Below, piece after piece: positions 1 to 64,000 of a DNA stretch of 64,000 nucleotides; within the stretch, counting starts at the first letter, position 1; every line of letters starts with the position of its first letter. This stretch comes from an uncultured Gemmatimonadales bacterium (lineage in GTDB: Bacteria > Gemmatimonadota > Gemmatimonadetes > Gemmatimonadales > GWC2-71-9): positions 224,001 to 288,000 of the forward strand of contig CAWHFW010000002.1 in the NCBI GenBank assembly GCA_963828735.1, in the 5' to 3' direction. A program made the position numbers and the translations under genes. The notes beneath the pieces are model-generated. The model made no database searches. It saw only the letters and a list, made by a program, of their open reading frames with translations, and was not told the DNA's origin.

Positions 1-1150
1 CTTCTGCCAAGACTTTTTGCGTATCCGCGCTTGTTCGGGCCGACTTGAGGAGCTTCGCCGTATCAGGAACTGCAGGCTCCGCGGCCGCAGCGTTGATCTT
101 GGTGAAGAAGAGGGTGTCGGCCTTGGTGCTGTCGGTGGCGTACAGCGTCTCGAGTGCGTCCACTGCGCACTTGAAGTCACCGAGGAAGAGGCAGGCGTTG
201 CTCTTCAGGTCGTACAGATCAGCATTGTACGGATCCAGCTTGAGGCCTTCATCCGCCACCTGAAGCGCGGTCTCCGGGTGACCCGACTGCAGGAAGTACT
301 TGAAGAGCTCTTCGCGCAGCTTCTGGTTAGTCGGCGCGACGCGCAGCATCTGCTTGAAGGCTTCGAGCGTCTTGGCGGTGTCGTTGGCCGCCTGGTACTG
401 AGACGCGAGCGCGGTCCACACGGGCAGGCTCAGCGGATCGCCCTTGGCGGACGCCTGCAGGTGCTTCACCACCTCGTCGCGCGACGCCTTCTTGTCCTGC
501 GCGAGCAACGACAGGCAATACTCGGCGAGCCCGTTGTTGGGCAGGGTCTTGAGTGCCTTGGCGGCGGCGTCGGCCGCCTTGTCCGGCTTGGCCGTCCGCT
601 GGTCGATGCACGCCTTCGCGTCGCCCATCGATTTGACCGCCGGCTCGAGCGCCTCCGCTAGCCGCTTGCCGAACGCATCGGGCGCCTCGTTGGCGTTCTG
701 GCTGAGGGTGACCACGTTCCCGGCGTCGTCGTTCACGCCGACGAGGCGCGCGGTGACCGTGTAGCGCCCGCCTTCCGCCTTGTTGAGCGTGGAGCTGATG
801 AGAAAACGCGCCTGGATGTTCTTGGCGAGCGTCGTGGCGAGCGCCGGACTCAGGATGGCATCGATCGGATAGCCGTACTGCTTGAGGGCGTCGTTCATTT
901 GCGACTGCTCGACGACCTGATAGTCCCGCCCCACCATCCCCTTCACCTCTTCACGGAGCCCGGTTCCGATCTTCACTGCGGGCGCCGAATCGGCCGATGC
1001 GAAGGCAAACGGGTTCGCGACCATGAAGCGCGGGGAGGTATTCACGGTCTGCTGCGACGCGCGTGCCCCCCGGGGAATTCCCTGAGCCGCGAGCGGCGAG
1101 AGAACCGCGCTCCCCACGACGGCCAGAGCCACAAGACGGAACAAGAACAT
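1..1150 (-). CDS. Secreted TPR-like helical repeat protein; 3' end runs off the window
   Basis: Translated by hand from the ATG at 1150 (GGAGG upstream): MFLFRLVALAVVGSAVLSPLAAQ signal peptide, then helical repeats. No stop codon seen, so it is missing from the ORF track. Confidence 0.65.
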   Translation of the reverse strand, partial: MFLFRLVALAVVGSAVLSPLAAQGIPRGARASQQTVNTSPRFMVANPFAFASADSAPAVKIGTGLREEVKGMVGRDYQVVEQSQMNDALKQYGYPIDAILSPALATTLAKNIQARFLISSTLNKAEGGRYTVTARLVGVNDDAGNVVTLSQNANEAPDAFGKRLAEALEPAVKSMGDAKACIDQRTAKPDKAADAAAKALKTLPNNGLAEYCLSLLAQDKKASRDEVVKHLQASAKGDPLSLPVWTALASQYQAANDTAKTLEAFKQMLRVAPTNQKLREELFKYFLQSGHPETALQVADEGLKLDPYNADLYDLKSNACLFLGDFKCAVDALETLYATDSTKADTLFFTKINAAAAEPAVPDTAKLLKSARTSADTQKVLAE

Positions 1151-1216
1151 GCCTCATCCTCCACAGAGTGTCGGACCCGATGGGCTAGCAGCCTCCGCGC
1201 GGGGCGCGGCGACGGA

Positions 1217-1291
1217 TGGGCGAAGAGGGATTCGAACCCCCGACATCCTGCGTGTAAGGCAGGCGCTCTGAACCGGCTGAGCTATTCGCCC
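1217..1291 (-). tRNA. tRNA-Val(TAC), CCA not encoded
   Basis: Reverse complement GGGCGAATAGCTCAGCCGGTTCAGAGCGCCTGCCTTACACGCAGGATGTCGGGGGTTCGAATCCCTCTTCGCCCA; anticodon arm CCTGC-CTTACAC-GCAGG. Confidence 0.97.
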
Positions 1292-1368
1292 GGAAGATGC
1301 GCAACCCGTTCCCCAGTCAGGGAGTTTCGCCGCAACGCAGGGAGTGTGCCGTGACGGCCAACACGCGT

Positions 1369-1581
1369 TTAGAGGGCGATTCCCACCGGGAAAAGGATGC
1401 AGTAGCCGACCACGAGGATCACGGCGGCGGCACTCGCGTGCCCCGCGGCCAGCGTGAGATAGCCCGCCACCAGCACCAGGACGGCCGCCGCCAGGATGAC
1501 GAGGTTTCGGCGCGTCAGCAGGAATCGCCGGGTTTGGGCGGTGTTACCTGCCGAGGTCACTGAGGAGCGGGAACTAGGCAT
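1369..1581 (-). CDS. Small two-TM membrane protein (DUF3098-like)
   Basis: 70 aa with LTRRNLVILAAAVLVLVAGY and a second hydrophobic helix. Confidence 0.65.
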   Translation of the reverse strand: MPSSRSSVTSAGNTAQTRRFLLTRRNLVILAAAVLVLVAGYLTLAAGHASAAAVILVVGYCILFPVGIAL

Positions 1582-1595
1582 AAGCTATGAGGCTA

Positions 1596-2441
1596 CTACG
1601 GTTTTGGAGGCGGGTCAAGTTCAGGCCCTTCCTCAGCTTCGGGAGCGTCGGGCTCCACGACCCAGCCGACGTCCAGCGCGGCCCGGCGGACCCGATCGGC
1701 CCGGCGCCGGCGGTGGACGAGCCAGAGCACCACGAGGCCGACCACCGCCCATCCTCCACCGGCGATCAGCCACTGGCCCAGGGTATACCGATGTCGGAGG
1801 GCCCGGCGCCACGCTTCCTCGAAGCGCCCAAGCGTAAGGCCCGTCGTGGCCAGCACCGCGGTCTCGAAGTCCTCGCCCCGCTCGAGACGCCCGAGCAGGG
1901 GCGCGAGAGTGCCCGTGGGGTTGCGGTGCGCGAGCTCGGTGACGGCGGAGGCCGCGAGGGCATAGGCCGCGTCCGCGGTCGAGGCCGAGCCGCGCAGGGC
2001 CCCGTCGAGCTCGGTCAGGGAGGGGATCGCACCGCGAACGACGGCGAGGTTGAGCTCGAGGCCTCCAAACCGCTCCCACTCGCCTGCGGCCCAGGCGGCG
2101 TAGCCCTCGTCGAACCAGAGGGGCACGCGCACCGGGACTGCCTCGTGGAGCGCGAGGTGGGCCAGCTCGTGCCGCAGGGTGCGGAGGAGATCGTCCTGGT
2201 CGGCGCGGAGGAGGATGGTGCGAGCGCCCGGGAGCGCGATGGCCGCGCCCCACGTCGGGGCGCGGCCGGAGGTGAGCGAGTCGAGCGTCCTCCCGTCGGG
2301 GACGACGATGAGGCGAAGGGGCCCGGGATCCCGCACGCCCAAGCCGGGCCACTCGGCCGGCTGGTCCGCGGCTCGGGCGAGCGCCCGGGCAACCTCGCGC
2401 TGCGCGGGCCACGCCACGACCGTCACCCGCCCGACCTGCAT
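1596..2441 (-). CDS. Peptidase MA-like (HExxH zincin) protein with C-terminal TM helix; true start probably near 2500
   Basis: LRHELAHLAL and PLWFDEGYA motifs; the in-frame upstream stretch LLALALLLQG looks like a signal peptide. Confidence 0.75.
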   Translation of the reverse strand: MQVGRVTVVAWPAQREVARALARAADQPAEWPGLGVRDPGPLRLIVVPDGRTLDSLTSGRAPTWGAAIALPGARTILLRADQDDLLRTLRHELAHLALHEAVPVRVPLWFDEGYAAWAAGEWERFGGLELNLAVVRGAIPSLTELDGALRGSASTADAAYALAASAVTELAHRNPTGTLAPLLGRLERGEDFETAVLATTGLTLGRFEEAWRRALRHRYTLGQWLIAGGGWAVVGLVVLWLVHRRRRADRVRRAALDVGWVVEPDAPEAEEGPELDPPPKP

Positions 2442-2476
2442 GGCGGCGGGCGTGCCCTGGAGCAGGAGCGCGAGCG

Positions 2477-3343
2477 CTAGGAGAGCAGGCTGCGCGGGAC
2501 CTCACCCCCAGCGGCCGCCACGTCGAGCATCTCCTTACAACGCTTGGCCCACGGGTTGAACTTGTTGGCCTTGTGCCCTTCTGCCCAGGTCTGCATGGCT
2601 TCGTCGCGCTGCCCGGCGAACCAGAGCGCGCGGCCGAGCTCGAAGTAGGCCTCGATCAGGTTCGGGCCCAGCTTCAGGGTCTTCCGGAAGAAGGTCTGCG
2701 CGTCCTCGTACATCTCGCGCTCCAGGTAGACGAGCCCCAGGTAGTAGTGCGCGTAGAGCGTCGCCTTGCGATCGTTGTCGAGGCGGATGGCCTTGGACAG
2801 GTGCTCGATCGCCTCGCCGAAGATCCGCTTCTTGAGGCAGATGTACCCGACGTTGATCCGCGCGAGCGCGTTCGCCGGCTCCTTCATCAGCACCCGCGAG
2901 AAGGTGCCGAGGGCATCGTCGTAGTCCTCGTGAAGCATCTGGGCCCAGCCCAGGAGCGATTGCGCCTGGATGTCGCCAGGCGCGAGCGCGAGCGCCTTCT
3001 CGAGGGACTGGATCGCGCCGGCGTAGTCACCGAGGGAGATGAGGCTCCACCCCTTCTCGATATACGTGGACGCACCGAGATGGTCCGCGTGGACCGCCGG
3101 GCGCGCACCGGTGAACTGGGGCGCCGTCGCGGCACCGGTGGCGTTCCCCTGCTTGTACCGCTCCACGAGCCCCCGGATGTCTTCCTTCATCTGTCCCAAG
3201 TCGCCGAGCGCGCCGTCCACCCGCTTGAAGAGCGCGATGATGTCCCGCTTGACGGTCTCACGCTCGGCCCCCTGCGCGGCGCCGAGTCGCAATTCGATCT
3301 CCTGGAACTGACCCCGCAGGGTCGCGATCCACTGCTCGCTCAT
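2477..3343 (-). CDS. TPR repeat protein with N-terminal coiled coil
   Basis: MSEQWIATLR...; several TPR units; ATGA overlap with cheW. Confidence 0.85.
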   Translation of the reverse strand: MSEQWIATLRGQFQEIELRLGAAQGAERETVKRDIIALFKRVDGALGDLGQMKEDIRGLVERYKQGNATGAATAPQFTGARPAVHADHLGASTYIEKGWSLISLGDYAGAIQSLEKALALAPGDIQAQSLLGWAQMLHEDYDDALGTFSRVLMKEPANALARINVGYICLKKRIFGEAIEHLSKAIRLDNDRKATLYAHYYLGLVYLEREMYEDAQTFFRKTLKLGPNLIEAYFELGRALWFAGQRDEAMQTWAEGHKANKFNPWAKRCKEMLDVAAAGGEVPRSLLS

Positions 3344-3810
3344 GAGGGGCTTTCCATGGCGGTCAACGCCATCCGTTCGGTGGACGACAACAGCTTGCGC
3401 GCGTTCAGGATGATGATGGTCCGCTCGGGTCGCGTCACGATGCCCATGATGTACGCGGCGGCGAGCCCGCTCACCATCGGCCCGGGGGCGGTGATGGTCG
3501 TGCTGTCCACCCGCATGACCTCGCGCACCTCGTCGACCAGGACGCCCACGCGCTGCTCGCCCAGGTCTACGACCATGAGCCGGGTCTCTTCCCGGATCGG
3601 CGCCGCCAGCTCGAACCGCTTTCGCAGGTCCACCACGGGCACCGCGCCGCCTTCGTAGGGGACGACCCCTTCGAGGAAGTCCGGCGCCTTGGGCAACCGC
3701 GCCGGCGCGACGTGCCGCAGGATCCGCTCGACCTGCAGGATGTCGAACGCGAACTCCTGGGTGCCGACCCGGAAGGTCACGACCTGAATGTCGTCGCCCG
3801 TATCGCTCAT
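3340..3810 (-). CDS. cheW: Chemotaxis adaptor CheW
   Basis: QVVTFRVGTQEFAFDILQVERI...PVVDLRKRF...GVLVDEVREV. Confidence 0.92.
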   Translation of the reverse strand: MSDTGDDIQVVTFRVGTQEFAFDILQVERILRHVAPARLPKAPDFLEGVVPYEGGAVPVVDLRKRFELAAPIREETRLMVVDLGEQRVGVLVDEVREVMRVDSTTITAPGPMVSGLAAAYIMGIVTRPERTIIILNARKLLSSTERMALTAMESPS

Positions 3811-4235
3811 GCGGCCGAGGTCTCCATGAAGCGCGCACCAAGCGCGGCCAGGTCGAGCAGTGGAATCAAGCCGTATTCCGTGCGGGCCACCGCCGCGGCC
3901 CACGGAAGCGCGCTCCCTGACGGCACGGGGAGGCCCCGGTCGTACAGCACCGATTCGGCCGCATCGATCTCGAGGCAGAGCCGGCGTCCGCCCACCTCGA
4001 CCAGCACGCCCATCTCGGTTCGCTCGTTCGGGCAGGCCCGTCCCTCGAGGAGGGCGGCGAGATGCACGAGCGGCAGGATGCGGCCGCGAATGACCGACAC
4101 GCCGCGCACCGCCGGCTCGATCGACGGCACGGGAAACGCCGTCCCGGGATCGAGGACCTCGACGACCTGAGCGAGCGGCAGCCCCACCACTCGCTCGCCC
4201 GCGCGCACCAGCAGGTGGCCGACGCCGCCTCTCAT
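3807..4235 (-). CDS. cheW: CheW-like protein
   Basis: [11 protein letters not shown]...[21 protein letters not shown] overlap with cheB. Confidence 0.85.
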
Positions 4236-5308
4236 TGGCTTGCCATCCGGTCCAGCTCCTCCCCGACACGCGCCGCGATGCGACCGATCGGCAGAACGTG
4301 GTTTACGCCGCCGGCCTGCACGGCCGCGCTGGGCATGCCGTAGATCGTGGCCGTCTCCCGATCCTGCGCGATTCCGACGCCCCCGGCGTCTCGGATCTCG
4401 CGCAGGCCGTCCGCGCCATCCCGACCCAGCCCGGTGAGGACCACCCCCACCGCGCGGGGCCCGAAGATCCGGGCCACGCTCCGGAACAGCGGGTCGGCGG
4501 CGGGGCGCACGCCCCACACCGCGGGCTCCTGGTCGAGCTCGAGCCGCAAGCCCTCGGTCGAGATGGCGACGCGCATATGATAATCCCCGGGTGCCACGTA
4601 GGCGGTGTCCGCCAGGACCGGAGTCCCGTGCTGCGCCTCGACGACGTTGAGCCGGCTCTGCGAGGCGAGCCGCTCCGCGAGGCTGTGCGTGAACTTGGGC
4701 GGCATGTGCTGCACGATCAGGATCGCCGCGTCCTGTCCGGTCGCGAGCTGCGGTACCAGCTCGGCCAGGGCCCGGGGGCCGCCGGTCGAGGCGGCGATCG
4801 CGGCGCAGCGGCGGGCCCGGCCCGGCAGCGCGAACATCGCCTGCATGTGCGCGCTGCGCGCCGGTCGGGCGAGCACCGGCATCCGAAGGATCTCGGCGCT
4901 CCGCACCGCGCGCAGCGTGCCGATGAGGCGCTCGCGGAACCGGGCGATGGCCTGATCGCTCCGATCCTCCTCCTTCGGGACGAGGTCGACGGCCCCCAGC
5001 TCGAGCGCGCGGATCGCCGCGCCCGTGCCCCGCCCCGCGTACGAGCTCACCACCACGATCGGCCGGGGCGACTCCGACATGATGTAGCCGATCGCGCCGA
5101 GGCCATCGAGATCGGGCATCTCCAGGTCCATCAGGACCAGGTCCGGCTCGAGGTCGTGCACTTTCTGCAGGGCCTCGACGCCGTTCCGTGCCGTTGCCAG
5201 GGCGCGGAAGTCGCCGCTCTCGTCCACGCAGTCGGTCAGCAGCCGCCGGAAGAAGGCGCTGTCGTCCACGATCAGGACGCTCCGCGGCTCAGAGGCTCTG
5301 GATGCCAT
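4232..5308 (-). CDS. cheB: Chemotaxis methylesterase CheB
   Basis: Receiver domain (VDDS, MDLEMP) plus [14 protein letters not shown] and LTGLGRDGA catalytic motifs. Confidence 0.96.
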
Positions 5309-5774
5309 GCGACACCGACGAGACCTCGACCCGCCCGTCGGCCACCCAGAGCTTCACGGTGCGGCCGAAGTCGCCGCCGGTCGCCTCGCCCACGAGCGCT
5401 ACGCCGTGCTGGTAGAGCGTCTGCCGACAGGCGACCAGGTTGCGCTCGCCCATCTGGATCGTGCCCGGCGCGGCGAGCGCCGCGAACATGCTCGCGCCGC
5501 CCACCAGCCGGGCCGTGATTCGGCGGCCGCTCGCGCCCTTCTGGGCCATCAACTCGAGGAGGCGCGGGATCGCGGTCTGCGGGAACTTGGCCGGGTTGTC
5601 GTCCTTGCGGCTGAGCGCGGGCGACGGCAGCAGGACATGCGCGAGGCCGCCGACCTTCGCGACCGGATCGTGGAGCACGACGGCGACGCAGCTGCCGAGT
5701 CCGACCGTGACCAGCACGTCCGGCCCCGAGCCGGCCCTGAGGTCGGCGACGCGGACGATGATCGCGCCGTTCAC
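5289..5774 (-). CDS. cheD: Chemoreceptor glutamine deamidase CheD
   Basis: [14 protein letters not shown]...GLAHVLLP...GGASMF...MGERN; GTG start overlaps the cheR stop. Confidence 0.93.
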
Positions 5775-6589
5775 GCGGGCCGCCGGTACACGCGCTCGCG
5801 GGGGTCCACGAGCGCCAGCCGGTCGCGGGCCGAGCCGAACAGGGTCTCCACCTTGCCGAGGACCAGGAATCCTCCGGGAAGGAGCGCATCGGCGAACGTC
5901 CGGAACAGCCGCTCCTGCATCGGGCGATCGAAATAGATCACGACATTCCGGCACAAAATGAGGTCGTAGTCGGTGCGAAGCGGCGCCTCGCGGCTCAGAT
6001 CGAGGGGCCGTATGTGGACGCGGCGGCGGACGCGATCGCCGACGCGGAGCGTCTCGCCGCTGTCCTCGAAGTAGCGGCTGACCAGGTCGGACGGCATTTC
6101 GGTCAGGCCCTCGCGGCGGTAGACGGCGTCGCGGGCCCGCTCGAGGCTGGCGCGATCGATATCGGTGGCATCGATCGTCAGCCGGGTGAGCTCGCCCCCG
6201 CGGCCCGCCTTGTCGAGGCAGTCCGCGGCGAGCGCGGCCAGGGTATAGGGCTCTTCCCCCGACGCGCAGCCCGCGCTCCACACGCGCACCTCTACGCGCG
6301 GCCGGTCGAACAGTGTCGGGAGCACCGCGCGCCGGAGCAGATTCCAGGTCTCCGCGTTCCGATAGAACCGGGTGACGTTGATCGTGAGCGCGTCCCGCAG
6401 GTGCTCGTACTCGACCGGCGATCGGCTGAGGAGCGCCCGGTAGTCGTCGTACGTGTGGACGCCGCAGGCCCGCATACGCACCGCGATCCGTCGGCGGATG
6501 CACTTGTCCTTGTACGCCCCGACGGTGAAACCGCTCGTCTGGGCGATCTGTCGCGCGAGCGCCGCGAACGCCGCGTCGTCGGCCGTCAT
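5771..6589 (-). CDS. cheR: Protein-glutamate methyltransferase CheR
   Basis: LTINVTRFYRN, VWSAGCASGEEPYT, DLILCRNVVIYF. Confidence 0.96.
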   Translation of the reverse strand: MTADDAAFAALARQIAQTSGFTVGAYKDKCIRRRIAVRMRACGVHTYDDYRALLSRSPVEYEHLRDALTINVTRFYRNAETWNLLRRAVLPTLFDRPRVEVRVWSAGCASGEEPYTLAALAADCLDKAGRGGELTRLTIDATDIDRASLERARDAVYRREGLTEMPSDLVSRYFEDSGETLRVGDRVRRRVHIRPLDLSREAPLRTDYDLILCRNVVIYFDRPMQERLFRTFADALLPGGFLVLGKVETLFGSARDRLALVDPRERVYRRPA

Positions 6590-8202
6590 GGCGCCATGTC
6601 CAGCATCTCGAGGTTCGCCCGCGCCAGCTCGTGCCCGGGATTGAGCTCGGTGGCGCGGCTCCAGCTCTCGCGGGCCAGCGGCTTGTCGCGGCGCTTGTAG
6701 GCGATGTTGCCGAGCTTGAAGTAGAGGTCGTCGCCCAAATCGGGCGCGAGCTTGGCAGCGCGCTCGTAGGCCTCGCGCGCCTCCTCGTAGCGGCCGTTGC
6801 GGTACAGGATGTCGGCCAGGTTCTTGGAGACCTGGGGCAGCGAGGCATCCTCCGCCAGCGCCGCGCGAAGCGCCTTCTCGGCGCCCTGCGCGTCACCCGT
6901 GAGCTCGAGCAGCACCGCGAGGTTGTTCTGCAGGACCGCGCTCGAGGGGTAGGTCTCGACACCGTCGCGCGCGGCCCGGACCGCGCCCGGGTTGTCGTCG
7001 AGCCCGGCGCTCGCGAGCGTGGAGGCCCAGTACCAAAGGGCGGGCGCCGGCTTTCCGCCGAGCAGCTCGAGGGTGCGCGCGAGCCGTCCCTGCGCGACCT
7101 GATGCTCCCCCCGCTTCAGGGCCACGACGCTCCAACCCAGCATGATCCGCGCGTCGTCGCGCGCGCGGCCGGCGGCATCGCCGAAGGCGGCCTCGGCCTC
7201 ATCGAGGCGGCCTAGGCGCTCGAGCGCGTACCCCAGGTTGTGGAGTGCGGCCGGCTTGGCGCCCGCCGCGCCGGCGGCCTGCCGGAAGGCGGTGGCCGCC
7301 TCCTCCCAACGCCCTTGTCGCACGGCGATGAGGCCGAGGTAGAACGGCGCGCTCGCGTCCGCGGGCCGCAGCTCGGCGACCCGGCGGAACTCCCGGAGCG
7401 CCTCGTCCAGCATCGCGGCTTTGTAGAAGGCGATGCCCAGGTTGCGATGCTCGTCCACGCGACCGTCGTTCACCTTCGGCGCGGCCGGGGCCGAGGTGCC
7501 CACCCGGTGCGCGAACCCCGCCGTGATGAGTCCGAAGAGCGCCTTCCCCACCTCGAATTCCACCAACCCGGACTCGTCGATCACCGCCTGGACGTCGCGC
7601 GTCCCGTCGAGCAGCCGGATCAGGCGTCGCTGCTCGGCCGACAGTTCCGGCGCCGACTCCCCGAGGTGAGCGGGGTCCACCGAGAAGATGAGGTCGAAGG
7701 ACGGGATCTTCTTCTCGATCAGGCTCCATTCGTCGACCCGCCGGGCGCCCTCGAGCAGCAGGAACTCGGGGTTGATGCGCACGAGGAAATCCTCGCGCTC
7801 CGGATTGACGCCGGCCTCGAAGTTGAACGTCCCCGACGTCCAGGTGAACAGGTAGTAGACAGCCTCCTCGATCTGGAGGCGGATGTGGCTCTCCAGGTCC
7901 TCCCGGCTCACGAAGCCGAGCTCGACCAGGATCTCGCCCAGCTTGTGCTCGCGGTCGCCCTCCTGGCGATCGATCGCCTGCTGGAGCTGCTCGGCGCTGA
8001 TGCGCCCGCCTCGCAGGAGGATGTCGCCGAGCCGATCGCGGCGGTTCACGATCGCCGCGTAGACGATGTGGCCTTCCTCGAAGTAGATCGTGCCGAAGTT
8101 GTGTCGGTCGGCGAGGGCCAGGCACCCGGTCCGCCGCCCGAGGAACAGCAGCTGGATCACGTCGGGAAGACTCGCTTCCTTGAGGCTGCCCTTGATCGCC
8201 AT
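6586..8202 (-). CDS. DUF4388 (PATAN-like) + MshEN-like + TPR protein
   Basis: MAIKGSLKEASLPDVIQLL N-terminus; tandem RLGDILL/KLGEILV motifs; LLLEGARRVDEW; C-terminal TPRs. Confidence 0.85.
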   Translation of the reverse strand: MAIKGSLKEASLPDVIQLLFLGRRTGCLALADRHNFGTIYFEEGHIVYAAIVNRRDRLGDILLRGGRISAEQLQQAIDRQEGDREHKLGEILVELGFVSREDLESHIRLQIEEAVYYLFTWTSGTFNFEAGVNPEREDFLVRINPEFLLLEGARRVDEWSLIEKKIPSFDLIFSVDPAHLGESAPELSAEQRRLIRLLDGTRDVQAVIDESGLVEFEVGKALFGLITAGFAHRVGTSAPAAPKVNDGRVDEHRNLGIAFYKAAMLDEALREFRRVAELRPADASAPFYLGLIAVRQGRWEEAATAFRQAAGAAGAKPAALHNLGYALERLGRLDEAEAAFGDAAGRARDDARIMLGWSVVALKRGEHQVAQGRLARTLELLGGKPAPALWYWASTLASAGLDDNPGAVRAARDGVETYPSSAVLQNNLAVLLELTGDAQGAEKALRAALAEDASLPQVSKNLADILYRNGRYEEAREAYERAAKLAPDLGDDLYFKLGNIAYKRRDKPLARESWSRATELNPGHELARANLEMLDMAP

Positions 8203-10226
8203 CAGCGCCACTCCTCGACGACGCGATCGGCGACCGCGGGCCACTCCCACACCATCTTCTCGCGGCTGCGGGTGGCGCTGGTGCCCGGGGCGACGATGCC
8301 GCTCGAACGGCCGGACGGCTTACGTGGTGCCGGCGCGGTGGCCGCGGGCTCTTCCAGGACCTCGCGCGCGAGCGCCGCGGTGGCCGGCGCGCCGCGCGCT
8401 GCGGCGGCCTCGAGGACGCGCTGCAGGAGGGCCTGTGCGGCGCGGATCGAATCCGCGGGGCGATCGGCGAGATAGGCCGCGAGGTCCGGCTCGGGAGCGC
8501 CGAGCTTGGTCTCGAGGTCGCGCGCCAGTACGCATTGGCGCACCGATGCGTCGGGCTGGGGCAGCTCGACCACCAGCCCGCCTTCGAGGCGCGACCGGAG
8601 GCGGGGCTCGACCCCCGTCAACTCGGCTAACGGGGCCGCGCAGCTGAACACGAGCTGGCGGCCGCCGTCCATGAGCGCGTTGAACAGGACGAAGAGCTCG
8701 TCCTGGGTCCGATCCTTGGCGGCAATGAGGTGGACGTCGTCCAGCAGGAACGCGGCCGCCCGGCGATAGCGCGCCCGCCAGGCCGCCACCCCATCGCGGT
8801 TGATCGCCTCGATCAACTCACCGGTGAACTCGGGCGCGCTGAGGCAGGCGATCGGCTCCCCCTGCTCGGCGAGCGCGTTGCCGATCGCGTGCAGCAGGTG
8901 CGTCTTGCCGACGGCCGGACCGCCCACGAGCACCAGCGGGTTGTAGCGGTCACCCGGATTCGCCGCGACGGCGCGCGCGGCCTCGACCACCACCCGGTTG
9001 GCCGGTGTTTCGACGAAACCCTCCAGCCGCCAGAGCGGTGACGGCGCGGGCGGCGGCGGTCCTTCTTCCCGCGCCTGCCGCAGTGCTTCTTCGGCACCGG
9101 CCAGATTCGCCGGATCGCGGAAGGCGGCCGAGCCGGCGAGCTCGGGCGCGAGCGCCTCCGCCTCCGCCTGCAGCGCCTGCAGGCGCTCCACGTCTTCCTC
9201 GAACTCGCGCAACGCGCGCTCGGGGTCGTTCACCATTTCCTGCTCGAGCAACGCCTCGAGCTGCGCGGTGCGGAAGCCCTCGCCCTGCCAGCGGAGGATT
9301 GCGGCGCTGACCCGGGCTCGCCAGGCGTCCACTTGCTGCGCGACGGTGGCGGCAATCTCGGAGAGGAAATCGTCGAACTCGGACGGGGCGGAGGCGGCGG
9401 CTGTCGCCGGCTGCCGCTCGGCGGCGACGGCCACGAGCTCCGGACGCGCGGACCGCGCGGGCTGCTCGATCTTTTCCGTCTTGTCCCCCGCGTCCGCCGC
9501 CGCCGTCGCCTCTCCGCCCACCAGCATCTGCGCCTGCTGGGCCGTCAATGGCTTCTCGCTCACCGCCTGGAACGCGATGATCCGATTGAGCCCGCCGAGC
9601 AGCTCGCGGACGTTGTCGATGTCCAGCGCCGCGACGGCCTCGAGCACGCCCTCGCCGAACGTGGCGCGGCGCTCGTCCGCCTTCCGGCGGAGGATCGCGA
9701 CCCGCGTCTCGTAATCGGGCGCGGCGACGTCGATGATGAGCCCGCCCGCGAATCGGCGGATCAGCCGATCGTCGAGCGCCTCGATCTCGGCGGGCGGCCG
9801 GTCGCTCGTGAGCACGATCTGGCGGCTCGCCGTCTGGAGTGCGTCGGTGAGCCGAAGCAGCTCGGCCTGCATCTCCCGCCGGTGGGTCAGGAACTGCACA
9901 TCGTCCACCAGCAGCAGGTCCACATCGAGGAAACGCTTGCGGTAGGCTTCCCCATGCCCCGCCGCGATGGCCGCGTGAAAGGCTTCGACGAACTCGTCCA
10001 GCGTGAGATACTCGACGGCGAGACGCGGATTGATGGCGCGGGCCGCGTGGCCGATCGCCATCAGCAAATGCGTCTTTCCCAAGCCTGGCCGGGCGTACAC
10101 GAAGAGCGGGTTGTACACCGTGCCGGGCGACTCCGCGACGGCCTTCGCGGCGGTCACGGCAAGCCGGTTGGCCGCCCCGACCACGAGCGTGTCGAACCGA
10201 TAGAGCGGGTTGAGCGTGACGGTCAC
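8202..10226 (-). CDS. DnaA/Hda-family protein with two tandem AAA+ domains and no DNA-binding domain IV
   Basis: Two copies of YNPL..G.GKTHLL.AIG, (L/F)L.DDV and RL..R..GGL; NVRELLGGL in the first copy; 674 aa. Confidence 0.9.
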   Translation of the reverse strand: MTVTLNPLYRFDTLVVGAANRLAVTAAKAVAESPGTVYNPLFVYARPGLGKTHLLMAIGHAARAINPRLAVEYLTLDEFVEAFHAAIAAGHGEAYRKRFLDVDLLLVDDVQFLTHRREMQAELLRLTDALQTASRQIVLTSDRPPAEIEALDDRLIRRFAGGLIIDVAAPDYETRVAILRRKADERRATFGEGVLEAVAALDIDNVRELLGGLNRIIAFQAVSEKPLTAQQAQMLVGGEATAAADAGDKTEKIEQPARSARPELVAVAAERQPATAAASAPSEFDDFLSEIAATVAQQVDAWRARVSAAILRWQGEGFRTAQLEALLEQEMVNDPERALREFEEDVERLQALQAEAEALAPELAGSAAFRDPANLAGAEEALRQAREEGPPPPAPSPLWRLEGFVETPANRVVVEAARAVAANPGDRYNPLVLVGGPAVGKTHLLHAIGNALAEQGEPIACLSAPEFTGELIEAINRDGVAAWRARYRRAAAFLLDDVHLIAAKDRTQDELFVLFNALMDGGRQLVFSCAAPLAELTGVEPRLRSRLEGGLVVELPQPDASVRQCVLARDLETKLGAPEPDLAAYLADRPADSIRAAQALLQRVLEAAAARGAPATAALAREVLEEPAATAPAPRKPSGRSSGIVAPGTSATRSREKMVWEWPAVADRVVEEWR

Positions 10227-10825
10227 GCGACCGGGCTCCCGACCGCGAGGCGCTTGAGCACGAGCTCCGAAATGCCTCGCAGCGTCTCGAAGACGCCGCT
10301 CCCGTGCAGGGCGTCGGCCCCATAGCTCGGCACCGCGCGGAAGTTGAGCGCGTCGTCCATCTCCTCCTGGGAGAGGATCAGGTCGCCGGGGAGGTCCTGC
10401 TTGTTGTACTGGAACACGACCGGGAGCTGGCGGACGTCGACCCCCTGCGCGAGCAGGTTGTCCTGCAGGTTCTGCAGGCTCTCGAGGTTGTCGTCGAAGC
10501 GGCGCGCCTGGCTGTCACCCACGAACACCACGCCGTCCGCCCCCTGGAGCACGAGCTTCCGGGTCGCGTTGTAGTAGCTCTGACCGGGCACGGTGTACAG
10601 CTGGAACTTGGTCGTGAAGCCGGAGATAGTTCCGAGCTCGAGCGGCAGGAAATCGAAGAACAGCGTGCGATCGGTCTGCGTCGCGAGCGAGACCATCCGT
10701 CCACGACGGCTCTCGGGCACGCGACCGTAGACGTACTGCAGATTGGTCGTCTTCCCGGACCGCCCGGGCCCGTAGTAGACGATCTTGCAGGTGATCTCGC
10801 GTGCCGTAAAGTTGACGAGGGACAT
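10223..10825 (-). CDS. mglA: MglA-family small GTPase
   Basis: KIVYYGPGRSGKTTNL, DRTLFFDFLPL, LYTVPGQ, YNKQDL. Confidence 0.95.
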   Translation of the reverse strand: MSLVNFTAREITCKIVYYGPGRSGKTTNLQYVYGRVPESRRGRMVSLATQTDRTLFFDFLPLELGTISGFTTKFQLYTVPGQSYYNATRKLVLQGADGVVFVGDSQARRFDDNLESLQNLQDNLLAQGVDVRQLPVVFQYNKQDLPGDLILSQEEMDDALNFRAVPSYGADALHGSGVFETLRGISELVLKRLAVGSPVA

Positions 10826-10830
10826 GCCGG

Positions 10831-11292
10831 TTACCGTCCGAAAAGCGCTTTGAGACTCGCGTTGAGCTCGGTCTCGAAATTTTCCGCCAGCATCGGCGCC
10901 GGCGGTTGTTCCCGCGGCGACGCGGCGGCGAGCTGCCGCACCATCTGATCGAAGAACAGCCGCACGATTCCCACCGAGGTCTCGGGGCCGAAGACCACCA
11001 GGCCGATCCACCGTCCGCGCGGCGTCGTGAACGCGGCGAGCATGCAGCTCTGCCGCTGGCCGTGGTGCACCACGGCCTCGAACCGGGTCGCGCCCATGAG
11101 CCGCGCCAGCTCCTCGGTCGAGGCCACGATGCCCGCGCCCAGGGCGGCCGCGGTCATCACGTCGAGCGACCGCGAGAACCCGTGCTGCGCCACCACCTGG
11201 CCGGAGGATGTCATGAGCAGGGTGAGCCGGGCGGCGCTCTCGGCGAGAAACGTCTCGAGCGGCTCGACCACCCACGGCTCCAGCGCCTTCAT
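10831..11292 (-). CDS. mglB: MglB-like Roadblock/LC7 protein (putative GAP)
   Basis: AAALGAGIVASTEELARLMG...VVFGPETSVGIVRL; immediately upstream of mglA. Confidence 0.78.
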   Translation of the reverse strand: MKALEPWVVEPLETFLAESAARLTLLMTSSGQVVAQHGFSRSLDVMTAAALGAGIVASTEELARLMGATRFEAVVHHGQRQSCMLAAFTTPRGRWIGLVVFGPETSVGIVRLFFDQMVRQLAAASPREQPPAPMLAENFETELNASLKALFGR

Positions 11293-11639
11293 CAGCCGAG
11301 CCGGCCGGCGGCGTCGAGCATTTCCAGCCGAGCCAGTCCCAGGTTCGCGTCCGGCCCGACCACGGCGACGAGGACCAGGTCCTCGGGGCCCAGCGCCGCC
11401 AGCACGCTGCCGCCCTCGCCGCGCAGCTGCACGAAGGCCGGCGGGCGGAGTCCGGCGCTCTCCGCGGTGCGCACGAGACGCCCCACAAGGCTCCCGGTGA
11501 GCGCGGCGGCGGCCTGGCCGTCCACCCCCTCCATGAGCTGTTCGGCAACGACCAGCCCGTCACTGGCAGCCACGACGAGCGCGCCGCGCACGCCGCGCAC
11601 GCGGGTGATCCGGTCGAGCGCCGTCTGGGTCGCGGTCAT
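11292..11639 (-). CDS. Roadblock/LC7 domain protein
   Basis: VRGVRGALVVAASDGLVVA...ANLGLARLEM. Confidence 0.85.
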   Translation of the reverse strand: MTATQTALDRITRVRGVRGALVVAASDGLVVAEQLMEGVDGQAAAALTGSLVGRLVRTAESAGLRPPAFVQLRGEGGSVLAALGPEDLVLVAVVGPDANLGLARLEMLDAAGRLG

Positions 11640-12487
11640 GCCTGCGCCTCGAGCCACGCTCGCGCGGCCCGCGCCGCCCGCTCGGCGAGGAGCGTGACCC
11701 TGCCCATCGGGAGCGCGGCCTCGCGTGCGGCCAGCACGACCGTGTCCGCGCTGGCGTGGGTGAGCACGACGTGGCCGTCCGGGGATTCGACGGCGATCGT
11801 GTGCCAGCTCCCGAGGCCCAGCAGGCGGGTCGCGCGCGCGGCCTCGCGGGACAGACCCGCGAGCTGTGCCGCCACCCGGTCTCCCGCGGGATCGCCGGGG
11901 TCCTCGGCCAGGCGACCACCGAGGCGAAGCCCGTTGGCGTCGACCAGCAGGAGGCCCTCCTCCCCATCGTCCAGGTCCTCGAACGGGCCCGCGACCGTGT
12001 CGTCCACCGGGGCGACGGGCGCGAGGGGCTGTTCCACGACCGGAGCCGGTGTCGCGGCTGGCGCCGGGGCCGTGCGCGCCGCGTCCCGGAGCGCGGGTCC
12101 GAGGCGGGCGATCGCCTGGCGGATCGAGGGGTCGTCCGGGTCCACGTCCAGCGCGCGCTGCAGGTGTTCGAGCGCGGCCGTCGTCTCGCCGGCGCGGAAA
12201 TAGAGGAAGGCGATTCCCTTGAGTGCGCTGGTCCGCATCGGGTCGAGCTGCAGCGCCGATGCCCAGGCGTCGAATGCGCCCGCGAGGTCGCCCTGATCGC
12301 TCAGGATCCGCGCCATCAGGTCGTGAGCGTCGGCCAGCCCCGGGTAACGGGTCAGCCCTCCACGTGCCACCTTGTGCGCCGCGTCGAGCTGGCCGCGGCC
12401 GCGCAGCGCTTCGGCGAGCTCCAGGAACGCGAGGCTCCCCGGCTCTTCCGCGATGCGAGCGGTCAGACGGCGGATGTCGTCAGTCAC
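11636..12487 (-). CDS. TPR + C-terminal Roadblock/LC7 fusion
   Basis: PGSLAFLELAEALR TPRs, Pro/Ala linker, LLLVDANGLRLGG...ARAT RLLGLGSW roadblock-like tail. Confidence 0.8.
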   Translation of the reverse strand: MTDDIRRLTARIAEEPGSLAFLELAEALRGRGQLDAAHKVARGGLTRYPGLADAHDLMARILSDQGDLAGAFDAWASALQLDPMRTSALKGIAFLYFRAGETTAALEHLQRALDVDPDDPSIRQAIARLGPALRDAARTAPAPAATPAPVVEQPLAPVAPVDDTVAGPFEDLDDGEEGLLLVDANGLRLGGRLAEDPGDPAGDRVAAQLAGLSREAARATRLLGLGSWHTIAVESPDGHVVLTHASADTVVLAAREAALPMGRVTLLAERAARAARAWLEAQA

Positions 12488-13529
12488 GGAACCGCTCCAG
12501 CTCCCTCATGATCGTCTCCGCCGACTGACACAGCCGTGCGACGCTCGGGCTTTCCGCCTCTTCGCCCGGTGTGCGGTCGCCCAGCCGATTCCAGGACGCC
12601 CACAGCTCGAGCGCCTCGCCGAAGCGCCCGATGGCGGCGTAGCACAACCCCAGCAGGCGGCGCGCCTCGGGCATGAGGGGGTCGCTCCGCAGCACTTCCT
12701 CGAGGGCGCCGGCCGCGAGGTCGTACTGGCCTCCGGCCAGCGCCTCCCGCGCGGGCACCAGGAGCGCGGCCAGATCGCGTCCCGGCTCCGCTTCCTGGCC
12801 GGGGTGCGCGGGATCATCGAGTACCACGATGCCTGCGTTGGTGAGCCCGTATACCGTTCGCGCCACTTCGAACTCCGAGCGGCCCAGCATCTCGGCCAGC
12901 GAGTGCAGATCGCGGGCCCCGTCGACCGCCGCGAGCACTTCCCACTCGAAGGGAACGAGATCGAGCGTCTCGCTGCCCTGGGACTCGGGCGCGGGCAGTC
13001 GCGGGACCAGGCGGAGGTGCGAGACCTTGGATCCGATGCGCGACCACTCGTCGATGCGACGCGCCGCTTCCATCAGCAGCGCCTCGGTCGGGAATCGGAC
13101 CGGCGCCTCGACCGCCGCGTGACACGAGGCGCCCTCCTCGAAGCGGAAGTAGCCCTCCGACCAGCGCAGCAGCTCGAACACCGCTTCCTCGATCTGGGCC
13201 TTGAGCTGGCGGTCGAGCTCGCGACGGGAGATGACACCCAGGCTCACGAGGATGTCGCCGAGGCGGCGGTCGTCGCCGCTCGTCTGCATGCTGCGCGCGC
13301 GATCGAGGTCGGCGCCGGTGAGCTTTCCGGAGCGGACCAGGCGGGCGCCCAGCGGTTGGGGGTCGCTGCCGACGGCCGCGGCGACGACACCGCCTCGGTC
13401 GAAGCACACGGTGCCCGCCGTCTGGCGCAGCTCCGAGGTGACGCGCAGGACCCCGCTCTTCCGGCCGAGGTCGAGGAGCTGGAAGACGTCCTGAATGTGC
13501 AGGTCCTTGAGGGGCCCTTCGAGCGCCAT
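12480..13529 (-). CDS. DUF4388 + MshEN-like + TPR protein
   Basis: MALEGPLKDLHIQDVFQLL; RRLGDILVSLGVIS; LLMEAARRIDEW; paralog of 6586-8202. Confidence 0.85.
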   Translation of the reverse strand: MALEGPLKDLHIQDVFQLLDLGRKSGVLRVTSELRQTAGTVCFDRGGVVAAAVGSDPQPLGARLVRSGKLTGADLDRARSMQTSGDDRRLGDILVSLGVISRRELDRQLKAQIEEAVFELLRWSEGYFRFEEGASCHAAVEAPVRFPTEALLMEAARRIDEWSRIGSKVSHLRLVPRLPAPESQGSETLDLVPFEWEVLAAVDGARDLHSLAEMLGRSEFEVARTVYGLTNAGIVVLDDPAHPGQEAEPGRDLAALLVPAREALAGGQYDLAAGALEEVLRSDPLMPEARRLLGLCYAAIGRFGEALELWASWNRLGDRTPGEEAESPSVARLCQSAETIMRELERFRD

Positions 13530-13532
13530 CGC

Positions 13533-16220
13533 TCAGCCCACCGACGCGGCGAAGATGTGCTGGAGGTCGCGCGCGGAGCGCGCGCGCGTGCGCGCCTGCG
13601 CGGCGTAGGGGCCGGCGGGATCGAGCTGGACGACGCGCTCCCAGGCCTGAACGGCCTGATCGAACTGTCGCTGCCGCGCGAGCGCGCCGCCCTCGTAGTA
13701 GAGCGCCCCGGCGTGCTCGGGATCGAACCGGAGCACCCGCTCGAAGGCCTCCAGTGCCTGCACCGTGCGACCATCCTCCAGCAGTGCGCGGCCCAGCGCC
13801 GTGAGCGCCTCCAGCTCGTACGGGTCGGCCTCCAGTAGGCGGACCAGCACTCCGATGGCGGCGCGCGGCGTCTCGGTGCGGCGGAGGAGGTCCGCCAGGG
13901 CGATCGCCGCGGCGCTGTAGGTCGGCAGGAGATCGAGCGCCCGCTCGTATGCCGCCCGGGCCGCCGCCCAGTTCCCGCGCTCTTCCTCGATCCCGCCGAG
14001 CTCGAACCACACCCGCACGAGCGACGGATCGAGCTGGAGGGCCGCATTGAAGGCGGCGAGCGCAGCCGAGCGATCGCCCAGGCGGGCGGAGACCTGCGCC
14101 TGGAGGTGAAAGAGATCCGGCCGCCCGGGCTCGAGCGCCTGCGCCTCGCGGATGCAGTCCAGCGCGCCCAGCGCATCGCTCACCGCCAGACGGACGCGGG
14201 CCCGCGCAACCAGCACCTCCACGTCGCCGCGTACGCGGCGGGCCAGCTCGTCCGCCAGGGGCGCCGCGTCGCCGGCCCAGCCGAGGGCCAGGAGCGCGCG
14301 GATCTCACCGAGTGTGGCGTCGGGATCGTCGGGAGTCGCGGTCCGCGCGGCGCGGTAACGCTCGAGCGCCTCGCCGTACAGGCCGCGCTTGGCGAAGATG
14401 TCGCCGAGGAGGACCGCGGTCGCGCCCTGCGGCGCGCCGCGCGCCGCGGCCCGGCTCAGCTCGGCGGACGCGAGGTCGAGGAGTCCCTTGGCGATGTAGT
14501 CGCGCGCGAGGTCGAGCGCGTCTCCCACCGCGCCGTTACCATTGGCCGCGGCCACCGTCGGGGTGAGCTCGGCGAACAGCTGATCAAGCGCCGGCGGGTC
14601 GAACGCGAACTCCCCAGCGAGCTGGTCGCCGCCCACCTCCGCCGTCAGCTCGGGAGCGATCGCGATCGTGGGGTCTTCGTACTGCAGGTCGATGGTGAGC
14701 GAGAACTTCTGCGGCACGTACAGCGGCTCAAGCTCGAGCGCGCGGCGGGTCTCGCGCAGCGCGCCGTCGAAGTCGCCGAGCTGGCTCAGGACGAAGCTCA
14801 GGTTGTAGTGGGCGCCTGCCATCCCGGGGTCGGCGTCCACCGCGCGGCCGAACGCATTCCGTGCGTCCTCGAACCGGCGAAGCTCCATGAGCACGAGCCC
14901 GACGCCGTTCCAGGCGACGGCGCTCGCGCTCTGTTCCGAGAGGGCGCCCTGGTACTCGTCGAGGGCCTGGCGGAGCTGCCGGCGCTGGAGGAACAGGAGC
15001 CCGAGATTGAGCCGCGCGGCCAGCAGCGGCCGCTCGCCATCGAGCGCGCGGCGGAACGCGGCGATCGCGGCGTCGGCCGGCTCGCCCGCGCGCACGACGC
15101 CCAGGTTGTTCCAGGCGAGCTGGTAGCCGGGATCCACGGCCACGGCCCGCTCGTAGGAGGCGATGGCCTCGGCGCGCCGGCCGGCCTGGTGGAGGCAGAC
15201 CCCGCGCTCGTTCCACAGCTTGGGCGAGTCGGCATGCTCGCGGACGAGCGCCTCGTACAGCTCGAGCGCCGCGGGCAGCTCGCGCCGGAGCAGGCGCACC
15301 TCCGCCATCGCCTGCAGGGTCAGGCGGCGGTCTTCTCCCGCCTCGAGGGCTTGCCCGTACTCGCGCAGCGCCTCCTCGTGCAGGCCCTTCTGGCGAAAGG
15401 CGAGTCCGAGGTTGTAGTGGGCCAGCGCGCCGCCTTCGACGATTTGCGGACGCGCTGTCTGCCGGGCCGTCTGTCCCGCCGCCGCGCCCGACGGCCCATA
15501 GCGCTCCAGCGCGAGATTGGCCTGGGCCCGCGCCAGCGTCGGGTTCAGCTTGATGGCGTGCTTGGTCGCCTCGCGGGCCTCCTCGTGGCGGCCGATGTCG
15601 CCGTAGACGAAGGCAAGGAGATAGTGCGCCTCGGCGTAGTCGGGGTTCCGCGCGATGGCCTCGCGCAGGGCCTCGAGCGCCGGCTCGTTCAGGCCGCGGT
15701 TGTAGAGCACCTCGCCGTAGTAGAAGCGGGCCACCGCGCTGGCGGGGTCCTGCGAGCAGGCGCGCGCGAGCCAGTCCGTGGCGGTGTCGAGGTTGCCGCG
15801 GGCCTTCTCGGCCAGGCCGAGCTGCAGCATGGCGGGGACGTCCGAGGGCTGCCAGGCGAGCAGCGCCTGGAACTCCGCGATGGCGTCTGCGTGGCGGCCG
15901 AGGGCGGCGTACGCGCGCCCGAGTTCCCAACGGGCGTCGCGATCCTCGGGGTGCCGGCGGACGCGCTCCCGGAGCTCGGTGATGCGGCGGTCGTAATGGC
16001 CGCTCTCACGGTAGGCGATGTCGAGATTGCTTTGCGCGACCTGCATGCGCGGGTCGAGCTCGAGCGCGCGCACGAACTCGGCGATCGCGTCCTCGATCAG
16101 CCCCTTCTGATAGTAGAGGACGCCCAGGTTGTTGTGGGCGCCCGCGTCGGAGGGATCGATCCGGCGGGCAAAGGAGCGCAGGACGGCGAGATCGCGCTCC
16201 GACAGCACGGGCCCGGGCAT
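13533..16220 (-). CDS. Large TPR repeat protein (895 aa)
   Basis: Many TPR units (AHNNLGVLY, AHYNLGLAF, AWNNLGV). Confidence 0.9.
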   Translation of the reverse strand: MPGPVLSERDLAVLRSFARRIDPSDAGAHNNLGVLYYQKGLIEDAIAEFVRALELDPRMQVAQSNLDIAYRESGHYDRRITELRERVRRHPEDRDARWELGRAYAALGRHADAIAEFQALLAWQPSDVPAMLQLGLAEKARGNLDTATDWLARACSQDPASAVARFYYGEVLYNRGLNEPALEALREAIARNPDYAEAHYLLAFVYGDIGRHEEAREATKHAIKLNPTLARAQANLALERYGPSGAAAGQTARQTARPQIVEGGALAHYNLGLAFRQKGLHEEALREYGQALEAGEDRRLTLQAMAEVRLLRRELPAALELYEALVREHADSPKLWNERGVCLHQAGRRAEAIASYERAVAVDPGYQLAWNNLGVVRAGEPADAAIAAFRRALDGERPLLAARLNLGLLFLQRRQLRQALDEYQGALSEQSASAVAWNGVGLVLMELRRFEDARNAFGRAVDADPGMAGAHYNLSFVLSQLGDFDGALRETRRALELEPLYVPQKFSLTIDLQYEDPTIAIAPELTAEVGGDQLAGEFAFDPPALDQLFAELTPTVAAANGNGAVGDALDLARDYIAKGLLDLASAELSRAAARGAPQGATAVLLGDIFAKRGLYGEALERYRAARTATPDDPDATLGEIRALLALGWAGDAAPLADELARRVRGDVEVLVARARVRLAVSDALGALDCIREAQALEPGRPDLFHLQAQVSARLGDRSAALAAFNAALQLDPSLVRVWFELGGIEEERGNWAAARAAYERALDLLPTYSAAAIALADLLRRTETPRAAIGVLVRLLEADPYELEALTALGRALLEDGRTVQALEAFERVLRFDPEHAGALYYEGGALARQRQFDQAVQAWERVVQLDPAGPYAAQARTRARSARDLQHIFAASVG

Positions 16221-16224
16221 CGGA

Positions 16225-16845
16225 TCAGGTCAGGCGGATGGCGTCGAAGATGGCCCGAAGCGACGGCGTGTCGGGCAGGAGCAGGAAATGGCCGCGCCAG
16301 GGCTCGGTCGTGTCCTCCACCCGGAACGAGGTCTCGACGCAGAAGACGAAGTCGCGATCGTGCCCGAAGTTGAGGTACGTCGTCGTGAGCACGGCCGCGC
16401 TCAGGTCGACGACCAGACTGGGCACCGAGGGGACCAGCATCATGCCCATGAAGTCGCTGAGCGCGTTCATGTACGCGCTCGCGAGGATGTTGCCGGCCTC
16501 CTTGAGGCCCGACTGCTCCATGGGGCCGAACTCGCCGGTCGTCCCGGCACTCCGCCTGAACAGTATATCACAGAGCGCTCGGGCCGACCCTTCGGGGAAC
16601 ATCACCAGCGTGCGACCGGTCAGGTCGCCCATCATGTGCATGAGCACGGCCGCGACCACCTCGTCGGGCGAGCCGACCAGGTCGGTGACCTCCTCGAGCG
16701 GCCGCACGTTGACCTCCGGCACGGCGATCATGATCGTGCGGTTGGTCATCTGCGACAACGCGGTCGCGGCGTGTCCGGCGCCGATGTTGGCGACCTCGCG
16801 CAGCGCGTCCAGCTGCAGCTCCTTCAGGCCCCGCACGTCTTCCAT
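16225..16845 (-). CDS. cheC: CheY-P phosphatase CheC
   Basis: DALREVANIGAGHAATALS and SGLKEAGNILAS (two ExxN sites). Confidence 0.94.
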   Translation of the reverse strand: MEDVRGLKELQLDALREVANIGAGHAATALSQMTNRTIMIAVPEVNVRPLEEVTDLVGSPDEVVAAVLMHMMGDLTGRTLVMFPEGSARALCDILFRRSAGTTGEFGPMEQSGLKEAGNILASAYMNALSDFMGMMLVPSVPSLVVDLSAAVLTTTYLNFGHDRDFVFCVETSFRVEDTTEPWRGHFLLLPDTPSLRAIFDAIRLT

Positions 16846-16855
16846 GAGTGTCTCC

Positions 16856-18733
16856 CTACAGCAGTGCCGCAGCGTCGAGAACGAGCGCGGGTGCGCCATC
16901 CGCCAGAATCGTCGCCCCACCGACGTACGGCGGCATGCCGCGCGGCGCGTCGAAGGGGGCGACCACGATGTCCTGCTGACCGAGCAGGGCGTCCACCACG
17001 AGCGCCGTGCGCCGCTCGCCGACCTCGAGGATCACCGTCGGCCTGCGTGGCGGCGCGGGCCGCGCGCGACTGGCGACGAGATCCCGCAGGTGCACGGTCG
17101 GAATCACCTGCTCGCGGACGACCAGCGCCTCGCGGCTCCGGAGCGCCGTCACGGCGCGCGGGTCGAACTCCACCGTCTCGGCCACGTAGGCGAGCGGGAC
17201 CGCGTAGCGCTCGCCGCCCGCGTCGGCCAGCAGGGCCCGCACGATCGCCAGCGTGAGCGGCACCCGAATGAGGAAGGTGGTGCCCTTCCCCACCTCGGAC
17301 CGGATCTCGAGCGTGCCGCCGAGCTGGCGGACGCGGGTCATCGCCACGTCGACCCCCACGCCCCGGCCGGAGACGCCACTCACGGCCTGGGCGGTGCTGA
17401 AGCCCGGCCGGGCAATCACGCGGAGCAAGGCATCGTCGGTGAGCCCGTCACCGTCGGCGGCGCTGCCGCCTTCCTCGCGTCGCGCCTTGGCGAGGATGGC
17501 CGCGCGGTCGATGCCGCGGCCGTCGTCGCTGACCCGCAGGACCACGCTGTTCCGCTCGCGCGACGCGGCGAGAAGGATGCGTCCTTCGGCCGGCTTTCCC
17601 GCCTTCGCCCTCGCCTCGGCCGGCTCGATCCCGTGGTCGGCGGCGTTGCGGATCAGGTGCAGCAGCGGATCGCCGATCTCGTCCAGGATCGAGCGGTCGA
17701 GCTCGATCTCCTCGCCCTCGACGTCGAAGCGGATGCGCTTGCCGAGATCGCGCGCCAGGTCGCGCACCAGCCGGGGGAAGCGCTCGAACACCTCGCCCAC
17801 CGGCGTCATTCGCGACGCGATCACCTCGGTCTGCATGCCGGACACGAGACGCGAGATCCGATCGCTGAGCTCGGCCAGCCCCCCGTCGTCGGACTGGGCG
17901 GCCATGACGTTCAGCCGGTTCTTGGCCACGACCAGCTCCCCCACCTGCTTCATCAGGCGATCGAGCCGCCCGAGGTCGACGCGGATCTGACGCTGGCGGC
18001 CCGGGGCGGCGGCGTCGAAGGCAACCGGCTCCTCGAACCGCACCGACTCGACTTCGCCGGCCGTCCGGAGCGCGGCGGCCAGTTCGTCATCGGTCGCGCG
18101 GGACTCGATCCGGAAGGCGAGCCGTCCGTCGAACTCCTCGCGCTCGAGCTGCACCAGCGGGGGGCGCACGGCCGTCACCAGACCCAGAGCCTCGGCCCGC
18201 CGCACCGCGAGCACCGCGCGGGCGCCCCGCATCACCGCATCGGGGCGGATCACCATCTGGACTGAGCGGCCGCGTGGCGCGTCCGTCGCCCGGCGGCGGG
18301 GCGGAGTCGCCGCCTCCGACGCGGGAGTGGCTCCTTCCACCGCCCCGCTCGACGGCTTCCCGCTCGCCATCTCGTCCAGGGCCGCGCAGAGGGCGGGGTC
18401 CGCCACCATCTCGCGACCGGCGGCGGCGCCTTCGACCGCCTCGCCCAGGGCATCGACCGCGCGGAACAACAGCTGAAACGTCGTGGCGTCCGACGTCACC
18501 TGGCCGTGGCGAAGCGCGTCGAGGAGGCTCTCCATGCGGTGAGCCAGCTCCGCCACGCCGGTGAACCCCATGGTGGCGCCCATGCCCTTGATCGTGTGAA
18601 TCGATCGGAAGAGCCCGCCGACGGGGTCCGTGGCGCCGGGGTCGCGCTCCCAGCTGAGCAGCAGCTGATTACAGCTGCTCAGGTGCTCCCGGCTCTCGGC
18701 CAGGAAGAGCGCGGCGTACTTGGAGACATCCAC
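16856..18733 (-). CDS. cheA: Chemotaxis histidine kinase CheA
   Basis: Hpt FRSIHTIKG; HLIRNAADHGIE, DDGRGID, SGRGVGVD; C-terminal CheW-like domain. Confidence 0.97.
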   Translation of the reverse strand: MDVSKYAALFLAESREHLSSCNQLLLSWERDPGATDPVGGLFRSIHTIKGMGATMGFTGVAELAHRMESLLDALRHGQVTSDATTFQLLFRAVDALGEAVEGAAAGREMVADPALCAALDEMASGKPSSGAVEGATPASEAATPPRRRATDAPRGRSVQMVIRPDAVMRGARAVLAVRRAEALGLVTAVRPPLVQLEREEFDGRLAFRIESRATDDELAAALRTAGEVESVRFEEPVAFDAAAPGRQRQIRVDLGRLDRLMKQVGELVVAKNRLNVMAAQSDDGGLAELSDRISRLVSGMQTEVIASRMTPVGEVFERFPRLVRDLARDLGKRIRFDVEGEEIELDRSILDEIGDPLLHLIRNAADHGIEPAEARAKAGKPAEGRILLAASRERNSVVLRVSDDGRGIDRAAILAKARREEGGSAADGDGLTDDALLRVIARPGFSTAQAVSGVSGRGVGVDVAMTRVRQLGGTLEIRSEVGKGTTFLIRVPLTLAIVRALLADAGGERYAVPLAYVAETVEFDPRAVTALRSREALVVREQVIPTVHLRDLVASRARPAPPRRPTVILEVGERRTALVVDALLGQQDIVVAPFDAPRGMPPYVGGATILADGAPALVLDAAALL

Positions 18734-18736
18734 GCG

Positions 18737-19099
18737 TCAGCCGAGAACGCGCTGGACCGCCTCGAGCACACGCGAGGGCTGAAATGGCTTCACCACGAAG
18801 TCCTTCGCGCCCGCCTGAATCGCCTCCACGACCAGCGCCTGCTGCCCCATCGCGCTGCACATCAGGATCTTGGCCTCGGGATCGGTCTTGCAGATCTCGC
18901 GGACCGCCTCGATGCCGCCCATGTCAGGCATCACGATGTCCATGGTGACGAGGTCCGGCTTGAGCGAGCGGTACTTCTCGACCGCCTGCGAGCCCGATTC
19001 GGCCTCGCCCACGACTTCGAACCCGGCTTGCGTCAGGATGTCGCTGATCATCGTGCGCATGAAGATGGCGTCATCGCAGACGAGCACTGTGTGGCTCAC
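18737..19099 (-). CDS. cheY: Chemotaxis response regulator CheY
   Basis: VCDDAIFMR, TMDIVMP, SAMGQ, VVKPF. Confidence 0.95.
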   Translation of the reverse strand: MSHTVLVCDDAIFMRTMISDILTQAGFEVVGEAESGSQAVEKYRSLKPDLVTMDIVMPDMGGIEAVREICKTDPEAKILMCSAMGQQALVVEAIQAGAKDFVVKPFQPSRVLEAVQRVLG

Positions 19100-19123
19100 G
19101 GACGGCCTCCGGATCGAGTCGAA

Positions 19124-19190
19124 TCGTGGGTCTGGGGTCGTGAGTCGTGGCGCTGGTGTGAGTCTCCCGACTCACGACCCGAGCCCACGA
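19124..19190. repeat. Intergenic inverted repeat built from GTCGTG(G/A)-type heptamers
   Basis: tcgtgggtctggggtcgtgagtcg (19124-19147) pairs with cgactcacgacccgagcccacga (19168-19190). Confidence 0.75.
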
Positions 19191-19197
19191 CCGCCTG

Positions 19198-19629
19198 TCA
19201 AATGATCGGCGCGACCAGCGCGTCGATGTCGAGCAGGATGAAGTGCTGGCCGTCCCGGATGCCGACCGCCTTCACCAGCCGGGGATCGATGCCCGGAAGG
19301 TCGGCACGTTCGGCCACCATGTGCGCCGGGACCTCGAGGAAGTCGACCACCTGGCCGACCCCCAACCCGTACCGCCGGCCGCCCACCTCCACGACCACGA
19401 TGGCACCCTCGTCCTCGCTCCGGCGCGACTGCTGGAGGAGAATGTGACCATCGAACACGGTGAGCAGGGTGCCCCGGACGTTGACCAAGCCTTCGATCGC
19501 CTCGGCGACCCCCGGGATCCGGGTGGCCTCCAGGCGCGGCAGGATCTCCCGCACGATCCCTGCCGGGGCCGCGCAAATAAGCGCACCGATGCGAAAAATG
19601 ACGGCGTGGAGCGTCGGGGAGTTAGCCAT
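19198..19629 (-). CDS. cheW: CheW-like protein
   Basis: TRIPGVAEAIEGLVNVRGTLLTV...YGLGVGQV. Confidence 0.88.
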   Translation of the reverse strand: MANSPTLHAVIFRIGALICAAPAGIVREILPRLEATRIPGVAEAIEGLVNVRGTLLTVFDGHILLQQSRRSEDEGAIVVVEVGGRRYGLGVGQVVDFLEVPAHMVAERADLPGIDPRLVKAVGIRDGQHFILLDIDALVAPII

Positions 19630-20626
19630 CTCTATTGAAGAAAAGAAGATAGCCCAGGGGGTCGGGGCGAGCAACCAAGTCTTCGCCACCCAATGCAAGA
19701 AGTGCCGCGCGCAGATCTCCCGGCCAATCCGAGCGGAATTCAAGTGGCTCGCCCGACGAAGGATGGCGGAATGCCAGAGCAGCCGCGTGCAATGCCTGAC
19801 GGGGCGTGGCCGCCTCGAGCACCTCGGCGGCCCTTCGGGCCACGCCCGAGATGCGCCGGCTCCCCCCGCCCGTATAGACCGAATCGCCGACCACCGGGTG
19901 CCCGATGTGCTCCAGGTGCACCCGGATCTGGTGGGTGCGGCCGGTGTGCAGCTCGAGCCGGAGCAGGTCCGCCACTCCGAACCGGCCGACCACGAAGGCG
20001 TCGGTTCGGGCCTGGCGTCCTTCGGGCGCGATCGTCATGCGTTTTCGGTTGGTCGAATGCCGTGCCACGGGTGCCTCGATCACGGTGGGCGTCGCGTCGA
20101 GGTGGCCCCAGGTGAGCGCGGCGTAGGTGCGGCGTACCCGTCGGGCCGCGATGGCGGCGCCAAGACGTCGATGCGCGAGGTCGGTCTTGGCGACGACCAT
20201 GAGGCCCGAGGTATCCCGATCGAGCCGGTGCACGATGCCCGGCCGTCCCTCGGCCCCGCCCGACAGCGTGGTCCCGCGCGCGACCAGCGCGTTCACCAGG
20301 GTATCGTCCCAGTGACCCGGCGCTGGATGCACGACGAGCCCGGCTGGCTTGTCGATCACGGCAACATGCTCGTCCTCGTACAGGACCGTGAGCGGGATGG
20401 CGGCTGGTCGGAGGGTGCGGGGCGGCTCGTGGTCGGGGAACCGGACGGTGATACGCTCGCCACGCGCGAGGAGGCGGGAGGCGCGCGCCGGCTTGCCCTC
20501 CACGTCCACCGCCTTGTCGGCGACCAGCCGCGCCGCCTGCGTGCGCGAGAGGCCAAGCTGGTCGGCGAGGAATCGGTCGAGGCGCTCGGTGGCCCCGACC
20601 CAGACCGTGAAGCTCAGCTCAGGCAG
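19622..20626 (-). CDS. rluD: RluA/RluD-family pseudouridine synthase with S4 domain; probable CTG start
   Basis: RLDRFLADQLGLSRTQ (S4), DKPAGLVVHP, GIVHRLDRDTSG, TGRTHQIRVH. Confidence 0.9.
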   Translation of the reverse strand: MPELSFTVWVGATERLDRFLADQLGLSRTQAARLVADKAVDVEGKPARASRLLARGERITVRFPDHEPPRTLRPAAIPLTVLYEDEHVAVIDKPAGLVVHPAPGHWDDTLVNALVARGTTLSGGAEGRPGIVHRLDRDTSGLMVVAKTDLAHRRLGAAIAARRVRRTYAALTWGHLDATPTVIEAPVARHSTNRKRMTIAPEGRQARTDAFVVGRFGVADLLRLELHTGRTHQIRVHLEHIGHPVVGDSVYTGGGSRRISGVARRAAEVLEAATPRQALHAAALAFRHPSSGEPLEFRSDWPGDLRAALLALGGEDLVARPDPLGYLLFFNRDG

Positions 20627-21149
20627 CCGAGGCGGACTCCGGTTCGGGGCGGCGGGCGTCTTCCCGCCAGAGGGAGATGGCGAGCGCGATGGCGCCGCAG
20701 CTCACGGCGATGTCGGCGACGTTGAAGGTAGGCCACCGGAGGGCGCCGATGCCGACGTCGAGGAAGTCCACGACGCCGCGGCCGCTCCGGATGCGGTCGA
20801 TGAGGTTGCCCGCCGCGCCGCCGGCGACGAGGCCGAGCGCGAGCTGGCGGAATCGGTCGCCGGCGGGGGCGCTCCGGCTCATGCGCGCCAGCACGAACAC
20901 CGCGACCAGCGCGACCGTGAAGAAGATCCAGCGCGAGTACGGCCCCACGTGCAGCCCGAACGCCGCGCCCTGGTTGTAGACCAGGCGGAGCTGGAACCAG
21001 TCGCCCAGGACGGAGATCCCCGGCGTGCGAAGAAGCGTGGCCTCGGCGATGATCTTCGTGATCAGGTCGAGCACCACCGTCACCGCCGCCGCCGTCCAGA
21101 ACACCCGGCGCTCGGCGCCGAGTGACTGAAGGTCAGCGGCGCTTTCCAT
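20619..21149 (-). CDS. lspA: Lipoprotein signal peptidase II
   Basis: NQGAAFG, GGAAGNLIDR, VVDFL, FNVAD. Confidence 0.96.
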   Translation of the reverse strand: MESAADLQSLGAERRVFWTAAAVTVVLDLITKIIAEATLLRTPGISVLGDWFQLRLVYNQGAAFGLHVGPYSRWIFFTVALVAVFVLARMSRSAPAGDRFRQLALGLVAGGAAGNLIDRIRSGRGVVDFLDVGIGALRWPTFNVADIAVSCGAIALAISLWREDARRPEPESASAA

Positions 21150-21516
21150 CTTCTTCTTTCTCCTTGCAGGTGATGCACAGCCGTGCGTGCGGTAGCGCAT
21201 CCAGCCGCTCGAAGTTGATCTCCTGGCCGCACTGATGGCAATGGCCGAACTTGTCGGGGGTGCCATAGAGGCGGCGCAGCGCCTCGTTCACGTGCCAGAG
21301 ATAGCGACCCTCCTGCGACGCGAACAGGAACTGCTTTTCGCGCTCCATGGCGTCGGTGCCCTGATCGGCCATGTGGAAGGAATAGGATGACAGGTCGCCA
21401 TCGGCCGATTGCAGCGTGGCGTTGAACGACTCGTCGTAGTAGCCCAGCTCCTTCATGACGCGGGCCCGTTCCTCCAGGAGACGCTTCTCGAGATGCGTGA
21501 GTTGTTTCTTGTTCAT
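21133..21516 (-). CDS. TraR/DksA C4 zinc-finger protein
   Basis: HMADQGTDAMERE; CHQC...ERLDALPHARLCITC. Confidence 0.92.
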   Translation of the reverse strand: MNKKQLTHLEKRLLEERARVMKELGYYDESFNATLQSADGDLSSYSFHMADQGTDAMEREKQFLFASQEGRYLWHVNEALRRLYGTPDKFGHCHQCGQEINFERLDALPHARLCITCKEKEEDGKRR

Positions 21517-24500
21517 GCCCTATCCGTGGGTTGAGGGCCGCTGCCGGCCCGACCGTCCCTGTCGCGCTGCACTCCCAGCACTACGCCGTGTCCTTCGATG
21601 TCCACCTGGTGCTCCAGATCCGGGGCCGGCGCGCGTGCGCCGAGCTCGAGCCGGCGGGCGAGCGTCTCGCCGCGAATGAAGTCGGCGTGTACCCGGGCCG
21701 CCTCGAGCACCGGCGCTCCGCCGTCCATCCACACACCGATCCGATCGGTGTAGACGTACCCGGCTTCTTTCCGGAGGCGCTGAATGCGGTTCACCACCTC
21801 CCGAGCGGTACCTTCGCGACGGAGCTCCTCGTCGAGCCGCGGATCGAGCGCTGCAACGTACGGGCCGTCGCTGGCGACGATCCAGTCGCTCGCGACCTCG
21901 CGCTCGACGACGACGTCCTCCGGCAGATAGGTGACACCCTCCCCGTCGAGCGAGAGGCTGGCTTCCCGTCCCTGCTCCAGCCCGCGGAGCTGGTCCGCCG
22001 TGAGACGGCTCGCGGCCTCGGCGACCTGGGGCGTCCGTTTCCCGTAGCGCTTGCCCAGCGAGCGGAAGTTGGCCCGGCCCCGAAGCCGGACGAGATCCGC
22101 GTCGGAGCTCACCGTTTCGATGGCCTTCACGTTCACCTCGAGCCGGAGCAGTTCGAGCACGCCGTCGAAGGCGGGCCCGCGCACCGCGGCCGGGACCGCG
22201 ATCTGCATGCGGGCCAGCGGCTGACGCACCGGCAGCTTCCGCTCCTGCCGCGCGCCATGTGCCAGGGAGGCCAGCCGGCGCACGGCGTCCATCGCACTCT
22301 CGAGCGAGCCCTCCCGCCGGCCCGCGGTCATCGGAAACCGCGCGAGGTGGACCGAGGTTCCCGTGAGGGCGCGGTGCAGCCAATCGCTGGCGAACGGCGC
22401 CGCCGGCCCGAGCAACCGAGTGACCGTGACCAGGGCCTCATGCAGGGTGGCGAGGGCCGCGGGATCGGCGACGCTGTCCACCGCCCAGAACCGCGCGCGG
22501 TTGGCCCGCACGTACCACTGGCTCACGTCGTCCACCACGAATTCCATCAGGGCCCTGACCCCGGCGGTGGGGTCGTACTGCCCCCACGCGGCGTGCACCG
22601 CCTCGACCGTGGCATCGAGCCGGCTCAGGAGCCAGCGGTCGACCAGCGGACGATCGGCGGGAGCCGGCGAGTCGCCGGGCGTCCATTCACCCGCGTAGCC
22701 CGCGAAGAACGCGTAGCTGTTCCTGAGCGCGTTGAAGAACTTGCCCGCCGCGTCCTTGATCGTGCTCTTGTCGAAGCGCTTCGGCAGCCACACCTGGCTG
22801 GAAGCGAGCAGATACAGGCGGACGGCGTCGGCGCCGAACTCCTCGATCATCTCCCAGGGGTTCACCACATTGCCGCGGCTCTTCGACATCTTCTGGCCCT
22901 CGGCGTCGAGGACCAGCTCGTTCACGATCACGTTCCGGTACGCCGTGCTGTCGAACGCGGTCGTCGCGATCGCGAGCAGCGAATAGAACCAGCCCCGGGT
23001 CTGGTCCACGCCCTCGCAGATGTAGTCGGCCGGGAAATGGGCCTGGAACTCCTCCGCGTGCTCGAACGGGTAGTGCCACTGCGCATACGGCATCGAGCCC
23101 GAGTCGAACCAGGTGTCGATCACCTCGGGCGCGCGATGCTTGAGGCCGCCGCACGCGCACCCCCACGTGTAGGTGTCGATGTGCGGCTTGTGCGGGTCGA
23201 AGTCGGGCGGCAGCGCCTGGCCCCACCGCTCGGCGAGATCCGCGTAGCTCCCGACCACGTCCACGTGCGACGGGTCGCGGTCGCACACCCACACCGGGAG
23301 CGGCGTGCCCCAGTAGCGGTCCCGCGAGAGCGCCCAGTCCACGTTGTTCTCGAGCCACTCGCCGAACCGTCCCGCGCCGACCTCGGGCGGATGCCACGCC
23401 ACCTCGCTGTTGAGCGCCAGCATCCGCTGCTTCGCCGCCGACGTGCGCACGAACCAGCTGTCGCGCGCGTAGTAGATGAGCGGGCTCGAGCAGCGCCAGC
23501 AGTGCGGGTACGTGTGCGTGTGCGACTGCGTCAGATGCCAACGGCCGTCCTGCTTGAGCCGCTGAATGATCAGCTCGTTGGTCTCGCGGGCGGTCACCAG
23601 CCGGCCTTCAATCTCGGGCCAGCTCGTGCCGACCAAGGTGCCGTCTCCCGCGACCGGCCGCACCAGCGCCAGCCCGTGCTCGATGCCGGCCTGAAAGTCG
23701 TCCGCGCCGAACGCCGGCGCCATATGGACGAGCCCCGACCCATCCTCGGCGGTGACGAAGTCCCCCAGGACGACGAGGCGGCTGGCTCGGTCCTCGGGCA
23801 GCGGCACGACCTCGAGGGGCCGACGATACCGCAGCCCGGCCAGCTCGCGGCCCGGGAAGGTGCGCACGGCGCCGAGCTCGGCGAAGGTCGGCGCGCCCTT
23901 GGCGGAGCTGCTCGGCAAGGCCGCGGCGCGGGCCGTGGCGAGGATCAGCCGGCGGTCGCCCACCTGATACTCGCCGTACTCGAGATCGGGATGCGCCGCC
24001 ACCGCGACGTTCGACAGCAAGGTCCACGGAGTCGTGGTCCAGATGAGCAGCTGGCGCGAGGGATCGTCGGCCAGGGGAAAGGTCACGTAAATCGAGTTGG
24101 TGGTGACCTCGTCGTAGCCCAGCGCGAGCTCATGGCTCGAGAGCACTGTTCCGCAGCGCGGGCAATACGGGAGCACCCGGTGGCCACGGTACAGGAAATC
24201 GCGCTCGTGCAGGCGACGCAGCAGCCACCAGACGGTCTCGATGTACTCGTTGCTGCACGTGATATACGGATGCTCGTAGTCGAGCCAGTAGCCGATGCGG
24301 TCCGAGAGCGCTTCCCAGTCCGACTGGTATCTGAACACGCTCTTTCGCGCCCGCGCGTTGAACTCGGCCACCCCGAACTTCTCGATGTCCTTCTTCCCGC
24401 TGAGCTTGAGCTCCTTCTCGACCTCGATCTCCACCGGCAGGCCGTGCGTATCCCATCCCGCGATGCGCGTGACCTCCTTGCCCTGCATCGCGTGATAACG

Positions 24501-24707
24501 GCAGATGAGGTCCTTGATCGTCCGGGAGAAGACGTGATGGATCCCCGGGCGGCCGTTCGCGGTGGGCGGACCCTCGTAGAACACGAATGGCTCCCCGCCG
24601 CGCCCGGCGTCCAGCGTCCGCTGGAACAGGCCCTCGGCCTTCCACTGCTCGAGCATCTGTCGCTCGAGCCGGTCGGCGCCGAGATCGGGCCAGAGGGAAA
24701 ACGCCAT
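21513..24707 (-). CDS. ileS: Isoleucine--tRNA ligase, type 2 (GIHH signature)
   Basis: YEGPPTANGRPGIHH, GWDTHGLP, WTTTPWT, CEGVDQTRGWFY, KMSKS. Confidence 0.97.
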   Translation of the reverse strand: MAFSLWPDLGADRLERQMLEQWKAEGLFQRTLDAGRGGEPFVFYEGPPTANGRPGIHHVFSRTIKDLICRYHAMQGKEVTRIAGWDTHGLPVEIEVEKELKLSGKKDIEKFGVAEFNARARKSVFRYQSDWEALSDRIGYWLDYEHPYITCSNEYIETVWWLLRRLHERDFLYRGHRVLPYCPRCGTVLSSHELALGYDEVTTNSIYVTFPLADDPSRQLLIWTTTPWTLLSNVAVAAHPDLEYGEYQVGDRRLILATARAAALPSSSAKGAPTFAELGAVRTFPGRELAGLRYRRPLEVVPLPEDRASRLVVLGDFVTAEDGSGLVHMAPAFGADDFQAGIEHGLALVRPVAGDGTLVGTSWPEIEGRLVTARETNELIIQRLKQDGRWHLTQSHTHTYPHCWRCSSPLIYYARDSWFVRTSAAKQRMLALNSEVAWHPPEVGAGRFGEWLENNVDWALSRDRYWGTPLPVWVCDRDPSHVDVVGSYADLAERWGQALPPDFDPHKPHIDTYTWGCACGGLKHRAPEVIDTWFDSGSMPYAQWHYPFEHAEEFQAHFPADYICEGVDQTRGWFYSLLAIATTAFDSTAYRNVIVNELVLDAEGQKMSKSRGNVVNPWEMIEEFGADAVRLYLLASSQVWLPKRFDKSTIKDAAGKFFNALRNSYAFFAGYAGEWTPGDSPAPADRPLVDRWLLSRLDATVEAVHAAWGQYDPTAGVRALMEFVVDDVSQWYVRANRARFWAVDSVADPAALATLHEALVTVTRLLGPAAPFASDWLHRALTGTSVHLARFPMTAGRREGSLESAMDAVRRLASLAHGARQERKLPVRQPLARMQIAVPAAVRGPAFDGVLELLRLEVNVKAIETVSSDADLVRLRGRANFRSLGKRYGKRTPQVAEAASRLTADQLRGLEQGREASLSLDGEGVTYLPEDVVVEREVASDWIVASDGPYVAALDPRLDEELRREGTAREVVNRIQRLRKEAGYVYTDRIGVWMDGGAPVLEAARVHADFIRGETLARRLELGARAPAPDLEHQVDIEGHGVVLGVQRDRDGRAGSGPQPTDRA

Positions 24708-25540
24708 CAGGACAGCCGCTCCACCAGTGTGGTGACGAGCCGCGTCAGGCCGGGCTCGGCCCGGTTCGCGGTCGCGATGATCTTGCCGATGTCGGCCGGC
24801 TCCAGGGCATCGGGCAGGCACTGATCAGTGATGATGGAGATGCCGACGGTGCGCATCCCCTGGTGGTTCGCCACGATCACCTCGGGCACCGTGGACATGC
24901 CCACGACGTCGGCGCCCAGGACGCGCAGCATCCGATACTCCGCCCGGGTCTCGAGGTTCGGTCCCGCCACCGCGACGTACACTCCCTCGCGAAGCACGAT
25001 GCCGAGCTCGAGCGCGGCCGCGCGGGCCAGGGCGCGAAGCTCGGGATCGTACGGGGCCGACATGTCGGGGAACCGAGGCCCGAGCCGCTCGTCGTTGGCG
25101 CCCACGAGCGGGTTGTCGCCGAGGAGGTTGATGTGATCGCTGATCAGCACCAGGTCCCCGGGGTTCCACAGCGGGTGCATCCCGCCGCAGGCATTCGACA
25201 CCACCAGCGTGCGCGCCCCGAGCGCGTGCAGCACGCGCACGGGAAAGGTCACCTCCTGGAGGTCGTACCCTTCGTAGCGATGGAACCGGCCCTGCATCGC
25301 CACCACCGGGCGCCCCCCGAGCCGGCCGAGGAGCAGCTTCCCGGCATGGGTCTCGACCGTGGACAGCGGGAAGCCCGGGATGTCGCCGTACGCGATCTCG
25401 GCGTCCACCGCGATTTCACGCGCGAGCCCGCCGAGGCCGGTGCCAAGGATGATCCCTACCTCGGGCGCCACGGCGCTTCGACCCCGTACCGACTCTGCCG
25501 CGGCGTGTACGCGATCGAACAGCGATGTCGCCACCGTCAT
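24707..25540 (-). CDS. Purine-nucleoside phosphorylase (trimeric type)
   Basis: [35 protein letters not shown]. Confidence 0.95.
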
Positions 25541-26220
25541 GCGCGGTCTCCGAACAACACCGTCCCCAGCCGAACCATCGTCGCGCCTTCCTCCACTGCC
25601 ACGGGATAGTCGCTCGACATGCCCATCGAGAGCTCCGGCAGCCGATGTCCCCGACGCTCCTCGGCGTCGCGGAGGTCGCGAAGGCGGCGGAATGCCCGGC
25701 GCTGCTCGACCACGTCGTCCGTGAGGGCGCTCATGGTCATGAGCCCCCGGACCTCGAGCCTTCCGAAGCGTGCTAATCCGTCCAGGAGCGCGGGAAGGCC
25801 CGCTGGCTCGACGCCGCCCTTCTGTGGCTCGTCGCTGCAGTTGACCTGAACGAGGATGGCCTGGCGCTGGTCCGCTGCGACCCGCCGATCGAGCTCGGCC
25901 GCGAGGTCCTCCCGATCCAGCGAATGGATCAGGGCGAACCGGCCCGCCGCATGGCGCGCCTTGTTTCGCTGCAACGTACCGATGAGATGCCACGACACGG
26001 CAACATCCCCGAGTGCCGCCTGCTTCTCCTGGGCTTCCTGGACCCGATTCTCTCCCACGTCCGCGAGCCCGGCGGCCAGCGCCGCCCGGATCGCCTCCGG
26101 GCCATGGGTCTTCGTCACGGCCACGATCCGCACCGGATGCGTCCAACCCACGATGGCCTGGTGCCTGGCCACGGTGTCACGTACCCGGGCGAGGCTGCCA
26201 GGGAGGGCCGGGAAGTCCAT
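25537..26220 (-). CDS. yggS: YggS/PLP homeostasis protein
   Basis: [33 protein letters not shown]. Confidence 0.95.
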
Positions 26221-26249
26221 AGCCTCGGAATTTACTTGAGGTTGGGCGG

Positions 26250-28616
26250 TTATTGCAGGGGCGGGCCAGCCGATTCCGAGGGACCTCCGGTGTCCAGGGT
26301 GACGGAGTCCACGACGGCTTGGAGCGCGGTCCGGAGGTCGCGGCTCCCGGAGAGGTTGGAGGACAGTTCGGCCGCCTCGCGTAGGCGGCTCCGGTCCCGA
26401 CGCCCGGCGTAGGCGTAGACCAGCAGCGCGGGAGGGAGGCCCAGGGTCGCCGCGACGCTGGCGCTGGTGCTTTCGAGCTCCTGGGCGCCCCGGCTCGCCA
26501 GCTTGCCATAGCGATAGGTGGAGAACACCAGCTGCTCGGTGGCCCGGACGTCCAGCGGCACGCCGGTGAGCCGATGAAGGTCGAGGTCGCCGCTGGTGGT
26601 GTCCGGGCGTTCTGGCAGGAGCTCATAGCCCAGCCCACGCTGAACGACGTAGTCGCCGAGCCCGGCAAAGCTACGCCCGGCGGTGGCCCCCCACACGATC
26701 GGTCGTCGGCCGAGGTTCTGCTGGACCAGCGCCAATGTAAGGATGTCGTTGGGGTACAGGAACGTCCCTTTGGGGAGCGTCCGCGTGAGCGGCCCGAGCT
26801 GCACGTCCTGGGGGGCGGCCACGAGATACCCGCGCATGGACGCGTCGATCATCGAGTCCGTCATAGTGTGCGCCGGCATCGTGGGGCGCGGGATGATTCG
26901 GGAACGCCACACGGGAGGCAGCGCGGCCTCGTCGAGCGGCCGTGTCGGCGCGTCGCGAAGCTGGCGCATGTACCAGTCGGTGTTGGCCAGCGCCAGGCAG
27001 ACCACGGTGACATCGCGGCGGATGCCGTCCACCTCCTGGGCCCACCACAACGGAAAGGTGTCGTTGTCGCCGTAGGTGAAGAGGATCGCGTAGGGTGGCG
27101 CGCTGTTGAGCAGGTCGTAGGCGAAGTCGGCGGCGAGGCGGGCGTCCACGCCCTGACGTCGAGAGGCCGCTCTCCAATTGAGTGTGACCGGGAGGAGTGC
27201 CACGAGCAGCACGGCCGGTGCCAGGCGGGCCCACCGCCCGCCACGAACCGCGATCGCCCGGGCGACCTCCGACAGCCCGATCCCGGCCCACAGTCCCCAG
27301 ACGATGAAGCTCACGACGAAGAAGTAGTCGCGCTCGCGCACCTCGTGATCGTTCGGTTCGCGCCAGATATCGAACCACCGCGCGTAGCCGGGCCGGAAGT
27401 TCATGTAGAGAACCAGGCCGACTCCGGTGACCAGCCAGAGCATGAAGAGGAGCCACCAACTCGCTCGATCCTGTCGCCGCTGCGCGAAGAGGCCGCGAAG
27501 CCCGAGCGATGCGAATACGAGAGTCACCAGGGTGCGCACCGGGAGCGGCCCCAGCAGGCCCCCGAGGGAGCGCGCCCACTGCCAATCGAACCAGACGAAG
27601 TAGTCACCGAACTGGACGGCGAGGAGCGAGAGCGAGCGCCCCGGGTTGTTGCTGCCCGACGCCACCGTCGGATCATCGAGTGGCGTTCGCGGTGGATACT
27701 GCGCCCGCCGGATAACGGCGAGCAGCGCGTCGAACGTCGCCGGGGCGGCCTCGTTGATGGGTGGATGCTGCGCGGCGCGGAGGTACAGGTACAGGTACGG
27801 AGTGACGCCGACGGCGGCGATGACGAGACTCGCGGCGGCGAAACGCCCTGCCCCACCGCCCGCCGCGTACCCCGCGGCCACCAGGAAGCACAGCGCGCCC
27901 AGGATGATGAGCGCGGTGCTTCCAAGTCCCGTGCCGATCAAGAGCGCCCAGACACCCGCCACCACGGCGACCTCGCCCCACTCGGCCCGCCGTGCCGCTG
28001 CATCGGGCGCGGGCTCGGCCCGGAGGGTGGCCGCGAGGAAGGCGACGATCGCGGGGCCCGCCAGCAGGGCGAGCAGGTGGTTGCCGATCGAGCTGCCCGC
28101 CAAGTAGACCACGAGCAGCAGCAGTCGCCCCGCCCGAGGTTCTCCCCGGTGCCGCCGCCACAACATCGCCGTCCACGCCATGGCCGCGATCGTGAAGGTC
28201 GCGACGGCGTAGACCTCCGTCTCGTTGGAGTTCTGCCAGTTCGTGAACGTGAAGGCGCCGATGACCGCCGAGGCGGCGGCGGTGAGCAGCCGGCCACGAG
28301 CTTCGAGCTGCCGGAGCGACTCGTGCACTACGAGGAAGAAGCCCGCCGCGCCCGCCGCGCTGAGGAGCGCGCTCAGCAGGTTCGTGCGCGCCGCGTACTC
28401 GCCCACGGGCACCAGCATGCCCCAGACGTGCGCGATCATGACGAAGAGCGGCGTCCCCGGCGGATGCGGTATGCCGAGGACGCGAGCCGACGCGATGAAC
28501 TCGCCGGCGTCCCAGAACGTCACGGTCGGCGCCAGGGTGGCCGCGTAGCCGGCGAGCACGACGAGGGCGACCACCGCGGCCGCGCGCCAGGGAATCCGCG
28601 TCGTGGATGAGGTCAT
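26250..28616 (-). CDS. DUF2723 (TMEM260-like, GT-C) polytopic membrane protein
   Basis: FWDAGEFI...GIPHPPGTP, VRERDYFF, FTYGDNDTFPLWWAQEV. Confidence 0.88.
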   Translation of the reverse strand: MTSSTTRIPWRAAAVVALVVLAGYAATLAPTVTFWDAGEFIASARVLGIPHPPGTPLFVMIAHVWGMLVPVGEYAARTNLLSALLSAAGAAGFFLVVHESLRQLEARGRLLTAAASAVIGAFTFTNWQNSNETEVYAVATFTIAAMAWTAMLWRRHRGEPRAGRLLLLVVYLAGSSIGNHLLALLAGPAIVAFLAATLRAEPAPDAAARRAEWGEVAVVAGVWALLIGTGLGSTALIILGALCFLVAAGYAAGGGAGRFAAASLVIAAVGVTPYLYLYLRAAQHPPINEAAPATFDALLAVIRRAQYPPRTPLDDPTVASGSNNPGRSLSLLAVQFGDYFVWFDWQWARSLGGLLGPLPVRTLVTLVFASLGLRGLFAQRRQDRASWWLLFMLWLVTGVGLVLYMNFRPGYARWFDIWREPNDHEVRERDYFFVVSFIVWGLWAGIGLSEVARAIAVRGGRWARLAPAVLLVALLPVTLNWRAASRRQGVDARLAADFAYDLLNSAPPYAILFTYGDNDTFPLWWAQEVDGIRRDVTVVCLALANTDWYMRQLRDAPTRPLDEAALPPVWRSRIIPRPTMPAHTMTDSMIDASMRGYLVAAPQDVQLGPLTRTLPKGTFLYPNDILTLALVQQNLGRRPIVWGATAGRSFAGLGDYVVQRGLGYELLPERPDTTSGDLDLHRLTGVPLDVRATEQLVFSTYRYGKLASRGAQELESTSASVAATLGLPPALLVYAYAGRRDRSRLREAAELSSNLSGSRDLRTALQAVVDSVTLDTGGPSESAGPPLQ

Positions 28617-29392
28617 GCGCGCGGCGCGACCACGGCCGCACCGCGTCCGGCGAGGAGGGCCGACACCTGCTCCGTGGTGAGCCCGCGCTGGAGGGAGCCA
28701 CCCTGGGCGAGGGAGACGTTGGCGGTCTCCTCGGAAATGACCAGGACCAGCGCGTCGGTCTCCTCCGAGAGTCCGAGGGCGGCGCGATGTCGTGTGCCGA
28801 GGGAGCGGTCGCTGACCGGGTTCTGCGTCAAGGGCAGGATGCACGCGGCGCCGACGATCTCGTCACCCCGGACGACCACCGCGCCGTCGTGCAGCGGCGA
28901 GTAGGGGCTGAAGATGGTCGCCAGCAGGTCGGCGGACACGGAGGCGCGCATGGGCGTTCCGCTGTCGAGATATTCGTCGAGCCGCACCTCCCGCTCGACC
29001 ACGATGATGGCGCCCGTGGCGCTCCGACTCAGGCGCTCGACCGCCTGGGCGATCTCCTCGGCGGCGCCCGGCCCGGGCCCGCCGCCGAACACGCGGAAGA
29101 CGCGGCTCTGCCCGAGACGCGCCAGCGCCTGGCGCAGCTCGGGCTGGAACACCACCAGCACGGCGAACACGCCGTAGGTGAACACGACGCCGAGCAGGTA
29201 GGTGATCATGCTCAGCTTGAGCAGAAACGCCACGAAGTAGATGACGGCGAGCACCAGGAGGCCGAACACGATCTGGAGGGCGCGCGTGCCCACGAGGAAG
29301 CGGAGCAGCGCATACACGACGTAGGCGACCACGACGATCTCGAGCAGGTCGCGCCAGCCCGGGGTTGGAAACGGCAGCGCTCCGAGCGGCAC
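28613..29392 (-). CDS. cdaA: Diadenylate cyclase CdaA
   Basis: Three TM helices, FQPELR, PLHDGA, GTRHRAA, SEET. Confidence 0.95.
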   Translation of the reverse strand: MPLGALPFPTPGWRDLLEIVVVAYVVYALLRFLVGTRALQIVFGLLVLAVIYFVAFLLKLSMITYLLGVVFTYGVFAVLVVFQPELRQALARLGQSRVFRVFGGGPGPGAAEEIAQAVERLSRSATGAIIVVEREVRLDEYLDSGTPMRASVSADLLATIFSPYSPLHDGAVVVRGDEIVGAACILPLTQNPVSDRSLGTRHRAALGLSEETDALVLVISEETANVSLAQGGSLQRGLTTEQVSALLAGRGAAVVAPRA

Positions 29393-30557
29393 TACGGCCC
29401 GCCTAGCGCGGCAGCGAACGCGAGGGCGTCGCGTGCCGCGGCGACGTCGTGCACCCGGAAGAGACGGGCGCCTCGCTCCCATGCGAGCGTGCACGCGACG
29501 GCGGTCGCGTGGTCGCGTGCCTCCACGGGCTGGGCCGTGACGGCGCCGAGGAACCGCTTGCGGGACGGACCGACCAGCACCGGTCTGCCGAGCGCGTGGA
29601 GCGCCTCGAGCTCATCGAAGAGCACCAGGTTCTGTTCGACGGTCTTCGAGAAGCCGAAGCCGGGGTCCACGACGACGGCGTCGGCCGGGACGCCCGCATC
29701 CCCGGCCCGTCCGACGGCCGAGCGGAGCTCGGCGACAACCTCCGACACCACGTCGGCATACGTGGCGTGCGTGTACGAGGCCAGCTCCAGGATGTCGCCC
29801 CGCGAATGCATGAGTACGAGACCCGCCCCGCCGGTCGCCACGGTCGTCGCCATCGCCGGATCCAGCCGCAGTCCCGACACGTCGTTAATGGCCGCGGCGC
29901 CCGCCTCGAGCACCGCCCGCGCCACGGGTGCCTTCACGGTGTCTACCGTAATCACGAGCGACGGGTGCCGCCGGACGAGCGCTTCCACGACGGGTACCAC
30001 ACGCTCGAGCTCGAGCTCCACCGGGACCACTTCGGTGCGGCCCGGACGGGTCGATTCGCCACCCACGTCCACCACGTGGGCCCCACCCTCGAGCAGCGCG
30101 TCGGCCTGCGCGAGGGCCGAGTCCACACCCGTGAACTGCCCCCCGTCGCTGAAGCTGTCGGGGGTCACGTTGAGGATGCCCATCAACACCGGTCGCTGGA
30201 GCGGAACGTGCCCCCGCGCCGTCTCCCAGACGGCCGCGGCGTCGCCCGGCATCGCGAGGCCCACGTCGACCGCGACCTGCGAAAGCGCTGGAGGGACCAG
30301 CCACGGACGCGCGAACGCGCTCAGCCGCGATCGGCTGCCCGAGAGCAGCGCCCAATCGTCACCGGTGAGCACCTCGAGACCGAGCGCGCCCGAATGCCGG
30401 ACCAGCGCCTCGAGGGCGCCCTGGTCCAGTCCGGTCAGATGGAATGCGAGAGGATGGATGCCGCCAGCGGCAGCGGTGGCCGGGCCGTCGTCCCACCCGT
30501 GCGCGCGGAGCAGATCCCGCACCGCGCGCGCCGAGTGGAGCGCCAGCGGCGTGACGG

Positions 30558-30561
<4 letters not shown>
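29392..30561 (-). CDS. folP: Dihydropteroate synthase with N-terminal extension
   Basis: [39 protein letters not shown]. Confidence 0.96.
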
Positions 30562-32546
<1,985 letters not shown>

Positions 32547-33101
32547 CTATTCCAAGTCCGCGATGAACGGGAGATGACGGTAGTTCTCGGCGTGGTCGAG
32601 TCCGTACCCGACCAGAAAGGCCGGTGGCGCCCGAAACCCGACGAACCGGAGCTCCGGGCGCACCTCCACCGCCAACTGCTTATCGAGGAGGGCACAGATC
32701 GCCAGGCTCCTCGGCCGACGGGCACCGAGCAGCGTCATCAGGCGCTGCAGGGTCTTCCCGGTATCAATAATATCCTCAACCAGCAGAATATGTTTCCCCT
32801 CGAGTCGTGTCTCGGGGTCGTACAGGAGCCGCACCGTGCCGCTCGACACCTTCCCCTTGCCGTAGGAGCTGGCGACCAGGAAATCCACCTGGATCGGACG
32901 CTCGATGGTGCGCACCAGGTCGCTCAGGAAGATGAAGCTCCCTTTGAGCAGTCCGAGCACGAGGAGATCGCCGTCGGGGTAGGCCCCGGTGATCTCGGCG
33001 CCCAGCTCCTGCACCCTGGCCGCGATCGCCGCCTCGTCGTAGACGATGGACTTGACCGGCCGCCCTCCAGTGCGCTTCAGGACCTCAGGTGTGCTCAGCA
33101 T
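32547..33101 (-). CDS. hpt: Hypoxanthine phosphoribosyltransferase
   Basis: LLKGSFIFLSDL, LVEDIIDTGKTL, VGYGLD; tilS-hpt-ftsH synteny. Confidence 0.96.
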   Translation of the reverse strand: MLSTPEVLKRTGGRPVKSIVYDEAAIAARVQELGAEITGAYPDGDLLVLGLLKGSFIFLSDLVRTIERPIQVDFLVASSYGKGKVSSGTVRLLYDPETRLEGKHILLVEDIIDTGKTLQRLMTLLGARRPRSLAICALLDKQLAVEVRPELRFVGFRAPPAFLVGYGLDHAENYRHLPFIADLE

Positions 33102-34407
33102 CGACGCGAACCGCCTCCTTGCCAGGTTCCGGAAGGAGGGCGTCGCTGCGGCTGACGCCCGGAATCCATACCACACCGTCGGGCCCCGCGAGCACCGGCC
33201 ACCGGGCGCGGCGGCTGCGCGGTACGCGCGCGTCTTGAAAGCAGCGAACCAAGAGCCGACGCCCCGACCCGCCCAAGGGGCGGATCCGCTCGCCGACGCT
33301 CCACGCGCGAACCACGAGCGGGGCGGCGGTGAACCAGGCCGTGATGCCGGCTCGTGCCTGTCGAGCGGGAGCCGGCTCGCGCGTCCAACGGAGCCGCCAG
33401 CGACCCCACGCGCCCTCGCCCTGGGCGCCCTCGAGCGACCACCCCGCCTGCGGCGCCGGCTCGTCGACCTGGCTCACCACGAGCCGGTCGAACGCCACCT
33501 CGGCCGCCCACCCCTCCCCCAGCGGCATCATGGCGCCGCTCGAGGCGCCGGCAGCGAGCCGGATGACGCGTCCTGCACACGCGGGTCCGAGGCGGTATCC
33601 GGCCCGTCTCGCCGCGCTCATCAAGACGGTCTCGGCCAGAGGTGAATCATACCCGTTGAGCGCACGGGCAGCAACGGAAAACCCGTCGCGCTCGAGACGA
33701 AAATCGAGGCCCGGAAGCAGGTCGATCACGGCGTTCCACGCCGCCCGGTCGCGGGCCGCGTGGCGGCCCAGGTGGAGCAGCGCGTCATCGACTCGGGGCA
33801 GGTGCGCTCGCAGAGCCGGCAGCACGTCCGCGCGGAGCCAGGAGCGGAAGTGACGCGGGTCAAAGTTGGCGGGGTCGACCCACGCCTCGAGACCCTCAGC
33901 CCGAACGTACGCGAGGATGGCCACGCGGCGGAACGGGAGGAGCGGGCGCACAAGCGTGCCACGGCGCGGCGCCATGCCGGCGAGCCCCGCGGGGCCGGAC
34001 CCCTCGAGCGCCCGCATGAGCACCGTCTCGATCTGATCGTCGGCGTGGTGGGCAGTGAAGATCAGGTGGGCGTCGAGGCGAGCGCGGGCGGCGTCGATCC
34101 ACTCGTAGCGCGCCGCACGCGCGGCCGTCTCCCCGGCGGCCGAGCCGAGCGCGCCCCGGCCCTCTTCGTACGGCAACCCGTATCGGCCCGCGAGCGTCCG
34201 CACGCGGGCCGCGACGTCCGCGCTGTCCGGATGGATTCCGTGGTCGAAGTGGGCGACGAGAAGCTCCTGTCGGTGCACGTCTGCCGTGGCATGCAGGAGG
34301 TGCAGGAGCGCGACGGAGTCGGGCCCGCCCGAGACCGCGACCAGCGCACGGCCCGGCGGTAGGCGGAGGCTCTCCAGATGGCGGCGGAAGTCGTCGGGAA
34401 ACGTCAT
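33085..34407 (-). CDS. tilS: tRNA(Ile)-lysidine synthetase
   Basis: VAVSGGPDS, HFDHG, AHHADDQIET, VRPLL, DPAN. Confidence 0.95.
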   Translation of the reverse strand: MTFPDDFRRHLESLRLPPGRALVAVSGGPDSVALLHLLHATADVHRQELLVAHFDHGIHPDSADVAARVRTLAGRYGLPYEEGRGALGSAAGETAARAARYEWIDAARARLDAHLIFTAHHADDQIETVLMRALEGSGPAGLAGMAPRRGTLVRPLLPFRRVAILAYVRAEGLEAWVDPANFDPRHFRSWLRADVLPALRAHLPRVDDALLHLGRHAARDRAAWNAVIDLLPGLDFRLERDGFSVAARALNGYDSPLAETVLMSAARRAGYRLGPACAGRVIRLAAGASSGAMMPLGEGWAAEVAFDRLVVSQVDEPAPQAGWSLEGAQGEGAWGRWRLRWTREPAPARQARAGITAWFTAAPLVVRAWSVGERIRPLGGSGRRLLVRCFQDARVPRSRRARWPVLAGPDGVVWIPGVSRSDALLPEPGKEAVRVDAEHT

Positions 34408-34429
34408 CGTAGGTGCGCAACGCTCCCGA

Positions 34430-36992
34430 TCAGTAGGCGAAGCCGGCCTGCAGGTAGAACGCCGTGCGGTCGTCCCCGCGTGCGATGGCGATGCTGATCG
34501 TGTTGGGCGGCCCCAGATACGCGAACCAGAAGCCACCGCCGACGCCGGTGTGCCACGTGTCGGACGATTCCCCCTCGAGGTACACCCGGCCCACATCGCC
34601 CAGTGCGAAGAGGCCGAAGTCACCGGGCAGGATCACGAAGTATCGGCCGAGCCGCGCGCGGAGCTCCGCGCTCCCGTACACCGCTGCGTCGCCGGCGTAC
34701 CGCTGTGTGATCACCCCGCGCACGTCGTCCGCTCCCCCGATGAAGGCGGCCTCGAAGAATGGGTATTGGCCCCACACCTTCTTTCCCCCAGCCGCAGGGC
34801 GAGCGTGGGGCCGAACGTCGTATTGGGCGTGAGGTAGGCCGATGCTTCGCCGTGAAGCTCGCCGAATGTCGAGTCCACGTCCCAGATGGCCGGGTAGACG
34901 CTGCCGCTCGCGAGTAGTCGGAATCCGTGTCGCGGAGCGCCGGGGACGTCGCGTGCATCCCATTCGGCCGTGGCAATCGCGCCCGCCCCGCCGAACTTGC
35001 CCACGCCATACGGCTGCGAGATGCCGATGAACCGTGCTGGATCGAGGTCGGTATTCGCGTACTTGAGGGCCGGCCCGACCGAGAAGGTTCCGGTGGCACC
35101 GAGCGGGAACACGACCGACGGCGCGATCAGGTATTGCTTCTGCGGGACCCGGTAGAACTCCTCGTCCTGTTCGATGCGCGTGGTCTCGTTCCCGAATCCG
35201 AAAAACCGCACGACCTCGATACCCGACGCGCGCAACATCACCGAGGTGCGGATCCGGGAGTTCACCCGGTAGAAGTCCCCCTGCAGCTCGGCGCGGAACG
35301 TCTCAGCGCCCGCCGCGTACCCGACGCTCGCGGCCAGTCGCGAGCGCAGCGGCCGTTTGCGGAACCCGAAGTTGTACCGGACTCCGCCGCCGCCGATGAA
35401 GAGGCCGACCTCGGGCCCGATGCTGAACCACGGGCGGAAGCGCCAGAACCCGCCCCAGTCACGCTCGGGGAACGGGGTCGAGTCGCTGGGACTGAAGTCG
35501 GCGAACGGCCGCGGATCGAGGGGCGGAGGATGCCGGCCCGCCGCTTCGTTGGTCCCACGCGCGTCGTAGAACCGGACGCGGCCGCCGCTGGAGGAATCCA
35601 CGACACGATCGTCTCCGCCCCCGCCGATCACGCGGAGCAGTGGCGCTTCCCCACCCTCCCCCGTGATGCGCACCGCGTCGTCACCACCGTGCAGGTACAG
35701 CCGCACCTCCTTGGTCTCGTCGCGGCTGAAGCGTCGATGGAACAGCGGCGATGCGCTTTCATGCGCCGGATACATCGCCACGTCCAGCGTCCGATCTCCC
35801 CGGAGGATCTCGACCCGGTCGGCCTTGTCGCTCGCGTAGACGTCCGGCTCGGCGGCGAGCACCCGGTAGAAGCGCCGCGCCGCCTCGGGCAGGTGATCGC
35901 GACGACTCCTGAGCGCGGCCGCGAGCCAGGTGCCGTTGCGATCGCGGAATTCGGGCGGCAGGTGTGCCACCGCGTCGTCGATCACCGTGTCGGTGATCAG
36001 GCCCTGCAGCTCCGTCGCGGCGGAGTCCCACACGGGCCACTCGAGGCCACTCAGGAGACGGCGGTCGAGCACGCGCGCGTTCCAGGTGAGCCCGACCATG
36101 CTGGGATAGTCGGGCGAGAACGCGACCAGCTGCGGAGCCGAGAGGCGTGCGAGGTCGAGCAGGAGGCCGTCGAATCGGGCGAAGGCCTGATCGCGGTCCC
36201 GCGGGATCGGCGTCCAGGGCACGGTGTCGGCATCCCCGAGTCGCGCCCACCGCCACTGATCCTGGTGGCGATCCCAGTCGCCCAGGAGCAGGTCGACGAG
36301 TCGGGCCGACAGGAAGGCTCGAACATCCGCGCGCTCGTCTTGATGCTTCTCGAGGCGGTCGAACAGCTCGTAGGTGCCGATGATCTTGTCTGCGCCGGCG
36401 AAGCCGGGACCCTTGTCCGTCTGACGCTCTTCGATCGTGCCGAGCAGGCCGCCGAAGACCGGGCGGAACTTGCCCAGCGAGGGATCGTCCGGGAGGAGCA
36501 CGAGCCGGGGGGACGTATGCACCACGTGCGCAGCGTCGAGAATAGGGCTCACCACGAGGGGCGCGGCGGGATGGCCGGCGCTCATCTGGTCCTGGAGGAT
36601 CTCCTGCACGACGGTGTGCTTGAGCTCAACGGGCAGCAGTGGCGATGGATCCTTGTCCAGCGAGCGAAACGCGTACTCGCGGCCGTCGCCACCCTTGAAG
36701 CGCAGCGACTTGGTCTGCTTGCCGCCCCCCGCTCGGTGGGCCGAAGGCCACCGGCGAAGCGACTCAGGTCGAGGATGGGCACGCGGACGGGCGTGGTCCA
36801 CAGGTCCCGATAGTGGCTGCCGAACAGCCAGCGGTGAAATCCGCCGGCGGCGTATTGGGCGCTCGGCGTGACCAGGGTGTCGTGCACGCCGAGGACCGTA
36901 TCCGAGGCGGCCTGCGCCGCGGCGGACCCGGCGTCTACCCCAGCGCCGGTCGCCAGCATGATCCCCAGGCGCCACCCCGTCAACCGGCCCAT
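34430..36992 (-). CDS. Omp85/BamA-like barrel protein with N-terminal atypical-kinase-like domain; two apparent single-G deletions (~36727 and ~34787)
   Basis: Three ORF pieces join into one protein: signal peptide + HYRDLWTTPVRVPILDL, then GGGKQTKSLR...GDWDRHQDQW..., then the barrel ending FYLQAGFAY. Both junctions fall in G homopolymers. Confidence 0.8.
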
Positions 36993-39900
36993 ACGAGCTC
37001 CTCCTCGACACTGTGGTCTGCCGCGATCGCCTGGGCCTGCGCCGTTGCGGGATCGCCGACCGCCAAACTCGTCCGTTGCCGATAGCTGCCGTCCGGTCCA
37101 AGCTCCCAGGCGGCGGGGTCCGCGAGCTCCTGGTCGAGTAGGCGCGCCAGCCTGCTCCGGCACCGGGCGTCGAGCACCGGGGCGGCGACCTCGACCCGAC
37201 GGCGGAGGTTCCGGGCTCGCCAGTCGGCCGAGGCGATGAAGTACTCGTCGGCACCCGCGTTCGCAAAGTGGTAGATGCGCGCGTGCTCCAGGAACCGGCC
37301 GACCAGGCTGCGCACCCGAATCCGCTCCGAGAGCCCCGCCACGCCCGGCTTGAGGGTGCACACGCCGCGCACCACGAGATCGATGTCCACCCCTGCCGAG
37401 GATGCCTCGTAGAGCGCGCGCACGATCTCCGCGTCGTCCAGTCCGTTCAGCTTGGCGCGGATCCGGCCGGGTCGCCCGGCCCGCGCGTGCTCGGCTTCCC
37501 GCGCGATCCGCTCCAGGAGCCCGCGCCGGAGATGCTCCGGCGCAACGAGGAGGCGGCGGAGCTCCGCGCCCGGCGCGCGCGACGTCCCGGTGAGCTGATT
37601 GAACAGGTCTCCGAGATCGTCGGCGATAGCGGGATCGGCGGTCAACAGACCCAGATCGGTATAGAACCGCGCCGTCGCCGCATTGTAGTTCCCGGTGCCG
37701 ATGTGCGCGTAGCGGCGGATCTCTCCCTCCTCCCGGCGCGCGACCAAGGCGACCTTCGCGTGATTCTTGAGTCCGACCACGCCGTACACCACCTGGGCGC
37801 CGGTTCGCTCGAGCTGCCGCACCCACCCGATGTTGCGCGCCTCGTCGTAGCTGGCCTTGAGCTCGATGAACGCCACGACCTCCTTCCCCGCCGCGGCGGC
37901 GCGAAGCAGAGCATTCACGATCGGTGAGTTCTCGCCGGTGCGGTAGAGCGTGAGCTTGACCGACACCACGGCGGGATCGTCCGCGGCCTCGTTGAGCAGT
38001 CGGAGGACGGTCGCCGAGAAGTCGTCGTAGGGATGATGCACCAGGCGGTCGCGCTCGGCGATTACCTGCCAGATCGAGCGGCCCGCCGGCATGGGGTCGC
38101 GACCCGCGAAGGGGGGAAACGCGCCGCCCGGCACGGGCAAGGCCGCGAGGTGCCGTAGGTCTCCCGGCGCCATGACGCCGCCGATCTCGTGGATCACGAG
38201 CTCGCCGGCCGCCGGCCCGCCCTCGAACCGGAGCTCCTGCACCAGCATGTCGCGCAGCACCTGCGAGGTCCCTTGCTCGAGCTCGACGCGCACGGCCGGG
38301 TTCACGGCGCGCTGGTCGAGCTCTTCCTCGATCGCCTGGAGCAAGTCGCCCGCGTCGGCGTCGTCGAGCTCCAGGTCGCCCCGGCGCGTCACACGGAACA
38401 GCACGGCCTCCTCGATGGTGCGATCGGGATACAACAGCGCCAGGTTGGCGAGCACGATGTCTTCGATGGGCACGAGGTCCCGGCCGCCCTCGAGCGCGAC
38501 GAACCGGGGCAATGCGGGCGGAATCCGGACGTACGCGAAATGTCGAGGCCCGGTCGCCTCGCTCTGCAGCGACACCGCGAGCGACAGGGTGAGCGCGGGG
38601 ATCAGGGGAAACGGGTGGCCCGGGCTCATCGTGATCGCGCGCGGCGTCAGCGCCGCGAAGAACTCCCGCCGAAACCGTGTCCGCAGCGCCTCCCGGTCGG
38701 TCTCCCGGAGGCCGTCCCAGCGCCTCAGTCGGTAGCCGTGCTCCGCGAGGCGCGCGAGGCAGTCGGCGATGGTGAACTGCTGGCGGGCGAGGAGCTCCTG
38801 CACGCGGGCCTCGACCGTGTCGCGTTCCGCCGACATGTAGTACTCGTCGAGGTTGGCGCTCACGATCGCGATGTATCGGAGCCGTTCGAGCAAGGGCGTG
38901 CGGTCGTCCTCCGCCAGGGCGAGGACGCGCGAGTTGAACTCGAGAAGGCTTCGGCGCGGTTCGAGCAGGTCCGCCGGTGTCGGTGTCTCCTCGAGCGGCG
39001 CGGCCGCGACGCCCGACTCCGCGCCGTCGGCCCACTCCGGCACCAGCGAGGACCGGGACGCCAGGCCGAACGCCGCCTGCGTGGCTGGATCGCGAAGCGA
39101 CGAGGTCCGGACGGCGCGCGCGAACTCCACGACCGGCATCCAGTCGACCCGGCGTTTATCCCTCGGCTCGAGCCCGCGACGCAGGCGCCGCGCGACCCAC
39201 ACCTCGAGACTCGGCTGCTCGATCGACGCGGTGGCGCGCCCGACGAGCACCAGATCCGCCACCCTCGTGCCGAACCATTCGGCGAGACCATGTCGCACGG
39301 CGTGTTCGCCGGCGCCCGGCGTGACGGGCAACCGAAGGCCCTGGCCATCCGTGAGGACGGCAACGCGGCCGTCATCCAGGACGATGACGGCCACGGCCCG
39401 GCCGAGGTCGAGGTTCCGGACCAGGCTTTCGCGACCCATCTGCCGGAGCAGCTCGCGCGCGCGCGCCATCTTGGTCTGCAGCACGGGGCGGAGTCCCCGG
39501 GACTGCTCCAGCGCGCGGGCCAGCTCCTCGAGGCGGGGGCCGCCCCGCTGCAGGCGGCGAACCTTGAGCTCCCGGAACTCCCGCGAGAGCGCGCCGTTCC
39601 GCACCGTCACCCGGTCGTACAGGAACGCGAACCGGCCGGGGAGCGGCCACGCGCGACCGGCAAGGCGCACGGTGCGCTCGATCTCGAGCTCGAAGCGCGG
39701 CTCGAGGCGGGCGGCGTCCACCAGGCCACGGAGACGTCGCGCGGGCTCGCTCGCCCCGCGGAGAATGGCGGGCAAGTCCACTTCCTCGGTGTTCGCCTCG
39801 AACACCTCGCGCGGGCCCGACACCGGCAGCCCCGGCTCCGCGAAGCCGAGCGTGAGTGTGCGGCGATCGTCCGCGCCGTAGCGGACGCGGCAGGTGATGC

Positions 39901-40060
39901 CCCGCGTGGCGAGGACGTTGTCACTGGTATCCACGTACACGTCGCGGTAGAGTCGGCGCTCGTTGTTTCGCTCACGGAGGCCCGCGGGGAGCGGCTCGGT
40001 CGCGAGCGTGGCCAGTAGCGCGGAGGTGGGAACGTCGCAGCGGAACTCGGCAGGCGGCAT
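36980..40060 (-). CDS. ppk1: Polyphosphate kinase 1 fused to N-terminal CYTH-like and degenerate NUDIX-like domains (~1026 aa)
   Basis: SLLEFNSRVL, HPFP, LVHHPYDDF, KLTLYRT, IELKASYDE, LKNHAK, HIGTGNYN, RFLEHAR, SADWRARNL; N-terminal DVYVDT..L...GITCRVR. Confidence 0.92.
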   Translation of the reverse strand: MPPAEFRCDVPTSALLATLATEPLPAGLRERNNERRLYRDVYVDTSDNVLATRGITCRVRYGADDRRTLTLGFAEPGLPVSGPREVFEANTEEVDLPAILRGASEPARRLRGLVDAARLEPRFELEIERTVRLAGRAWPLPGRFAFLYDRVTVRNGALSREFRELKVRRLQRGGPRLEELARALEQSRGLRPVLQTKMARARELLRQMGRESLVRNLDLGRAVAVIVLDDGRVAVLTDGQGLRLPVTPGAGEHAVRHGLAEWFGTRVADLVLVGRATASIEQPSLEVWVARRLRRGLEPRDKRRVDWMPVVEFARAVRTSSLRDPATQAAFGLASRSSLVPEWADGAESGVAAAPLEETPTPADLLEPRRSLLEFNSRVLALAEDDRTPLLERLRYIAIVSANLDEYYMSAERDTVEARVQELLARQQFTIADCLARLAEHGYRLRRWDGLRETDREALRTRFRREFFAALTPRAITMSPGHPFPLIPALTLSLAVSLQSEATGPRHFAYVRIPPALPRFVALEGGRDLVPIEDIVLANLALLYPDRTIEEAVLFRVTRRGDLELDDADAGDLLQAIEEELDQRAVNPAVRVELEQGTSQVLRDMLVQELRFEGGPAAGELVIHEIGGVMAPGDLRHLAALPVPGGAFPPFAGRDPMPAGRSIWQVIAERDRLVHHPYDDFSATVLRLLNEAADDPAVVSVKLTLYRTGENSPIVNALLRAAAAGKEVVAFIELKASYDEARNIGWVRQLERTGAQVVYGVVGLKNHAKVALVARREEGEIRRYAHIGTGNYNAATARFYTDLGLLTADPAIADDLGDLFNQLTGTSRAPGAELRRLLVAPEHLRRGLLERIAREAEHARAGRPGRIRAKLNGLDDAEIVRALYEASSAGVDIDLVVRGVCTLKPGVAGLSERIRVRSLVGRFLEHARIYHFANAGADEYFIASADWRARNLRRRVEVAAPVLDARCRSRLARLLDQELADPAAWELGPDGSYRQRTSLAVGDPATAQAQAIAADHSVEEELVWAG

Positions 40061-40065
40061 ACCGC

Positions 40066-42504
40066 TCACTCTCCGATTGCGGCCCGCCGGGCCTTGAGGC
40101 GTTCCTCCGCGAGCGCGCGCGCTCGGGTGAACCCGGCCTGAAACTCCGGACGCGTCCACACTCGGTCGAACAAGCCGGACCGGAGCTGCCACTGATGCAG
40201 CATCGGGGAGTGCGCCAGCGCCCGCTCCAGCCAGGTCAGGGATTGGGCGGCATCGCCGCGCCAGGCGTAGTAGGCCGCGAGGTCAGCATACTGGTGCAGG
40301 AACGCGTAGCGCTCCGCATCGAGCTCGCCTCCAAGCGAATCGGCCAGGGCCGCGGCCTCCACGTTCCGTCCCAGTTGATGGAGGCACATCGCCCGGACGG
40401 CGACCCAGGGGCCAGGATCGTGGGCGGCGCACTCGGCTGCCTTACCCGAGAGAAGCTGTGCGTAGCCCTGAAGGACGGCCGAGACCGGATCCACGCCACC
40501 GCCGGGGAGCGCGGGCCGCACTTCGCGGAGCGCCACGTCGTAGCGGCGTGCGCCGATCGCGAGCGCAACCAGCGAGTGGCGCACCCCCGGCGCGAGAGGA
40601 TCCAGCGCGAGGCCGCGCCGGGCCTCCCTCAGCGCGGCATCGAGCTTCCCCTCGCGGAACAGGGCCCACGCGTAGGTCATGGCGATGTCGGCCGAGTTGG
40701 GCTTGAGGTGGCGCGCTCGCTCCGCGTCCGCCCGCACCGAATCCTCGGGAAGGAACGCGATCGAACGGGCGTCGGCCCTCGCGAGATAGCCCTCGGCGGC
40801 CATCGTATCCCGGGCCACCGCCCGCCCCGCCAGGCGGAGCGCCTCGGCGAGCTCGCCGTAGGGATCGGCCTCGCCGCGGTAGCCGTAGATGACGGCGTAG
40901 GTGTGCGCGGAGGCGAGCCCCGCGAGTGCCTGCGGGTAGTCGGCGTCCTGCGCGAGCGCTTCTTCGAAGGCACTCACGGCGAGTCGGAGGCCCTCCGGGG
41001 TCCGCCGCTGGAGCCAGTACACGCCCTTGAGATACGACTCGTACGCCGCGATCTGCGCGGTGCGCCGGGGCGCGGCCGGCATCGGCGCTCCGCCGCTCGA
41101 GGCGACCAGCGCGCCTGCGACCTGTCGGGCGATGGCGTCCTGCAGCTGGAGCAGCTGGCCCTCGCTCAGGCGGTAGGTCTCCTGCCAGAGCACGCGGTCG
41201 CGCCGCGCATCGAAGAGCTGCACGCGGGCCTCGATGCGCTCGCCCGTCCGCTCGAGCGAGCCGTCGAGGACATGGCGGACGTGGAGCGTGTCGGCCACCT
41301 GGCGCACCGTGAGCCGGTGGCCCTTGAGCGCGACGACCGAGGTCGGCGAGATCACCCGGAGGCCCTCCACCTGCGCCAGGCGGTCGATGATCTCGCGGCT
41401 CAGGCCGTCCCCGAGGTATTCGTCCTCGAGATTGTCGCTCCGGGTAGCGAGCGGAAGCACGGCAATCGTGGCGAGATCGTCGGGCGTGTCCGAAAGCGTG
41501 GCCCCGCCGCGTAAGCCGCGGAAGCGGGCGACGCCCAGCGCGACCAGGACGATCACCGCAGCCGCGACGAGGACGCGGCTCCAGATCGAGCCCGAGCCCG
41601 TCCGCTCGTTGCCCGGCAGCCGCCAGTCCGCCACTTCCGCGGGCGTCGGCGTGCTGAGCCGCGCGGGCTCCCCCATCTCGGCGCGAAGATCGGCCGCCAT
41701 GTCGCCGGCCGTCTGGTAGCGATCCTCCGGACGTTTGGCCAGCGCTCGATCGACGATCGCGAGGACGGCCGGCGTCACCTCGGGCCGCAGCTCGGCCACG
41801 GGCGTCGGCTTTCCCGCGGCCTGCTTGACGAGCACTTCGCGCAGGTTGGCGCCCCCGAAGGCCATCGTGCCTGTGAGCATCTCGTACAGTACGCATCCCG
41901 CGCCGTATACGTCGCTGCGGGGGTCGCCGCCTCCCCCGCCCTGCGCCTGCTCCGGACTCATGTAGGCGGCGGTCCCGATCGGCAGCCCGCGCGCGGTGAG
42001 GGAGTTGCCGCTGGCGAGCCCGATGGCGCGCGCGATGCCGAAGTCGGCCACCACCGCGTGGCCATTGGACAACAGGATGTTCTCCGGCTTGACGTCCCGG
42101 TGAACGATGCCCTGGCGATGGGCGTAGTCGAGCGCTTCGGTCACCTCGCGGCCGAGCAGGAGCGCCTCGTTCACCGGCAAGCGGCCGCTCAGGAGCCTCT
42201 CGCGGAGACTCTCACCGTCTACGAACGGCATCACGGAGTAGAGCAGGCCGGCGGCGTCACCCGAGTCGATCAGCGGAAGGATGTTCGGATGCTGGAGCTG
42301 GGCAGTGATGCGGATCTCGCGGAGGAACCGTTCGCCCGCGACGGAAGTCATGACGGTGGGGCTGAGCACCTTGATCGCGACTTCGCGGCCCAGCTTGCGG
42401 TCCCGTGCGAGGAAGACCGTCGCCATTCCGCCGCGCCCCGCCTCGCGCTCCACGACGTAGCGGTCACGAAGCGCGTCCTTGAGCCGCGACAGCAATTCGC
42501 TCAT
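40066..42504 (-). CDS. Ser/Thr protein kinase with TM helix, TolB-N-like domain and TPRs
   Basis: GRGGMATV, VAIKV, HRDVKPEN, DFG, YMSPE; IAVLPL...YLGDGLSREII. Confidence 0.93.
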   Translation of the reverse strand: MSELLSRLKDALRDRYVVEREAGRGGMATVFLARDRKLGREVAIKVLSPTVMTSVAGERFLREIRITAQLQHPNILPLIDSGDAAGLLYSVMPFVDGESLRERLLSGRLPVNEALLLGREVTEALDYAHRQGIVHRDVKPENILLSNGHAVVADFGIARAIGLASGNSLTARGLPIGTAAYMSPEQAQGGGGGDPRSDVYGAGCVLYEMLTGTMAFGGANLREVLVKQAAGKPTPVAELRPEVTPAVLAIVDRALAKRPEDRYQTAGDMAADLRAEMGEPARLSTPTPAEVADWRLPGNERTGSGSIWSRVLVAAAVIVLVALGVARFRGLRGGATLSDTPDDLATIAVLPLATRSDNLEDEYLGDGLSREIIDRLAQVEGLRVISPTSVVALKGHRLTVRQVADTLHVRHVLDGSLERTGERIEARVQLFDARRDRVLWQETYRLSEGQLLQLQDAIARQVAGALVASSGGAPMPAAPRRTAQIAAYESYLKGVYWLQRRTPEGLRLAVSAFEEALAQDADYPQALAGLASAHTYAVIYGYRGEADPYGELAEALRLAGRAVARDTMAAEGYLARADARSIAFLPEDSVRADAERARHLKPNSADIAMTYAWALFREGKLDAALREARRGLALDPLAPGVRHSLVALAIGARRYDVALREVRPALPGGGVDPVSAVLQGYAQLLSGKAAECAAHDPGPWVAVRAMCLHQLGRNVEAAALADSLGGELDAERYAFLHQYADLAAYYAWRGDAAQSLTWLERALAHSPMLHQWQLRSGLFDRVWTRPEFQAGFTRARALAEERLKARRAAIGE

Positions 42505-43574
42505 CGGACCCCGTCGCCCAGCTCCACGCCGGTGACGTGCGGGGCCGCCTCGCTCCGCAGGCTCTGCACCAGGCTCTCCGCCGGCACGCTCTTCCGGAGA
42601 CGCACGCGGTACTGCAGCCGTTCGGCGGCCCCGCCCTCACCCGGCAAGGCCCGCACGAACTCCCAGCGCTTGGCGGACTGGTCCAGGACGGATTCCACGG
42701 CCCGTCGCGCGGCGTCCGCGGCGCCGTGGATCTGAAGCTCGAGGGGGCGGAGCTCGGGCGCCGGTTTCTTGACGACGACGACGTCGTCCTGCGAGGAACG
42801 CCGACGGCGTCGGGCCGCCCGGTCCGAGAGCGCGTCGAGCTGGTCCGGCGTGAGCGACTTGAGGATCTGATCGTCCACGAGCCGGACGAACGCGCTGGTG
42901 CGGTTCGAGAGCGCCAGGGCTCGCTGCAAACGCTTCTGCGCGACCGGTCGCCCCAGGTCGGCCGGCGCGCGACCGAAGTCGGTGTACCAGAGGATCAGGA
43001 TGATGACGTTGAACGTGATCGAGAGCGCTGCCGCGAGCGGCACCGACTGGATGCCCGCCGCCAGGCCGACGCCGGTGCCGAGGAAGATGTACACCGCGTC
43101 CTTCGTGTCCCGCAGGGTATTCCTGAAGCTCACCGCGGCGACGATGCCGCCCAGACTGAAGGCCAGGGCCAGGCTGTTCTTGACCATGAAGACGACGCCG
43201 GCCACGACGATCGGCAGGATGATGAGCGTCTGCACGACCGACTGACGGAACCCCTTCCGCCTCCTGGTCATTATGTAGATCCAGGTGACCGGGAGCATGA
43301 GCGCGAAGGCCGCGGTCATGCCGAACACCTCCGAGAGGGGAAGTCCGGCTTTGGTCTGAAAGAGGGGGGCCTGCGAGTTCAGGAGATCGGGAAGACCGGT
43401 GGGCGTGTCCACCACACTCGGCTGAAGGCCGCCCGAAAACAGCTCCTCCGCGCCCGGCACGAACTGGATGAGGAGCCCGGTGGCCGCGAACAACAGGATG
43501 TAGTAGGCGACGACCCGGACCATGGGGTTGTCCACCAGTCGGGTGAAGCCACTCGATGTGCGTTCAGTTGGCAT
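42501..43574 (-). CDS. DUF4956 membrane protein
   Basis: QTLIILPIVVAGVV.MVKNSLALAFSLGGIVAAVSFRNTLRDTKDAVYIF..GVGLAAG. Confidence 0.85.
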   Translation of the reverse strand: MPTERTSSGFTRLVDNPMVRVVAYYILLFAATGLLIQFVPGAEELFSGGLQPSVVDTPTGLPDLLNSQAPLFQTKAGLPLSEVFGMTAAFALMLPVTWIYIMTRRRKGFRQSVVQTLIILPIVVAGVVFMVKNSLALAFSLGGIVAAVSFRNTLRDTKDAVYIFLGTGVGLAAGIQSVPLAAALSITFNVIILILWYTDFGRAPADLGRPVAQKRLQRALALSNRTSAFVRLVDDQILKSLTPDQLDALSDRAARRRRRSSQDDVVVVKKPAPELRPLELQIHGAADAARRAVESVLDQSAKRWEFVRALPGEGGAAERLQYRVRLRKSVPAESLVQSLRSEAAPHVTGVELGDGVR

Positions 43575-43619
43575 CGGCCGCCCTCCAATCGAGCGACGCG
43601 GGACCCAGAGGCGTTCGCA

Positions 43620-43647
43620 TTGACGGGCCTCGTCGATATGTTAGCGT
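43620..43647 (+). promoter_or_regulatory. Putative sigma70 promoter for the plus-strand kinase
   Basis: TTGACG-16 nt-TAGCGT with an extended -10 TG, in the divergent intergenic region. Confidence 0.4.
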
Positions 43648-43702
43648 TCGACCACTAAATTGCGACGGTTCGGTAGTTTGCGCCACAGCCGGGAGCAAAT
43701 CG

Positions 43703-45316
43703 ATGATCCAGGCCGAGCTGCTGGAAACCCAACTGGCAAGCACGCCGACTGCCCCCTCCGGGGCCATGGTGGACGAGCTGCCGGACGACCTCCTCCGCGA
43801 GGCGACGCAGAGGCTCGGTATCCTGGCGCTCGTCTGGGCAGGCCTGTTCGCGATCGGGATCCTGATGAACGACCTGGTCGCGCCCCTCATGAATATCCCG
43901 ATGCGGGATCTCATTCCCTGGGGCCGGCCCGCGGACATCGTCGGAGTGCTGAGCATCAGCCTCTCCCTCTGGTTGTGGCGCTACACCCGGAAGCTGACCT
44001 GCCGGCCCCGGCTGGCGCTCGACCTCGCGCTGGGGTACGAGGTCCTGCTCGCCTTCGGGATCGGCGTCGTCAACCAGTGGGAGCCGCACCGTCTCCTCGC
44101 CGGCCGTCTGTCGTGGATCTGCGTGGTGGTCCTTCTCTTCCCCATGATCGTCCCCAACACGCCACGGAAGACGCTCATCGCCTCACTGATCGCGGCCTCG
44201 ATGGATCCCCTCGGGCTGCTGGTTGCGCACCTCCGGGGGCTCGAGACGCCGTCCTTCGCGCTGATCCTCTGGAACTATCTCCCCAACTACGTGTGCGCGC
44301 TCATCGCGGTCATCCCGTCCAAGATCATGGTGCGACTCGGCCGACAGGTCCAGCGGGCGCGCGAGCTCGGAAGCTACCGACTGACGGAGCTCATCGGGCG
44401 GGGCGGCATGGGCGAGGTGTGGCGCGCGACGCACCGGATGCTCGCCCGGCCCGCCGCGATCAAGCTCATCAAGCCCGAGATCCTGGGCGCGTCCACTGAC
44501 AACGCAACGGCCTCCATCATCCGACGGTTCCAGCGGGAGGCCGAGGCGGCGTCCGAGCTCCAGTCACCGCACACGATCCGGCTCTACGACTTCGGCCAGA
44601 CCCGGGCCGGGACGTTCTACTTCGCGATGGAACTGCTCGACGGGCTGGATCTGGAGACGCTGATCCGCCGCTATGGCCCCGTGCCGCCCGAGCGGGTGGT
44701 CGATCTGCTCCGCCAGACATGCCACTCGCTCGGCGAGGCTCACGACCGCGGGCTGGTCCACCGCGACGTCAAGCCGGCCAACATCTATGCCTGCCGCCTC
44801 GGTCGAGAATACGACTTCGTCAAGGTGCTGGATTTCGGCCTGGTGAAGTACGACCAGGACGAATCCATCCTCGACACCATCAATGCCGCCGAGGTGACGA
44901 CCGGCACCCCAGCCTACATGGCGCCCGAGATGGCGAGCGGGGCCGACCCGGTGGACCGGCGCGCCGACATCTACGCGCTCGGGTGCGTGGGTTACTGGCT
45001 GCTGACCGGCCAGATGGTGTTCGAGGCGGAGAGCCCGCTCAAGATGCTCATCCAGCACATCCAGGCGATCCCGGTTCCTCCCAGCATCCGGACGGGTCGC
45101 CCCGTGCCGCTGGACCTGGAGCGGGTGATCATGCGATGCCTCGAGAAGGATCCGACGCGCCGCCCGCAAACGGCCGACGATCTGGTGGCGGAGCTGGATC
45201 GCGTCGTCCTGGAGCAGCCGTGGGACCAGACTCAGGCGCGGGCGTGGTGGCAGAAGCACCTGGAGCCGACGACGGGACGGGCGCCAGCCCCGCAGCTGGC
45301 AGTCGCCGTCGGGTGA
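43703..45316 (+). CDS. Membrane Ser/Thr protein kinase (multi-TM N-terminus)
   Basis: GRGGMGEV, AIKLI, HRDVKPAN, DFG, GTPAYMAPE; about six hydrophobic helices. Confidence 0.93.
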   Translation: MIQAELLETQLASTPTAPSGAMVDELPDDLLREATQRLGILALVWAGLFAIGILMNDLVAPLMNIPMRDLIPWGRPADIVGVLSISLSLWLWRYTRKLTCRPRLALDLALGYEVLLAFGIGVVNQWEPHRLLAGRLSWICVVVLLFPMIVPNTPRKTLIASLIAASMDPLGLLVAHLRGLETPSFALILWNYLPNYVCALIAVIPSKIMVRLGRQVQRARELGSYRLTELIGRGGMGEVWRATHRMLARPAAIKLIKPEILGASTDNATASIIRRFQREAEAASELQSPHTIRLYDFGQTRAGTFYFAMELLDGLDLETLIRRYGPVPPERVVDLLRQTCHSLGEAHDRGLVHRDVKPANIYACRLGREYDFVKVLDFGLVKYDQDESILDTINAAEVTTGTPAYMAPEMASGADPVDRRADIYALGCVGYWLLTGQMVFEAESPLKMLIQHIQAIPVPPSIRTGRPVPLDLERVIMRCLEKDPTRRPQTADDLVAELDRVVLEQPWDQTQARAWWQKHLEPTTGRAPAPQLAVAVG

Positions 45317-46182
45317 GACGCTGCGTCCTGCGGCGCGCGCTTCCCACGGCGCTCGTGGTCACCGCCGTCGCGGGGACGGTCGCGACCGCGGGAGCGCCCG
45401 AGAGCCTGCTCGCGAGGTATGACCTCACGGCGCCGCCGGCAGGCCGCTGGAAGCTGCCGAAGGAGCTCAACGAGATCAGCGGCCTCGCGATGGAGGGGAG
45501 TCGACTGTTTGCGCACGGCGACGAGCAGGCCATCGTCTATGAGCTCGACCCCGCCTCGCATACCGTGGTCCGCCGGTTCTCGCTCGGCCAGCCCGCGGTC
45601 CGCGGCGACTTCGAGGCGATCGCGGTGGTGCACGACCGCGTGTTCCTCACCACCAGTGACGGCGACCTGTACGCCGCGTCGATCGGCGCCGACGGCGCGG
45701 CGGTCCCGTACGAGCGTTTCGTGACGGGGATCGGACGAAGCTGCGAGGTGGAAGGGCTGGCGTACGACCCGAAGGGACGCGAGTTCCTGTTCGGCTGCAA
45801 GACGCCGCGCGTGCGTGCGCTCCACGGGCGGCTCGCGGTGATCGGCTGGTCCCCGGAGCGACGCGAGGCGCCCGTGCTGCGCCTCGGCATTCCGATCGCC
45901 ACGGTCGAGGACCTCGAGGGGGAAGCGGTGGCACCGTCGGAGCTGCTGCGGGACCCATCGAGCGGGCACCTGCTGTTGCTGGCGGCGCGGGCGCGCGTGA
46001 TCGTCGAGGTGACGCCAGAGGGCGGAGTGGTCGCGGTCGCGAAGCTCCGTCACTCGCTGCACCGCCAGGCCGAGGGTCTCGCGATCGGCGCGGACGGCTC
46101 GCTGCTCGTCGCCGATGAGGCCGCCGGTGAGCATCCGATGCTCACGCGCTACGCACCGCGTCCGGCGTCCCGCGCCCCGTGA
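45313..46182 (+). CDS. SdiA-regulated/YjiK-like secreted beta-propeller protein
   Basis: GTGA overlap; signal peptide; ELNEISGLA, HGDE, GDFEAIA, EVEGLAYD, QAEGLA. Confidence 0.78.
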   Translation: MRRCVLRRALPTALVVTAVAGTVATAGAPESLLARYDLTAPPAGRWKLPKELNEISGLAMEGSRLFAHGDEQAIVYELDPASHTVVRRFSLGQPAVRGDFEAIAVVHDRVFLTTSDGDLYAASIGADGAAVPYERFVTGIGRSCEVEGLAYDPKGREFLFGCKTPRVRALHGRLAVIGWSPERREAPVLRLGIPIATVEDLEGEAVAPSELLRDPSSGHLLLLAARARVIVEVTPEGGVVAVAKLRHSLHRQAEGLAIGADGSLLVADEAAGEHPMLTRYAPRPASRAP

Positions 46183-46189
46183 GCTCCTG

Positions 46190-47431
46190 CTAGGGGCGAA
46201 CCGGTCGCACCACGGCTGACCGCGCGCTGTCCGGGGGCGCGCACCCGTTCGCCCAGGTGTTCGCCGGCGGCAGCACCTGGGCGTAGATCTCGCGCGGCTC
46301 CCCCGTTGCCGACACCGTTACCACGCCCAGCCGCAGCCCACCGTCCCGCAGCAGATCCGCCCGCATGAAGCCGCCCGTCGAGAGCGCCAGCCGGGTCTCG
46401 GGGATCTCCTCCACGTAGCTCTGGTGTCCCAAAATCCCTACGCCACTGACCGCGAGCAACGGCGGCCGTCCGCGATCGAGGATCTGGAGGGTGTGCTCGT
46501 GGCCTGCTGCATAGAGCGCCGGCGGCCGGCATGCGAACGCGCTGTCCAGTGCCGCGCGTAGCGCCCGGTAGGCGGCGGAGTTCACGTCTTCCGAGCTGAT
46601 GCCGGCACCGCGGAGGGCAGGATAGATCGTGCCGATGATCGGCAGGGGGATGTAGAGCGCCGGGTGCAGGGCACGGAGGGGGAAGATGTAGTCGCCGGGC
46701 GAGAAGTATCCGCCGTGCGGACCTGCCGTGAGGATCGGATGGTGGCCGGCGACGATCACCTGCCGGCCGGATGATTCCGCGAGAATCCGTGCGATCGCCC
46801 GCCGGACCTCGCGGTCTGTCTTGGCGGGACATGCGGAGCCTTCCCCGGGTTTCTCGTGCGGGAAGAGCCACCACTCCGTGTCGAGGAGCACGAGTCGCAG
46901 GCCGCTCGAGACGTCCACGATCTCCGGACCCGGGCAGCCGTCCGCCGGAAGCATGCGGGCTCGCCCGCCGCCCTCCCGGGCAATAAGGCTGCCCTGACGG
47001 CGGATGCGAGCGAGCCCGTCGGATCCCGATTTCTGCCAGTCGTGATTGCCGGGGATGAAGACGGTCGGCGCGTCGTGTGCGAGGGCGAGCTGCGCCTCGA
47101 GCCGTCGAAGCGCCTCCGGATACGAGGGATCGGTGCTGTCCGGCACCCCGTAGTCGTACACATTGTCGCCGAGGAACAGGATGATGGTCGAATCCGGCCG
47201 GCCGACGAGTGAGCGCTTGACCCCCTGCAGCACCGGCTCTCCCGAAGCTTTCGGAGCCCCGGCGTCGCCGATGAGGATGACGCTCGCCACCACGTCCCCA
47301 CGCGCGGGCGGGGGGGCCGTGGACGCGGGAATGACGTGCGCGGAACAGGCCGCGAGCGCGATCGTCGGCAGGGTGCGCGCGGCGACGCGCCAGGAGAAAC
47401 GAGCGAAAGGGCTGGGGATGGAGTTCTTCAG
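46190..47431 (-). CDS. Calcineurin-like metallophosphoesterase lipoprotein; probable CTG start
   Basis: GDAG, LGDNVY, PGNHDW, GHHP, AGHEH; in-frame lipobox IALAA-C upstream of the track's GTG start (47293). Confidence 0.88.
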   Translation of the reverse strand: MKNSIPSPFARFSWRVAARTLPTIALAACSAHVIPASTAPPPARGDVVASVILIGDAGAPKASGEPVLQGVKRSLVGRPDSTIILFLGDNVYDYGVPDSTDPSYPEALRRLEAQLALAHDAPTVFIPGNHDWQKSGSDGLARIRRQGSLIAREGGGRARMLPADGCPGPEIVDVSSGLRLVLLDTEWWLFPHEKPGEGSACPAKTDREVRRAIARILAESSGRQVIVAGHHPILTAGPHGGYFSPGDYIFPLRALHPALYIPLPIIGTIYPALRGAGISSEDVNSAAYRALRAALDSAFACRPPALYAAGHEHTLQILDRGRPPLLAVSGVGILGHQSYVEEIPETRLALSTGGFMRADLLRDGGLRLGVVTVSATGEPREIYAQVLPPANTWANGCAPPDSARSAVVRPVRP

Positions 47432-47723
47432 GCCGGGCGGCCCAGGTGGAGGGCCCGTAGGGTGCGCCAGTACATCGCAATCATCGCAGTGGTGCTATCG
47501 CGTTGTTATCACGTGGCTTGGCATTGGTGTTATAAAGGTGTTTAGAGGTCAAGGCGGCCTCCCTAGAGCGATCGATGACAATCCACTTGAGGCATTGGTG
47601 GCAGCATGCGACGCGCAGGAGACTCCCCCAGCCTGGGGGCGGCGCGAAATTCAAGGTGGCTTCGCTCTGCCCCAGGGCCCTGGACTTTGACCTGCCGAGC
47701 CCCTGCCCCAGGATGACTGCTAG

Positions 47724-47966
47724 CTACCGGCGCCCGTCGGACAACCTGCTGACGTGGCCTCCCGGCCGGATAGTGGAACCGCCCCTGAACTCGAAGTGCT
47801 CGTCGGAAAGCAGCCTCCCCTTGAGCAACCCAGCGTACCCGTGCTGCGCAAGGATCCGGTCGGCTACCCGACTCGCGGCGCTCGCGGCCGCCTCCCAGCC
47901 TGCACGGAGCTCGGGATAGACGTGGGCGAATCCTGGCCGGATCCGCGCCTCACGGCTCAGTCCCAC
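47724..47966 (-). CDS. Small hypothetical protein (80 aa)
   Basis: GGGAGGAG RBS before GTG; REARIRPGFAHVYPEL...RLLSDEHFEFRGG. Confidence 0.6.
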   Translation of the reverse strand: MGLSREARIRPGFAHVYPELRAGWEAAASAASRVADRILAQHGYAGLLKGRLLSDEHFEFRGGSTIRPGGHVSRLSDGRR

Positions 47967-47988
47967 TCGCTCCTCCCGCCTGAAATCG

Positions 47989-48552
47989 CTATCCTGGTCG
48001 AGCCGTCCCCGGCGTGGCCGGCGGGACCGGATTGTAATGAAGATGCGCGACCCGCCACCGTTGACCATCCCGAACCCACACTTCGGTGTACCGCGTGAGC
48101 GCGGGCCGCGGCTCGCCGGGAATGTCGTACCGTATCAGGCCGCTGACGACCGCCACGGTGCCGTATAGCCGGACGCTCGTCTCCTCGAACTGGCTCGGCG
48201 CCACGCCTCCGGTATCCGCCTGGATGGCCGCGAGGAACTGCGGCTTGTTCAGGGAGCCGCGACCACCGGTGAGCTGAAAGTTGTCGACCAACGTCGCCGA
48301 GAAGAACGCGGTATCCCGATTCGCCAATGCCTGGATCCACCGCGCGTGCAGCCCCGCGATGTCCTGGGCCGCCTCCATGCTGACTTTGGCCGTACTGTCG
48401 CCGAGGACCGGCGGGGCGTCGGTTCGGGCGGTTTGAGGTGCCCCACAAGCGGCCACCATCGCCACCAGGCCGGCCATGCGGAATCCCGACGCTCGGACCG
48501 CACCACGGCCCGCCGTGCCGAGGTCGCTGCGAACGACCGATGGTTGGCTCAT
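47989..48552 (-). CDS. NTF2/DUF4440-like lipoprotein
   Basis: VAMVAA-C lipobox; WIQALANRD...VRLYGTVAVV...RYTEVWVRDGQRWRVAHLH. Confidence 0.8.
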   Translation of the reverse strand: MSQPSVVRSDLGTAGRGAVRASGFRMAGLVAMVAACGAPQTARTDAPPVLGDSTAKVSMEAAQDIAGLHARWIQALANRDTAFFSATLVDNFQLTGGRGSLNKPQFLAAIQADTGGVAPSQFEETSVRLYGTVAVVSGLIRYDIPGEPRPALTRYTEVWVRDGQRWRVAHLHYNPVPPATPGTARPG

Positions 48553-48627
48553 GGGACGGATTGTACCGCGCCACGGGCGCTCGCGCTATGCGCCTCAGGA
48601 TGACCACGTGTGCGCCTGCGCCGCCGC

Positions 48628-48804
48628 TCAGTGCGTGATCAGCACGTTCGCGATCACGAGGTACTCGACGAGCACCACGGTCCACAAGACGACCCTGCGG
48701 AAATTGACCGGACGAATGAGGGAGTTGCACAGGGAGCAGATGCGTGCCCCTGGGGGGGCGGACAACCCACAGCGTGGGCAGGAAATCGACGGCGAGGTAC
48801 TCAT
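48628..48804 (-). CDS. 58-aa zinc-ribbon + TM microprotein
   Basis: Hand translation MSTSPSISCPRCGLSAPPGARICSLCNSLIRPVNFRRVVLWTVVLVEYLVIANVLITH; not in the ORF track. Confidence 0.65.
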   Translation of the reverse strand: MSTSPSISCPRCGLSAPPGARICSLCNSLIRPVNFRRVVLWTVVLVEYLVIANVLITH

Positions 48805-48870
48805 AGCAACAACCAGTCCGCGGACATGGAGGGGTCGACAAAGTTCAAGATAGGTCAGCGGACGGCGCCG

Positions 48871-49287
48871 TCAACCGTGTGGCTGTTTGATCTCCTGGGC
48901 CTCGTGCGACGAGCCGACGAGCAGGTGCTGGACGGCCCTCAAGAGTCCGCCTGGGGTGAAGGGCTTTTCGAGAAGCTGCCCCGGAACGTCACTCCCTGCG
49001 CTGAATCCCGAAATGAAGCGGATGGGAGGGGGACGCTGGCAACTCCCAAGCGCTCGGGCCAAGGCGAGCCCATCGACGTCCGGCATGCGCACGTCCGTCA
49101 CCACCGCCGCGACCTCTCCTCCGGCCACATCGAAGAGCGTCAACGCTTCCCGTCCATCAGCAGCCTCGAGCACGCGGTAGCATTCCCCGAGCACGTCGGC
49201 CATCAGGCGACGCAGCAGCGGCTCGTCGTCGACGACGAGAACGAGCGGCCGGAATCGGTCGGCCCCGGAATCGAAAGGGAAGCCCAT
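48871..49287 (-). CDS. Single-domain response regulator
   Basis: LVVDDE, TDVRMP, EKPF. Confidence 0.88.
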   Translation of the reverse strand: MGFPFDSGADRFRPLVLVVDDEPLLRRLMADVLGECYRVLEAADGREALTLFDVAGGEVAAVVTDVRMPDVDGLALARALGSCQRPPPIRFISGFSAGSDVPGQLLEKPFTPGGLLRAVQHLLVGSSHEAQEIKQPHG

Positions 49288-49349
49288 GCCGCAACTTATC
49301 GAGGTTGAGCCACCGTCTGTAGGTCGCTTCTACGACCGCCGAGCGGGAA

Positions 49350-49907
49350 TCAGCGCCGCGTCATTCTCTGGCGGATCTGCCTCAACGTGTTCATGAGCTC
49401 GCCGAATCTGGCTTGGTGTTTTCTTGCGATCGCGTGTTGCCATGCGGCGAGTGAACGCGTTTCGGCGGCATCGGCCCGCATCTGCTGTGCGCGCCGCTTC
49501 ATCGCTCGCGACCTGACGACCAGCGGCGCGACCGCCCCGGTCAGCTCCTCCGCACCGAACGGCTTGTGAAGGAGGGGCACCGGCGGGAGGTCGGGTGGCA
49601 GTTGAGCCAACGCCGACATGGCCACGACCGGCAATCCTGGGCAGCACTCCAGGAGTACCGAGATCAGTTCCGGGCCGGATATGCCCGGCATCGCCAGGTC
49701 TGTGACGACCGCGTCGAGCACCTGGGCCTCGTCCCGCGCGATCACACGAAGGGCCTCCTCGCCGTCACCGGCCTCGACCACGGAGGTCCCCTCGACCTCG
49801 ATCATCCGTCGCAGTGCTCGGCGCACGAACGAATCATCGTCCACGAGGAGCAAAGTGGCCCCGTCGGGGATCCGGAAGCACGCGGGATGGGTATTCACAA
49901 CAGTCAT
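49350..49907 (-). CDS. Response regulator with C-terminal helical extension
   Basis: LLVDDD, TDLAMP, HKPF. Confidence 0.85.
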   Translation of the reverse strand: MTVVNTHPACFRIPDGATLLLVDDDSFVRRALRRMIEVEGTSVVEAGDGEEALRVIARDEAQVLDAVVTDLAMPGISGPELISVLLECCPGLPVVAMSALAQLPPDLPPVPLLHKPFGAEELTGAVAPLVVRSRAMKRRAQQMRADAAETRSLAAWQHAIARKHQARFGELMNTLRQIRQRMTRR

Positions 49908-50105
49908 GAAACGCCGCCCATGAAACGCCGCCGAATCGAACTGCCGCGACGACCTCGTTACCACCTGACAACGCGGGACACTGTGAGCACGCTCACGCTC
50001 GGAAAAACTGGGTGGCTCGAGCGGCCGAACTGGGCTGTCACTAAGCAAGTCCCACCATGCGGTGCCACTCACACTGCGGGGTGCGCATCGCGCTGCCGAA
50101 CGCAG

Positions 50106-50136
50106 GAAACCACTTGAACGCTCCTGTTCAAGTGGT
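50106..50136 (-). terminator. Hairpin downstream of the tRNA 3' fragment
   Basis: accacttgaa...ttcaagtggt inverted repeat followed by TT on the minus strand. Confidence 0.55.
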
Positions 50137-50146
50137 GAGGCTCAAA

Positions 50147-50188
50147 TAGCAGGGGCGGGACTCGAACCCGCGACCCCGGCATTATGAG
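50147..50188 (-). repeat. att site: 42-bp duplicate of the 3' half of tRNA-Met
   Basis: tagcaggggcgggactcgaacccgcgaccccggcattatgag is identical to 58168-58209. Confidence 0.95.
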
Positions 50189-50416
50189 ATATGGGACGCC
50201 GGGGAGCAAGCAACTCCTCCGAGGGAACACTTCGCGGCGTGCCCCGCGAAGCTCCGGGAAATCGTGTGGTCCACGGTGCACCTGATGGTGCAATGATCCC
50301 CTGCCCCATACTTGTCAATCTGCATACTTCTCACCAAGCCGGACAAGTATACTAAGTGTCAGGATAGAGAGAGCTTGGCATACATACTTATCATCTCAGC
50401 CCTGTGTGGGGAGTCG

Positions 50417-50680
50417 GTGCCCAGCCGCAAAGACAACATCGACATCATCCGGGGCATGGCCCTGTCAGCCGCGGCGGCCATCGCCAAGGGTGAGGCCGTG
50501 AACACCGAGGTTGTGGAGGACTTCGCCAATGAGCAGCTCAAGGTCCGCGTGCGCATCGGGAAGCGGTCGGCGCTGTTCGCGGTCTACAACGGCGACGTGG
50601 AGCGCGTCCAAGGTGACCGCGTGATCGCCCGGAAGGTGGAGCGACTGATACAGGAGGCGCTCTCGGAGATGGGGCGGTAA
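50417..50680 (+). CDS. Hypothetical protein (87 aa)
   Basis: GGGGAG RBS and GTG start; GC3-biased codons. Confidence 0.6.
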   Translation: MPSRKDNIDIIRGMALSAAAAIAKGEAVNTEVVEDFANEQLKVRVRIGKRSALFAVYNGDVERVQGDRVIARKVERLIQEALSEMGR

Positions 50681-50749
50681 CGCGTCGAACACCTGACCAA
50701 ATCTGCGTGAAAAACCACGTGCCAGCGCTTCCCAACGCCCCCTGCGAGT

Positions 50750-50990
50750 AACTCGATTCGTTCCCTCCCCGTGCCGTTCATCACGCACGTCATCGGAGCT
50801 GTGGGATCGGGTGGCATGGTCATCTGTCTAGCCGGTGAGCGGCGCTATGGCTCTCCGAATGCGCGCTTTCAGCTGCATGGCGCGGGCTTCCTCCTCCACA
50901 CTCCGAATCCGACCCTCACCGTCCAGGGCTTCGAACTCCGGGAGCATCTCACCGGGGTAGAGACCGCCGATGGCTTCATGGCCGCCATAC
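50750..50990 (+). pseudogene. ClpP-like protease fragment
   Basis: IRSLPVPFITHVIGAVGSGGMVICLAGERRYGSPNARFQLHG resembles the ClpP Ser/His region; both ends missing. Confidence 0.55.
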
Positions 50991-52416
50991 CGGGCCTGAC
51001 GCCCCATACGAACTCGGTGTTAGTGGAACCTGCTCGGTCCCGTCAGGATTCATCATGTAGAGCCTCGATCTCCTGTGCGGTTGGAGGAGAACGCAATCTT
51101 GCTGCCGTCCGGCGACCATGCCGGGTAGCATCTGATGAGGTGCCGAAGGTCAGTTGCGTGACTCCGGTGCCGTCGGGATTCATGACATGGATGTGACGCT
51201 CGCCACCGTTCCGGTCGCTGACGAAGGCAATCTTCGTCCCGTCGGGGGACCAACTCGGAGCTACGTCCACTGCCAGCATCGGTCGTAAGCCGGATAACGT
51301 CGACTGCCGTCCGCATTCATGATGAAGATATCGGCGGCAAAGCCTCCGATAACCGTGAAGGCGATCCTCGTCCCATCCGGTGACCAGGCGGGAGTCATCC
51401 GCGTATCCAGCGATCGTCGTGAGCTGAGCAATCGCGGTGCCGTCAGGGTTCATCACGTAGATTTGTTCGGTTCCGACCTGCGACCACTACGACTACTGAA
51501 GGCGATCTTGCTGCCGTCCGGCGACCAGGCCGGCGAGTCGCGAAAGCGCCGCTCGTGAGCTGAGTTTGACCAGTTCCGTCGGCATTCATCACGTAGATTT
51601 GTCTGATACCCGTCCGGTTGGAGGAGAACGCAATCTTCTCACCATCCGGTGACCATGCCGGGCCGTCGTCGATAGCTCGGATTGTTGGTGAGATTCGTGA
51701 CCGTCGTCCCGTCGGCGCTCAGCAGGTACACCTCACCGTCCGAGGCAGAACGCGATGTCGAGGCCGGGAGCGGCGAGTGGTATCGGGCTGCAGGTCACGC
51801 TGAAGTTGGCATTGGCCGTGCTGCCGCTCACGCACCGTCACCGTGAGCGGATTCGTCCCGACAGCTCCACAGTTATCCGCGACATCCGACAGGGCGACAT
51901 CGTGGTCCCCGGCGTCAAGCCGGCGATCAGCACGGACCCGTTGATCGAGAGCGGTTGGGGAGTCCCACCGTCCAGTGCGACCTGATAATCGTCGGGGTCC
52001 AGGTCGTCGCCAGTTGTCGCGGCGCTCAACTGGATCGCTCCCGTCGTCGGTGCCGTCTGGCTACAGGCGACCTCGAACTGGAGGCTAGCCATGCCCCCGG
52101 CAGCAACATCGACCGTGCGCGGATTCTCGCCGCCCAGCACGCAGTTCGAGGCTACGCCCGCCAGCGTGACGCTGTGAGTGCCGACGGTAAGCGAAGCAAC
52201 CGTGTCGGCGGCATTTGGCCCCAGAGGCTGAGTTGCGTTGTGGTCGACCGTGAGCGTGTAGCCGTCGGGGTCGAGGTCGGAACCAGTGGTGGACGTAATG
52301 ACCTCAAGGGTGCCCTCGGTTGGTCCAGTGGGACCGCCACCTGACCCGCCGCCGCAGCCGAATAGTCCCAGAAATAAGACCGGCACGGACGTGCGCAGCG
52401 CGGTGCGATACCGCAT
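50976..52416 (-). pseudogene. TolB-like (PD40 repeat) lipoprotein with many frameshifts
   Basis: LFG-C lipobox, two Ig-like repeats, then repeated P(A/S)WSPDG.(K/R)IAF and VMNPDGT motifs spread across different frames. Confidence 0.8.
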
Positions 52417-52899
52417 ACGTCCTCCAGTCGGGAGGCTGATATGAGCCAGGCCCAGGCCGAGGGCGAGCGAAAAGCGCCAGCAGGCCACCATGGTGGGCTC
52501 CGATGCGACAAAAGTGAAGTTTTCGAAGCTGGTTGCTGCTACAACGGATGGGGCGGCGCAGCGCCGTCCTCACGTGTAACGGAGGGCCAACTGGCGATGG
52601 GCTGGTGGTGTGTAAGAGACGACTGGGAACATGTAGTGCAGTACACGTCCTGGCAAGCACTTCCTTCCGGCGGGGGGCCGAAACGGCGAGACATGCACCG
52701 CTACGCGGCGTTTCGGTTGATTGGCCTTGTTAGCGGCTCCGCGGGCACCCCGTGTGACCCTGTGAACGCGAGCTCAGTCCCCTGGCACCTCATGCAGCGG
52801 AACGTCGTCGGCCGGGGTTCGTCGCGCCGCCGCCTAATTCCTGCGGTGTGCCCTGGCGGCGGTCGGCTCGAGCACGGTCGTTTGTTACTAGGCGTGGCT

Positions 52900-53322
52900 T
52901 CACACCCCGGTCGGCGGGGGAGCCGCCAGCGCGTTTTCGACGGCCTCGAGCAGCTGTTCCGGGTCGAACGGCTTCCGGATCACAGGCACATGCCCGGGCA
53001 CCCCTGCCTCCGCGTCGAACTGCACGTCCGGATGGCCGGTCATGTGCAGCGCCCGCTGCCCTGGGTCGCGCTCAAGCGCCCGGCGGATTAGCTCGGCGCC
53101 AGTCATAGACGGCATCACGGAGTTTGTGAGGATGAGGGCGAACCAACCCGGCGGGGTAGCTTCCAGGAGGGCGAGTGCGGCTGGGCCGTCGATCGCCCCT
53201 ACCGCTTCGTACCCCGCTTCATGCAGCTCCCGCACCGTCACCTCGCGGACCCGGTCCGTATCATCGACAACCAGGATGCGCAGGGGCTGGCCGCTAGGTG
53301 CAGCGTCCTCGTGCGAGGTCAT
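52900..53322 (-). CDS. Atypical receiver domain protein (Asp to Asn at the phosphoacceptor position)
   Basis: ILVVDD...LILTNSVMP...RKPF. Confidence 0.8.
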   Translation of the reverse strand: MTSHEDAAPSGQPLRILVVDDTDRVREVTVRELHEAGYEAVGAIDGPAALALLEATPPGWFALILTNSVMPSMTGAELIRRALERDPGQRALHMTGHPDVQFDAEAGVPGHVPVIRKPFDPEQLLEAVENALAAPPPTGV

Positions 53323-53373
53323 ACGCAAAGATCGGGACGATGGCGGGCGCGGGGGGTGACGCCCATCACCCCC

Positions 53374-53820
53374 TCATCCCCTACACCTCATTTTCCCGCG
53401 GATCTGCATCAATGCCTTCATGAGATCGCCGCTCTTCACCTGATGGCGTCTTGCGATCGCGCGTTGCCACGCGGCCAGTGAACGCGTTTCGGCGGCATCC
53501 GCTCGCATCTGCTGTGCCCGCCGCCTCATCGCTCGCGACGTGACGACTAGCGGCGCGATCGCCTCGATCAGCTCCTCGGCATCGAACGGTTTGTGCAGGA
53601 GGGGCACGGGAAGGAGATCGGGTGGGACGTCGACCACTGCCGACATGGCCACGACCGGCAATGCAGGACGGCACTCCGAGAGTACCGCGATCAGTTCGGG
53701 TCCAGATACGACGGGCATCGCCAAGTCGGTGAGGACCGCGTCGAGTAGCTGGGCCTCGTCCGCCGCGATCACATGAAGGGCCTGCTCGCCGTCGCCAGCC
53801 TCGATTACGGAGGCTCCGAC
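53374..53820 (-). pseudogene. 5'-truncated paralog of response regulator 49350-49907
   Basis: LDAVLTDLAMP...RRAQQMRADAAETRSLAAWQ shared with the intact copy; DD motif absent; frameshift near 53775. Confidence 0.8.
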
Positions 53821-54370
53821 GGCGGAATAACAAGACGGGGAAGCTGCGGCCCGGATACACCTTCATGGCCCGAACAGAAACGGGCTGGAAGCAGATGGGC
53901 ACCCGAGAGCTTAGCATACATACTTCTCACCACGCTGTGTAAGGCAACGCCATCTCTCACGACGGGGCGGTGGTGCATACTCCACAGACCACGCGCCTCT
54001 CCCCCCTCCCCGCAGTCGGGGCGCTCGAGCGTGACAGAGGTTGCGACGTCGCACCGGATCGGCGGGCTCGGCAGGTAGTTCGGGTACTTCCGAGTGATCC
54101 CCCACCCGGATTCCGCGGCAGCGCAGTGACCCCGGACACAGCCGGGGTCACCGTGAGGGCAACTCCTTGGGGGCCAACGGAGCTTGCGTCCAAGGTTCGG
54201 CAAGTCTGCCCAACGCTACCCCAACACAAACTCCTTGTACAGCAACTATGCGCGGTCGCCACAGTTGCAGGTTTGCAGCGCAGCCATGATGGCGGGGCTG
54301 TCAGCTGTAATGCCGTACACCGTATGGCGTTGTGAACCATACAGTTGGCGGGCGCAAGTCCCCATGCGAC

Positions 54371-54386
54371 TGGCACGACTCTGGCA
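54371..54386 (+). promoter_or_regulatory. Putative sigma54 -24/-12 promoter for the PKD gene
   Basis: TGGCACGACTCTGGCA versus consensus TGGCACGNNNNTTGCW; correct GG/GC spacing; ~90 nt before the ATG. Confidence 0.45.
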
Positions 54387-54474
54387 CATGCGCCAACGGA
54401 GGGCGTGTGTCGTGTCGCCGCTCGAACCCGTTGGCTCCCTGGGCACATCTTCGTTTTTCTGACTGGATGTTTCT

Positions 54475-56346
54475 ATGCGATCGATGGGTCTGCTGGCCGT
54501 AGTTTCTGGAACGCTGGTTCTGGGCTCATCGTGCAGTGAGGGCAGAGACCTGATCCGACCCGAGAACGAAGCGCCGGTCGCGAATTTCGAGCTGCCGGCA
54601 TGCACTATTGACGAGCCGTGCGAGTTCGTCAGCACCAGCACCGATGATGCCGCCGTGACCGGGTGGAGCTGGGACTATAACGAGGATAACACTCCCGACG
54701 CGAACACCGCGACCGCCGAATACACCTATCGGACGGCGGGTACTTTCGACGTCAGTCTGACCGTGTTCGATGCCGAGGGATTGAGCCACCGGAAGACCAG
54801 CCGCATCACCATCGATCCAGCTGTCAACACCCCACCGACCGCGGGCTTCACCTACAGCTGTAATGGGCTGGACTGCACTTTTGCCAACACCAGCAGCGAC
54901 GCAGCGCCGGGCACGATCGCGACCTATGCCTGGACCTTCGGCGACAACGCGACGTCGGACCAGGCGTCTCCAACTCACACCTACACCGTCACAGCCCCGA
55001 CGGAGTTCACGGTGACGCTTACCGTGACCGACAACGAGGGCGCTACCGACGCCGAAACTCAAACCATCCCCGTCACCCCCGCCGCTCCAGTGAACCCGCC
55101 GACCGCCGGGTTCACCCAGACGTGTACGCTGCTGGTCTGCGAGTTCGTCAGCACCAGCGCTGACGTGGCGCCCGGGGCGATCGTGAGCTACGCCTGGACG
55201 TTCGGGGACGGTGGCACCGCAACAGGGAACAAGCCGTCCCATACCTACAACGTCTCGGCGCGCACCGAGTTCACGGTAACACTCACGGTGACCGACAACG
55301 AGGGATTCACCGGCGTCGCGACCCGGACGGTGACCGTCGATCCGGTACCACCGTTGAACAATCCACCAACGGCCAGCTTCAGATACTCTTGTGCCGCCGC
55401 CGTCTGCACTTTCACCAGCACCGCCACCGACCCGGAGGGTCCGCCGATCGCTGCCTTTGCGTGGACCTTCGGTGACGGCGCTCAGACCACCGGAAACATA
55501 GCAACGCATACCTACGCCATTTCCGCCATTACGGAATTCACCGTTACGCTCACGGTTACGGACGTCGGGGGCGCTACGACCGCCGCCTCGCAGACGATAT
55601 CAGTCAATCCGGACCCTTCGGCCAACACCCCGCCGACGGCGAGCTTCGAATCAAATTGCTACGGAGACGGCTGCGCCTTCATCAACAAGAGCACCGACGC
55701 GTCACCAGGCGCCATCGTAAGCTATGCCTGGACCTACGGTGACGGGGGGACTTCGAGCCGGAACACGGCGTGCTTCCCCTGGACTGAACGGTGTGGACTC
55801 GGCAGGCACGTCTACAGCATTACCGGTCCGACGACCTTCACGGTCACGCTCACCGTGACGGACAACCTGGGAGCGGTTGCCGTCGCAAGCAAGACGATTA
55901 CCGTGAAACCCCTGCCGCCGGCGGTTCAGGGTTGCACCACCTCCGGTAAGATTGTGGAGTGCGTCCTCGACATCCCGACCCGGTCGAGTCTGGTACTCAA
56001 TGTGCTCGGCGTCAGCTGCGACTTGGGTGGGCAGAACGTCAGCGCTCCCCCGCCAGTGCTCGCTGTGATGTTCATAAACGTCTGCAACAAAGTACACGTT
56101 GGTGATTCGAATGGGATATTCGCCGGCAACGATGAGGGCCGCTACTTGTACCAGGCCGGCACTCAGGCGCGGATATGGTTCCGCCAGAGCGACTCTGCTG
56201 GTCACCCGCTGAATCCCGCACAGGGTCGGCTGGAGGGAACCTACCCCAACTGGACAATCAGTTACGACGATGGCGACCATCCGGACGTACCGGGTGAGCC
56301 GGACTTCGCCGATCTCGTTCTCGGGGTCCAGGCGACCGTTCGCTAG
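54475..56346 (+). CDS. PKD-repeat surface (lipo)protein with five PKD domains
   Basis: Signal with LGSS-C; five P.A.F...C....C.F...S.D......W.(F/Y)...V.LTV.D units. Confidence 0.9.
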   Translation: MRSMGLLAVVSGTLVLGSSCSEGRDLIRPENEAPVANFELPACTIDEPCEFVSTSTDDAAVTGWSWDYNEDNTPDANTATAEYTYRTAGTFDVSLTVFDAEGLSHRKTSRITIDPAVNTPPTAGFTYSCNGLDCTFANTSSDAAPGTIATYAWTFGDNATSDQASPTHTYTVTAPTEFTVTLTVTDNEGATDAETQTIPVTPAAPVNPPTAGFTQTCTLLVCEFVSTSADVAPGAIVSYAWTFGDGGTATGNKPSHTYNVSARTEFTVTLTVTDNEGFTGVATRTVTVDPVPPLNNPPTASFRYSCAAAVCTFTSTATDPEGPPIAAFAWTFGDGAQTTGNIATHTYAISAITEFTVTLTVTDVGGATTAASQTISVNPDPSANTPPTASFESNCYGDGCAFINKSTDASPGAIVSYAWTYGDGGTSSRNTACFPWTERCGLGRHVYSITGPTTFTVTLTVTDNLGAVAVASKTITVKPLPPAVQGCTTSGKIVECVLDIPTRSSLVLNVLGVSCDLGGQNVSAPPPVLAVMFINVCNKVHVGDSNGIFAGNDEGRYLYQAGTQARIWFRQSDSAGHPLNPAQGRLEGTYPNWTISYDDGDHPDVPGEPDFADLVLGVQATVR

Positions 56347-56657
56347 CCCTTGACCGGCGGCACCTGGGCCTCGAGGAACAACCCGCTGCGCCAAGTGGCT
56401 CGCCGACCTGCTAGGCCAGTAGACAGCACCGCACCGCGTGCCTAGGCCGTTCGGCCCTCTTGCGATCCACACGCCCGGTGGAGACGTGCAGAGGCCGCCT
56501 AGCGTCGGCGGCCGGGCGGCCTTCGCACCTTGATGTTCCCCTGCTCATCCGGTAATGCCAACGCCGTTGCCGATGGTGGTGGCCTCGTCTGCCCCAAATG
56601 CGACCCGCTGGGATATGCTCGGACCGTCAAGGCGCGCATTCAGGCGGCGCCGGCGGC

Positions 56658-56900
56658 ATGATTGAGCGGGAGGTGGTGACGATCACACCGGCCGGGCTTC
56701 GCCCGAACCAGGCTGCCCGGTACCTCGGCATCGGACTCACCTTCCTGCAGAGTCTTCCCATCACTCCGATCCGGGTCCGCGGCAATGGACCCAAGGGCAA
56801 GCCAGTCGTCCTCTATTTGCGGCGCGAACTCGATGCCTGGCTTGAGGACCAAGCCGCACGCCGTGACGCGGACATCCGCTTCATCTCGAAAGCGAGCTAG
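56658..56900 (+). CDS. Excisionase-like HTH protein
   Basis: LRPNQAARYLGIG...LYLRRELDAWLE; ends 2 nt before the integrase ATG. Confidence 0.75.
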   Translation: MIEREVVTITPAGLRPNQAARYLGIGLTFLQSLPITPIRVRGNGPKGKPVVLYLRRELDAWLEDQAARRDADIRFISKAS

Positions 56901-56902
56901 CC

Positions 56903-58074
56903 ATGGTGTTCAAGCGCACCGGCGCCAGCACGTACGCCTTTCAGGCCCGACTCCCCAACGGGCGATACAAACAACTCCAGACCGGCGCGCCTTTCGGGTC
57001 GCAGGGCAAGGCGCTCGGACAGCGGGTGGAGGCTATGTGGACCAGCCTGGCGCTCGAGCACCGGGCGTGGGATCTTCTCGAGCCCGTTCTGAGGGCCAGC
57101 CGCGGCGAGCGCGCTGCCCGCCTGGGCCGCCTCTACGATCTGTGGGTGGAGACTCGCTACAACCCCGGGGAGATGCGCCGCCGGCTTGATGACCGAAACA
57201 TCGAACCGCTTGTGAGAGAATGGGCGGCGTGGTACGAGGGGCAGGTACGGCCTGATAGCGCCGCCCATGCCCTCGCCCACGTGCGCCACCTGCTGCCGGC
57301 TGGCAGTCCGCGGCTAGTCTCCGACGTCACGACCGACTGGCTCACGGGAGTCCTCACGACCTACACCGGGAAACGGAACACTCGCCGGAAGGTGCATAGC
57401 TCATGGTCCGGGTTTTTCGCCTATCTGACCGGTGTTCGTCGCCTCTTTCTCGCCAACCCGATGAACACGGTCCCGCGGCCATCCGAGGAGGCCAGCCCGA
57501 TCCGCTTCTATGAGCCCGATACGGTCGAGCGCATCGTCGGCTGGCAGCCTACCGCCGCACGACGGGCGGCGTTCGCCCTGGCCTATGGGGGCGCGATCGA
57601 GGCGAGTGTGTGGTGGCGCTCACCCGTAGGCAGTTCTTCGACACGGCCGGCAGGCTGGTCCGAGCGGCAGGCACCAAGGCTCACACTCGAGATCGGATCT
57701 GTCGCGTGGCCGACTGGGCATGGCCCCACGTCTGGGAGCACATCCGCGACCTTTTGCCGGATGCACCTCTATTCCCCGGTTGGAACCGGTGGACACTCTC
57801 CGATTGGCACCGCGAATGCGTCGGCTGGGATGAGGAGCAGAAGGCCGGGCTCAACCTGGCGGTACGCTACCCTCTTCACGCGGCCCGTGATCACTGGGCG
57901 GTGATGCGGCTTCGGTCTGGCGCTCCGGTGGCCGTCGTGCAGCTCCAGCTCGGCCACGAGAGCCCGACGCTGACGCTCAGGAAGTACGGTCGATTCATCC
58001 CTAGCGGAGCGGACCGTGATCAGGTGGAGCAGGCAGTGACGGCGTACGAGACGAGGCGCCGCCAGGTCCGGTGA
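56903..58074 (+). CDS. Tyrosine recombinase/integrase, frameshifted at ~57610
   Basis: N-terminal part 56903-57610 (NTRRKVHSSWSGFF...NPM) joins C-terminal part GTKAH, LHAARDH, QLGHES, RKYG. Confidence 0.85.
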
Positions 58075-58125
58075 TCTTCGGGTATTTCTGGGGAGTCGCA
58101 GTGCAGCCAGTGGTGCAGAAGACGA

Positions 58126-58157
58126 GAAACCACTTGAACGCAAGCGCCCAAGTGGTT
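58126..58157 (-). terminator. Hairpin between tRNA-Met and the integrase
   Basis: aaccacttg...caagtggtt inverted repeat. Confidence 0.5.
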
Positions 58158-58167
58158 GTCTGGTAAG

Positions 58168-58241
58168 TAGCAGGGGCGGGACTCGAACCCGCGACCCCGG
58201 CATTATGAGTGCCGTGCTCTAACCAGCTGAGCTACCCTGCC
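58168..58241 (-). tRNA. tRNA-Met(CAT), probably elongator (Ile2 not excluded)
   Basis: GGCAGGGTAGCTCAGCTGGTTAGAGCACGGCACTCATAATGCCGGGGTCGCGGGTTCGAGTCCCGCCCCTGCTA. Confidence 0.95.
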
Positions 58242-58301
58242 TTGCTGCGGTGCGAACTCTAACTTCTGCCCTCACAAACGCAACCCCGGTCAGCACATGC
58301 C

Positions 58302-61064
58302 TCAGTCGACTTCCACCGCACGGCGGCGGAGCATGCCGGCGACCTGCTCCCCGAGCGCCTCGGGCGTGAACGGTTTCTGCAGAAATGGCTGACCCGCGTC
58401 GAGCAACCCGCGTCGTACCACCTCGTCGTCCGTGTACCCGCTCATGAAGAGCACCGGGAGGCCGGGCCGGATGGTGAGGGCCTTGCGTGCCAGCTCCGGC
58501 CCATCCATCCCCGGCATCACCACGTCGGCGACGATGAGCCGGACCCGGCTCTCGGCGCGGCTGAGCAGCTCGAGCGCCTCACCGCCGTCCTTGGCCTCGA
58601 GCACGTTGTAACCGAACTCTGACAGCGCCCGCGACGCCATTTGGCGCACCGCGGGCTCATCTTCGACCACGAGCACGACCTCCCCCGAGGCTCTGGACGT
58701 GAGCGGCGCGTCGGGCACCTCGTTCGACGCCGACGCCGCGAAGGGGAGATACACCTTGAAAGTCGTTCCCTTCCCCACCTCGCTGTACACCCACACGTAT
58801 CCGTTGCTCTGTTTCACGATGCCGTAGACGGTGGCCAGGCCCAGCCCGGTACCCTTGCCGACCGGTTTGGTCGTATAGAACGGCTCGAACACGCGCGCCG
58901 AGGTGTCCCGGCTCATGCCGTGACCGGTGTCGCTCACCGCCAGCACGGCGTACGGACCGGGCACGATCGTCACCCCCGAGTGCTCGCGCGCGTACGCCGC
59001 CGTCAGGTCCGCGCGGAAGGTCTCGATCGAGAGCCGGCCTCCCATCGGCATCGCGTCACGGGAATTCAGGGTCAGGTTGAGCAACACCTGGGCGAGCTGA
59101 CCCGGATCGGCCTTCACCCGCGCCGGCGCCGAGCCGAGTCGGAGCTCGAGCGTGGACCGCTCCCCCAGCGTACGACGCAGCATGGCCTGAAGGCCGGACA
59201 CGGTCTCGTCCAGGTCCAGCACCCGGGGCTGAAGCACCTGGCGCCGGCTGAAGGCCAGGAGCTGCCCGGTAATCACGGCCGTGCGTTCCGCCGCGGCCCG
59301 GATCTCCTCGACATCCTGGCGCGCGACGCCCGTGAGCTCGGGGCGACGCAGCAGGAACGCCGCCGCGCCGAGAATGACCGTCATCTGGTTGTTCGCCTCG
59401 TGCGCGACACCACCGGCGAGCTGGCCCACGACTTCGAGCCGCTCGCTCTGGCGCGCACGCTCCTCGATCTGGCGGCGGGCCGTCTCGTCGGTATTGACCT
59501 CCACCACGCCAAGCGGCCGGCCCTCGACATCCTGCCGCAATACCCACTGCGAGGCGACGAACACGCGCGCGCCGCTCTTGGCGTGGTGAACGAGCTGGCC
59601 TTCCCACCGGCCGCCCGCCGCCAACACCTGTTCGATCTCGTGGAGCGCAAACGGAAACTCCGTCCTAAGCAGTTCGTGGGAGACGCGTCCGAGCGCCTCC
59701 TCCGCCGTCCACCCGTACAATCGTTCCGCGCCTCGGCTCCAATAGGTGATCCGTCCGCTCCGATCCCGCATCAGGACCTGCGCCAGGTCGAGGGCCTGTC
59801 CCAGTTCCCGACTTCGCGCGGTCTCGGCGGTGAGCAGGCTCTGGGTACGGCGCTCCGCGGTGATGTCGCGCTTGATGGACGATGCGCCCGTCACCACCCC
59901 TGAGAGATCGCGGATCGGCGAGACGCTGAGCGCGATGGTGATTCGCTGGCCGTCCTTCCGGACGCGTTCGGTCTCGGCGAAGGCCACGGGCTGGCCGCTC
60001 CTCACCCGCGCGAGCACGTCACGCTCGGCGTCGTGCAGCTCCGGGGGGACCAGGGTGAAGATCGACTGCCCCACGATCTCCTCGGCGGAGTAGCCGAAAA
60101 TGCGCTCCGCGGCGCGGTTCCAGCTCGTGATCGTCCCGTCGAGCCCCTTGCCGACAATCGCGTCCTCGGAGTTCACGACGATCGCCGCGAGCCGCTCTGT
60201 GGCTTCCTGCACCCGCACGAGGTCGGTCACGTCGCGCAGCACCACGGTCAGGCCATCGCTCGAGGGGTAAGCCGTGACCTGGAGCCAGCTGCTGACCGGT
60301 GAATAGAATGCTTGCGCCGTGTAGACCCGCTCCCCGCCCATCGTGCGGCGGAAGGCCGATCCGAACGCCCCTTCGGCGTCCTCGTCGATAACCTCCCAAA
60401 GCAGCCGACCGACCGTCTGCTTCAGCGGAAGACCGATCAGTGTGGCGGCGGCCGAATTCATATAGGTGACGAGCCAACGAGCGTCGACGACGATGAGCGC
60501 GTCGGTGAGACTGCCGAGAATCCGTTCGACGCGCTCCATCTGCTGCTCGGATCGCCGCGATTCGTTCTCCGCGCGCTTCGATTCCTCTTCCGCGCGCAGC
60601 GTCTCCTCTTCGGCCCGCGCGGCCTCCTCCTCGGCGCGAATCGTCTCTTCCTCCGCCCGCTCCGCCTCGGTGCGAGCCCGCCCGAGCGCGGCGGCGGCGG
60701 CGCGCACCGCGCGCAGGCGCGCTTCGCCCAGCCAGCCCATGCCCACGCCCGTCAGCGTGAACAGCAGGGCACCCAGCGTGGGCGTGGCTCCGGTCGGCAG
60801 CCAGCGCCCCGCCGGCGCGAGGAAGAACTGGAGCGCCGCCAGCAGCCCGATGAGCGTCGCCACGACCGCGGGCCCGAGCCCGAAGAAAAACGCGACGACG
60901 AACACCATCGGGAAGAGCGTGATGAAGGGAAGCTCGGTACCGAGCTGGGGACCCAGCATGAGACGCGCGAAGACGGCGATGCTCACGGCCGCCAGCGCCG
61001 CCACGTAAGGAATCACCCGCTGGGAGAGGCGGCTCACGGAATCGTGGTGGGCATCGCGGTCCAT
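58302..61064 (-). CDS. Hybrid sensor histidine kinase (DUF4118-like TM region, 3 PAS, HisKA/HATPase, receiver)
   Basis: GGVAHEANN, NLTLNSRDAM, DTGHGM, GTGLGL, ADVVMP. Confidence 0.93.
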   Translation of the reverse strand: MDRDAHHDSVSRLSQRVIPYVAALAAVSIAVFARLMLGPQLGTELPFITLFPMVFVVAFFFGLGPAVVATLIGLLAALQFFLAPAGRWLPTGATPTLGALLFTLTGVGMGWLGEARLRAVRAAAAALGRARTEAERAEEETIRAEEEAARAEEETLRAEEESKRAENESRRSEQQMERVERILGSLTDALIVVDARWLVTYMNSAAATLIGLPLKQTVGRLLWEVIDEDAEGAFGSAFRRTMGGERVYTAQAFYSPVSSWLQVTAYPSSDGLTVVLRDVTDLVRVQEATERLAAIVVNSEDAIVGKGLDGTITSWNRAAERIFGYSAEEIVGQSIFTLVPPELHDAERDVLARVRSGQPVAFAETERVRKDGQRITIALSVSPIRDLSGVVTGASSIKRDITAERRTQSLLTAETARSRELGQALDLAQVLMRDRSGRITYWSRGAERLYGWTAEEALGRVSHELLRTEFPFALHEIEQVLAAGGRWEGQLVHHAKSGARVFVASQWVLRQDVEGRPLGVVEVNTDETARRQIEERARQSERLEVVGQLAGGVAHEANNQMTVILGAAAFLLRRPELTGVARQDVEEIRAAAERTAVITGQLLAFSRRQVLQPRVLDLDETVSGLQAMLRRTLGERSTLELRLGSAPARVKADPGQLAQVLLNLTLNSRDAMPMGGRLSIETFRADLTAAYAREHSGVTIVPGPYAVLAVSDTGHGMSRDTSARVFEPFYTTKPVGKGTGLGLATVYGIVKQSNGYVWVYSEVGKGTTFKVYLPFAASASNEVPDAPLTSRASGEVVLVVEDEPAVRQMASRALSEFGYNVLEAKDGGEALELLSRAESRVRLIVADVVMPGMDGPELARKALTIRPGLPVLFMSGYTDDEVVRRGLLDAGQPFLQKPFTPEALGEQVAGMLRRRAVEVD

Positions 61065-61117
61065 GCGTGCGGGACCTTGGGAAAGAGGCGGGGTGGGGCG
61101 ACCGACGGCGTCGGCCA

Positions 61118-62739
<1,622 letters not shown>

Positions 62740-62752
62740 TCAACGCGGGGCG

Positions 62753-63730
62753 TCAGCGCGCGCGTCGCGCGAAATGATCGTAGCCGGCAAGGGCGACGGG
62801 TTTGCCGGCCAGCTCGGCCTGCACTCCCCCGCCCGCGGTTACCCGGCCCACGCGCGTGAGCGGCACGCCGGCCACGCTCCGGAACGCGAGGACGTCGTCC
62901 TGTTCGAAGTGCTCCGGCAGCGCGACGAGCAGCTCGTATTCCTCTCCGCTCTCGGCGGCGAAGCGTTCGGCCGGAATCCCGAGCCGGTGGGCCGCATCGA
63001 CGGCGGGGCCAGCGACGGGCACCCGGTCGAGCTCGAGCGCCACGGCCACCCCCGACGCCGCGGCGAGGTGTCCCGCATCCGCGCCGAGTCCGTCGCTCAC
63101 GTCGATCATGGCCCGGGCGCCGTGCCGGGCGAGCCAGCGGCCCGCATGGAGGCGGGGCACCGGATGCGCGAACGCTCGGCGGGCCTCGGCATCGGGCGCG
63201 TCGCCGCGCCGCCAGGCTTCGAGCGCCGCACGAGGGCCGCCGAGCTCACCGGTGACCCAGATTCCGTCGCCGATGCGGGCGCCGGCGCGCGTCACCGGCG
63301 TCTCCGTCCATCCCAGAACCGTGACCGCGGCGCTCCAGACTGGTCCGGCCGACAGGTCGCCGCCCACGACCCGTGCGCCAACATCCGACGCAGCGGCGCC
63401 GGCGCCGGTCATGAGGGCGACAACGTCCGCGTCGCTCGCCTCCGCCGGAACGGTGAGCGCGACCAGAACGCCTCCCGCCTCCGCGCCGTCCGCCGCCAGA
63501 TCCGACAGCGCGGCCGCGACCACTCGCCAGCCGATTTCCTCGAACGACAGCCAATCGCGACGGAAGTGGACGCCCTCGACGCTGACGTCGGTGCTGGCCA
63601 CCAGCGCCGAGCCGGCCGCCGCGAGCACGGCACAGTCATCCCCGAGACCGGTCGCCCGGGGCCCGAGGGCGGCGGCGATCCGACGCACCCGATCAAACTC
63701 TGGACCCGGGCCGAGCCGGGGGGCGGTCAC
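62753..63730 (-). CDS. thiL: Thiamine-monophosphate kinase
   Basis: GLGDDCA, STDVSVEGVHF, LSDLAA, GGD, MIDVSDGL, GEEYEL. Confidence 0.93.
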   Translation of the reverse strand: MTAPRLGPGPEFDRVRRIAAALGPRATGLGDDCAVLAAAGSALVASTDVSVEGVHFRRDWLSFEEIGWRVVAAALSDLAADGAEAGGVLVALTVPAEASDADVVALMTGAGAAASDVGARVVGGDLSAGPVWSAAVTVLGWTETPVTRAGARIGDGIWVTGELGGPRAALEAWRRGDAPDAEARRAFAHPVPRLHAGRWLARHGARAMIDVSDGLGADAGHLAAASGVAVALELDRVPVAGPAVDAAHRLGIPAERFAAESGEEYELLVALPEHFEQDDVLAFRSVAGVPLTRVGRVTAGGGVQAELAGKPVALAGYDHFARRAR

Positions 63731-64000
63731 GGCCGGACGGCGTCGAGCCGGAAGCGGACCAGTCCGGCGTTGGTGCCGACCCAGAGGTAGTCGGGGTCCA
63801 CGGCGACGTCGTTCGCGGCGCCGGGCAGGTCCCCGGCCCTGAGCGGATGCACCGGCGGCGTGTTCAGCCGCGCGAAGCCGACGCCCTGGTCGCCGGCAAC
63901 CCAGAAGCCCGGCCCATCCGCGACGAACGCCACGAGCCCGCCCAGCAGCCCGCTCAGGTTTGGGCCGAGCGTCCACGCCTCCGTGCGCGGGTCGCGCCAG
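63727..64000 (-). CDS. Beta-propeller-like hypothetical protein, 5' end outside the window
   Basis: DVAVDPDYLWVGTNAGLVRF; GTGA overlap with thiL. Confidence 0.6.
   Translation of the reverse strand, partial: WRDPRTEAWTLGPNLSGLLGGLVAFVADGPGFWVAGDQGVGFARLNTPPVHPLRAGDLPGAANDVAVDPDYLWVGTNAGLVRFRLDAVRP

Follow-up and report, generated by a model that had tools for sequence, protein, structure and literature searches.

Does the gene cluster in this window (the whole 64,000-nucleotide stretch of Gemmatimonadales DNA that was analysed) form one conserved unit, and what might such a unit control? So far, both the chemosensory route to a small-GTPase polarity switch and the engagement of pilus motors by PATAN/TPR proteins have been pieced together from genes scattered in Myxococcus and cyanobacteria. 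Here, the candidates share one string and natural deletions delimit its modules.

Composition, junctions and modular loss of the gene string

The string comprises 19 genes, all on the minus strand, as are all window coordinates given below. Every gene named in the original prediction (cheW-cheY-cheA-cheC and cheR-cheD-cheB-cheW-cheW on either side of an insert) was found in the stated order and with the reported Pfam and NCBIfam domains. Two genes had been missed: a conserved TPR protein of 288 aa with an N-terminal helical region (2477..3343; domain match; 50 out of 58 loci) and a peptidase-MA-like HExxH protein with one C-terminal hydrophobic helix (1596..2441; domain match; 49 out of 58 loci), whose reading frame is open to 2501 and whose true start may lie up to there. 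A gap of 98 nt separated cheW1 from cheY. All the other junctions (16 out of 17), which run from cheY through to the 288-aa TPR gene (2477..3343), measured between -20 and +10 nt, as predicted for most of them. The string overlaps the upstream rluD gene by 8 nt and its 5′ boundary is unmarked. A consensus scan of positions 1100-21000 revealed neither a sigma-70-type site nor a minus-strand terminator. High third-position GC and conserved orthologs ruled out that the string genes were frame artefacts. No chemoreceptor or EPS gene was found within the string, and no pilus gene inside or adjoining it. In ten soil RNA runs, 5-11% of the sampled words were present.

Analysis of the neighbourhoods in relatives showed that the gene order was kept throughout Gemmatimonadales and related families. 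With counting restricted to neighbours separated by no more than 400 nt, junctions of 30 nt or less were found at cheC-TPR (33 out of 34 loci), mglA-DnaA-like (44 out of 44), DnaA-like-DUF4388b (46 out of 46) and DUF4388b-cheR (29 out of 30). Since the order recurs in relatives with tight junctions, the arrangement is not due to chance. Only DUF4388b, a DUF4388-TPR gene, and the DnaA-like gene were found in every locus; DUF4388b was present in 58 out of 58 uncut loci, preceded by the ATPase gene (51) or by a two-motif remnant of it (7). Within the own family, the tandem ATPase was counted by hand in 95 out of 97 genomes (best E ≤4.6e-95, ordinary DnaA giving about 1e-46 to 1e-62 in the same search). 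The string was mostly absent from families f6 and f7.

The losses were modular. Five loci retained 8/8 core genes and 0/6 che genes, and three others (L148-L150) lost the Mgl block and retained che. In five genomes of the own family (G035, G105, G108, G145 and G172) the locus lacked most or all che genes and a receptor match was also missing. Because che and the Mgl block were lost separately, the unit is modular and an obligatory coupling between them is not demonstrated. The proposal of one unit coupling phosphorelay, GTPase, c-di-GMP and ATPase thus holds for the conserved tight linkage, the intact MglA residues and the MshEN motifs, but not for obligatory coupling.

An F1/Dif-like chemosensory part and a second MglA/MglB pair

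Upstream of the insert, cheW1 encodes a divergent CheW (143 aa, 19198..19629; PF01584; overlapping the rluD stop), cheY a single receiver with intact acidic-pocket, Asp and Lys motifs (120 aa, 18737..19099), cheA an Hpt-P2-dimer-HATPase-CheW protein (625 aa, 16856..18733; domain matches) and cheC a phosphatase (206 aa, 16225..16845; PF04509, NF041093). Downstream, domain matches identified the methyltransferase gene cheR (272 aa, 5771..6589), the deamidase gene cheD (161 aa, 5289..5774), the receiver-methylesterase gene cheB (358 aa, 4232..5308), cheW2 (142 aa, 3807..4235) and cheW3 (156 aa, 3340..3810). In the Frz pathway a receiver is fused to CheA, and CheC and CheD are absent. Here, CheA lacks a fused receiver and both CheC and CheD are present, which ruled out Frz membership; the chemosensory genes resemble F1 and Dif instead.

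Under the F1 class definition used here (from the available text of PMC10746217), CheC and CheD are expected and both are encoded in the string, whereas for the flagellar motor reached via FliM/FliY, flagellin and FliM/N were unmatched in the 97.5% complete genome. The string also shares with F1 systems of the Bacillus, Thermotoga and archaeal type the CheA P2 domain, an F1-like CheY (its closest solved chains are F1-type) and 44H-length receptors encoded elsewhere. The best NCBIfam match of CheA was haloarchaeal CheA (414 versus 311 bits). Three out of the four receptors of the genome have 154-156 residues past the hairpin tip, equal to 22 heptads per arm, a 44H length that comes from a manual residue count and not from class models; these three are orphans encoded away from the string. 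In contrast to F1 systems, the genome has no flagellar switch, and the operon contains three CheW, is devoid of a receptor and is split by an eight-gene core. As regards Dif, the whole set (MCP, CheW, CheY, CheA and CheC) is present, with the receptor elsewhere and CheR, CheB and CheD in addition.

The operon MglA (200 aa, 10223..10825) aligned with M. xanthus MglA at E 5e-73 and carries all Group 1 GTPase features intact: P-loop, intrinsic Arg finger, switch Thr and catalytic Gln, with the Arg53, Thr54 and Gln82 equivalents kept (residue roles as given in the available part of 10.1101/577387). Its neighbour is a divergent MglB (153 aa, 10831..11292), which scored 41 bits against M. xanthus MglB chains, compared to 123 bits for the MglB of a second mglBA pair located after dnaX-ybaB-recR (G000:C2:439829-441285). 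This recR-linked pair scored higher to the M. xanthus chains and lies on a separate branch from the operon pair. According to the same partial source, M. xanthus MglB depends on a basic tract (K14, R115 and K120) for its lagging-pole localisation. In operon-type MglB, the R115 position was Gln in 28 and Arg in 16 out of 46 sequences and the K119/K120 positions were mostly acidic; judged from R115 and K119/K120, the tract appears largely missing in the operon copy. Judged by sequence, the operon MglA and MglB are paralogs and not the genome's Myxococcus-type polarity pair. The pair was rejected as the main mglBA, and as the Myxococcus polarity pair that it had been taken for, because the closer pair is recR-linked. 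Two further genes encode a single Roadblock protein (115 aa, 11292..11639) and a TPR-Roadblock protein (283 aa, 11636..12487), both identified by domain match.

Compared with the Frz-switched MglA/MglB and SgmX of M. xanthus, the common elements are a Group 1-type MglA with an MglB and additional Roadblock proteins, together with a large TPR protein, chemosensory input and type IVa pili in the genome. Unlike there, the components form one gene string, MglA and MglB are paralogs of the recR-linked pair, the MglB basic tract is mostly lost, CheA has P2 without a receiver, CheC and CheD are present, and the tandem DnaA-like ATPase and the MshEN-PATAN adaptors have no described counterpart. The Bdellovibrio invasion-pole hub (MglA, TPR protein Bd2492, RomR and CdgA; PMC3983030), whose components converge on the piliated pole, likewise pairs MglA with a TPR protein and receives c-di-GMP input, but its MglA is dnaX/recR-linked and is without a Che system, Roadblock or ATPase partner.

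The tandem DnaA-like ATPase and the PATAN proteins

The DnaA-like AAA+ ATPase (674 aa, 8202..10226) contains two copies of domain III with a helical bundle between them. Bac_DnaA was called twice, while DnaA_N and DnaA_C (domains I and IV) were absent. The two ATPase domains scored 258 and 192 bits against DnaA versus 73 and 95 bits against Hda, both below the Hda model cut-off of 194.8 bits, and their predicted structures share the fold of domain III of DnaA (rmsd 1.5 A). They share with DnaA domain III and Hda the initiator-clade AAA+ fold and the Walker motifs, and differ in being two in tandem without a DNA-binding domain. A true second DnaA was rejected, since domains I and IV are missing and a complete dnaA is encoded away from the string; identity with Hda was rejected because of the low Hda scores, the higher DnaA scores and the presence of two domains.

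Both ATPase domains were deleted in eight loci, where the leftover is a protein of 60-73 residues that keeps two short motifs: motif 1 (residues about 283-299, 9330..9380) and motif 2, the Trp-rich C-terminal tail (residues 655-674, 8205..8264), whose Trp662 was invariant in 44 aligned sequences. In the predicted structure both motifs adjoin disordered linkers. The MshEN insert of the DUF4388b partner was precisely missing in seven out of the eight remnant loci, which form one clade (support 1.0), whereas the separate remnant L154 retains MshEN, so that co-loss of ATPase and MshEN occurred in one of two events. One remnant pair showed 7 synonymous and 0 non-synonymous changes over 61 codons, and in that one pair the remnant protein is, by this codon count, under purifying selection; in a second pair (L152/L153), replacement changes outnumbered silent ones. 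A search of the ESM Atlas with ATPase residues 270-400 gave no usable match, and a metagenome scan for distant relatives found the motifs or the string in 0 out of 80, returning ordinary dnaA loci. MshEN and DnaA-like domains are fused in two unrelated proteins (P0080 and P0096), which are not orthologs.

The core also encodes a large cytoplasmic TPR protein (895 aa, 13533..16220; domain matches), a candidate MglA effector, and two PATAN proteins. DUF4388a (349 aa, 12480..13529; domain matches) is a PATAN domain with a degenerate MshEN-type insert (13194..13361; first half-site mostly without Arg) followed by TPR. DUF4388b (538 aa, 6586..8202) combines PATAN, an intact tandem MshEN-type insert and TPRs. 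Its tandem RLG...Q motif (7873..8040; matching NF053729 and the PilF/MshE chains 6f8l and 5htl) has RLG or RIG at the first half-site in 51 out of 52 sequences. DUF4388b passed the NF053729 cut-off of 38 bits with 49.6 bits and DUF4388a fell slightly under it with 37.3 bits. DUF4388b is a predicted c-di-GMP sensor, and the genome has 10 GGDEF matches. As in MshE-PilB ATPases, an MshEN-type motif lies near an ATPase; here it sits on a separate neighbouring protein, and the ATPase domains are dispensable while the two short motifs persist.

A description of the whole string was not found in the literature searched, in agreement with the original view that no characterised system has this composition. 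Its PATAN-MglA-PATAN part, with mglA flanked by PATAN genes, is tabulated in PMC4316618, whose 2015 supplement lists Gemmatimonas aurantiaca GAU_1409 as PATAN>MglA>-PATAN and GAU_1115 as MglB>MglA; in contrast to the string, the rows available from that source link PATAN-MglA(-MglB) neighbourhoods to neither che nor a DnaA-like ATPase. PATAN is here fused to TPR and not to a receiver as in cyanobacterial PatA-type regulators. What is new is the universal DUF4388b and DnaA-like gene, the ATPase-less two-motif remnants and the linked MshEN loss in one clade.

Candidate outputs of the string

We consider the chances about even that the string is a conserved modular unit in which F1-type chemosensory and predicted c-di-GMP input acts on pilus motors via PATAN/TPR adaptors gated by the paralogous MglA, setting both the site and the timing of type IVa pilus firing. 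CheA and CheY would be driven by the orphan 44H-length receptors, with CheC, CheD, CheR and CheB providing adaptation. As FliM/N is absent, phosphorylated CheY might target one of the core proteins that carry TPR, Roadblock or PATAN domains, the weakest of the steps. MglA-GTP, cycled by MglB and the two further Roadblock proteins, could recruit the large TPR protein, on the model of SgmX in M. xanthus, where MglA-GTP and SgmX localise PilB (available part of PMC7519303). Co-retention suggests that the DnaA-like protein docks on DUF4388b via its two motifs; its ATPase domains would give a nucleotide-driven assembly step, controlled in trans by MshEN-bound c-di-GMP, like a split MshE/PilB. By analogy, the PATAN domains would engage PilB and PilC: in the accessible part of 10.1101/2021.06.11.447907, PilB1 and PilC of Synechocystis were two-hybrid partners of PATAN (=DUF4388) domains; against this, the orphan PatA of Anabaena indicates that PATAN proteins need not target pili. 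A more specific version is offered tentatively, as less likely than not: a new type of chemosensory output in which an F1 pathway whose flagellar target was lost drives, hard-wired into a single unit, its own second MglA together with a DnaA-derived ATPase. This ATPase would have been repurposed into a polymer or scaffold under c-di-GMP control and, docked through the two motifs on a PATAN-TPR receptor, would place polar pilus motors. If true, a DnaA-derived ATPase would act outside replication, and this abundant, little-studied soil phylum would have a first handle on its surface behaviour.

A different output, which we regard as unlikely, would be a Dif-like lifestyle switch in which the Che part controls EPS, adhesion or some other state of the surface; pili would then be the upstream sensor and c-di-GMP a co-input. 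The 5′ block CheW-CheY-CheA-CheC corresponds to the M. xanthus Dif proteins, which with their MCP control EPS downstream of pili (PMC5544727, in its available part), the c-di-GMP motifs suit a sessile switch, and a flagellar target is lacking. However, CheR, CheB and CheD are intact here and absent from Dif as that text describes it, the string holds no EPS gene, and the presence of MglA, Roadblock and PATAN proteins suggests control in space. It is somewhat less probable still that two semi-independent modules share one transcript, an F1 Che set that has a target of its own and a PATAN-MglA-ATPase set, with no direct signal between them. Each module can be lost without the other, and the whole string is joined to the housekeeping genes ileS-dksA-lspA-rluD in most loci. 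Against this stands the core interleaved among che genes with overlapping junctions in families f1-f5 and f8, as well as CheY itself: its median identity among relatives is 87%, far above that of its neighbours, and most hosts have no flagellum, implying a fixed CheY partner.

We think it improbable that the string links polarity to the cell cycle, the DnaA-like protein co-assembling with or counteracting DnaA or marking the pole at which the cell grows or divides. Such a link would fit the DnaA-like scores and domain III fold, and PatA can occupy division planes (10.1101/2021.06.11.447907, available part), but domains I and IV (the DNA-binding one) are missing while a complete dnaA lies elsewhere, lineages without one or both ATPase domains are viable, and most f6/f7 genomes have no second DnaA-like match. 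DivIVA is encoded upstream in f7 loci, but the yggS-pnp interval of the window showed no such gene, so the division reading gains nothing from it. It is very improbable that the string controls swimming by flagella or gliding by Agl-Glt, even if F classes are flagellar by definition (10.1101/2022.05.07.491037, as far as available) and some string carriers have flagellin. Flagellin and FliM/N were unmatched in the own genome, for which flagellar control was rejected, flagellin occurs in 23 out of 97 genomes of the family, and GltG, the only gliding family searched, gave weak N-terminal matches far below cut-off. Among the outputs once proposed (pili, gliding or polar division), pili are the best supported, and gliding and division found no support.

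For the pilus reading, the own genome encodes pilM-Q and pilB-pilT-pilC, and pilM was present in 93 out of 97 genomes of the family. It was also present in 192 out of 201 genomes overall, including 10 out of 11 in f6 and 20 out of 24 in f7; since pilM is near-universal even in these mostly string-less families, co-occurrence does not single out pili. A further point against it is that the recR-linked, more Myxococcus-like mglBA could run pilus polarity alone.

Organization and conservation of the gene string

The string comprised 19 genes on the minus strand, from 19629 to 1596, in the order given by the original prediction, to which two genes were added at the 3′ end, one for a TPR protein and one for a peptidase-MA-like protein. 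The close spacing also held: of the 17 junctions between cheW1 and the last TPR gene, 16 lay at -20 to +10 nt, and only cheW1 and cheY were further apart (98 nt). No receptor gene was present within the 19 genes. Upstream, the same strand carried housekeeping genes (window 19622-34632: tilS, hpt, ftsH, folP, diadenylate cyclase, a TMEM260-like glycosyltransferase, yggS, pnp, ileS, dksA, lspA and rluD). Downstream (2-1584), a small membrane ORF, tRNA-Val (1217-1291) and a signal-peptide TPR protein formed a segment that was also kept 3′ of the string in many relatives.

We surveyed 201 genomes from the phylum; the flagellin, pilM, receptor and tandem ATPase tallies include one unpublished genome, G153. 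Loci were compared in 72 stretches hand-picked from relatives for spread and oddities, so locus counts are not frequencies. After leaving out one distant f12 locus, five loci with other mglA copies and eight further stretches truncated at an end, 58 loci remained for counting. All eight core genes (from the large TPR gene to DUF4388b) and all six scored che genes were found in the same order in 26 of these 58 loci, and che/core junctions remained tight, so the predicted arrangement does recur in relatives. Among named relatives, 78 of 80 titles were Gemmatimonadales or Gemmatimonadota, the other two being short contigs in bins with other names. Of the 97 own-family genomes, 95 (counted by hand) had a strong match to the tandem DnaA-like protein, which also occurred in families f2-f5 and f8 and in a few genomes of f7. 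The distant f12 locus (L039:187-8874) has one DnaA-like gene, along with genes for a TPR protein, a receiver-GGDEF protein, CheR-TPR and two CheW; it is possibly a rearranged relative with its own diguanylate cyclase.

The string is real, conserved and undescribed as a whole, and would represent a variant of chemosensory-to-polarity control. In agreement with the claim that no such system had been characterised, the openly accessible literature searched contained no description of it. PMC4316618 lists Gemmatimonadetes as having Group 1 MglA, together with a PATAN>MglA>-PATAN neighbourhood, for which the passages and table rows consulted show no che or DnaA link.

The tandem DnaA-like ATPase and DUF4388b

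The unusual part of the string is the DnaA-derived ATPase with its two docking-like motifs. This 674-residue protein contains two copies of DnaA domain III, which share 41% and 32% identity with the complete DnaA that the genome also encodes, and both AAA+ domains were nearer to DnaA than to Hda. Its structure model (mean pLDDT 87.7, pTM 0.67), with B. subtilis DnaA domain III as best fold match, showed two AAA+ domains separated by a helical bundle and disordered stretches at residues 245-285 and 633-657, followed by the two short motifs. In 44 aligned sequences, the Walker A Lys and Walker B Asp were invariant in domain 1 and kept in at least 90% in domain 2, where they decay in f4/f7 copies.

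Eight database proteins (345-456 residues) retained both motifs with a single ATPase domain. At eight loci both ATPase domains were deleted, leaving a two-motif ORF of 60-73 residues that still adjoined DUF4388b; each motif profile matched 6 of the 8 remnants and every remnant was matched by at least one. One remnant pair showed 7 silent changes and no replacements; in another, replacements outnumbered silent changes. Seven of the eight DUF4388b partners lacked precisely the MshEN insert together with the last TPRs; these seven loci formed one clade, and the eighth retained the insert. DUF4388b and the ATPase or its remnant were the only pair found in 58 of 58 loci. We infer that DUF4388b would serve as the docking site for the two motifs, and that the ATPase would mediate the effect of c-di-GMP. 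Among database proteins, P0080 and P0096 carried MshEN and two DnaA-like domains flanking a long helical region; other fusions (P0152, P0142, P0104) combined TPR arrays with one DnaA-like domain, or the tandem ATPase with a receiver, and one TPR-array fusion was named Candidatus Sumerlaeota.

Chemosensory genes and two MglA/MglB pairs

CheA had the domains Hpt, P2, dimer, ATPase and CheW but lacked a receiver, the string also encoded both CheC and CheD, and the best family matches of the Che proteins were archaeal and Thermotogales models. CheC plus CheD and 44H receptors are given as F1 hallmarks in part of PMC10746217. Of the four receptors encoded in the genome, one belonged to a second che cluster; the other three were orphans, and their arms of 154-156 residues have the 44H length by count, not by class models. 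From this CheA/CheC/CheD make-up and these receptors, the closest known protein set is F1 or Dif, not Frz, which the original prediction cited for Myxococcus. The second cluster (L043:3898-12241; contig C5, about 1231.9-1240.2 kb) encoded two receivers, a CheA lacking P2, CheW, a receptor of greater length (179 residues past the tip), CheR and CheB. At L044:3080-6243, a periplasmic binding protein gene lay immediately 5′ of a 44H-length receptor gene. A row of HEAT-repeat, HD-domain and GAF-containing membrane receptor genes before panB-panC (L045:325-6890), the receptor having no clear methylation pairs, is a possible c-di-GMP-linked input.

The operon MglA retained the Arg finger, switch Thr and catalytic Gln. 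A second mglB-mglA pair was located 3′ of dnaX-ybaB-recR (contig C2, 439829-441285; L047:6830-8010), a position known from deltaproteobacteria according to passages of PMC3983030, and its MglA carried an insertion of about 30 residues close to the C-terminus. Against M. xanthus chains, the recR-linked and operon copies scored 284 and 248 bits for MglA, and 123 and 41 bits for MglB. The recR-linked copies formed a separate branch in a tree whose root and one fast-evolving operon copy were poorly placed. The operon MglB mostly lacked the basic tract to which 10.1101/577387 ascribes the lagging-pole localisation of M. xanthus MglB. Judged from sequence, the operon pair would therefore be a dedicated second switch and not the standard one. 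The predicted built-in module is present, with the MglA catalytic residues intact, but the recR-linked pair is the more Myxococcus-like one.

Modularity and probable output

The che genes were lost and the core kept in several lineages, split on the tree by che-keeping relatives, although some nodes were weak; five such own-family genomes had no receptor match. Stretches L148-L150 kept che and lost the TPR-to-mglA genes, and L011, L012, L062 and L158-L160 lost only roadblock genes. In L053, an intact core was surrounded by che fragments, a loss in progress. These patterns fit an input layer plugged onto the core, and equally warn that the two parts need not signal to each other. The idea of one coupled unit was thus sustained by conserved order and tight junctions and weakened by the separate losses; that the string holds two co-transcribed yet unlinked modules is quite unlikely.

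Control of pili is the best reading, at about even chances, because pilM-Q and pilB-pilT-pilC were present in the genome and flagellin and FliM/N had no match there. PATAN (DUF4388) binds PilB1 and PilC in Synechocystis (in part of 10.1101/2021.06.11.447907), MglA-GTP places PilB together with the TPR protein SgmX (a passage of PMC7519303), and two PATAN proteins co-occur with SgmX (a passage of PMC11580455). Against pilus control, no pilus gene adjoined the string, and pilM, found in 192 of 201 genomes, is too widespread to discriminate. The Che part resembles the M. xanthus Dif protein set (as partly described in PMC5544727), and a Dif-like switch of EPS or adhesion, though unlikely, comes next. 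A role in the cell cycle seems improbable for the string with its DnaA-derived ATPase, and flagella or gliding as output very improbable. Across the phylum sample, flagellin was found in 53 of 201 genomes.

Elsewhere in the window, a lower-GC region of about 8 kb at 50151-58241 is likely an integrated element. Part of the tRNA-Met gene (58167-58241, minus strand) recurred at about 50151-50186, an integrase-like ORF at 56903-57904 was degenerate, and the cargo included a protein with five PKD repeats as well as orphan receiver proteins.

Follow-up and report, generated by a model that had tools for sequence, protein, structure and literature searches.

A seven-gene cluster of Gemmatimonadota that may link polyphosphate to envelope chemistry

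How polyphosphate is placed outside the cytoplasm and how a kinase can act in a compartment that lacks ATP are open questions. In the window (the whole stretch of 64,000 nucleotides of DNA analyzed here, from a Gemmatimonadales bacterium of soil and rhizosphere samples), one gene cluster names candidate parts for both: a DUF4956 protein that is sometimes fused to the polyphosphate polymerase PPK1, and an outer-membrane barrel, here called KinOmp, that bears an exported domain of predicted kinase fold. What does a polyphosphate polymerase do among genes of envelope proteins? Biological phosphorus removal rests on polyphosphate accumulation, and the type species of Gemmatimonadota came from a biological phosphorus removal reactor. 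Our search of the literature found no paper describing this seven-gene system.

Gene content of the cluster and its polyphosphate polymerase

Every gene listed in the initial annotation was found at 34430-47431, and the families were assigned by Pfam, by NCBIfam or by model (Table 1). Four genes form a string in the order of DUF4956, Ser/Thr kinase, CYTH-PPK1 and KinOmp. The stop of the DUF4956 gene and the start of the Ser/Thr kinase gene overlap by 4 nt, the stop of the kinase gene is followed by a 5-nt spacer and the ATG of PPK1 (40060), and the reading frames of PPK1 and KinOmp overlap by 13 nt. In the divergent direction, the propeller GTG at 45313 overlaps the TGA of the membrane kinase gene (GTGA), and the two genes are translationally coupled. 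The membrane kinase had initially been described together with an SdiA-regulated propeller; both are present, but the propeller is encoded separately, has a signal peptide of its own and is not a domain of the kinase. All three envelope proteins (KinOmp, the propeller and the phosphoesterase) carry a signal peptide or a lipobox.

Table 1. Genes of the cluster, with window coordinates, strand and basis of the assignment
Gene product	Coordinates	Strand	Basis
DUF4956 inner-membrane protein, long form	42501-43574	(-)	PF16316; first gene of the four-gene string
Ser/Thr kinase with TPR	40066-42504	(-)	Pkinase and weak TPR matches
CYTH-PPK1, 1026 aa	36980-40060	(-)	Four PPK1 Pfam domains, TIGR03705, NF003921
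KinOmp (kinase-like Omp85)	34430-36992	(-)	Three frames in the window, orthologs, models
Membrane Ser/Thr kinase	43556-45316	(+), divergent	Pkinase
SdiA-regulated / phytase-like beta-propeller, exported	45313-46182	(+)	PF06977
Metallophosphoesterase lipoprotein	46190-47431	(-)	PF00149, lipobox

The polymerase scored 644 bits with TIGR03705 (cut-off 465.85) and 726.7 with NF003921 (cut-off 701), and all four Pfam domains of PPK1 (N, middle, C1 and C2) are present. Its N-terminal extension of about 400 residues is composed of a putative CYTH domain and a second conserved domain (about residues 215-345) with no known fold. The CYTH profile (PF01928, cut-off 23.2) gave 21.3 bits for the full-length protein and 23.3 bits for its N-terminal 400 aa, and it matched five of five CYTH-PPK1 orthologs (best E 3e-5); no solved relative was found by sequence. 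The first CYTH strand is A-E-F-R-C-D-V in five close orthologs, unlike ExExK, which we take to be the N-terminal strand motif of CYTH proteins (triphosphate tunnel metalloenzymes), and only R7 and V10 are invariant over all 14 sequences. A second PPK1 locus lies elsewhere in the source genome (G000).

The DUF4956 protein has 357 aa, with a polytopic N-terminal part (the membrane helices were counted by eye from the sequence; 22 orthologs were aligned) and a C-terminal cytoplasmic tail of about 150 aa. It matched PF16316 at residues 93-199 with 39.5 bits (cut-off 30.6), over profile positions 6-110 of 169 only. The DUF4956 proteins paired with VTC are of a short form, unlike this long one of about 350 aa, and no sequence relation was found to any solved chain, VTC subunits included. 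The source genome has two DUF4956 genes, the second with unrelated neighbours. DUF4956 and PPK1 are fused in a single ORF in five genomes, and Pfam confirmed three of the three fusions tested.

The Ser/Thr kinase of the string (Pkinase E 6e-45) has a cytoplasmic N-terminal kinase domain, one membrane helix and an extracytoplasmic TPR part of about 480 aa, with orthologs at the equivalent position in L013, L018, L023, L028 and L033-L035. The divergent membrane kinase has a polytopic N-terminal half, as read by eye, and a C-terminal kinase domain (residues 274-539, E 6.8e-41); its orthologs occupy the equivalent place, and its true start is probably downstream of 43556. The two kinases scored 154.1 and 140.8 bits with PF00069 (cut-off 31.7). 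For the propeller, PF06977 gave 39.7 bits (cut-off 21) and Phytase-like gave 23.2 bits, below the cut-off of 27.6. The phosphoesterase (PF00149, 31.6 bits, cut-off 21.5) has the lipobox LAAC. Its first canonical start (47293) lies downstream of the lipobox, and no in-frame ATG, GTG or TTG was found upstream of the lipobox; most of the orthologs compared have a canonical start.

KinOmp and its predicted domains

The window copy of KinOmp is spread over three frames, with breaks at 36724/36725 and 34784/34785 that are both one-base gaps relative to the orthologs. Contigs of independent metagenomes contain an extra C behind 34784 (runs X2 and X12) and behind 36724 (runs X6 and X12), each extending a run of 5 to 6, and an intact ORF of 850-880 aa is found in 16 relatives. 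Because the independent contigs carry one extra base per site, the two frame changes are assembly errors, and the gene only looks broken.

KinOmp has a signal peptide and, in the models, a kinase-like domain, a short beta-solenoid and an Omp85 barrel of about 16 strands. In the N-terminal part of 460 residues, no Pfam family was found in the window pieces or in the 16 orthologs; the CotH profile (PF08757) likewise had no match in either set, and the likeness to CotH is in fold only. The N-domain model (pLDDT 87, pTM 0.89) was aligned by VIA-align with PI4K-II alpha (Z 14.4, 271 aligned), CotH (Z 14.4, 249 aligned, 14% identity), CtkA (13.6), HipA (11.6) and Fam20C (10.6), and with the lipid kinases PI4K-III beta (11.2), MavQ (10.4) and WaaP (8.3). 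Foldseek matched the same model to CtkA (E 1.8e-5), CotH (3.6e-5) and Fam20C (6e-5). The predicted fold is that of an atypical kinase of the CotH / PI4K-II alpha type, in agreement with the initial description of a kinase-like Omp85.

KinOmp has an invariant motif that resembles a catalytic loop, GDWDRHxDQ ... RDRDQAF; all 16 sequences compared share its residues D191, D193, R194, H195, Q198, D218 and D220 (A5 numbering). In the model, these residues lie after a long helix and on the following strands, at the catalytic-loop and DFG positions of kinases. Judged by position, D193, Q198, D218 and D220 may be the equivalents of the catalytic-loop Asp, the metal-binding Asn/Gln and the DFG-type Asp. 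Alignment and model place an Arg on strand 3 where Lys is usual, and the loop has Gln where Asn is usual. No significant sequence similarity of the N-domain to atypical kinases was found (CtkA E 0.83), and the domain could be a pseudokinase or a binder of something else.

The barrel covers residues 507-844 of the model, and Foldseek matched it to BamA, TamA and Sam50 (E 6.5e-11). PF01103 (Omp85) matched 10 of the 16 intact orthologs (best E 3.7e-8), and a weak ShlB match was found in four; the window's own KinOmp, scorable in pieces only, had no Omp85 Pfam match. No POTRA family was among the Pfam matches of the 16 orthologs at E up to 1; in the model, the kinase-like domain and the beta-solenoid stand before the barrel. 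Clustering at 50% identity leaves 3676 representatives of this large family, which carries only the NCBI names 'BamA/TamA family' or hypothetical. The source genome also has a KinOmp paralog with unrelated neighbours.

Recurrence of the families across genomes

We collected 79 KinOmp loci from at least five phyla (Gemmatimonadota, Ignavibacteria, Chlorobia, Bacteroidota and others). The propeller accompanies KinOmp in 26 of these loci, the phosphoesterase, DUF4956 and PPK1 in 20 each, and any of the four in 49. TilS and Hpt, which flank the cluster and served as an internal control, recur in two loci each. The propeller is immediately next to KinOmp in 24 loci, among them loci of all four named groups, the phosphoesterase lies within 1.5 kb in 17 loci (mostly directly upstream on the same strand), and a Ser/Thr kinase is present in only 23. 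PPK1 occurs near KinOmp in at least six different arrangements and is found within 4 kb of 19 of 78 KinOmp copies, a distribution that requires 14 or more changes of state along the tree of KinOmp; it is absent within 10 kb in 59 loci, with many contigs being short. A fusion of metallophosphoesterase and Omp85, claimed to exist in the initial annotation, was found in P0228, where the metallophosphoesterase is joined to KinOmp. Other phosphatases are also encoded near KinOmp (PAP2 in five loci, histidine phosphatase in five and HD protein in 12).

We also paired gene coordinates by hand in 151 Gemmatimonadota genomes. Of the 65 that bear DUF4956, 35 have a polyphosphate polymerase (PPK1 or VTC) no more than 10 kb away from it, and 26 have PPK1 within that distance. 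Where both DUF4956 and KinOmp are present (34 genomes), they are within 10 kb of each other in 22 and within 2.5 kb in 17. All 10 VTC genes are within 3.2 kb of a DUF4956 gene, which bears out the neighbourhood of DUF4956 and VTC stated at the outset. The source genome (97.5% complete) has no VTC (PF09359) match, and the same search matched 10 of the 151 genomes of the phylum. A parallel cassette of VTC, DUF4956, CotH-beta-helix and metallophosphoesterase genes is found in Gemmatimonadota (G149 and G161), and CotH is beside VTC-DUF4956 in four of five genomes tested. In this cassette, VTC takes the place of PPK1, and a true CotH-beta-helix protein that of KinOmp.

Across the 79 loci and the 151 genomes, the families thus co-occur and rearrange, as the neighbourhood check proposed with the initial annotation had asked. 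Related genomes are not independent, and all these counts therefore overstate the support. Of the single joint system envisaged there, the recurrence of the families together stands, but an obligate single machine does not: 16 of 50 genomes with KinOmp lack DUF4956, and DUF4956-PPK1 pairs occur without any KinOmp match in at least six. The cluster is made of two separable modules, one of DUF4956 and PPK1, and the other of the KinOmp barrel, the propeller and the phosphoesterase. Its link to polyphosphate is well supported because of the recurrent adjacency, the DUF4956-PPK1 fusions and the parallel VTC cassette.

Possible functions of the cluster and comparison with known systems

PPK1 and VTC are unrelated and yet have the same partners, which points to their common product, polyphosphate, as the requirement of the system and makes the polyphosphate hypothesis directly testable. 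We tentatively propose that the seven-gene cluster brings polyphosphate-based chemistry to the envelope, supplying the periplasm for the KinOmp domain, the phosphoesterase and the propeller. Any export of polyphosphate across the envelope is an inference: DUF4956 would hold PPK1 at the inner membrane and pass polyphosphate outward as yeast VTC does, and the periplasm-facing kinase-like domain of KinOmp would use polyphosphate, not ATP, as phosphoryl donor to act on an envelope substrate. The phosphoesterase and the propeller would trim polyphosphate or reverse the modification, and synthesis would be tuned by the Ser/Thr kinases, of which one has TPR repeats outside the cytoplasm. It is rather unlikely, though conceivable, that DUF4956, coupled to PPK1 or VTC, is the long-sought bacterial polyphosphate translocase and feeds an ATP-free periplasm, where a family of outer-membrane-anchored CotH-fold kinases takes polyphosphate as phosphoryl donor to modify envelope or surface molecules. 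If so, polyphosphate would serve extracytoplasmic chemistry in the FCB group and Gemmatimonadota as a new currency of energy and phosphate.

Somewhat doubtful, in our estimate, is the alternative that polyphosphate is cytoplasmic, that the role of DUF4956 (MgtC-like, its tail ACT-like) is limited to anchoring or regulating PPK1 at the membrane, and that the outer-membrane module is a separate phosphate-acquisition or stress system under a shared phosphate signal. The occurrence of the modules apart, the weak phytase-like match of the propeller, the hydrolase family of the phosphoesterase and the recurrence of PAP2, histidine phosphatase and HD genes near KinOmp are consistent with it. A Gram-positive preprint (10.1101/2024.04.20.589940) describes the DUF4956-type protein as a member of the MgtC family that has an ACT domain, and its authors suggest that polyphosphate from the Gram-positive cassette might remain in the cytoplasm. 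However, co-regulation alone leaves unexplained why both VTC and PPK1 come with the same set of partners (DUF4956, an exported protein of CotH fold and a metallophosphoesterase), and why DUF4956 is so close to KinOmp in the 17 genomes; a conserved kinase active-site motif is also not evidently needed for scavenging.

Some Omp85 members are secretion pores (FhaC/ShlB type), and the initial annotation in its stricter form had proposed a full export route: polyphosphate, or else a phosphorylated polymer, would cross the outer membrane through the Omp85 barrel as its pore and be released from the cell or displayed on its outside. The weak ShlB matches and the soil and rhizosphere habitat would suit such a route, and polyphosphate secretion by some bacteria, protective against amoebae and macrophages, is described in PMC10653871. 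We consider it improbable: the best barrel matches are the insertase-type BamA and TamA, and we identified neither a plug or pore feature nor a gene for polymer synthesis. Moreover, the CotH-beta-helix protein of the VTC cassette has no Omp85 Pfam match, and the system thus does not always include a barrel pore.

We give an equally low probability to a role of KinOmp that is unrelated to polyphosphate: it would phosphorylate or remodel lipids or lipopolysaccharide at the outer membrane, the phosphoesterase would be the matching phosphatase, and PPK1 would be adjacent for phosphate economy only. TamA-type Omp85 proteins act in envelope biogenesis, lipid kinases (PI4K-II alpha, PI4K-III beta, MavQ and WaaP) are among the best fold matches, and PAP2 neighbours of lipid-phosphatase type are found in five loci, but a periplasmic phosphoryl donor would still be required, and KinOmp repeatedly adjoins DUF4956 and polyphosphate polymerases, in many different gene orders. 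A chance or merely inherited proximity of functionally unlinked genes, for which high-GC MAG genomes with many kinases and gene order shared by descent among relatives could speak, is very improbable, being disfavoured by the fusion proteins, the six or more arrangements, and the control genes kept in two loci against 20-26 for the module genes.

The envelope chemistry we propose would combine parts that resemble several known systems. Like canonical bacterial PPK1, the polymerase has the four domains and passes the curated NCBIfam cut-offs, but it has the N-terminal extension and its gene is inside an envelope operon. KinOmp shares the C-terminal barrel with the Omp85 superfamily (BamA, TamA and FhaC), but, unlike the BamA/TamA insertases, it has the kinase-like domain and the short beta-solenoid in place of POTRA. 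PlpD-type proteins are enzyme-barrel fusions in this superfamily. The predicted fold of KinOmp is like those of CotH (5jda), CtkA (3akj), Fam20C (4kqa), PI4K-II alpha (4pla) and HipA (Z 10.6-14.4), and its D-x-D-R-H-x-x-Q loop and R-D-R-D motif are at the places of the catalytic loop and the metal-binding Asp of atypical kinases, while the Gln for Asn, the Arg on strand 3 and the lack of significant sequence similarity set it apart.

In the eukaryotic VTC complex (Vtc4/Vtc3/Vtc1), polyphosphate synthesis is coupled to membrane translocation, as stated in PMC9911596 and 10.1101/2023.01.27.525886. Here, too, the polymerase is tied to a membrane part, by gene adjacency and by fusion in the five genomes, and has a putative tunnel-type domain of the CYTH clan; in contrast, the catalyst is PPK1, no VTC domain was found in the source genome, DUF4956 showed no sequence relation to VTC subunits, and translocation would follow by analogy. 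The preprints 10.1101/768473 and 10.1101/2024.04.20.589940 describe a group of cotH, polyphosphate polymerase and DUF4956 (with DUF4832) adjoining Gram-positive pel loci. Both this group and the present cluster combine a polyphosphate polymerase with DUF4956 and with a kinase-like protein of CotH fold that is exported, and the function is predicted in both. The Gram-positive polymerase is VTC-like, whereas the polymerase here is PPK1 with the CYTH extension; the DUF4956 here is the long form with a partial Pfam match, and the cluster has no pel locus but additionally encodes the propeller and two Ser/Thr kinases. The kinase-like domain is outside Pfam CotH and fused to an Omp85 barrel.

Gene layout and reading frames of the cluster

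The source genome (4.78 Mb in 7 contigs, about 70% G+C) carries the genes listed below, and close relatives carry the name of Gemmatimonadales MAGs. Four minus-strand genes, with ends that overlap or almost touch, form a string that closes with KinOmp, a protein predicted to combine a kinase-like domain, a beta-solenoid and an Omp85 barrel.

Genes of the cluster and its downstream flank (positions in the window)
Gene or product	Position	Strand	Basis and remarks
DUF4956 gene	42501-43574	-	Pfam
Ser/Thr kinase, one membrane helix and TPR-bearing outer part	40066-42504	-	Pfam
PPK1, 1026 aa, with N-terminal extension of about 400 aa	36980-40060	-	Pfam, NCBIfam
Omp85-type gene (KinOmp)	34430-36992	-	three frames in the window; family by orthologs
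Polytopic membrane Ser/Thr kinase, divergent from the four-gene string	ends 45316	+	Pfam
Exported SdiA-regulated/phytase-like propeller	45313-46182	+	Pfam; GTGA overlap with the membrane kinase gene
Metallophosphoesterase lipoprotein, convergent with the propeller gene	46190-47431	-	Pfam
tilS (PP-loop and TilS_C) and hpt, housekeeping	32547-34400	-	directly downstream of the cluster

The PPK1 extension was tentatively assigned to the CYTH family, at the Pfam threshold, and profiles of the CYTH region and of DUF4956 found no significant match among solved chains. In NCBIfam neither DUF4956 nor the propeller matched a family. Complex prediction for DUF4956 with the CYTH N-terminal region scored 0.00, which speaks neither for nor against binding.

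The KinOmp gene is read in three frames in the window. We compared Logan contigs from four studies with positions 34400-47600. In 16 relatives KinOmp is a single intact ORF of about 850-880 aa, and both breaks in the window (34784/34785 and 36724/36725) are one-base gaps relative to orthologs, next to runs of five G. An extra C was present after 34784 in contigs of metagenome runs X2 and X12, and after 36724 in contigs of runs X6 and X12; the contig of run X1 stops 4 bases beyond the first break site and is uninformative. The extra bases in independent contigs show that the natural population has an unbroken gene and that the breaks in the window are homopolymer errors. A pseudogene or a programmed frameshift was rejected, since the independent contigs put the frame back.

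The second PPK1 gene of the same genome, which has no CYTH extension (contig C2, about 433800-436000; about 5840-8000 of locus L116), is scattered over many frames. The same metagenome contigs, with patchy cover, showed five indels where they covered it (L116 positions 5819, 5896, 6001, 6874 and 6980), and its frame scatter is at least in part assembly error. The assembly is noisy in general, with single-base indel errors in homopolymer runs, and other apparent frameshifts in this genome are to be judged against such errors.

At the start of the phosphoesterase gene (47293-47431, minus strand), the lipoprotein signal LAAC has no in-frame ATG, GTG or TTG upstream. The majority of the orthologs shown have a canonical start, and one metagenome contig matches this region of the window gap-free; possibly the start is CTG or ATC, or a base is wrong in the assembly. 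Summed contig depth was very high in all four runs in bins 41897-42337 and 44543-44983. The bins lie in the kinase domains of the two Ser/Thr kinases, where conserved motifs probably attract contigs from other organisms.

The KinOmp family and its gene neighbourhoods

All KinOmp structure described here is predicted. In the model of a full-length ortholog (pLDDT 78), the signal peptide is followed by an alpha/beta domain at about residues 30-372 and then by a short beta-solenoid at 375-480; the C-terminal barrel (507-844) resembles BamA, TamA and Sam50 in the fold search. Because the search with the full-length model gave barrels only, the N-terminal part was modelled separately (pLDDT 87, pTM 0.89). 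VIA-align matched this domain to PI4K-II alpha and CotH (Z 14.4), CtkA (13.6), HipA (11.6), actin-fragmin kinase (10.9) and Fam20C (10.6), and Foldseek likewise pointed to atypical kinases. The kinase-like fold was detected neither by Pfam, with the window pieces and 16 orthologs, nor by a profile search of solved chains; NCBIfam gave a below-threshold Omp85 match and nothing else, and the ESM Atlas gave weak leads only (CotH, HipA_2, HipA_C and Fam20C, scores 0.80-0.82). All 16 KinOmp sequences compared share the motif GDWDRHxDQ and, downstream, RDRDQAF without variation, and both lie in the model at the positions expected of the catalytic loop and DFG.

The family is large and uniform: of 8000 candidates scored, at least 5904 reached E <= 1e-5, clustering at 50% identity gave 3676 representatives, and the genomic loci number at least 594. 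One representative, P0228, has a metallophosphoesterase domain fused N-terminal to KinOmp; the metallophosphoesterase-Omp85 fusion mentioned in the initial annotation thus exists. The source genome also encodes a KinOmp paralog of 42% identity (contig C5, 715208-717163; 2664-5252 of locus L017, minus strand), with no module genes or polyphosphate-related neighbours nearby and followed on the same strand by Ion_trans_2 channel and Na/Ca exchanger genes.

Neighbours were counted within a 10-kb range of 79 KinOmp loci, using HMMs built from orthologs of the window genes. Because many contigs are short the counts are lower bounds, and the related genomes among them are not independent: at least 26 loci have a propeller gene (24 at <=1.5 kb; Gemmatimonadota, Ignavibacteria, Chlorobia and Bacteroidota), at least 23 a Ser/Thr kinase, at least 20 each a phosphoesterase, PPK1 or DUF4956 (the last in Gemmatimonadota only), and at least 11 a CYTH-type extension. 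A propeller, phosphoesterase, DUF4956 or PPK1 gene is near KinOmp in at least 49 of the 79 loci, against 2 each for TilS and Hpt, which are kept in the closest relatives only. The co-occurrence check proposed in the initial annotation therefore revealed recurrent, rearranged neighbours. Among members of the genus, only the closest relatives have PPK1 and the TPR kinase in the operon; others retain KinOmp alongside the propeller and the phosphoesterase, at times with DUF4956 as well. Six placements of PPK1 around KinOmp were seen: PPK1 may lie upstream or downstream of KinOmp, follow DUF4956, be convergent with KinOmp or divergent from it, or, in a form whose CYTH part was not detected, come immediately after KinOmp on the same strand. 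PPK1 lies at <=4 kb from 19 of the 78 KinOmp copies in a FastTree tree, a distribution that requires 14 or more state changes on that tree.

Two KinOmp matches occur in 8 of the 79 loci (L040, L049, L051, L053, L058, L095, L101 and L104). In most of these loci the matches are distinct copies, frequently separated by a propeller or phosphoesterase gene; the two in L104 overlap and look like a single gene with a frame break, and the second copy in L049 is on the opposite strand, truncated by the contig end. In 12 of the 79 loci, chiefly in Ignavibacteria, a membrane protein with an HD phosphohydrolase domain and a PycTM (Pycsar effector) transmembrane domain is encoded no more than about 6 kb from KinOmp; in L066 its gene (12591-13850, minus strand) is just downstream of KinOmp.

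DUF4956 and polyphosphate polymerases across the phylum

We searched 151 Gemmatimonadota genomes with a completeness of 90% or more and paired the gene coordinates by hand, so that small errors may remain in the distances given here. DUF4956 was present in 65 genomes, KinOmp in 50, PPK1 in at least 124 and VTC, a polyphosphate polymerase unrelated to PPK1, in 10; VTC was absent from the source genome. DUF4956 and PPK1 are within 10 kb in at least 26 genomes, and PPK1 or VTC is within 10 kb of DUF4956 in at least 35 of 65. DUF4956 and KinOmp are within 10 kb in 22 of the 34 genomes with both (<=2.5 kb in 17). At least six genomes with no KinOmp match have DUF4956 followed by a long-ORF (CYTH-type) PPK1, the CYTH part being verified in both of the two examined. 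In five genomes a single ORF (941-1245 aa stop to stop) joins the membrane part of DUF4956 to an entire PPK1, a fusion upheld by Pfam in 3 of 3 tested. The initial annotation had described DUF4956 as a common neighbour of VTC and of CotH-like kinase genes, and both associations hold here: a short-form DUF4956 gene lies within 3.2 kb of 10 of 10 VTC genes (directly adjacent in 8), and, of 5 genomes with VTC that were tested, 4 have a CotH match beside the pair. DUF4956 is thus tied to polyphosphate polymerases by adjacency and fusion.

Four of the five fusion genomes (L117, L118, L119 and L121) have a second, canonical PPK1 gene about 2 kb away, convergent on the opposite strand. The source genome has a second long-form DUF4956 gene (contig C2, 690923-691216; 8507-9538 of locus L115, minus strand) at which polyphosphate-related neighbours were not found; it adjoins a TMEM175-type potassium channel gene, with a TIR-domain (CAP12/Pycsar-type) gene and a metallo-beta-lactamase-fold gene nearby.

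A proposed polyphosphate scheme and a parallel cassette

In the Gemmatimonadota genomes G149 and G161 the gene order is VTC, DUF4956, a TPR protein (G161 only), a protein of about 1060-1090 aa with CotH and a right-handed beta-helix, and a metallophosphoesterase. The window cluster has a counterpart of each of the shared parts: PPK1 stands in the place of VTC as the polymerase, KinOmp with its predicted CotH-fold domain and beta-solenoid in the place of the CotH protein, and both sets include DUF4956 and a phosphoesterase. Recurrent adjacency in these two non-homologous versions thus ties CotH-fold exported proteins and a phosphoesterase to the DUF4956-polymerase pair.

The VTC complex is reported to couple polyphosphate synthesis to its translocation across the membrane (PMC9911596; 10.1101/2023.01.27.525886). 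By analogy, we tentatively propose that DUF4956 could send polyphosphate outward, that the periplasm-facing kinase-like domain of KinOmp might take it as donor, that the hydrolases would process it, and that the Ser/Thr kinases may regulate the system; the scheme as a whole is possible, if somewhat short of probable. The main alternative, which we consider rather unlikely, is that polyphosphate stays inside the cell and the outer module is a co-regulated phosphate system; the separability of the two modules speaks for it, the parallel cassettes against it. A complete export pore is highly improbable, and a lipid kinase without relation to polyphosphate is very doubtful as well.

The literature search found no paper that describes a kinase joined to Omp85, a fusion of DUF4956 with PPK1 or an operon with CYTH-PPK1. 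No paper in it joined Omp85 and CotH, the DUF4956 papers found did not treat PPK1 or Omp85, and nothing relevant was returned for polyphosphate with Omp85 and metallophosphoesterase. Gram-positive pel operons are flanked by a group of cotH, polyphosphate polymerase and DUF4956 genes (10.1101/768473; 10.1101/2024.04.20.589940), and the Gemmatimonadota VTC cassette matches this pel-adjacent group. The cluster in the window is a variant of a gene set known solely as a neighbourhood.
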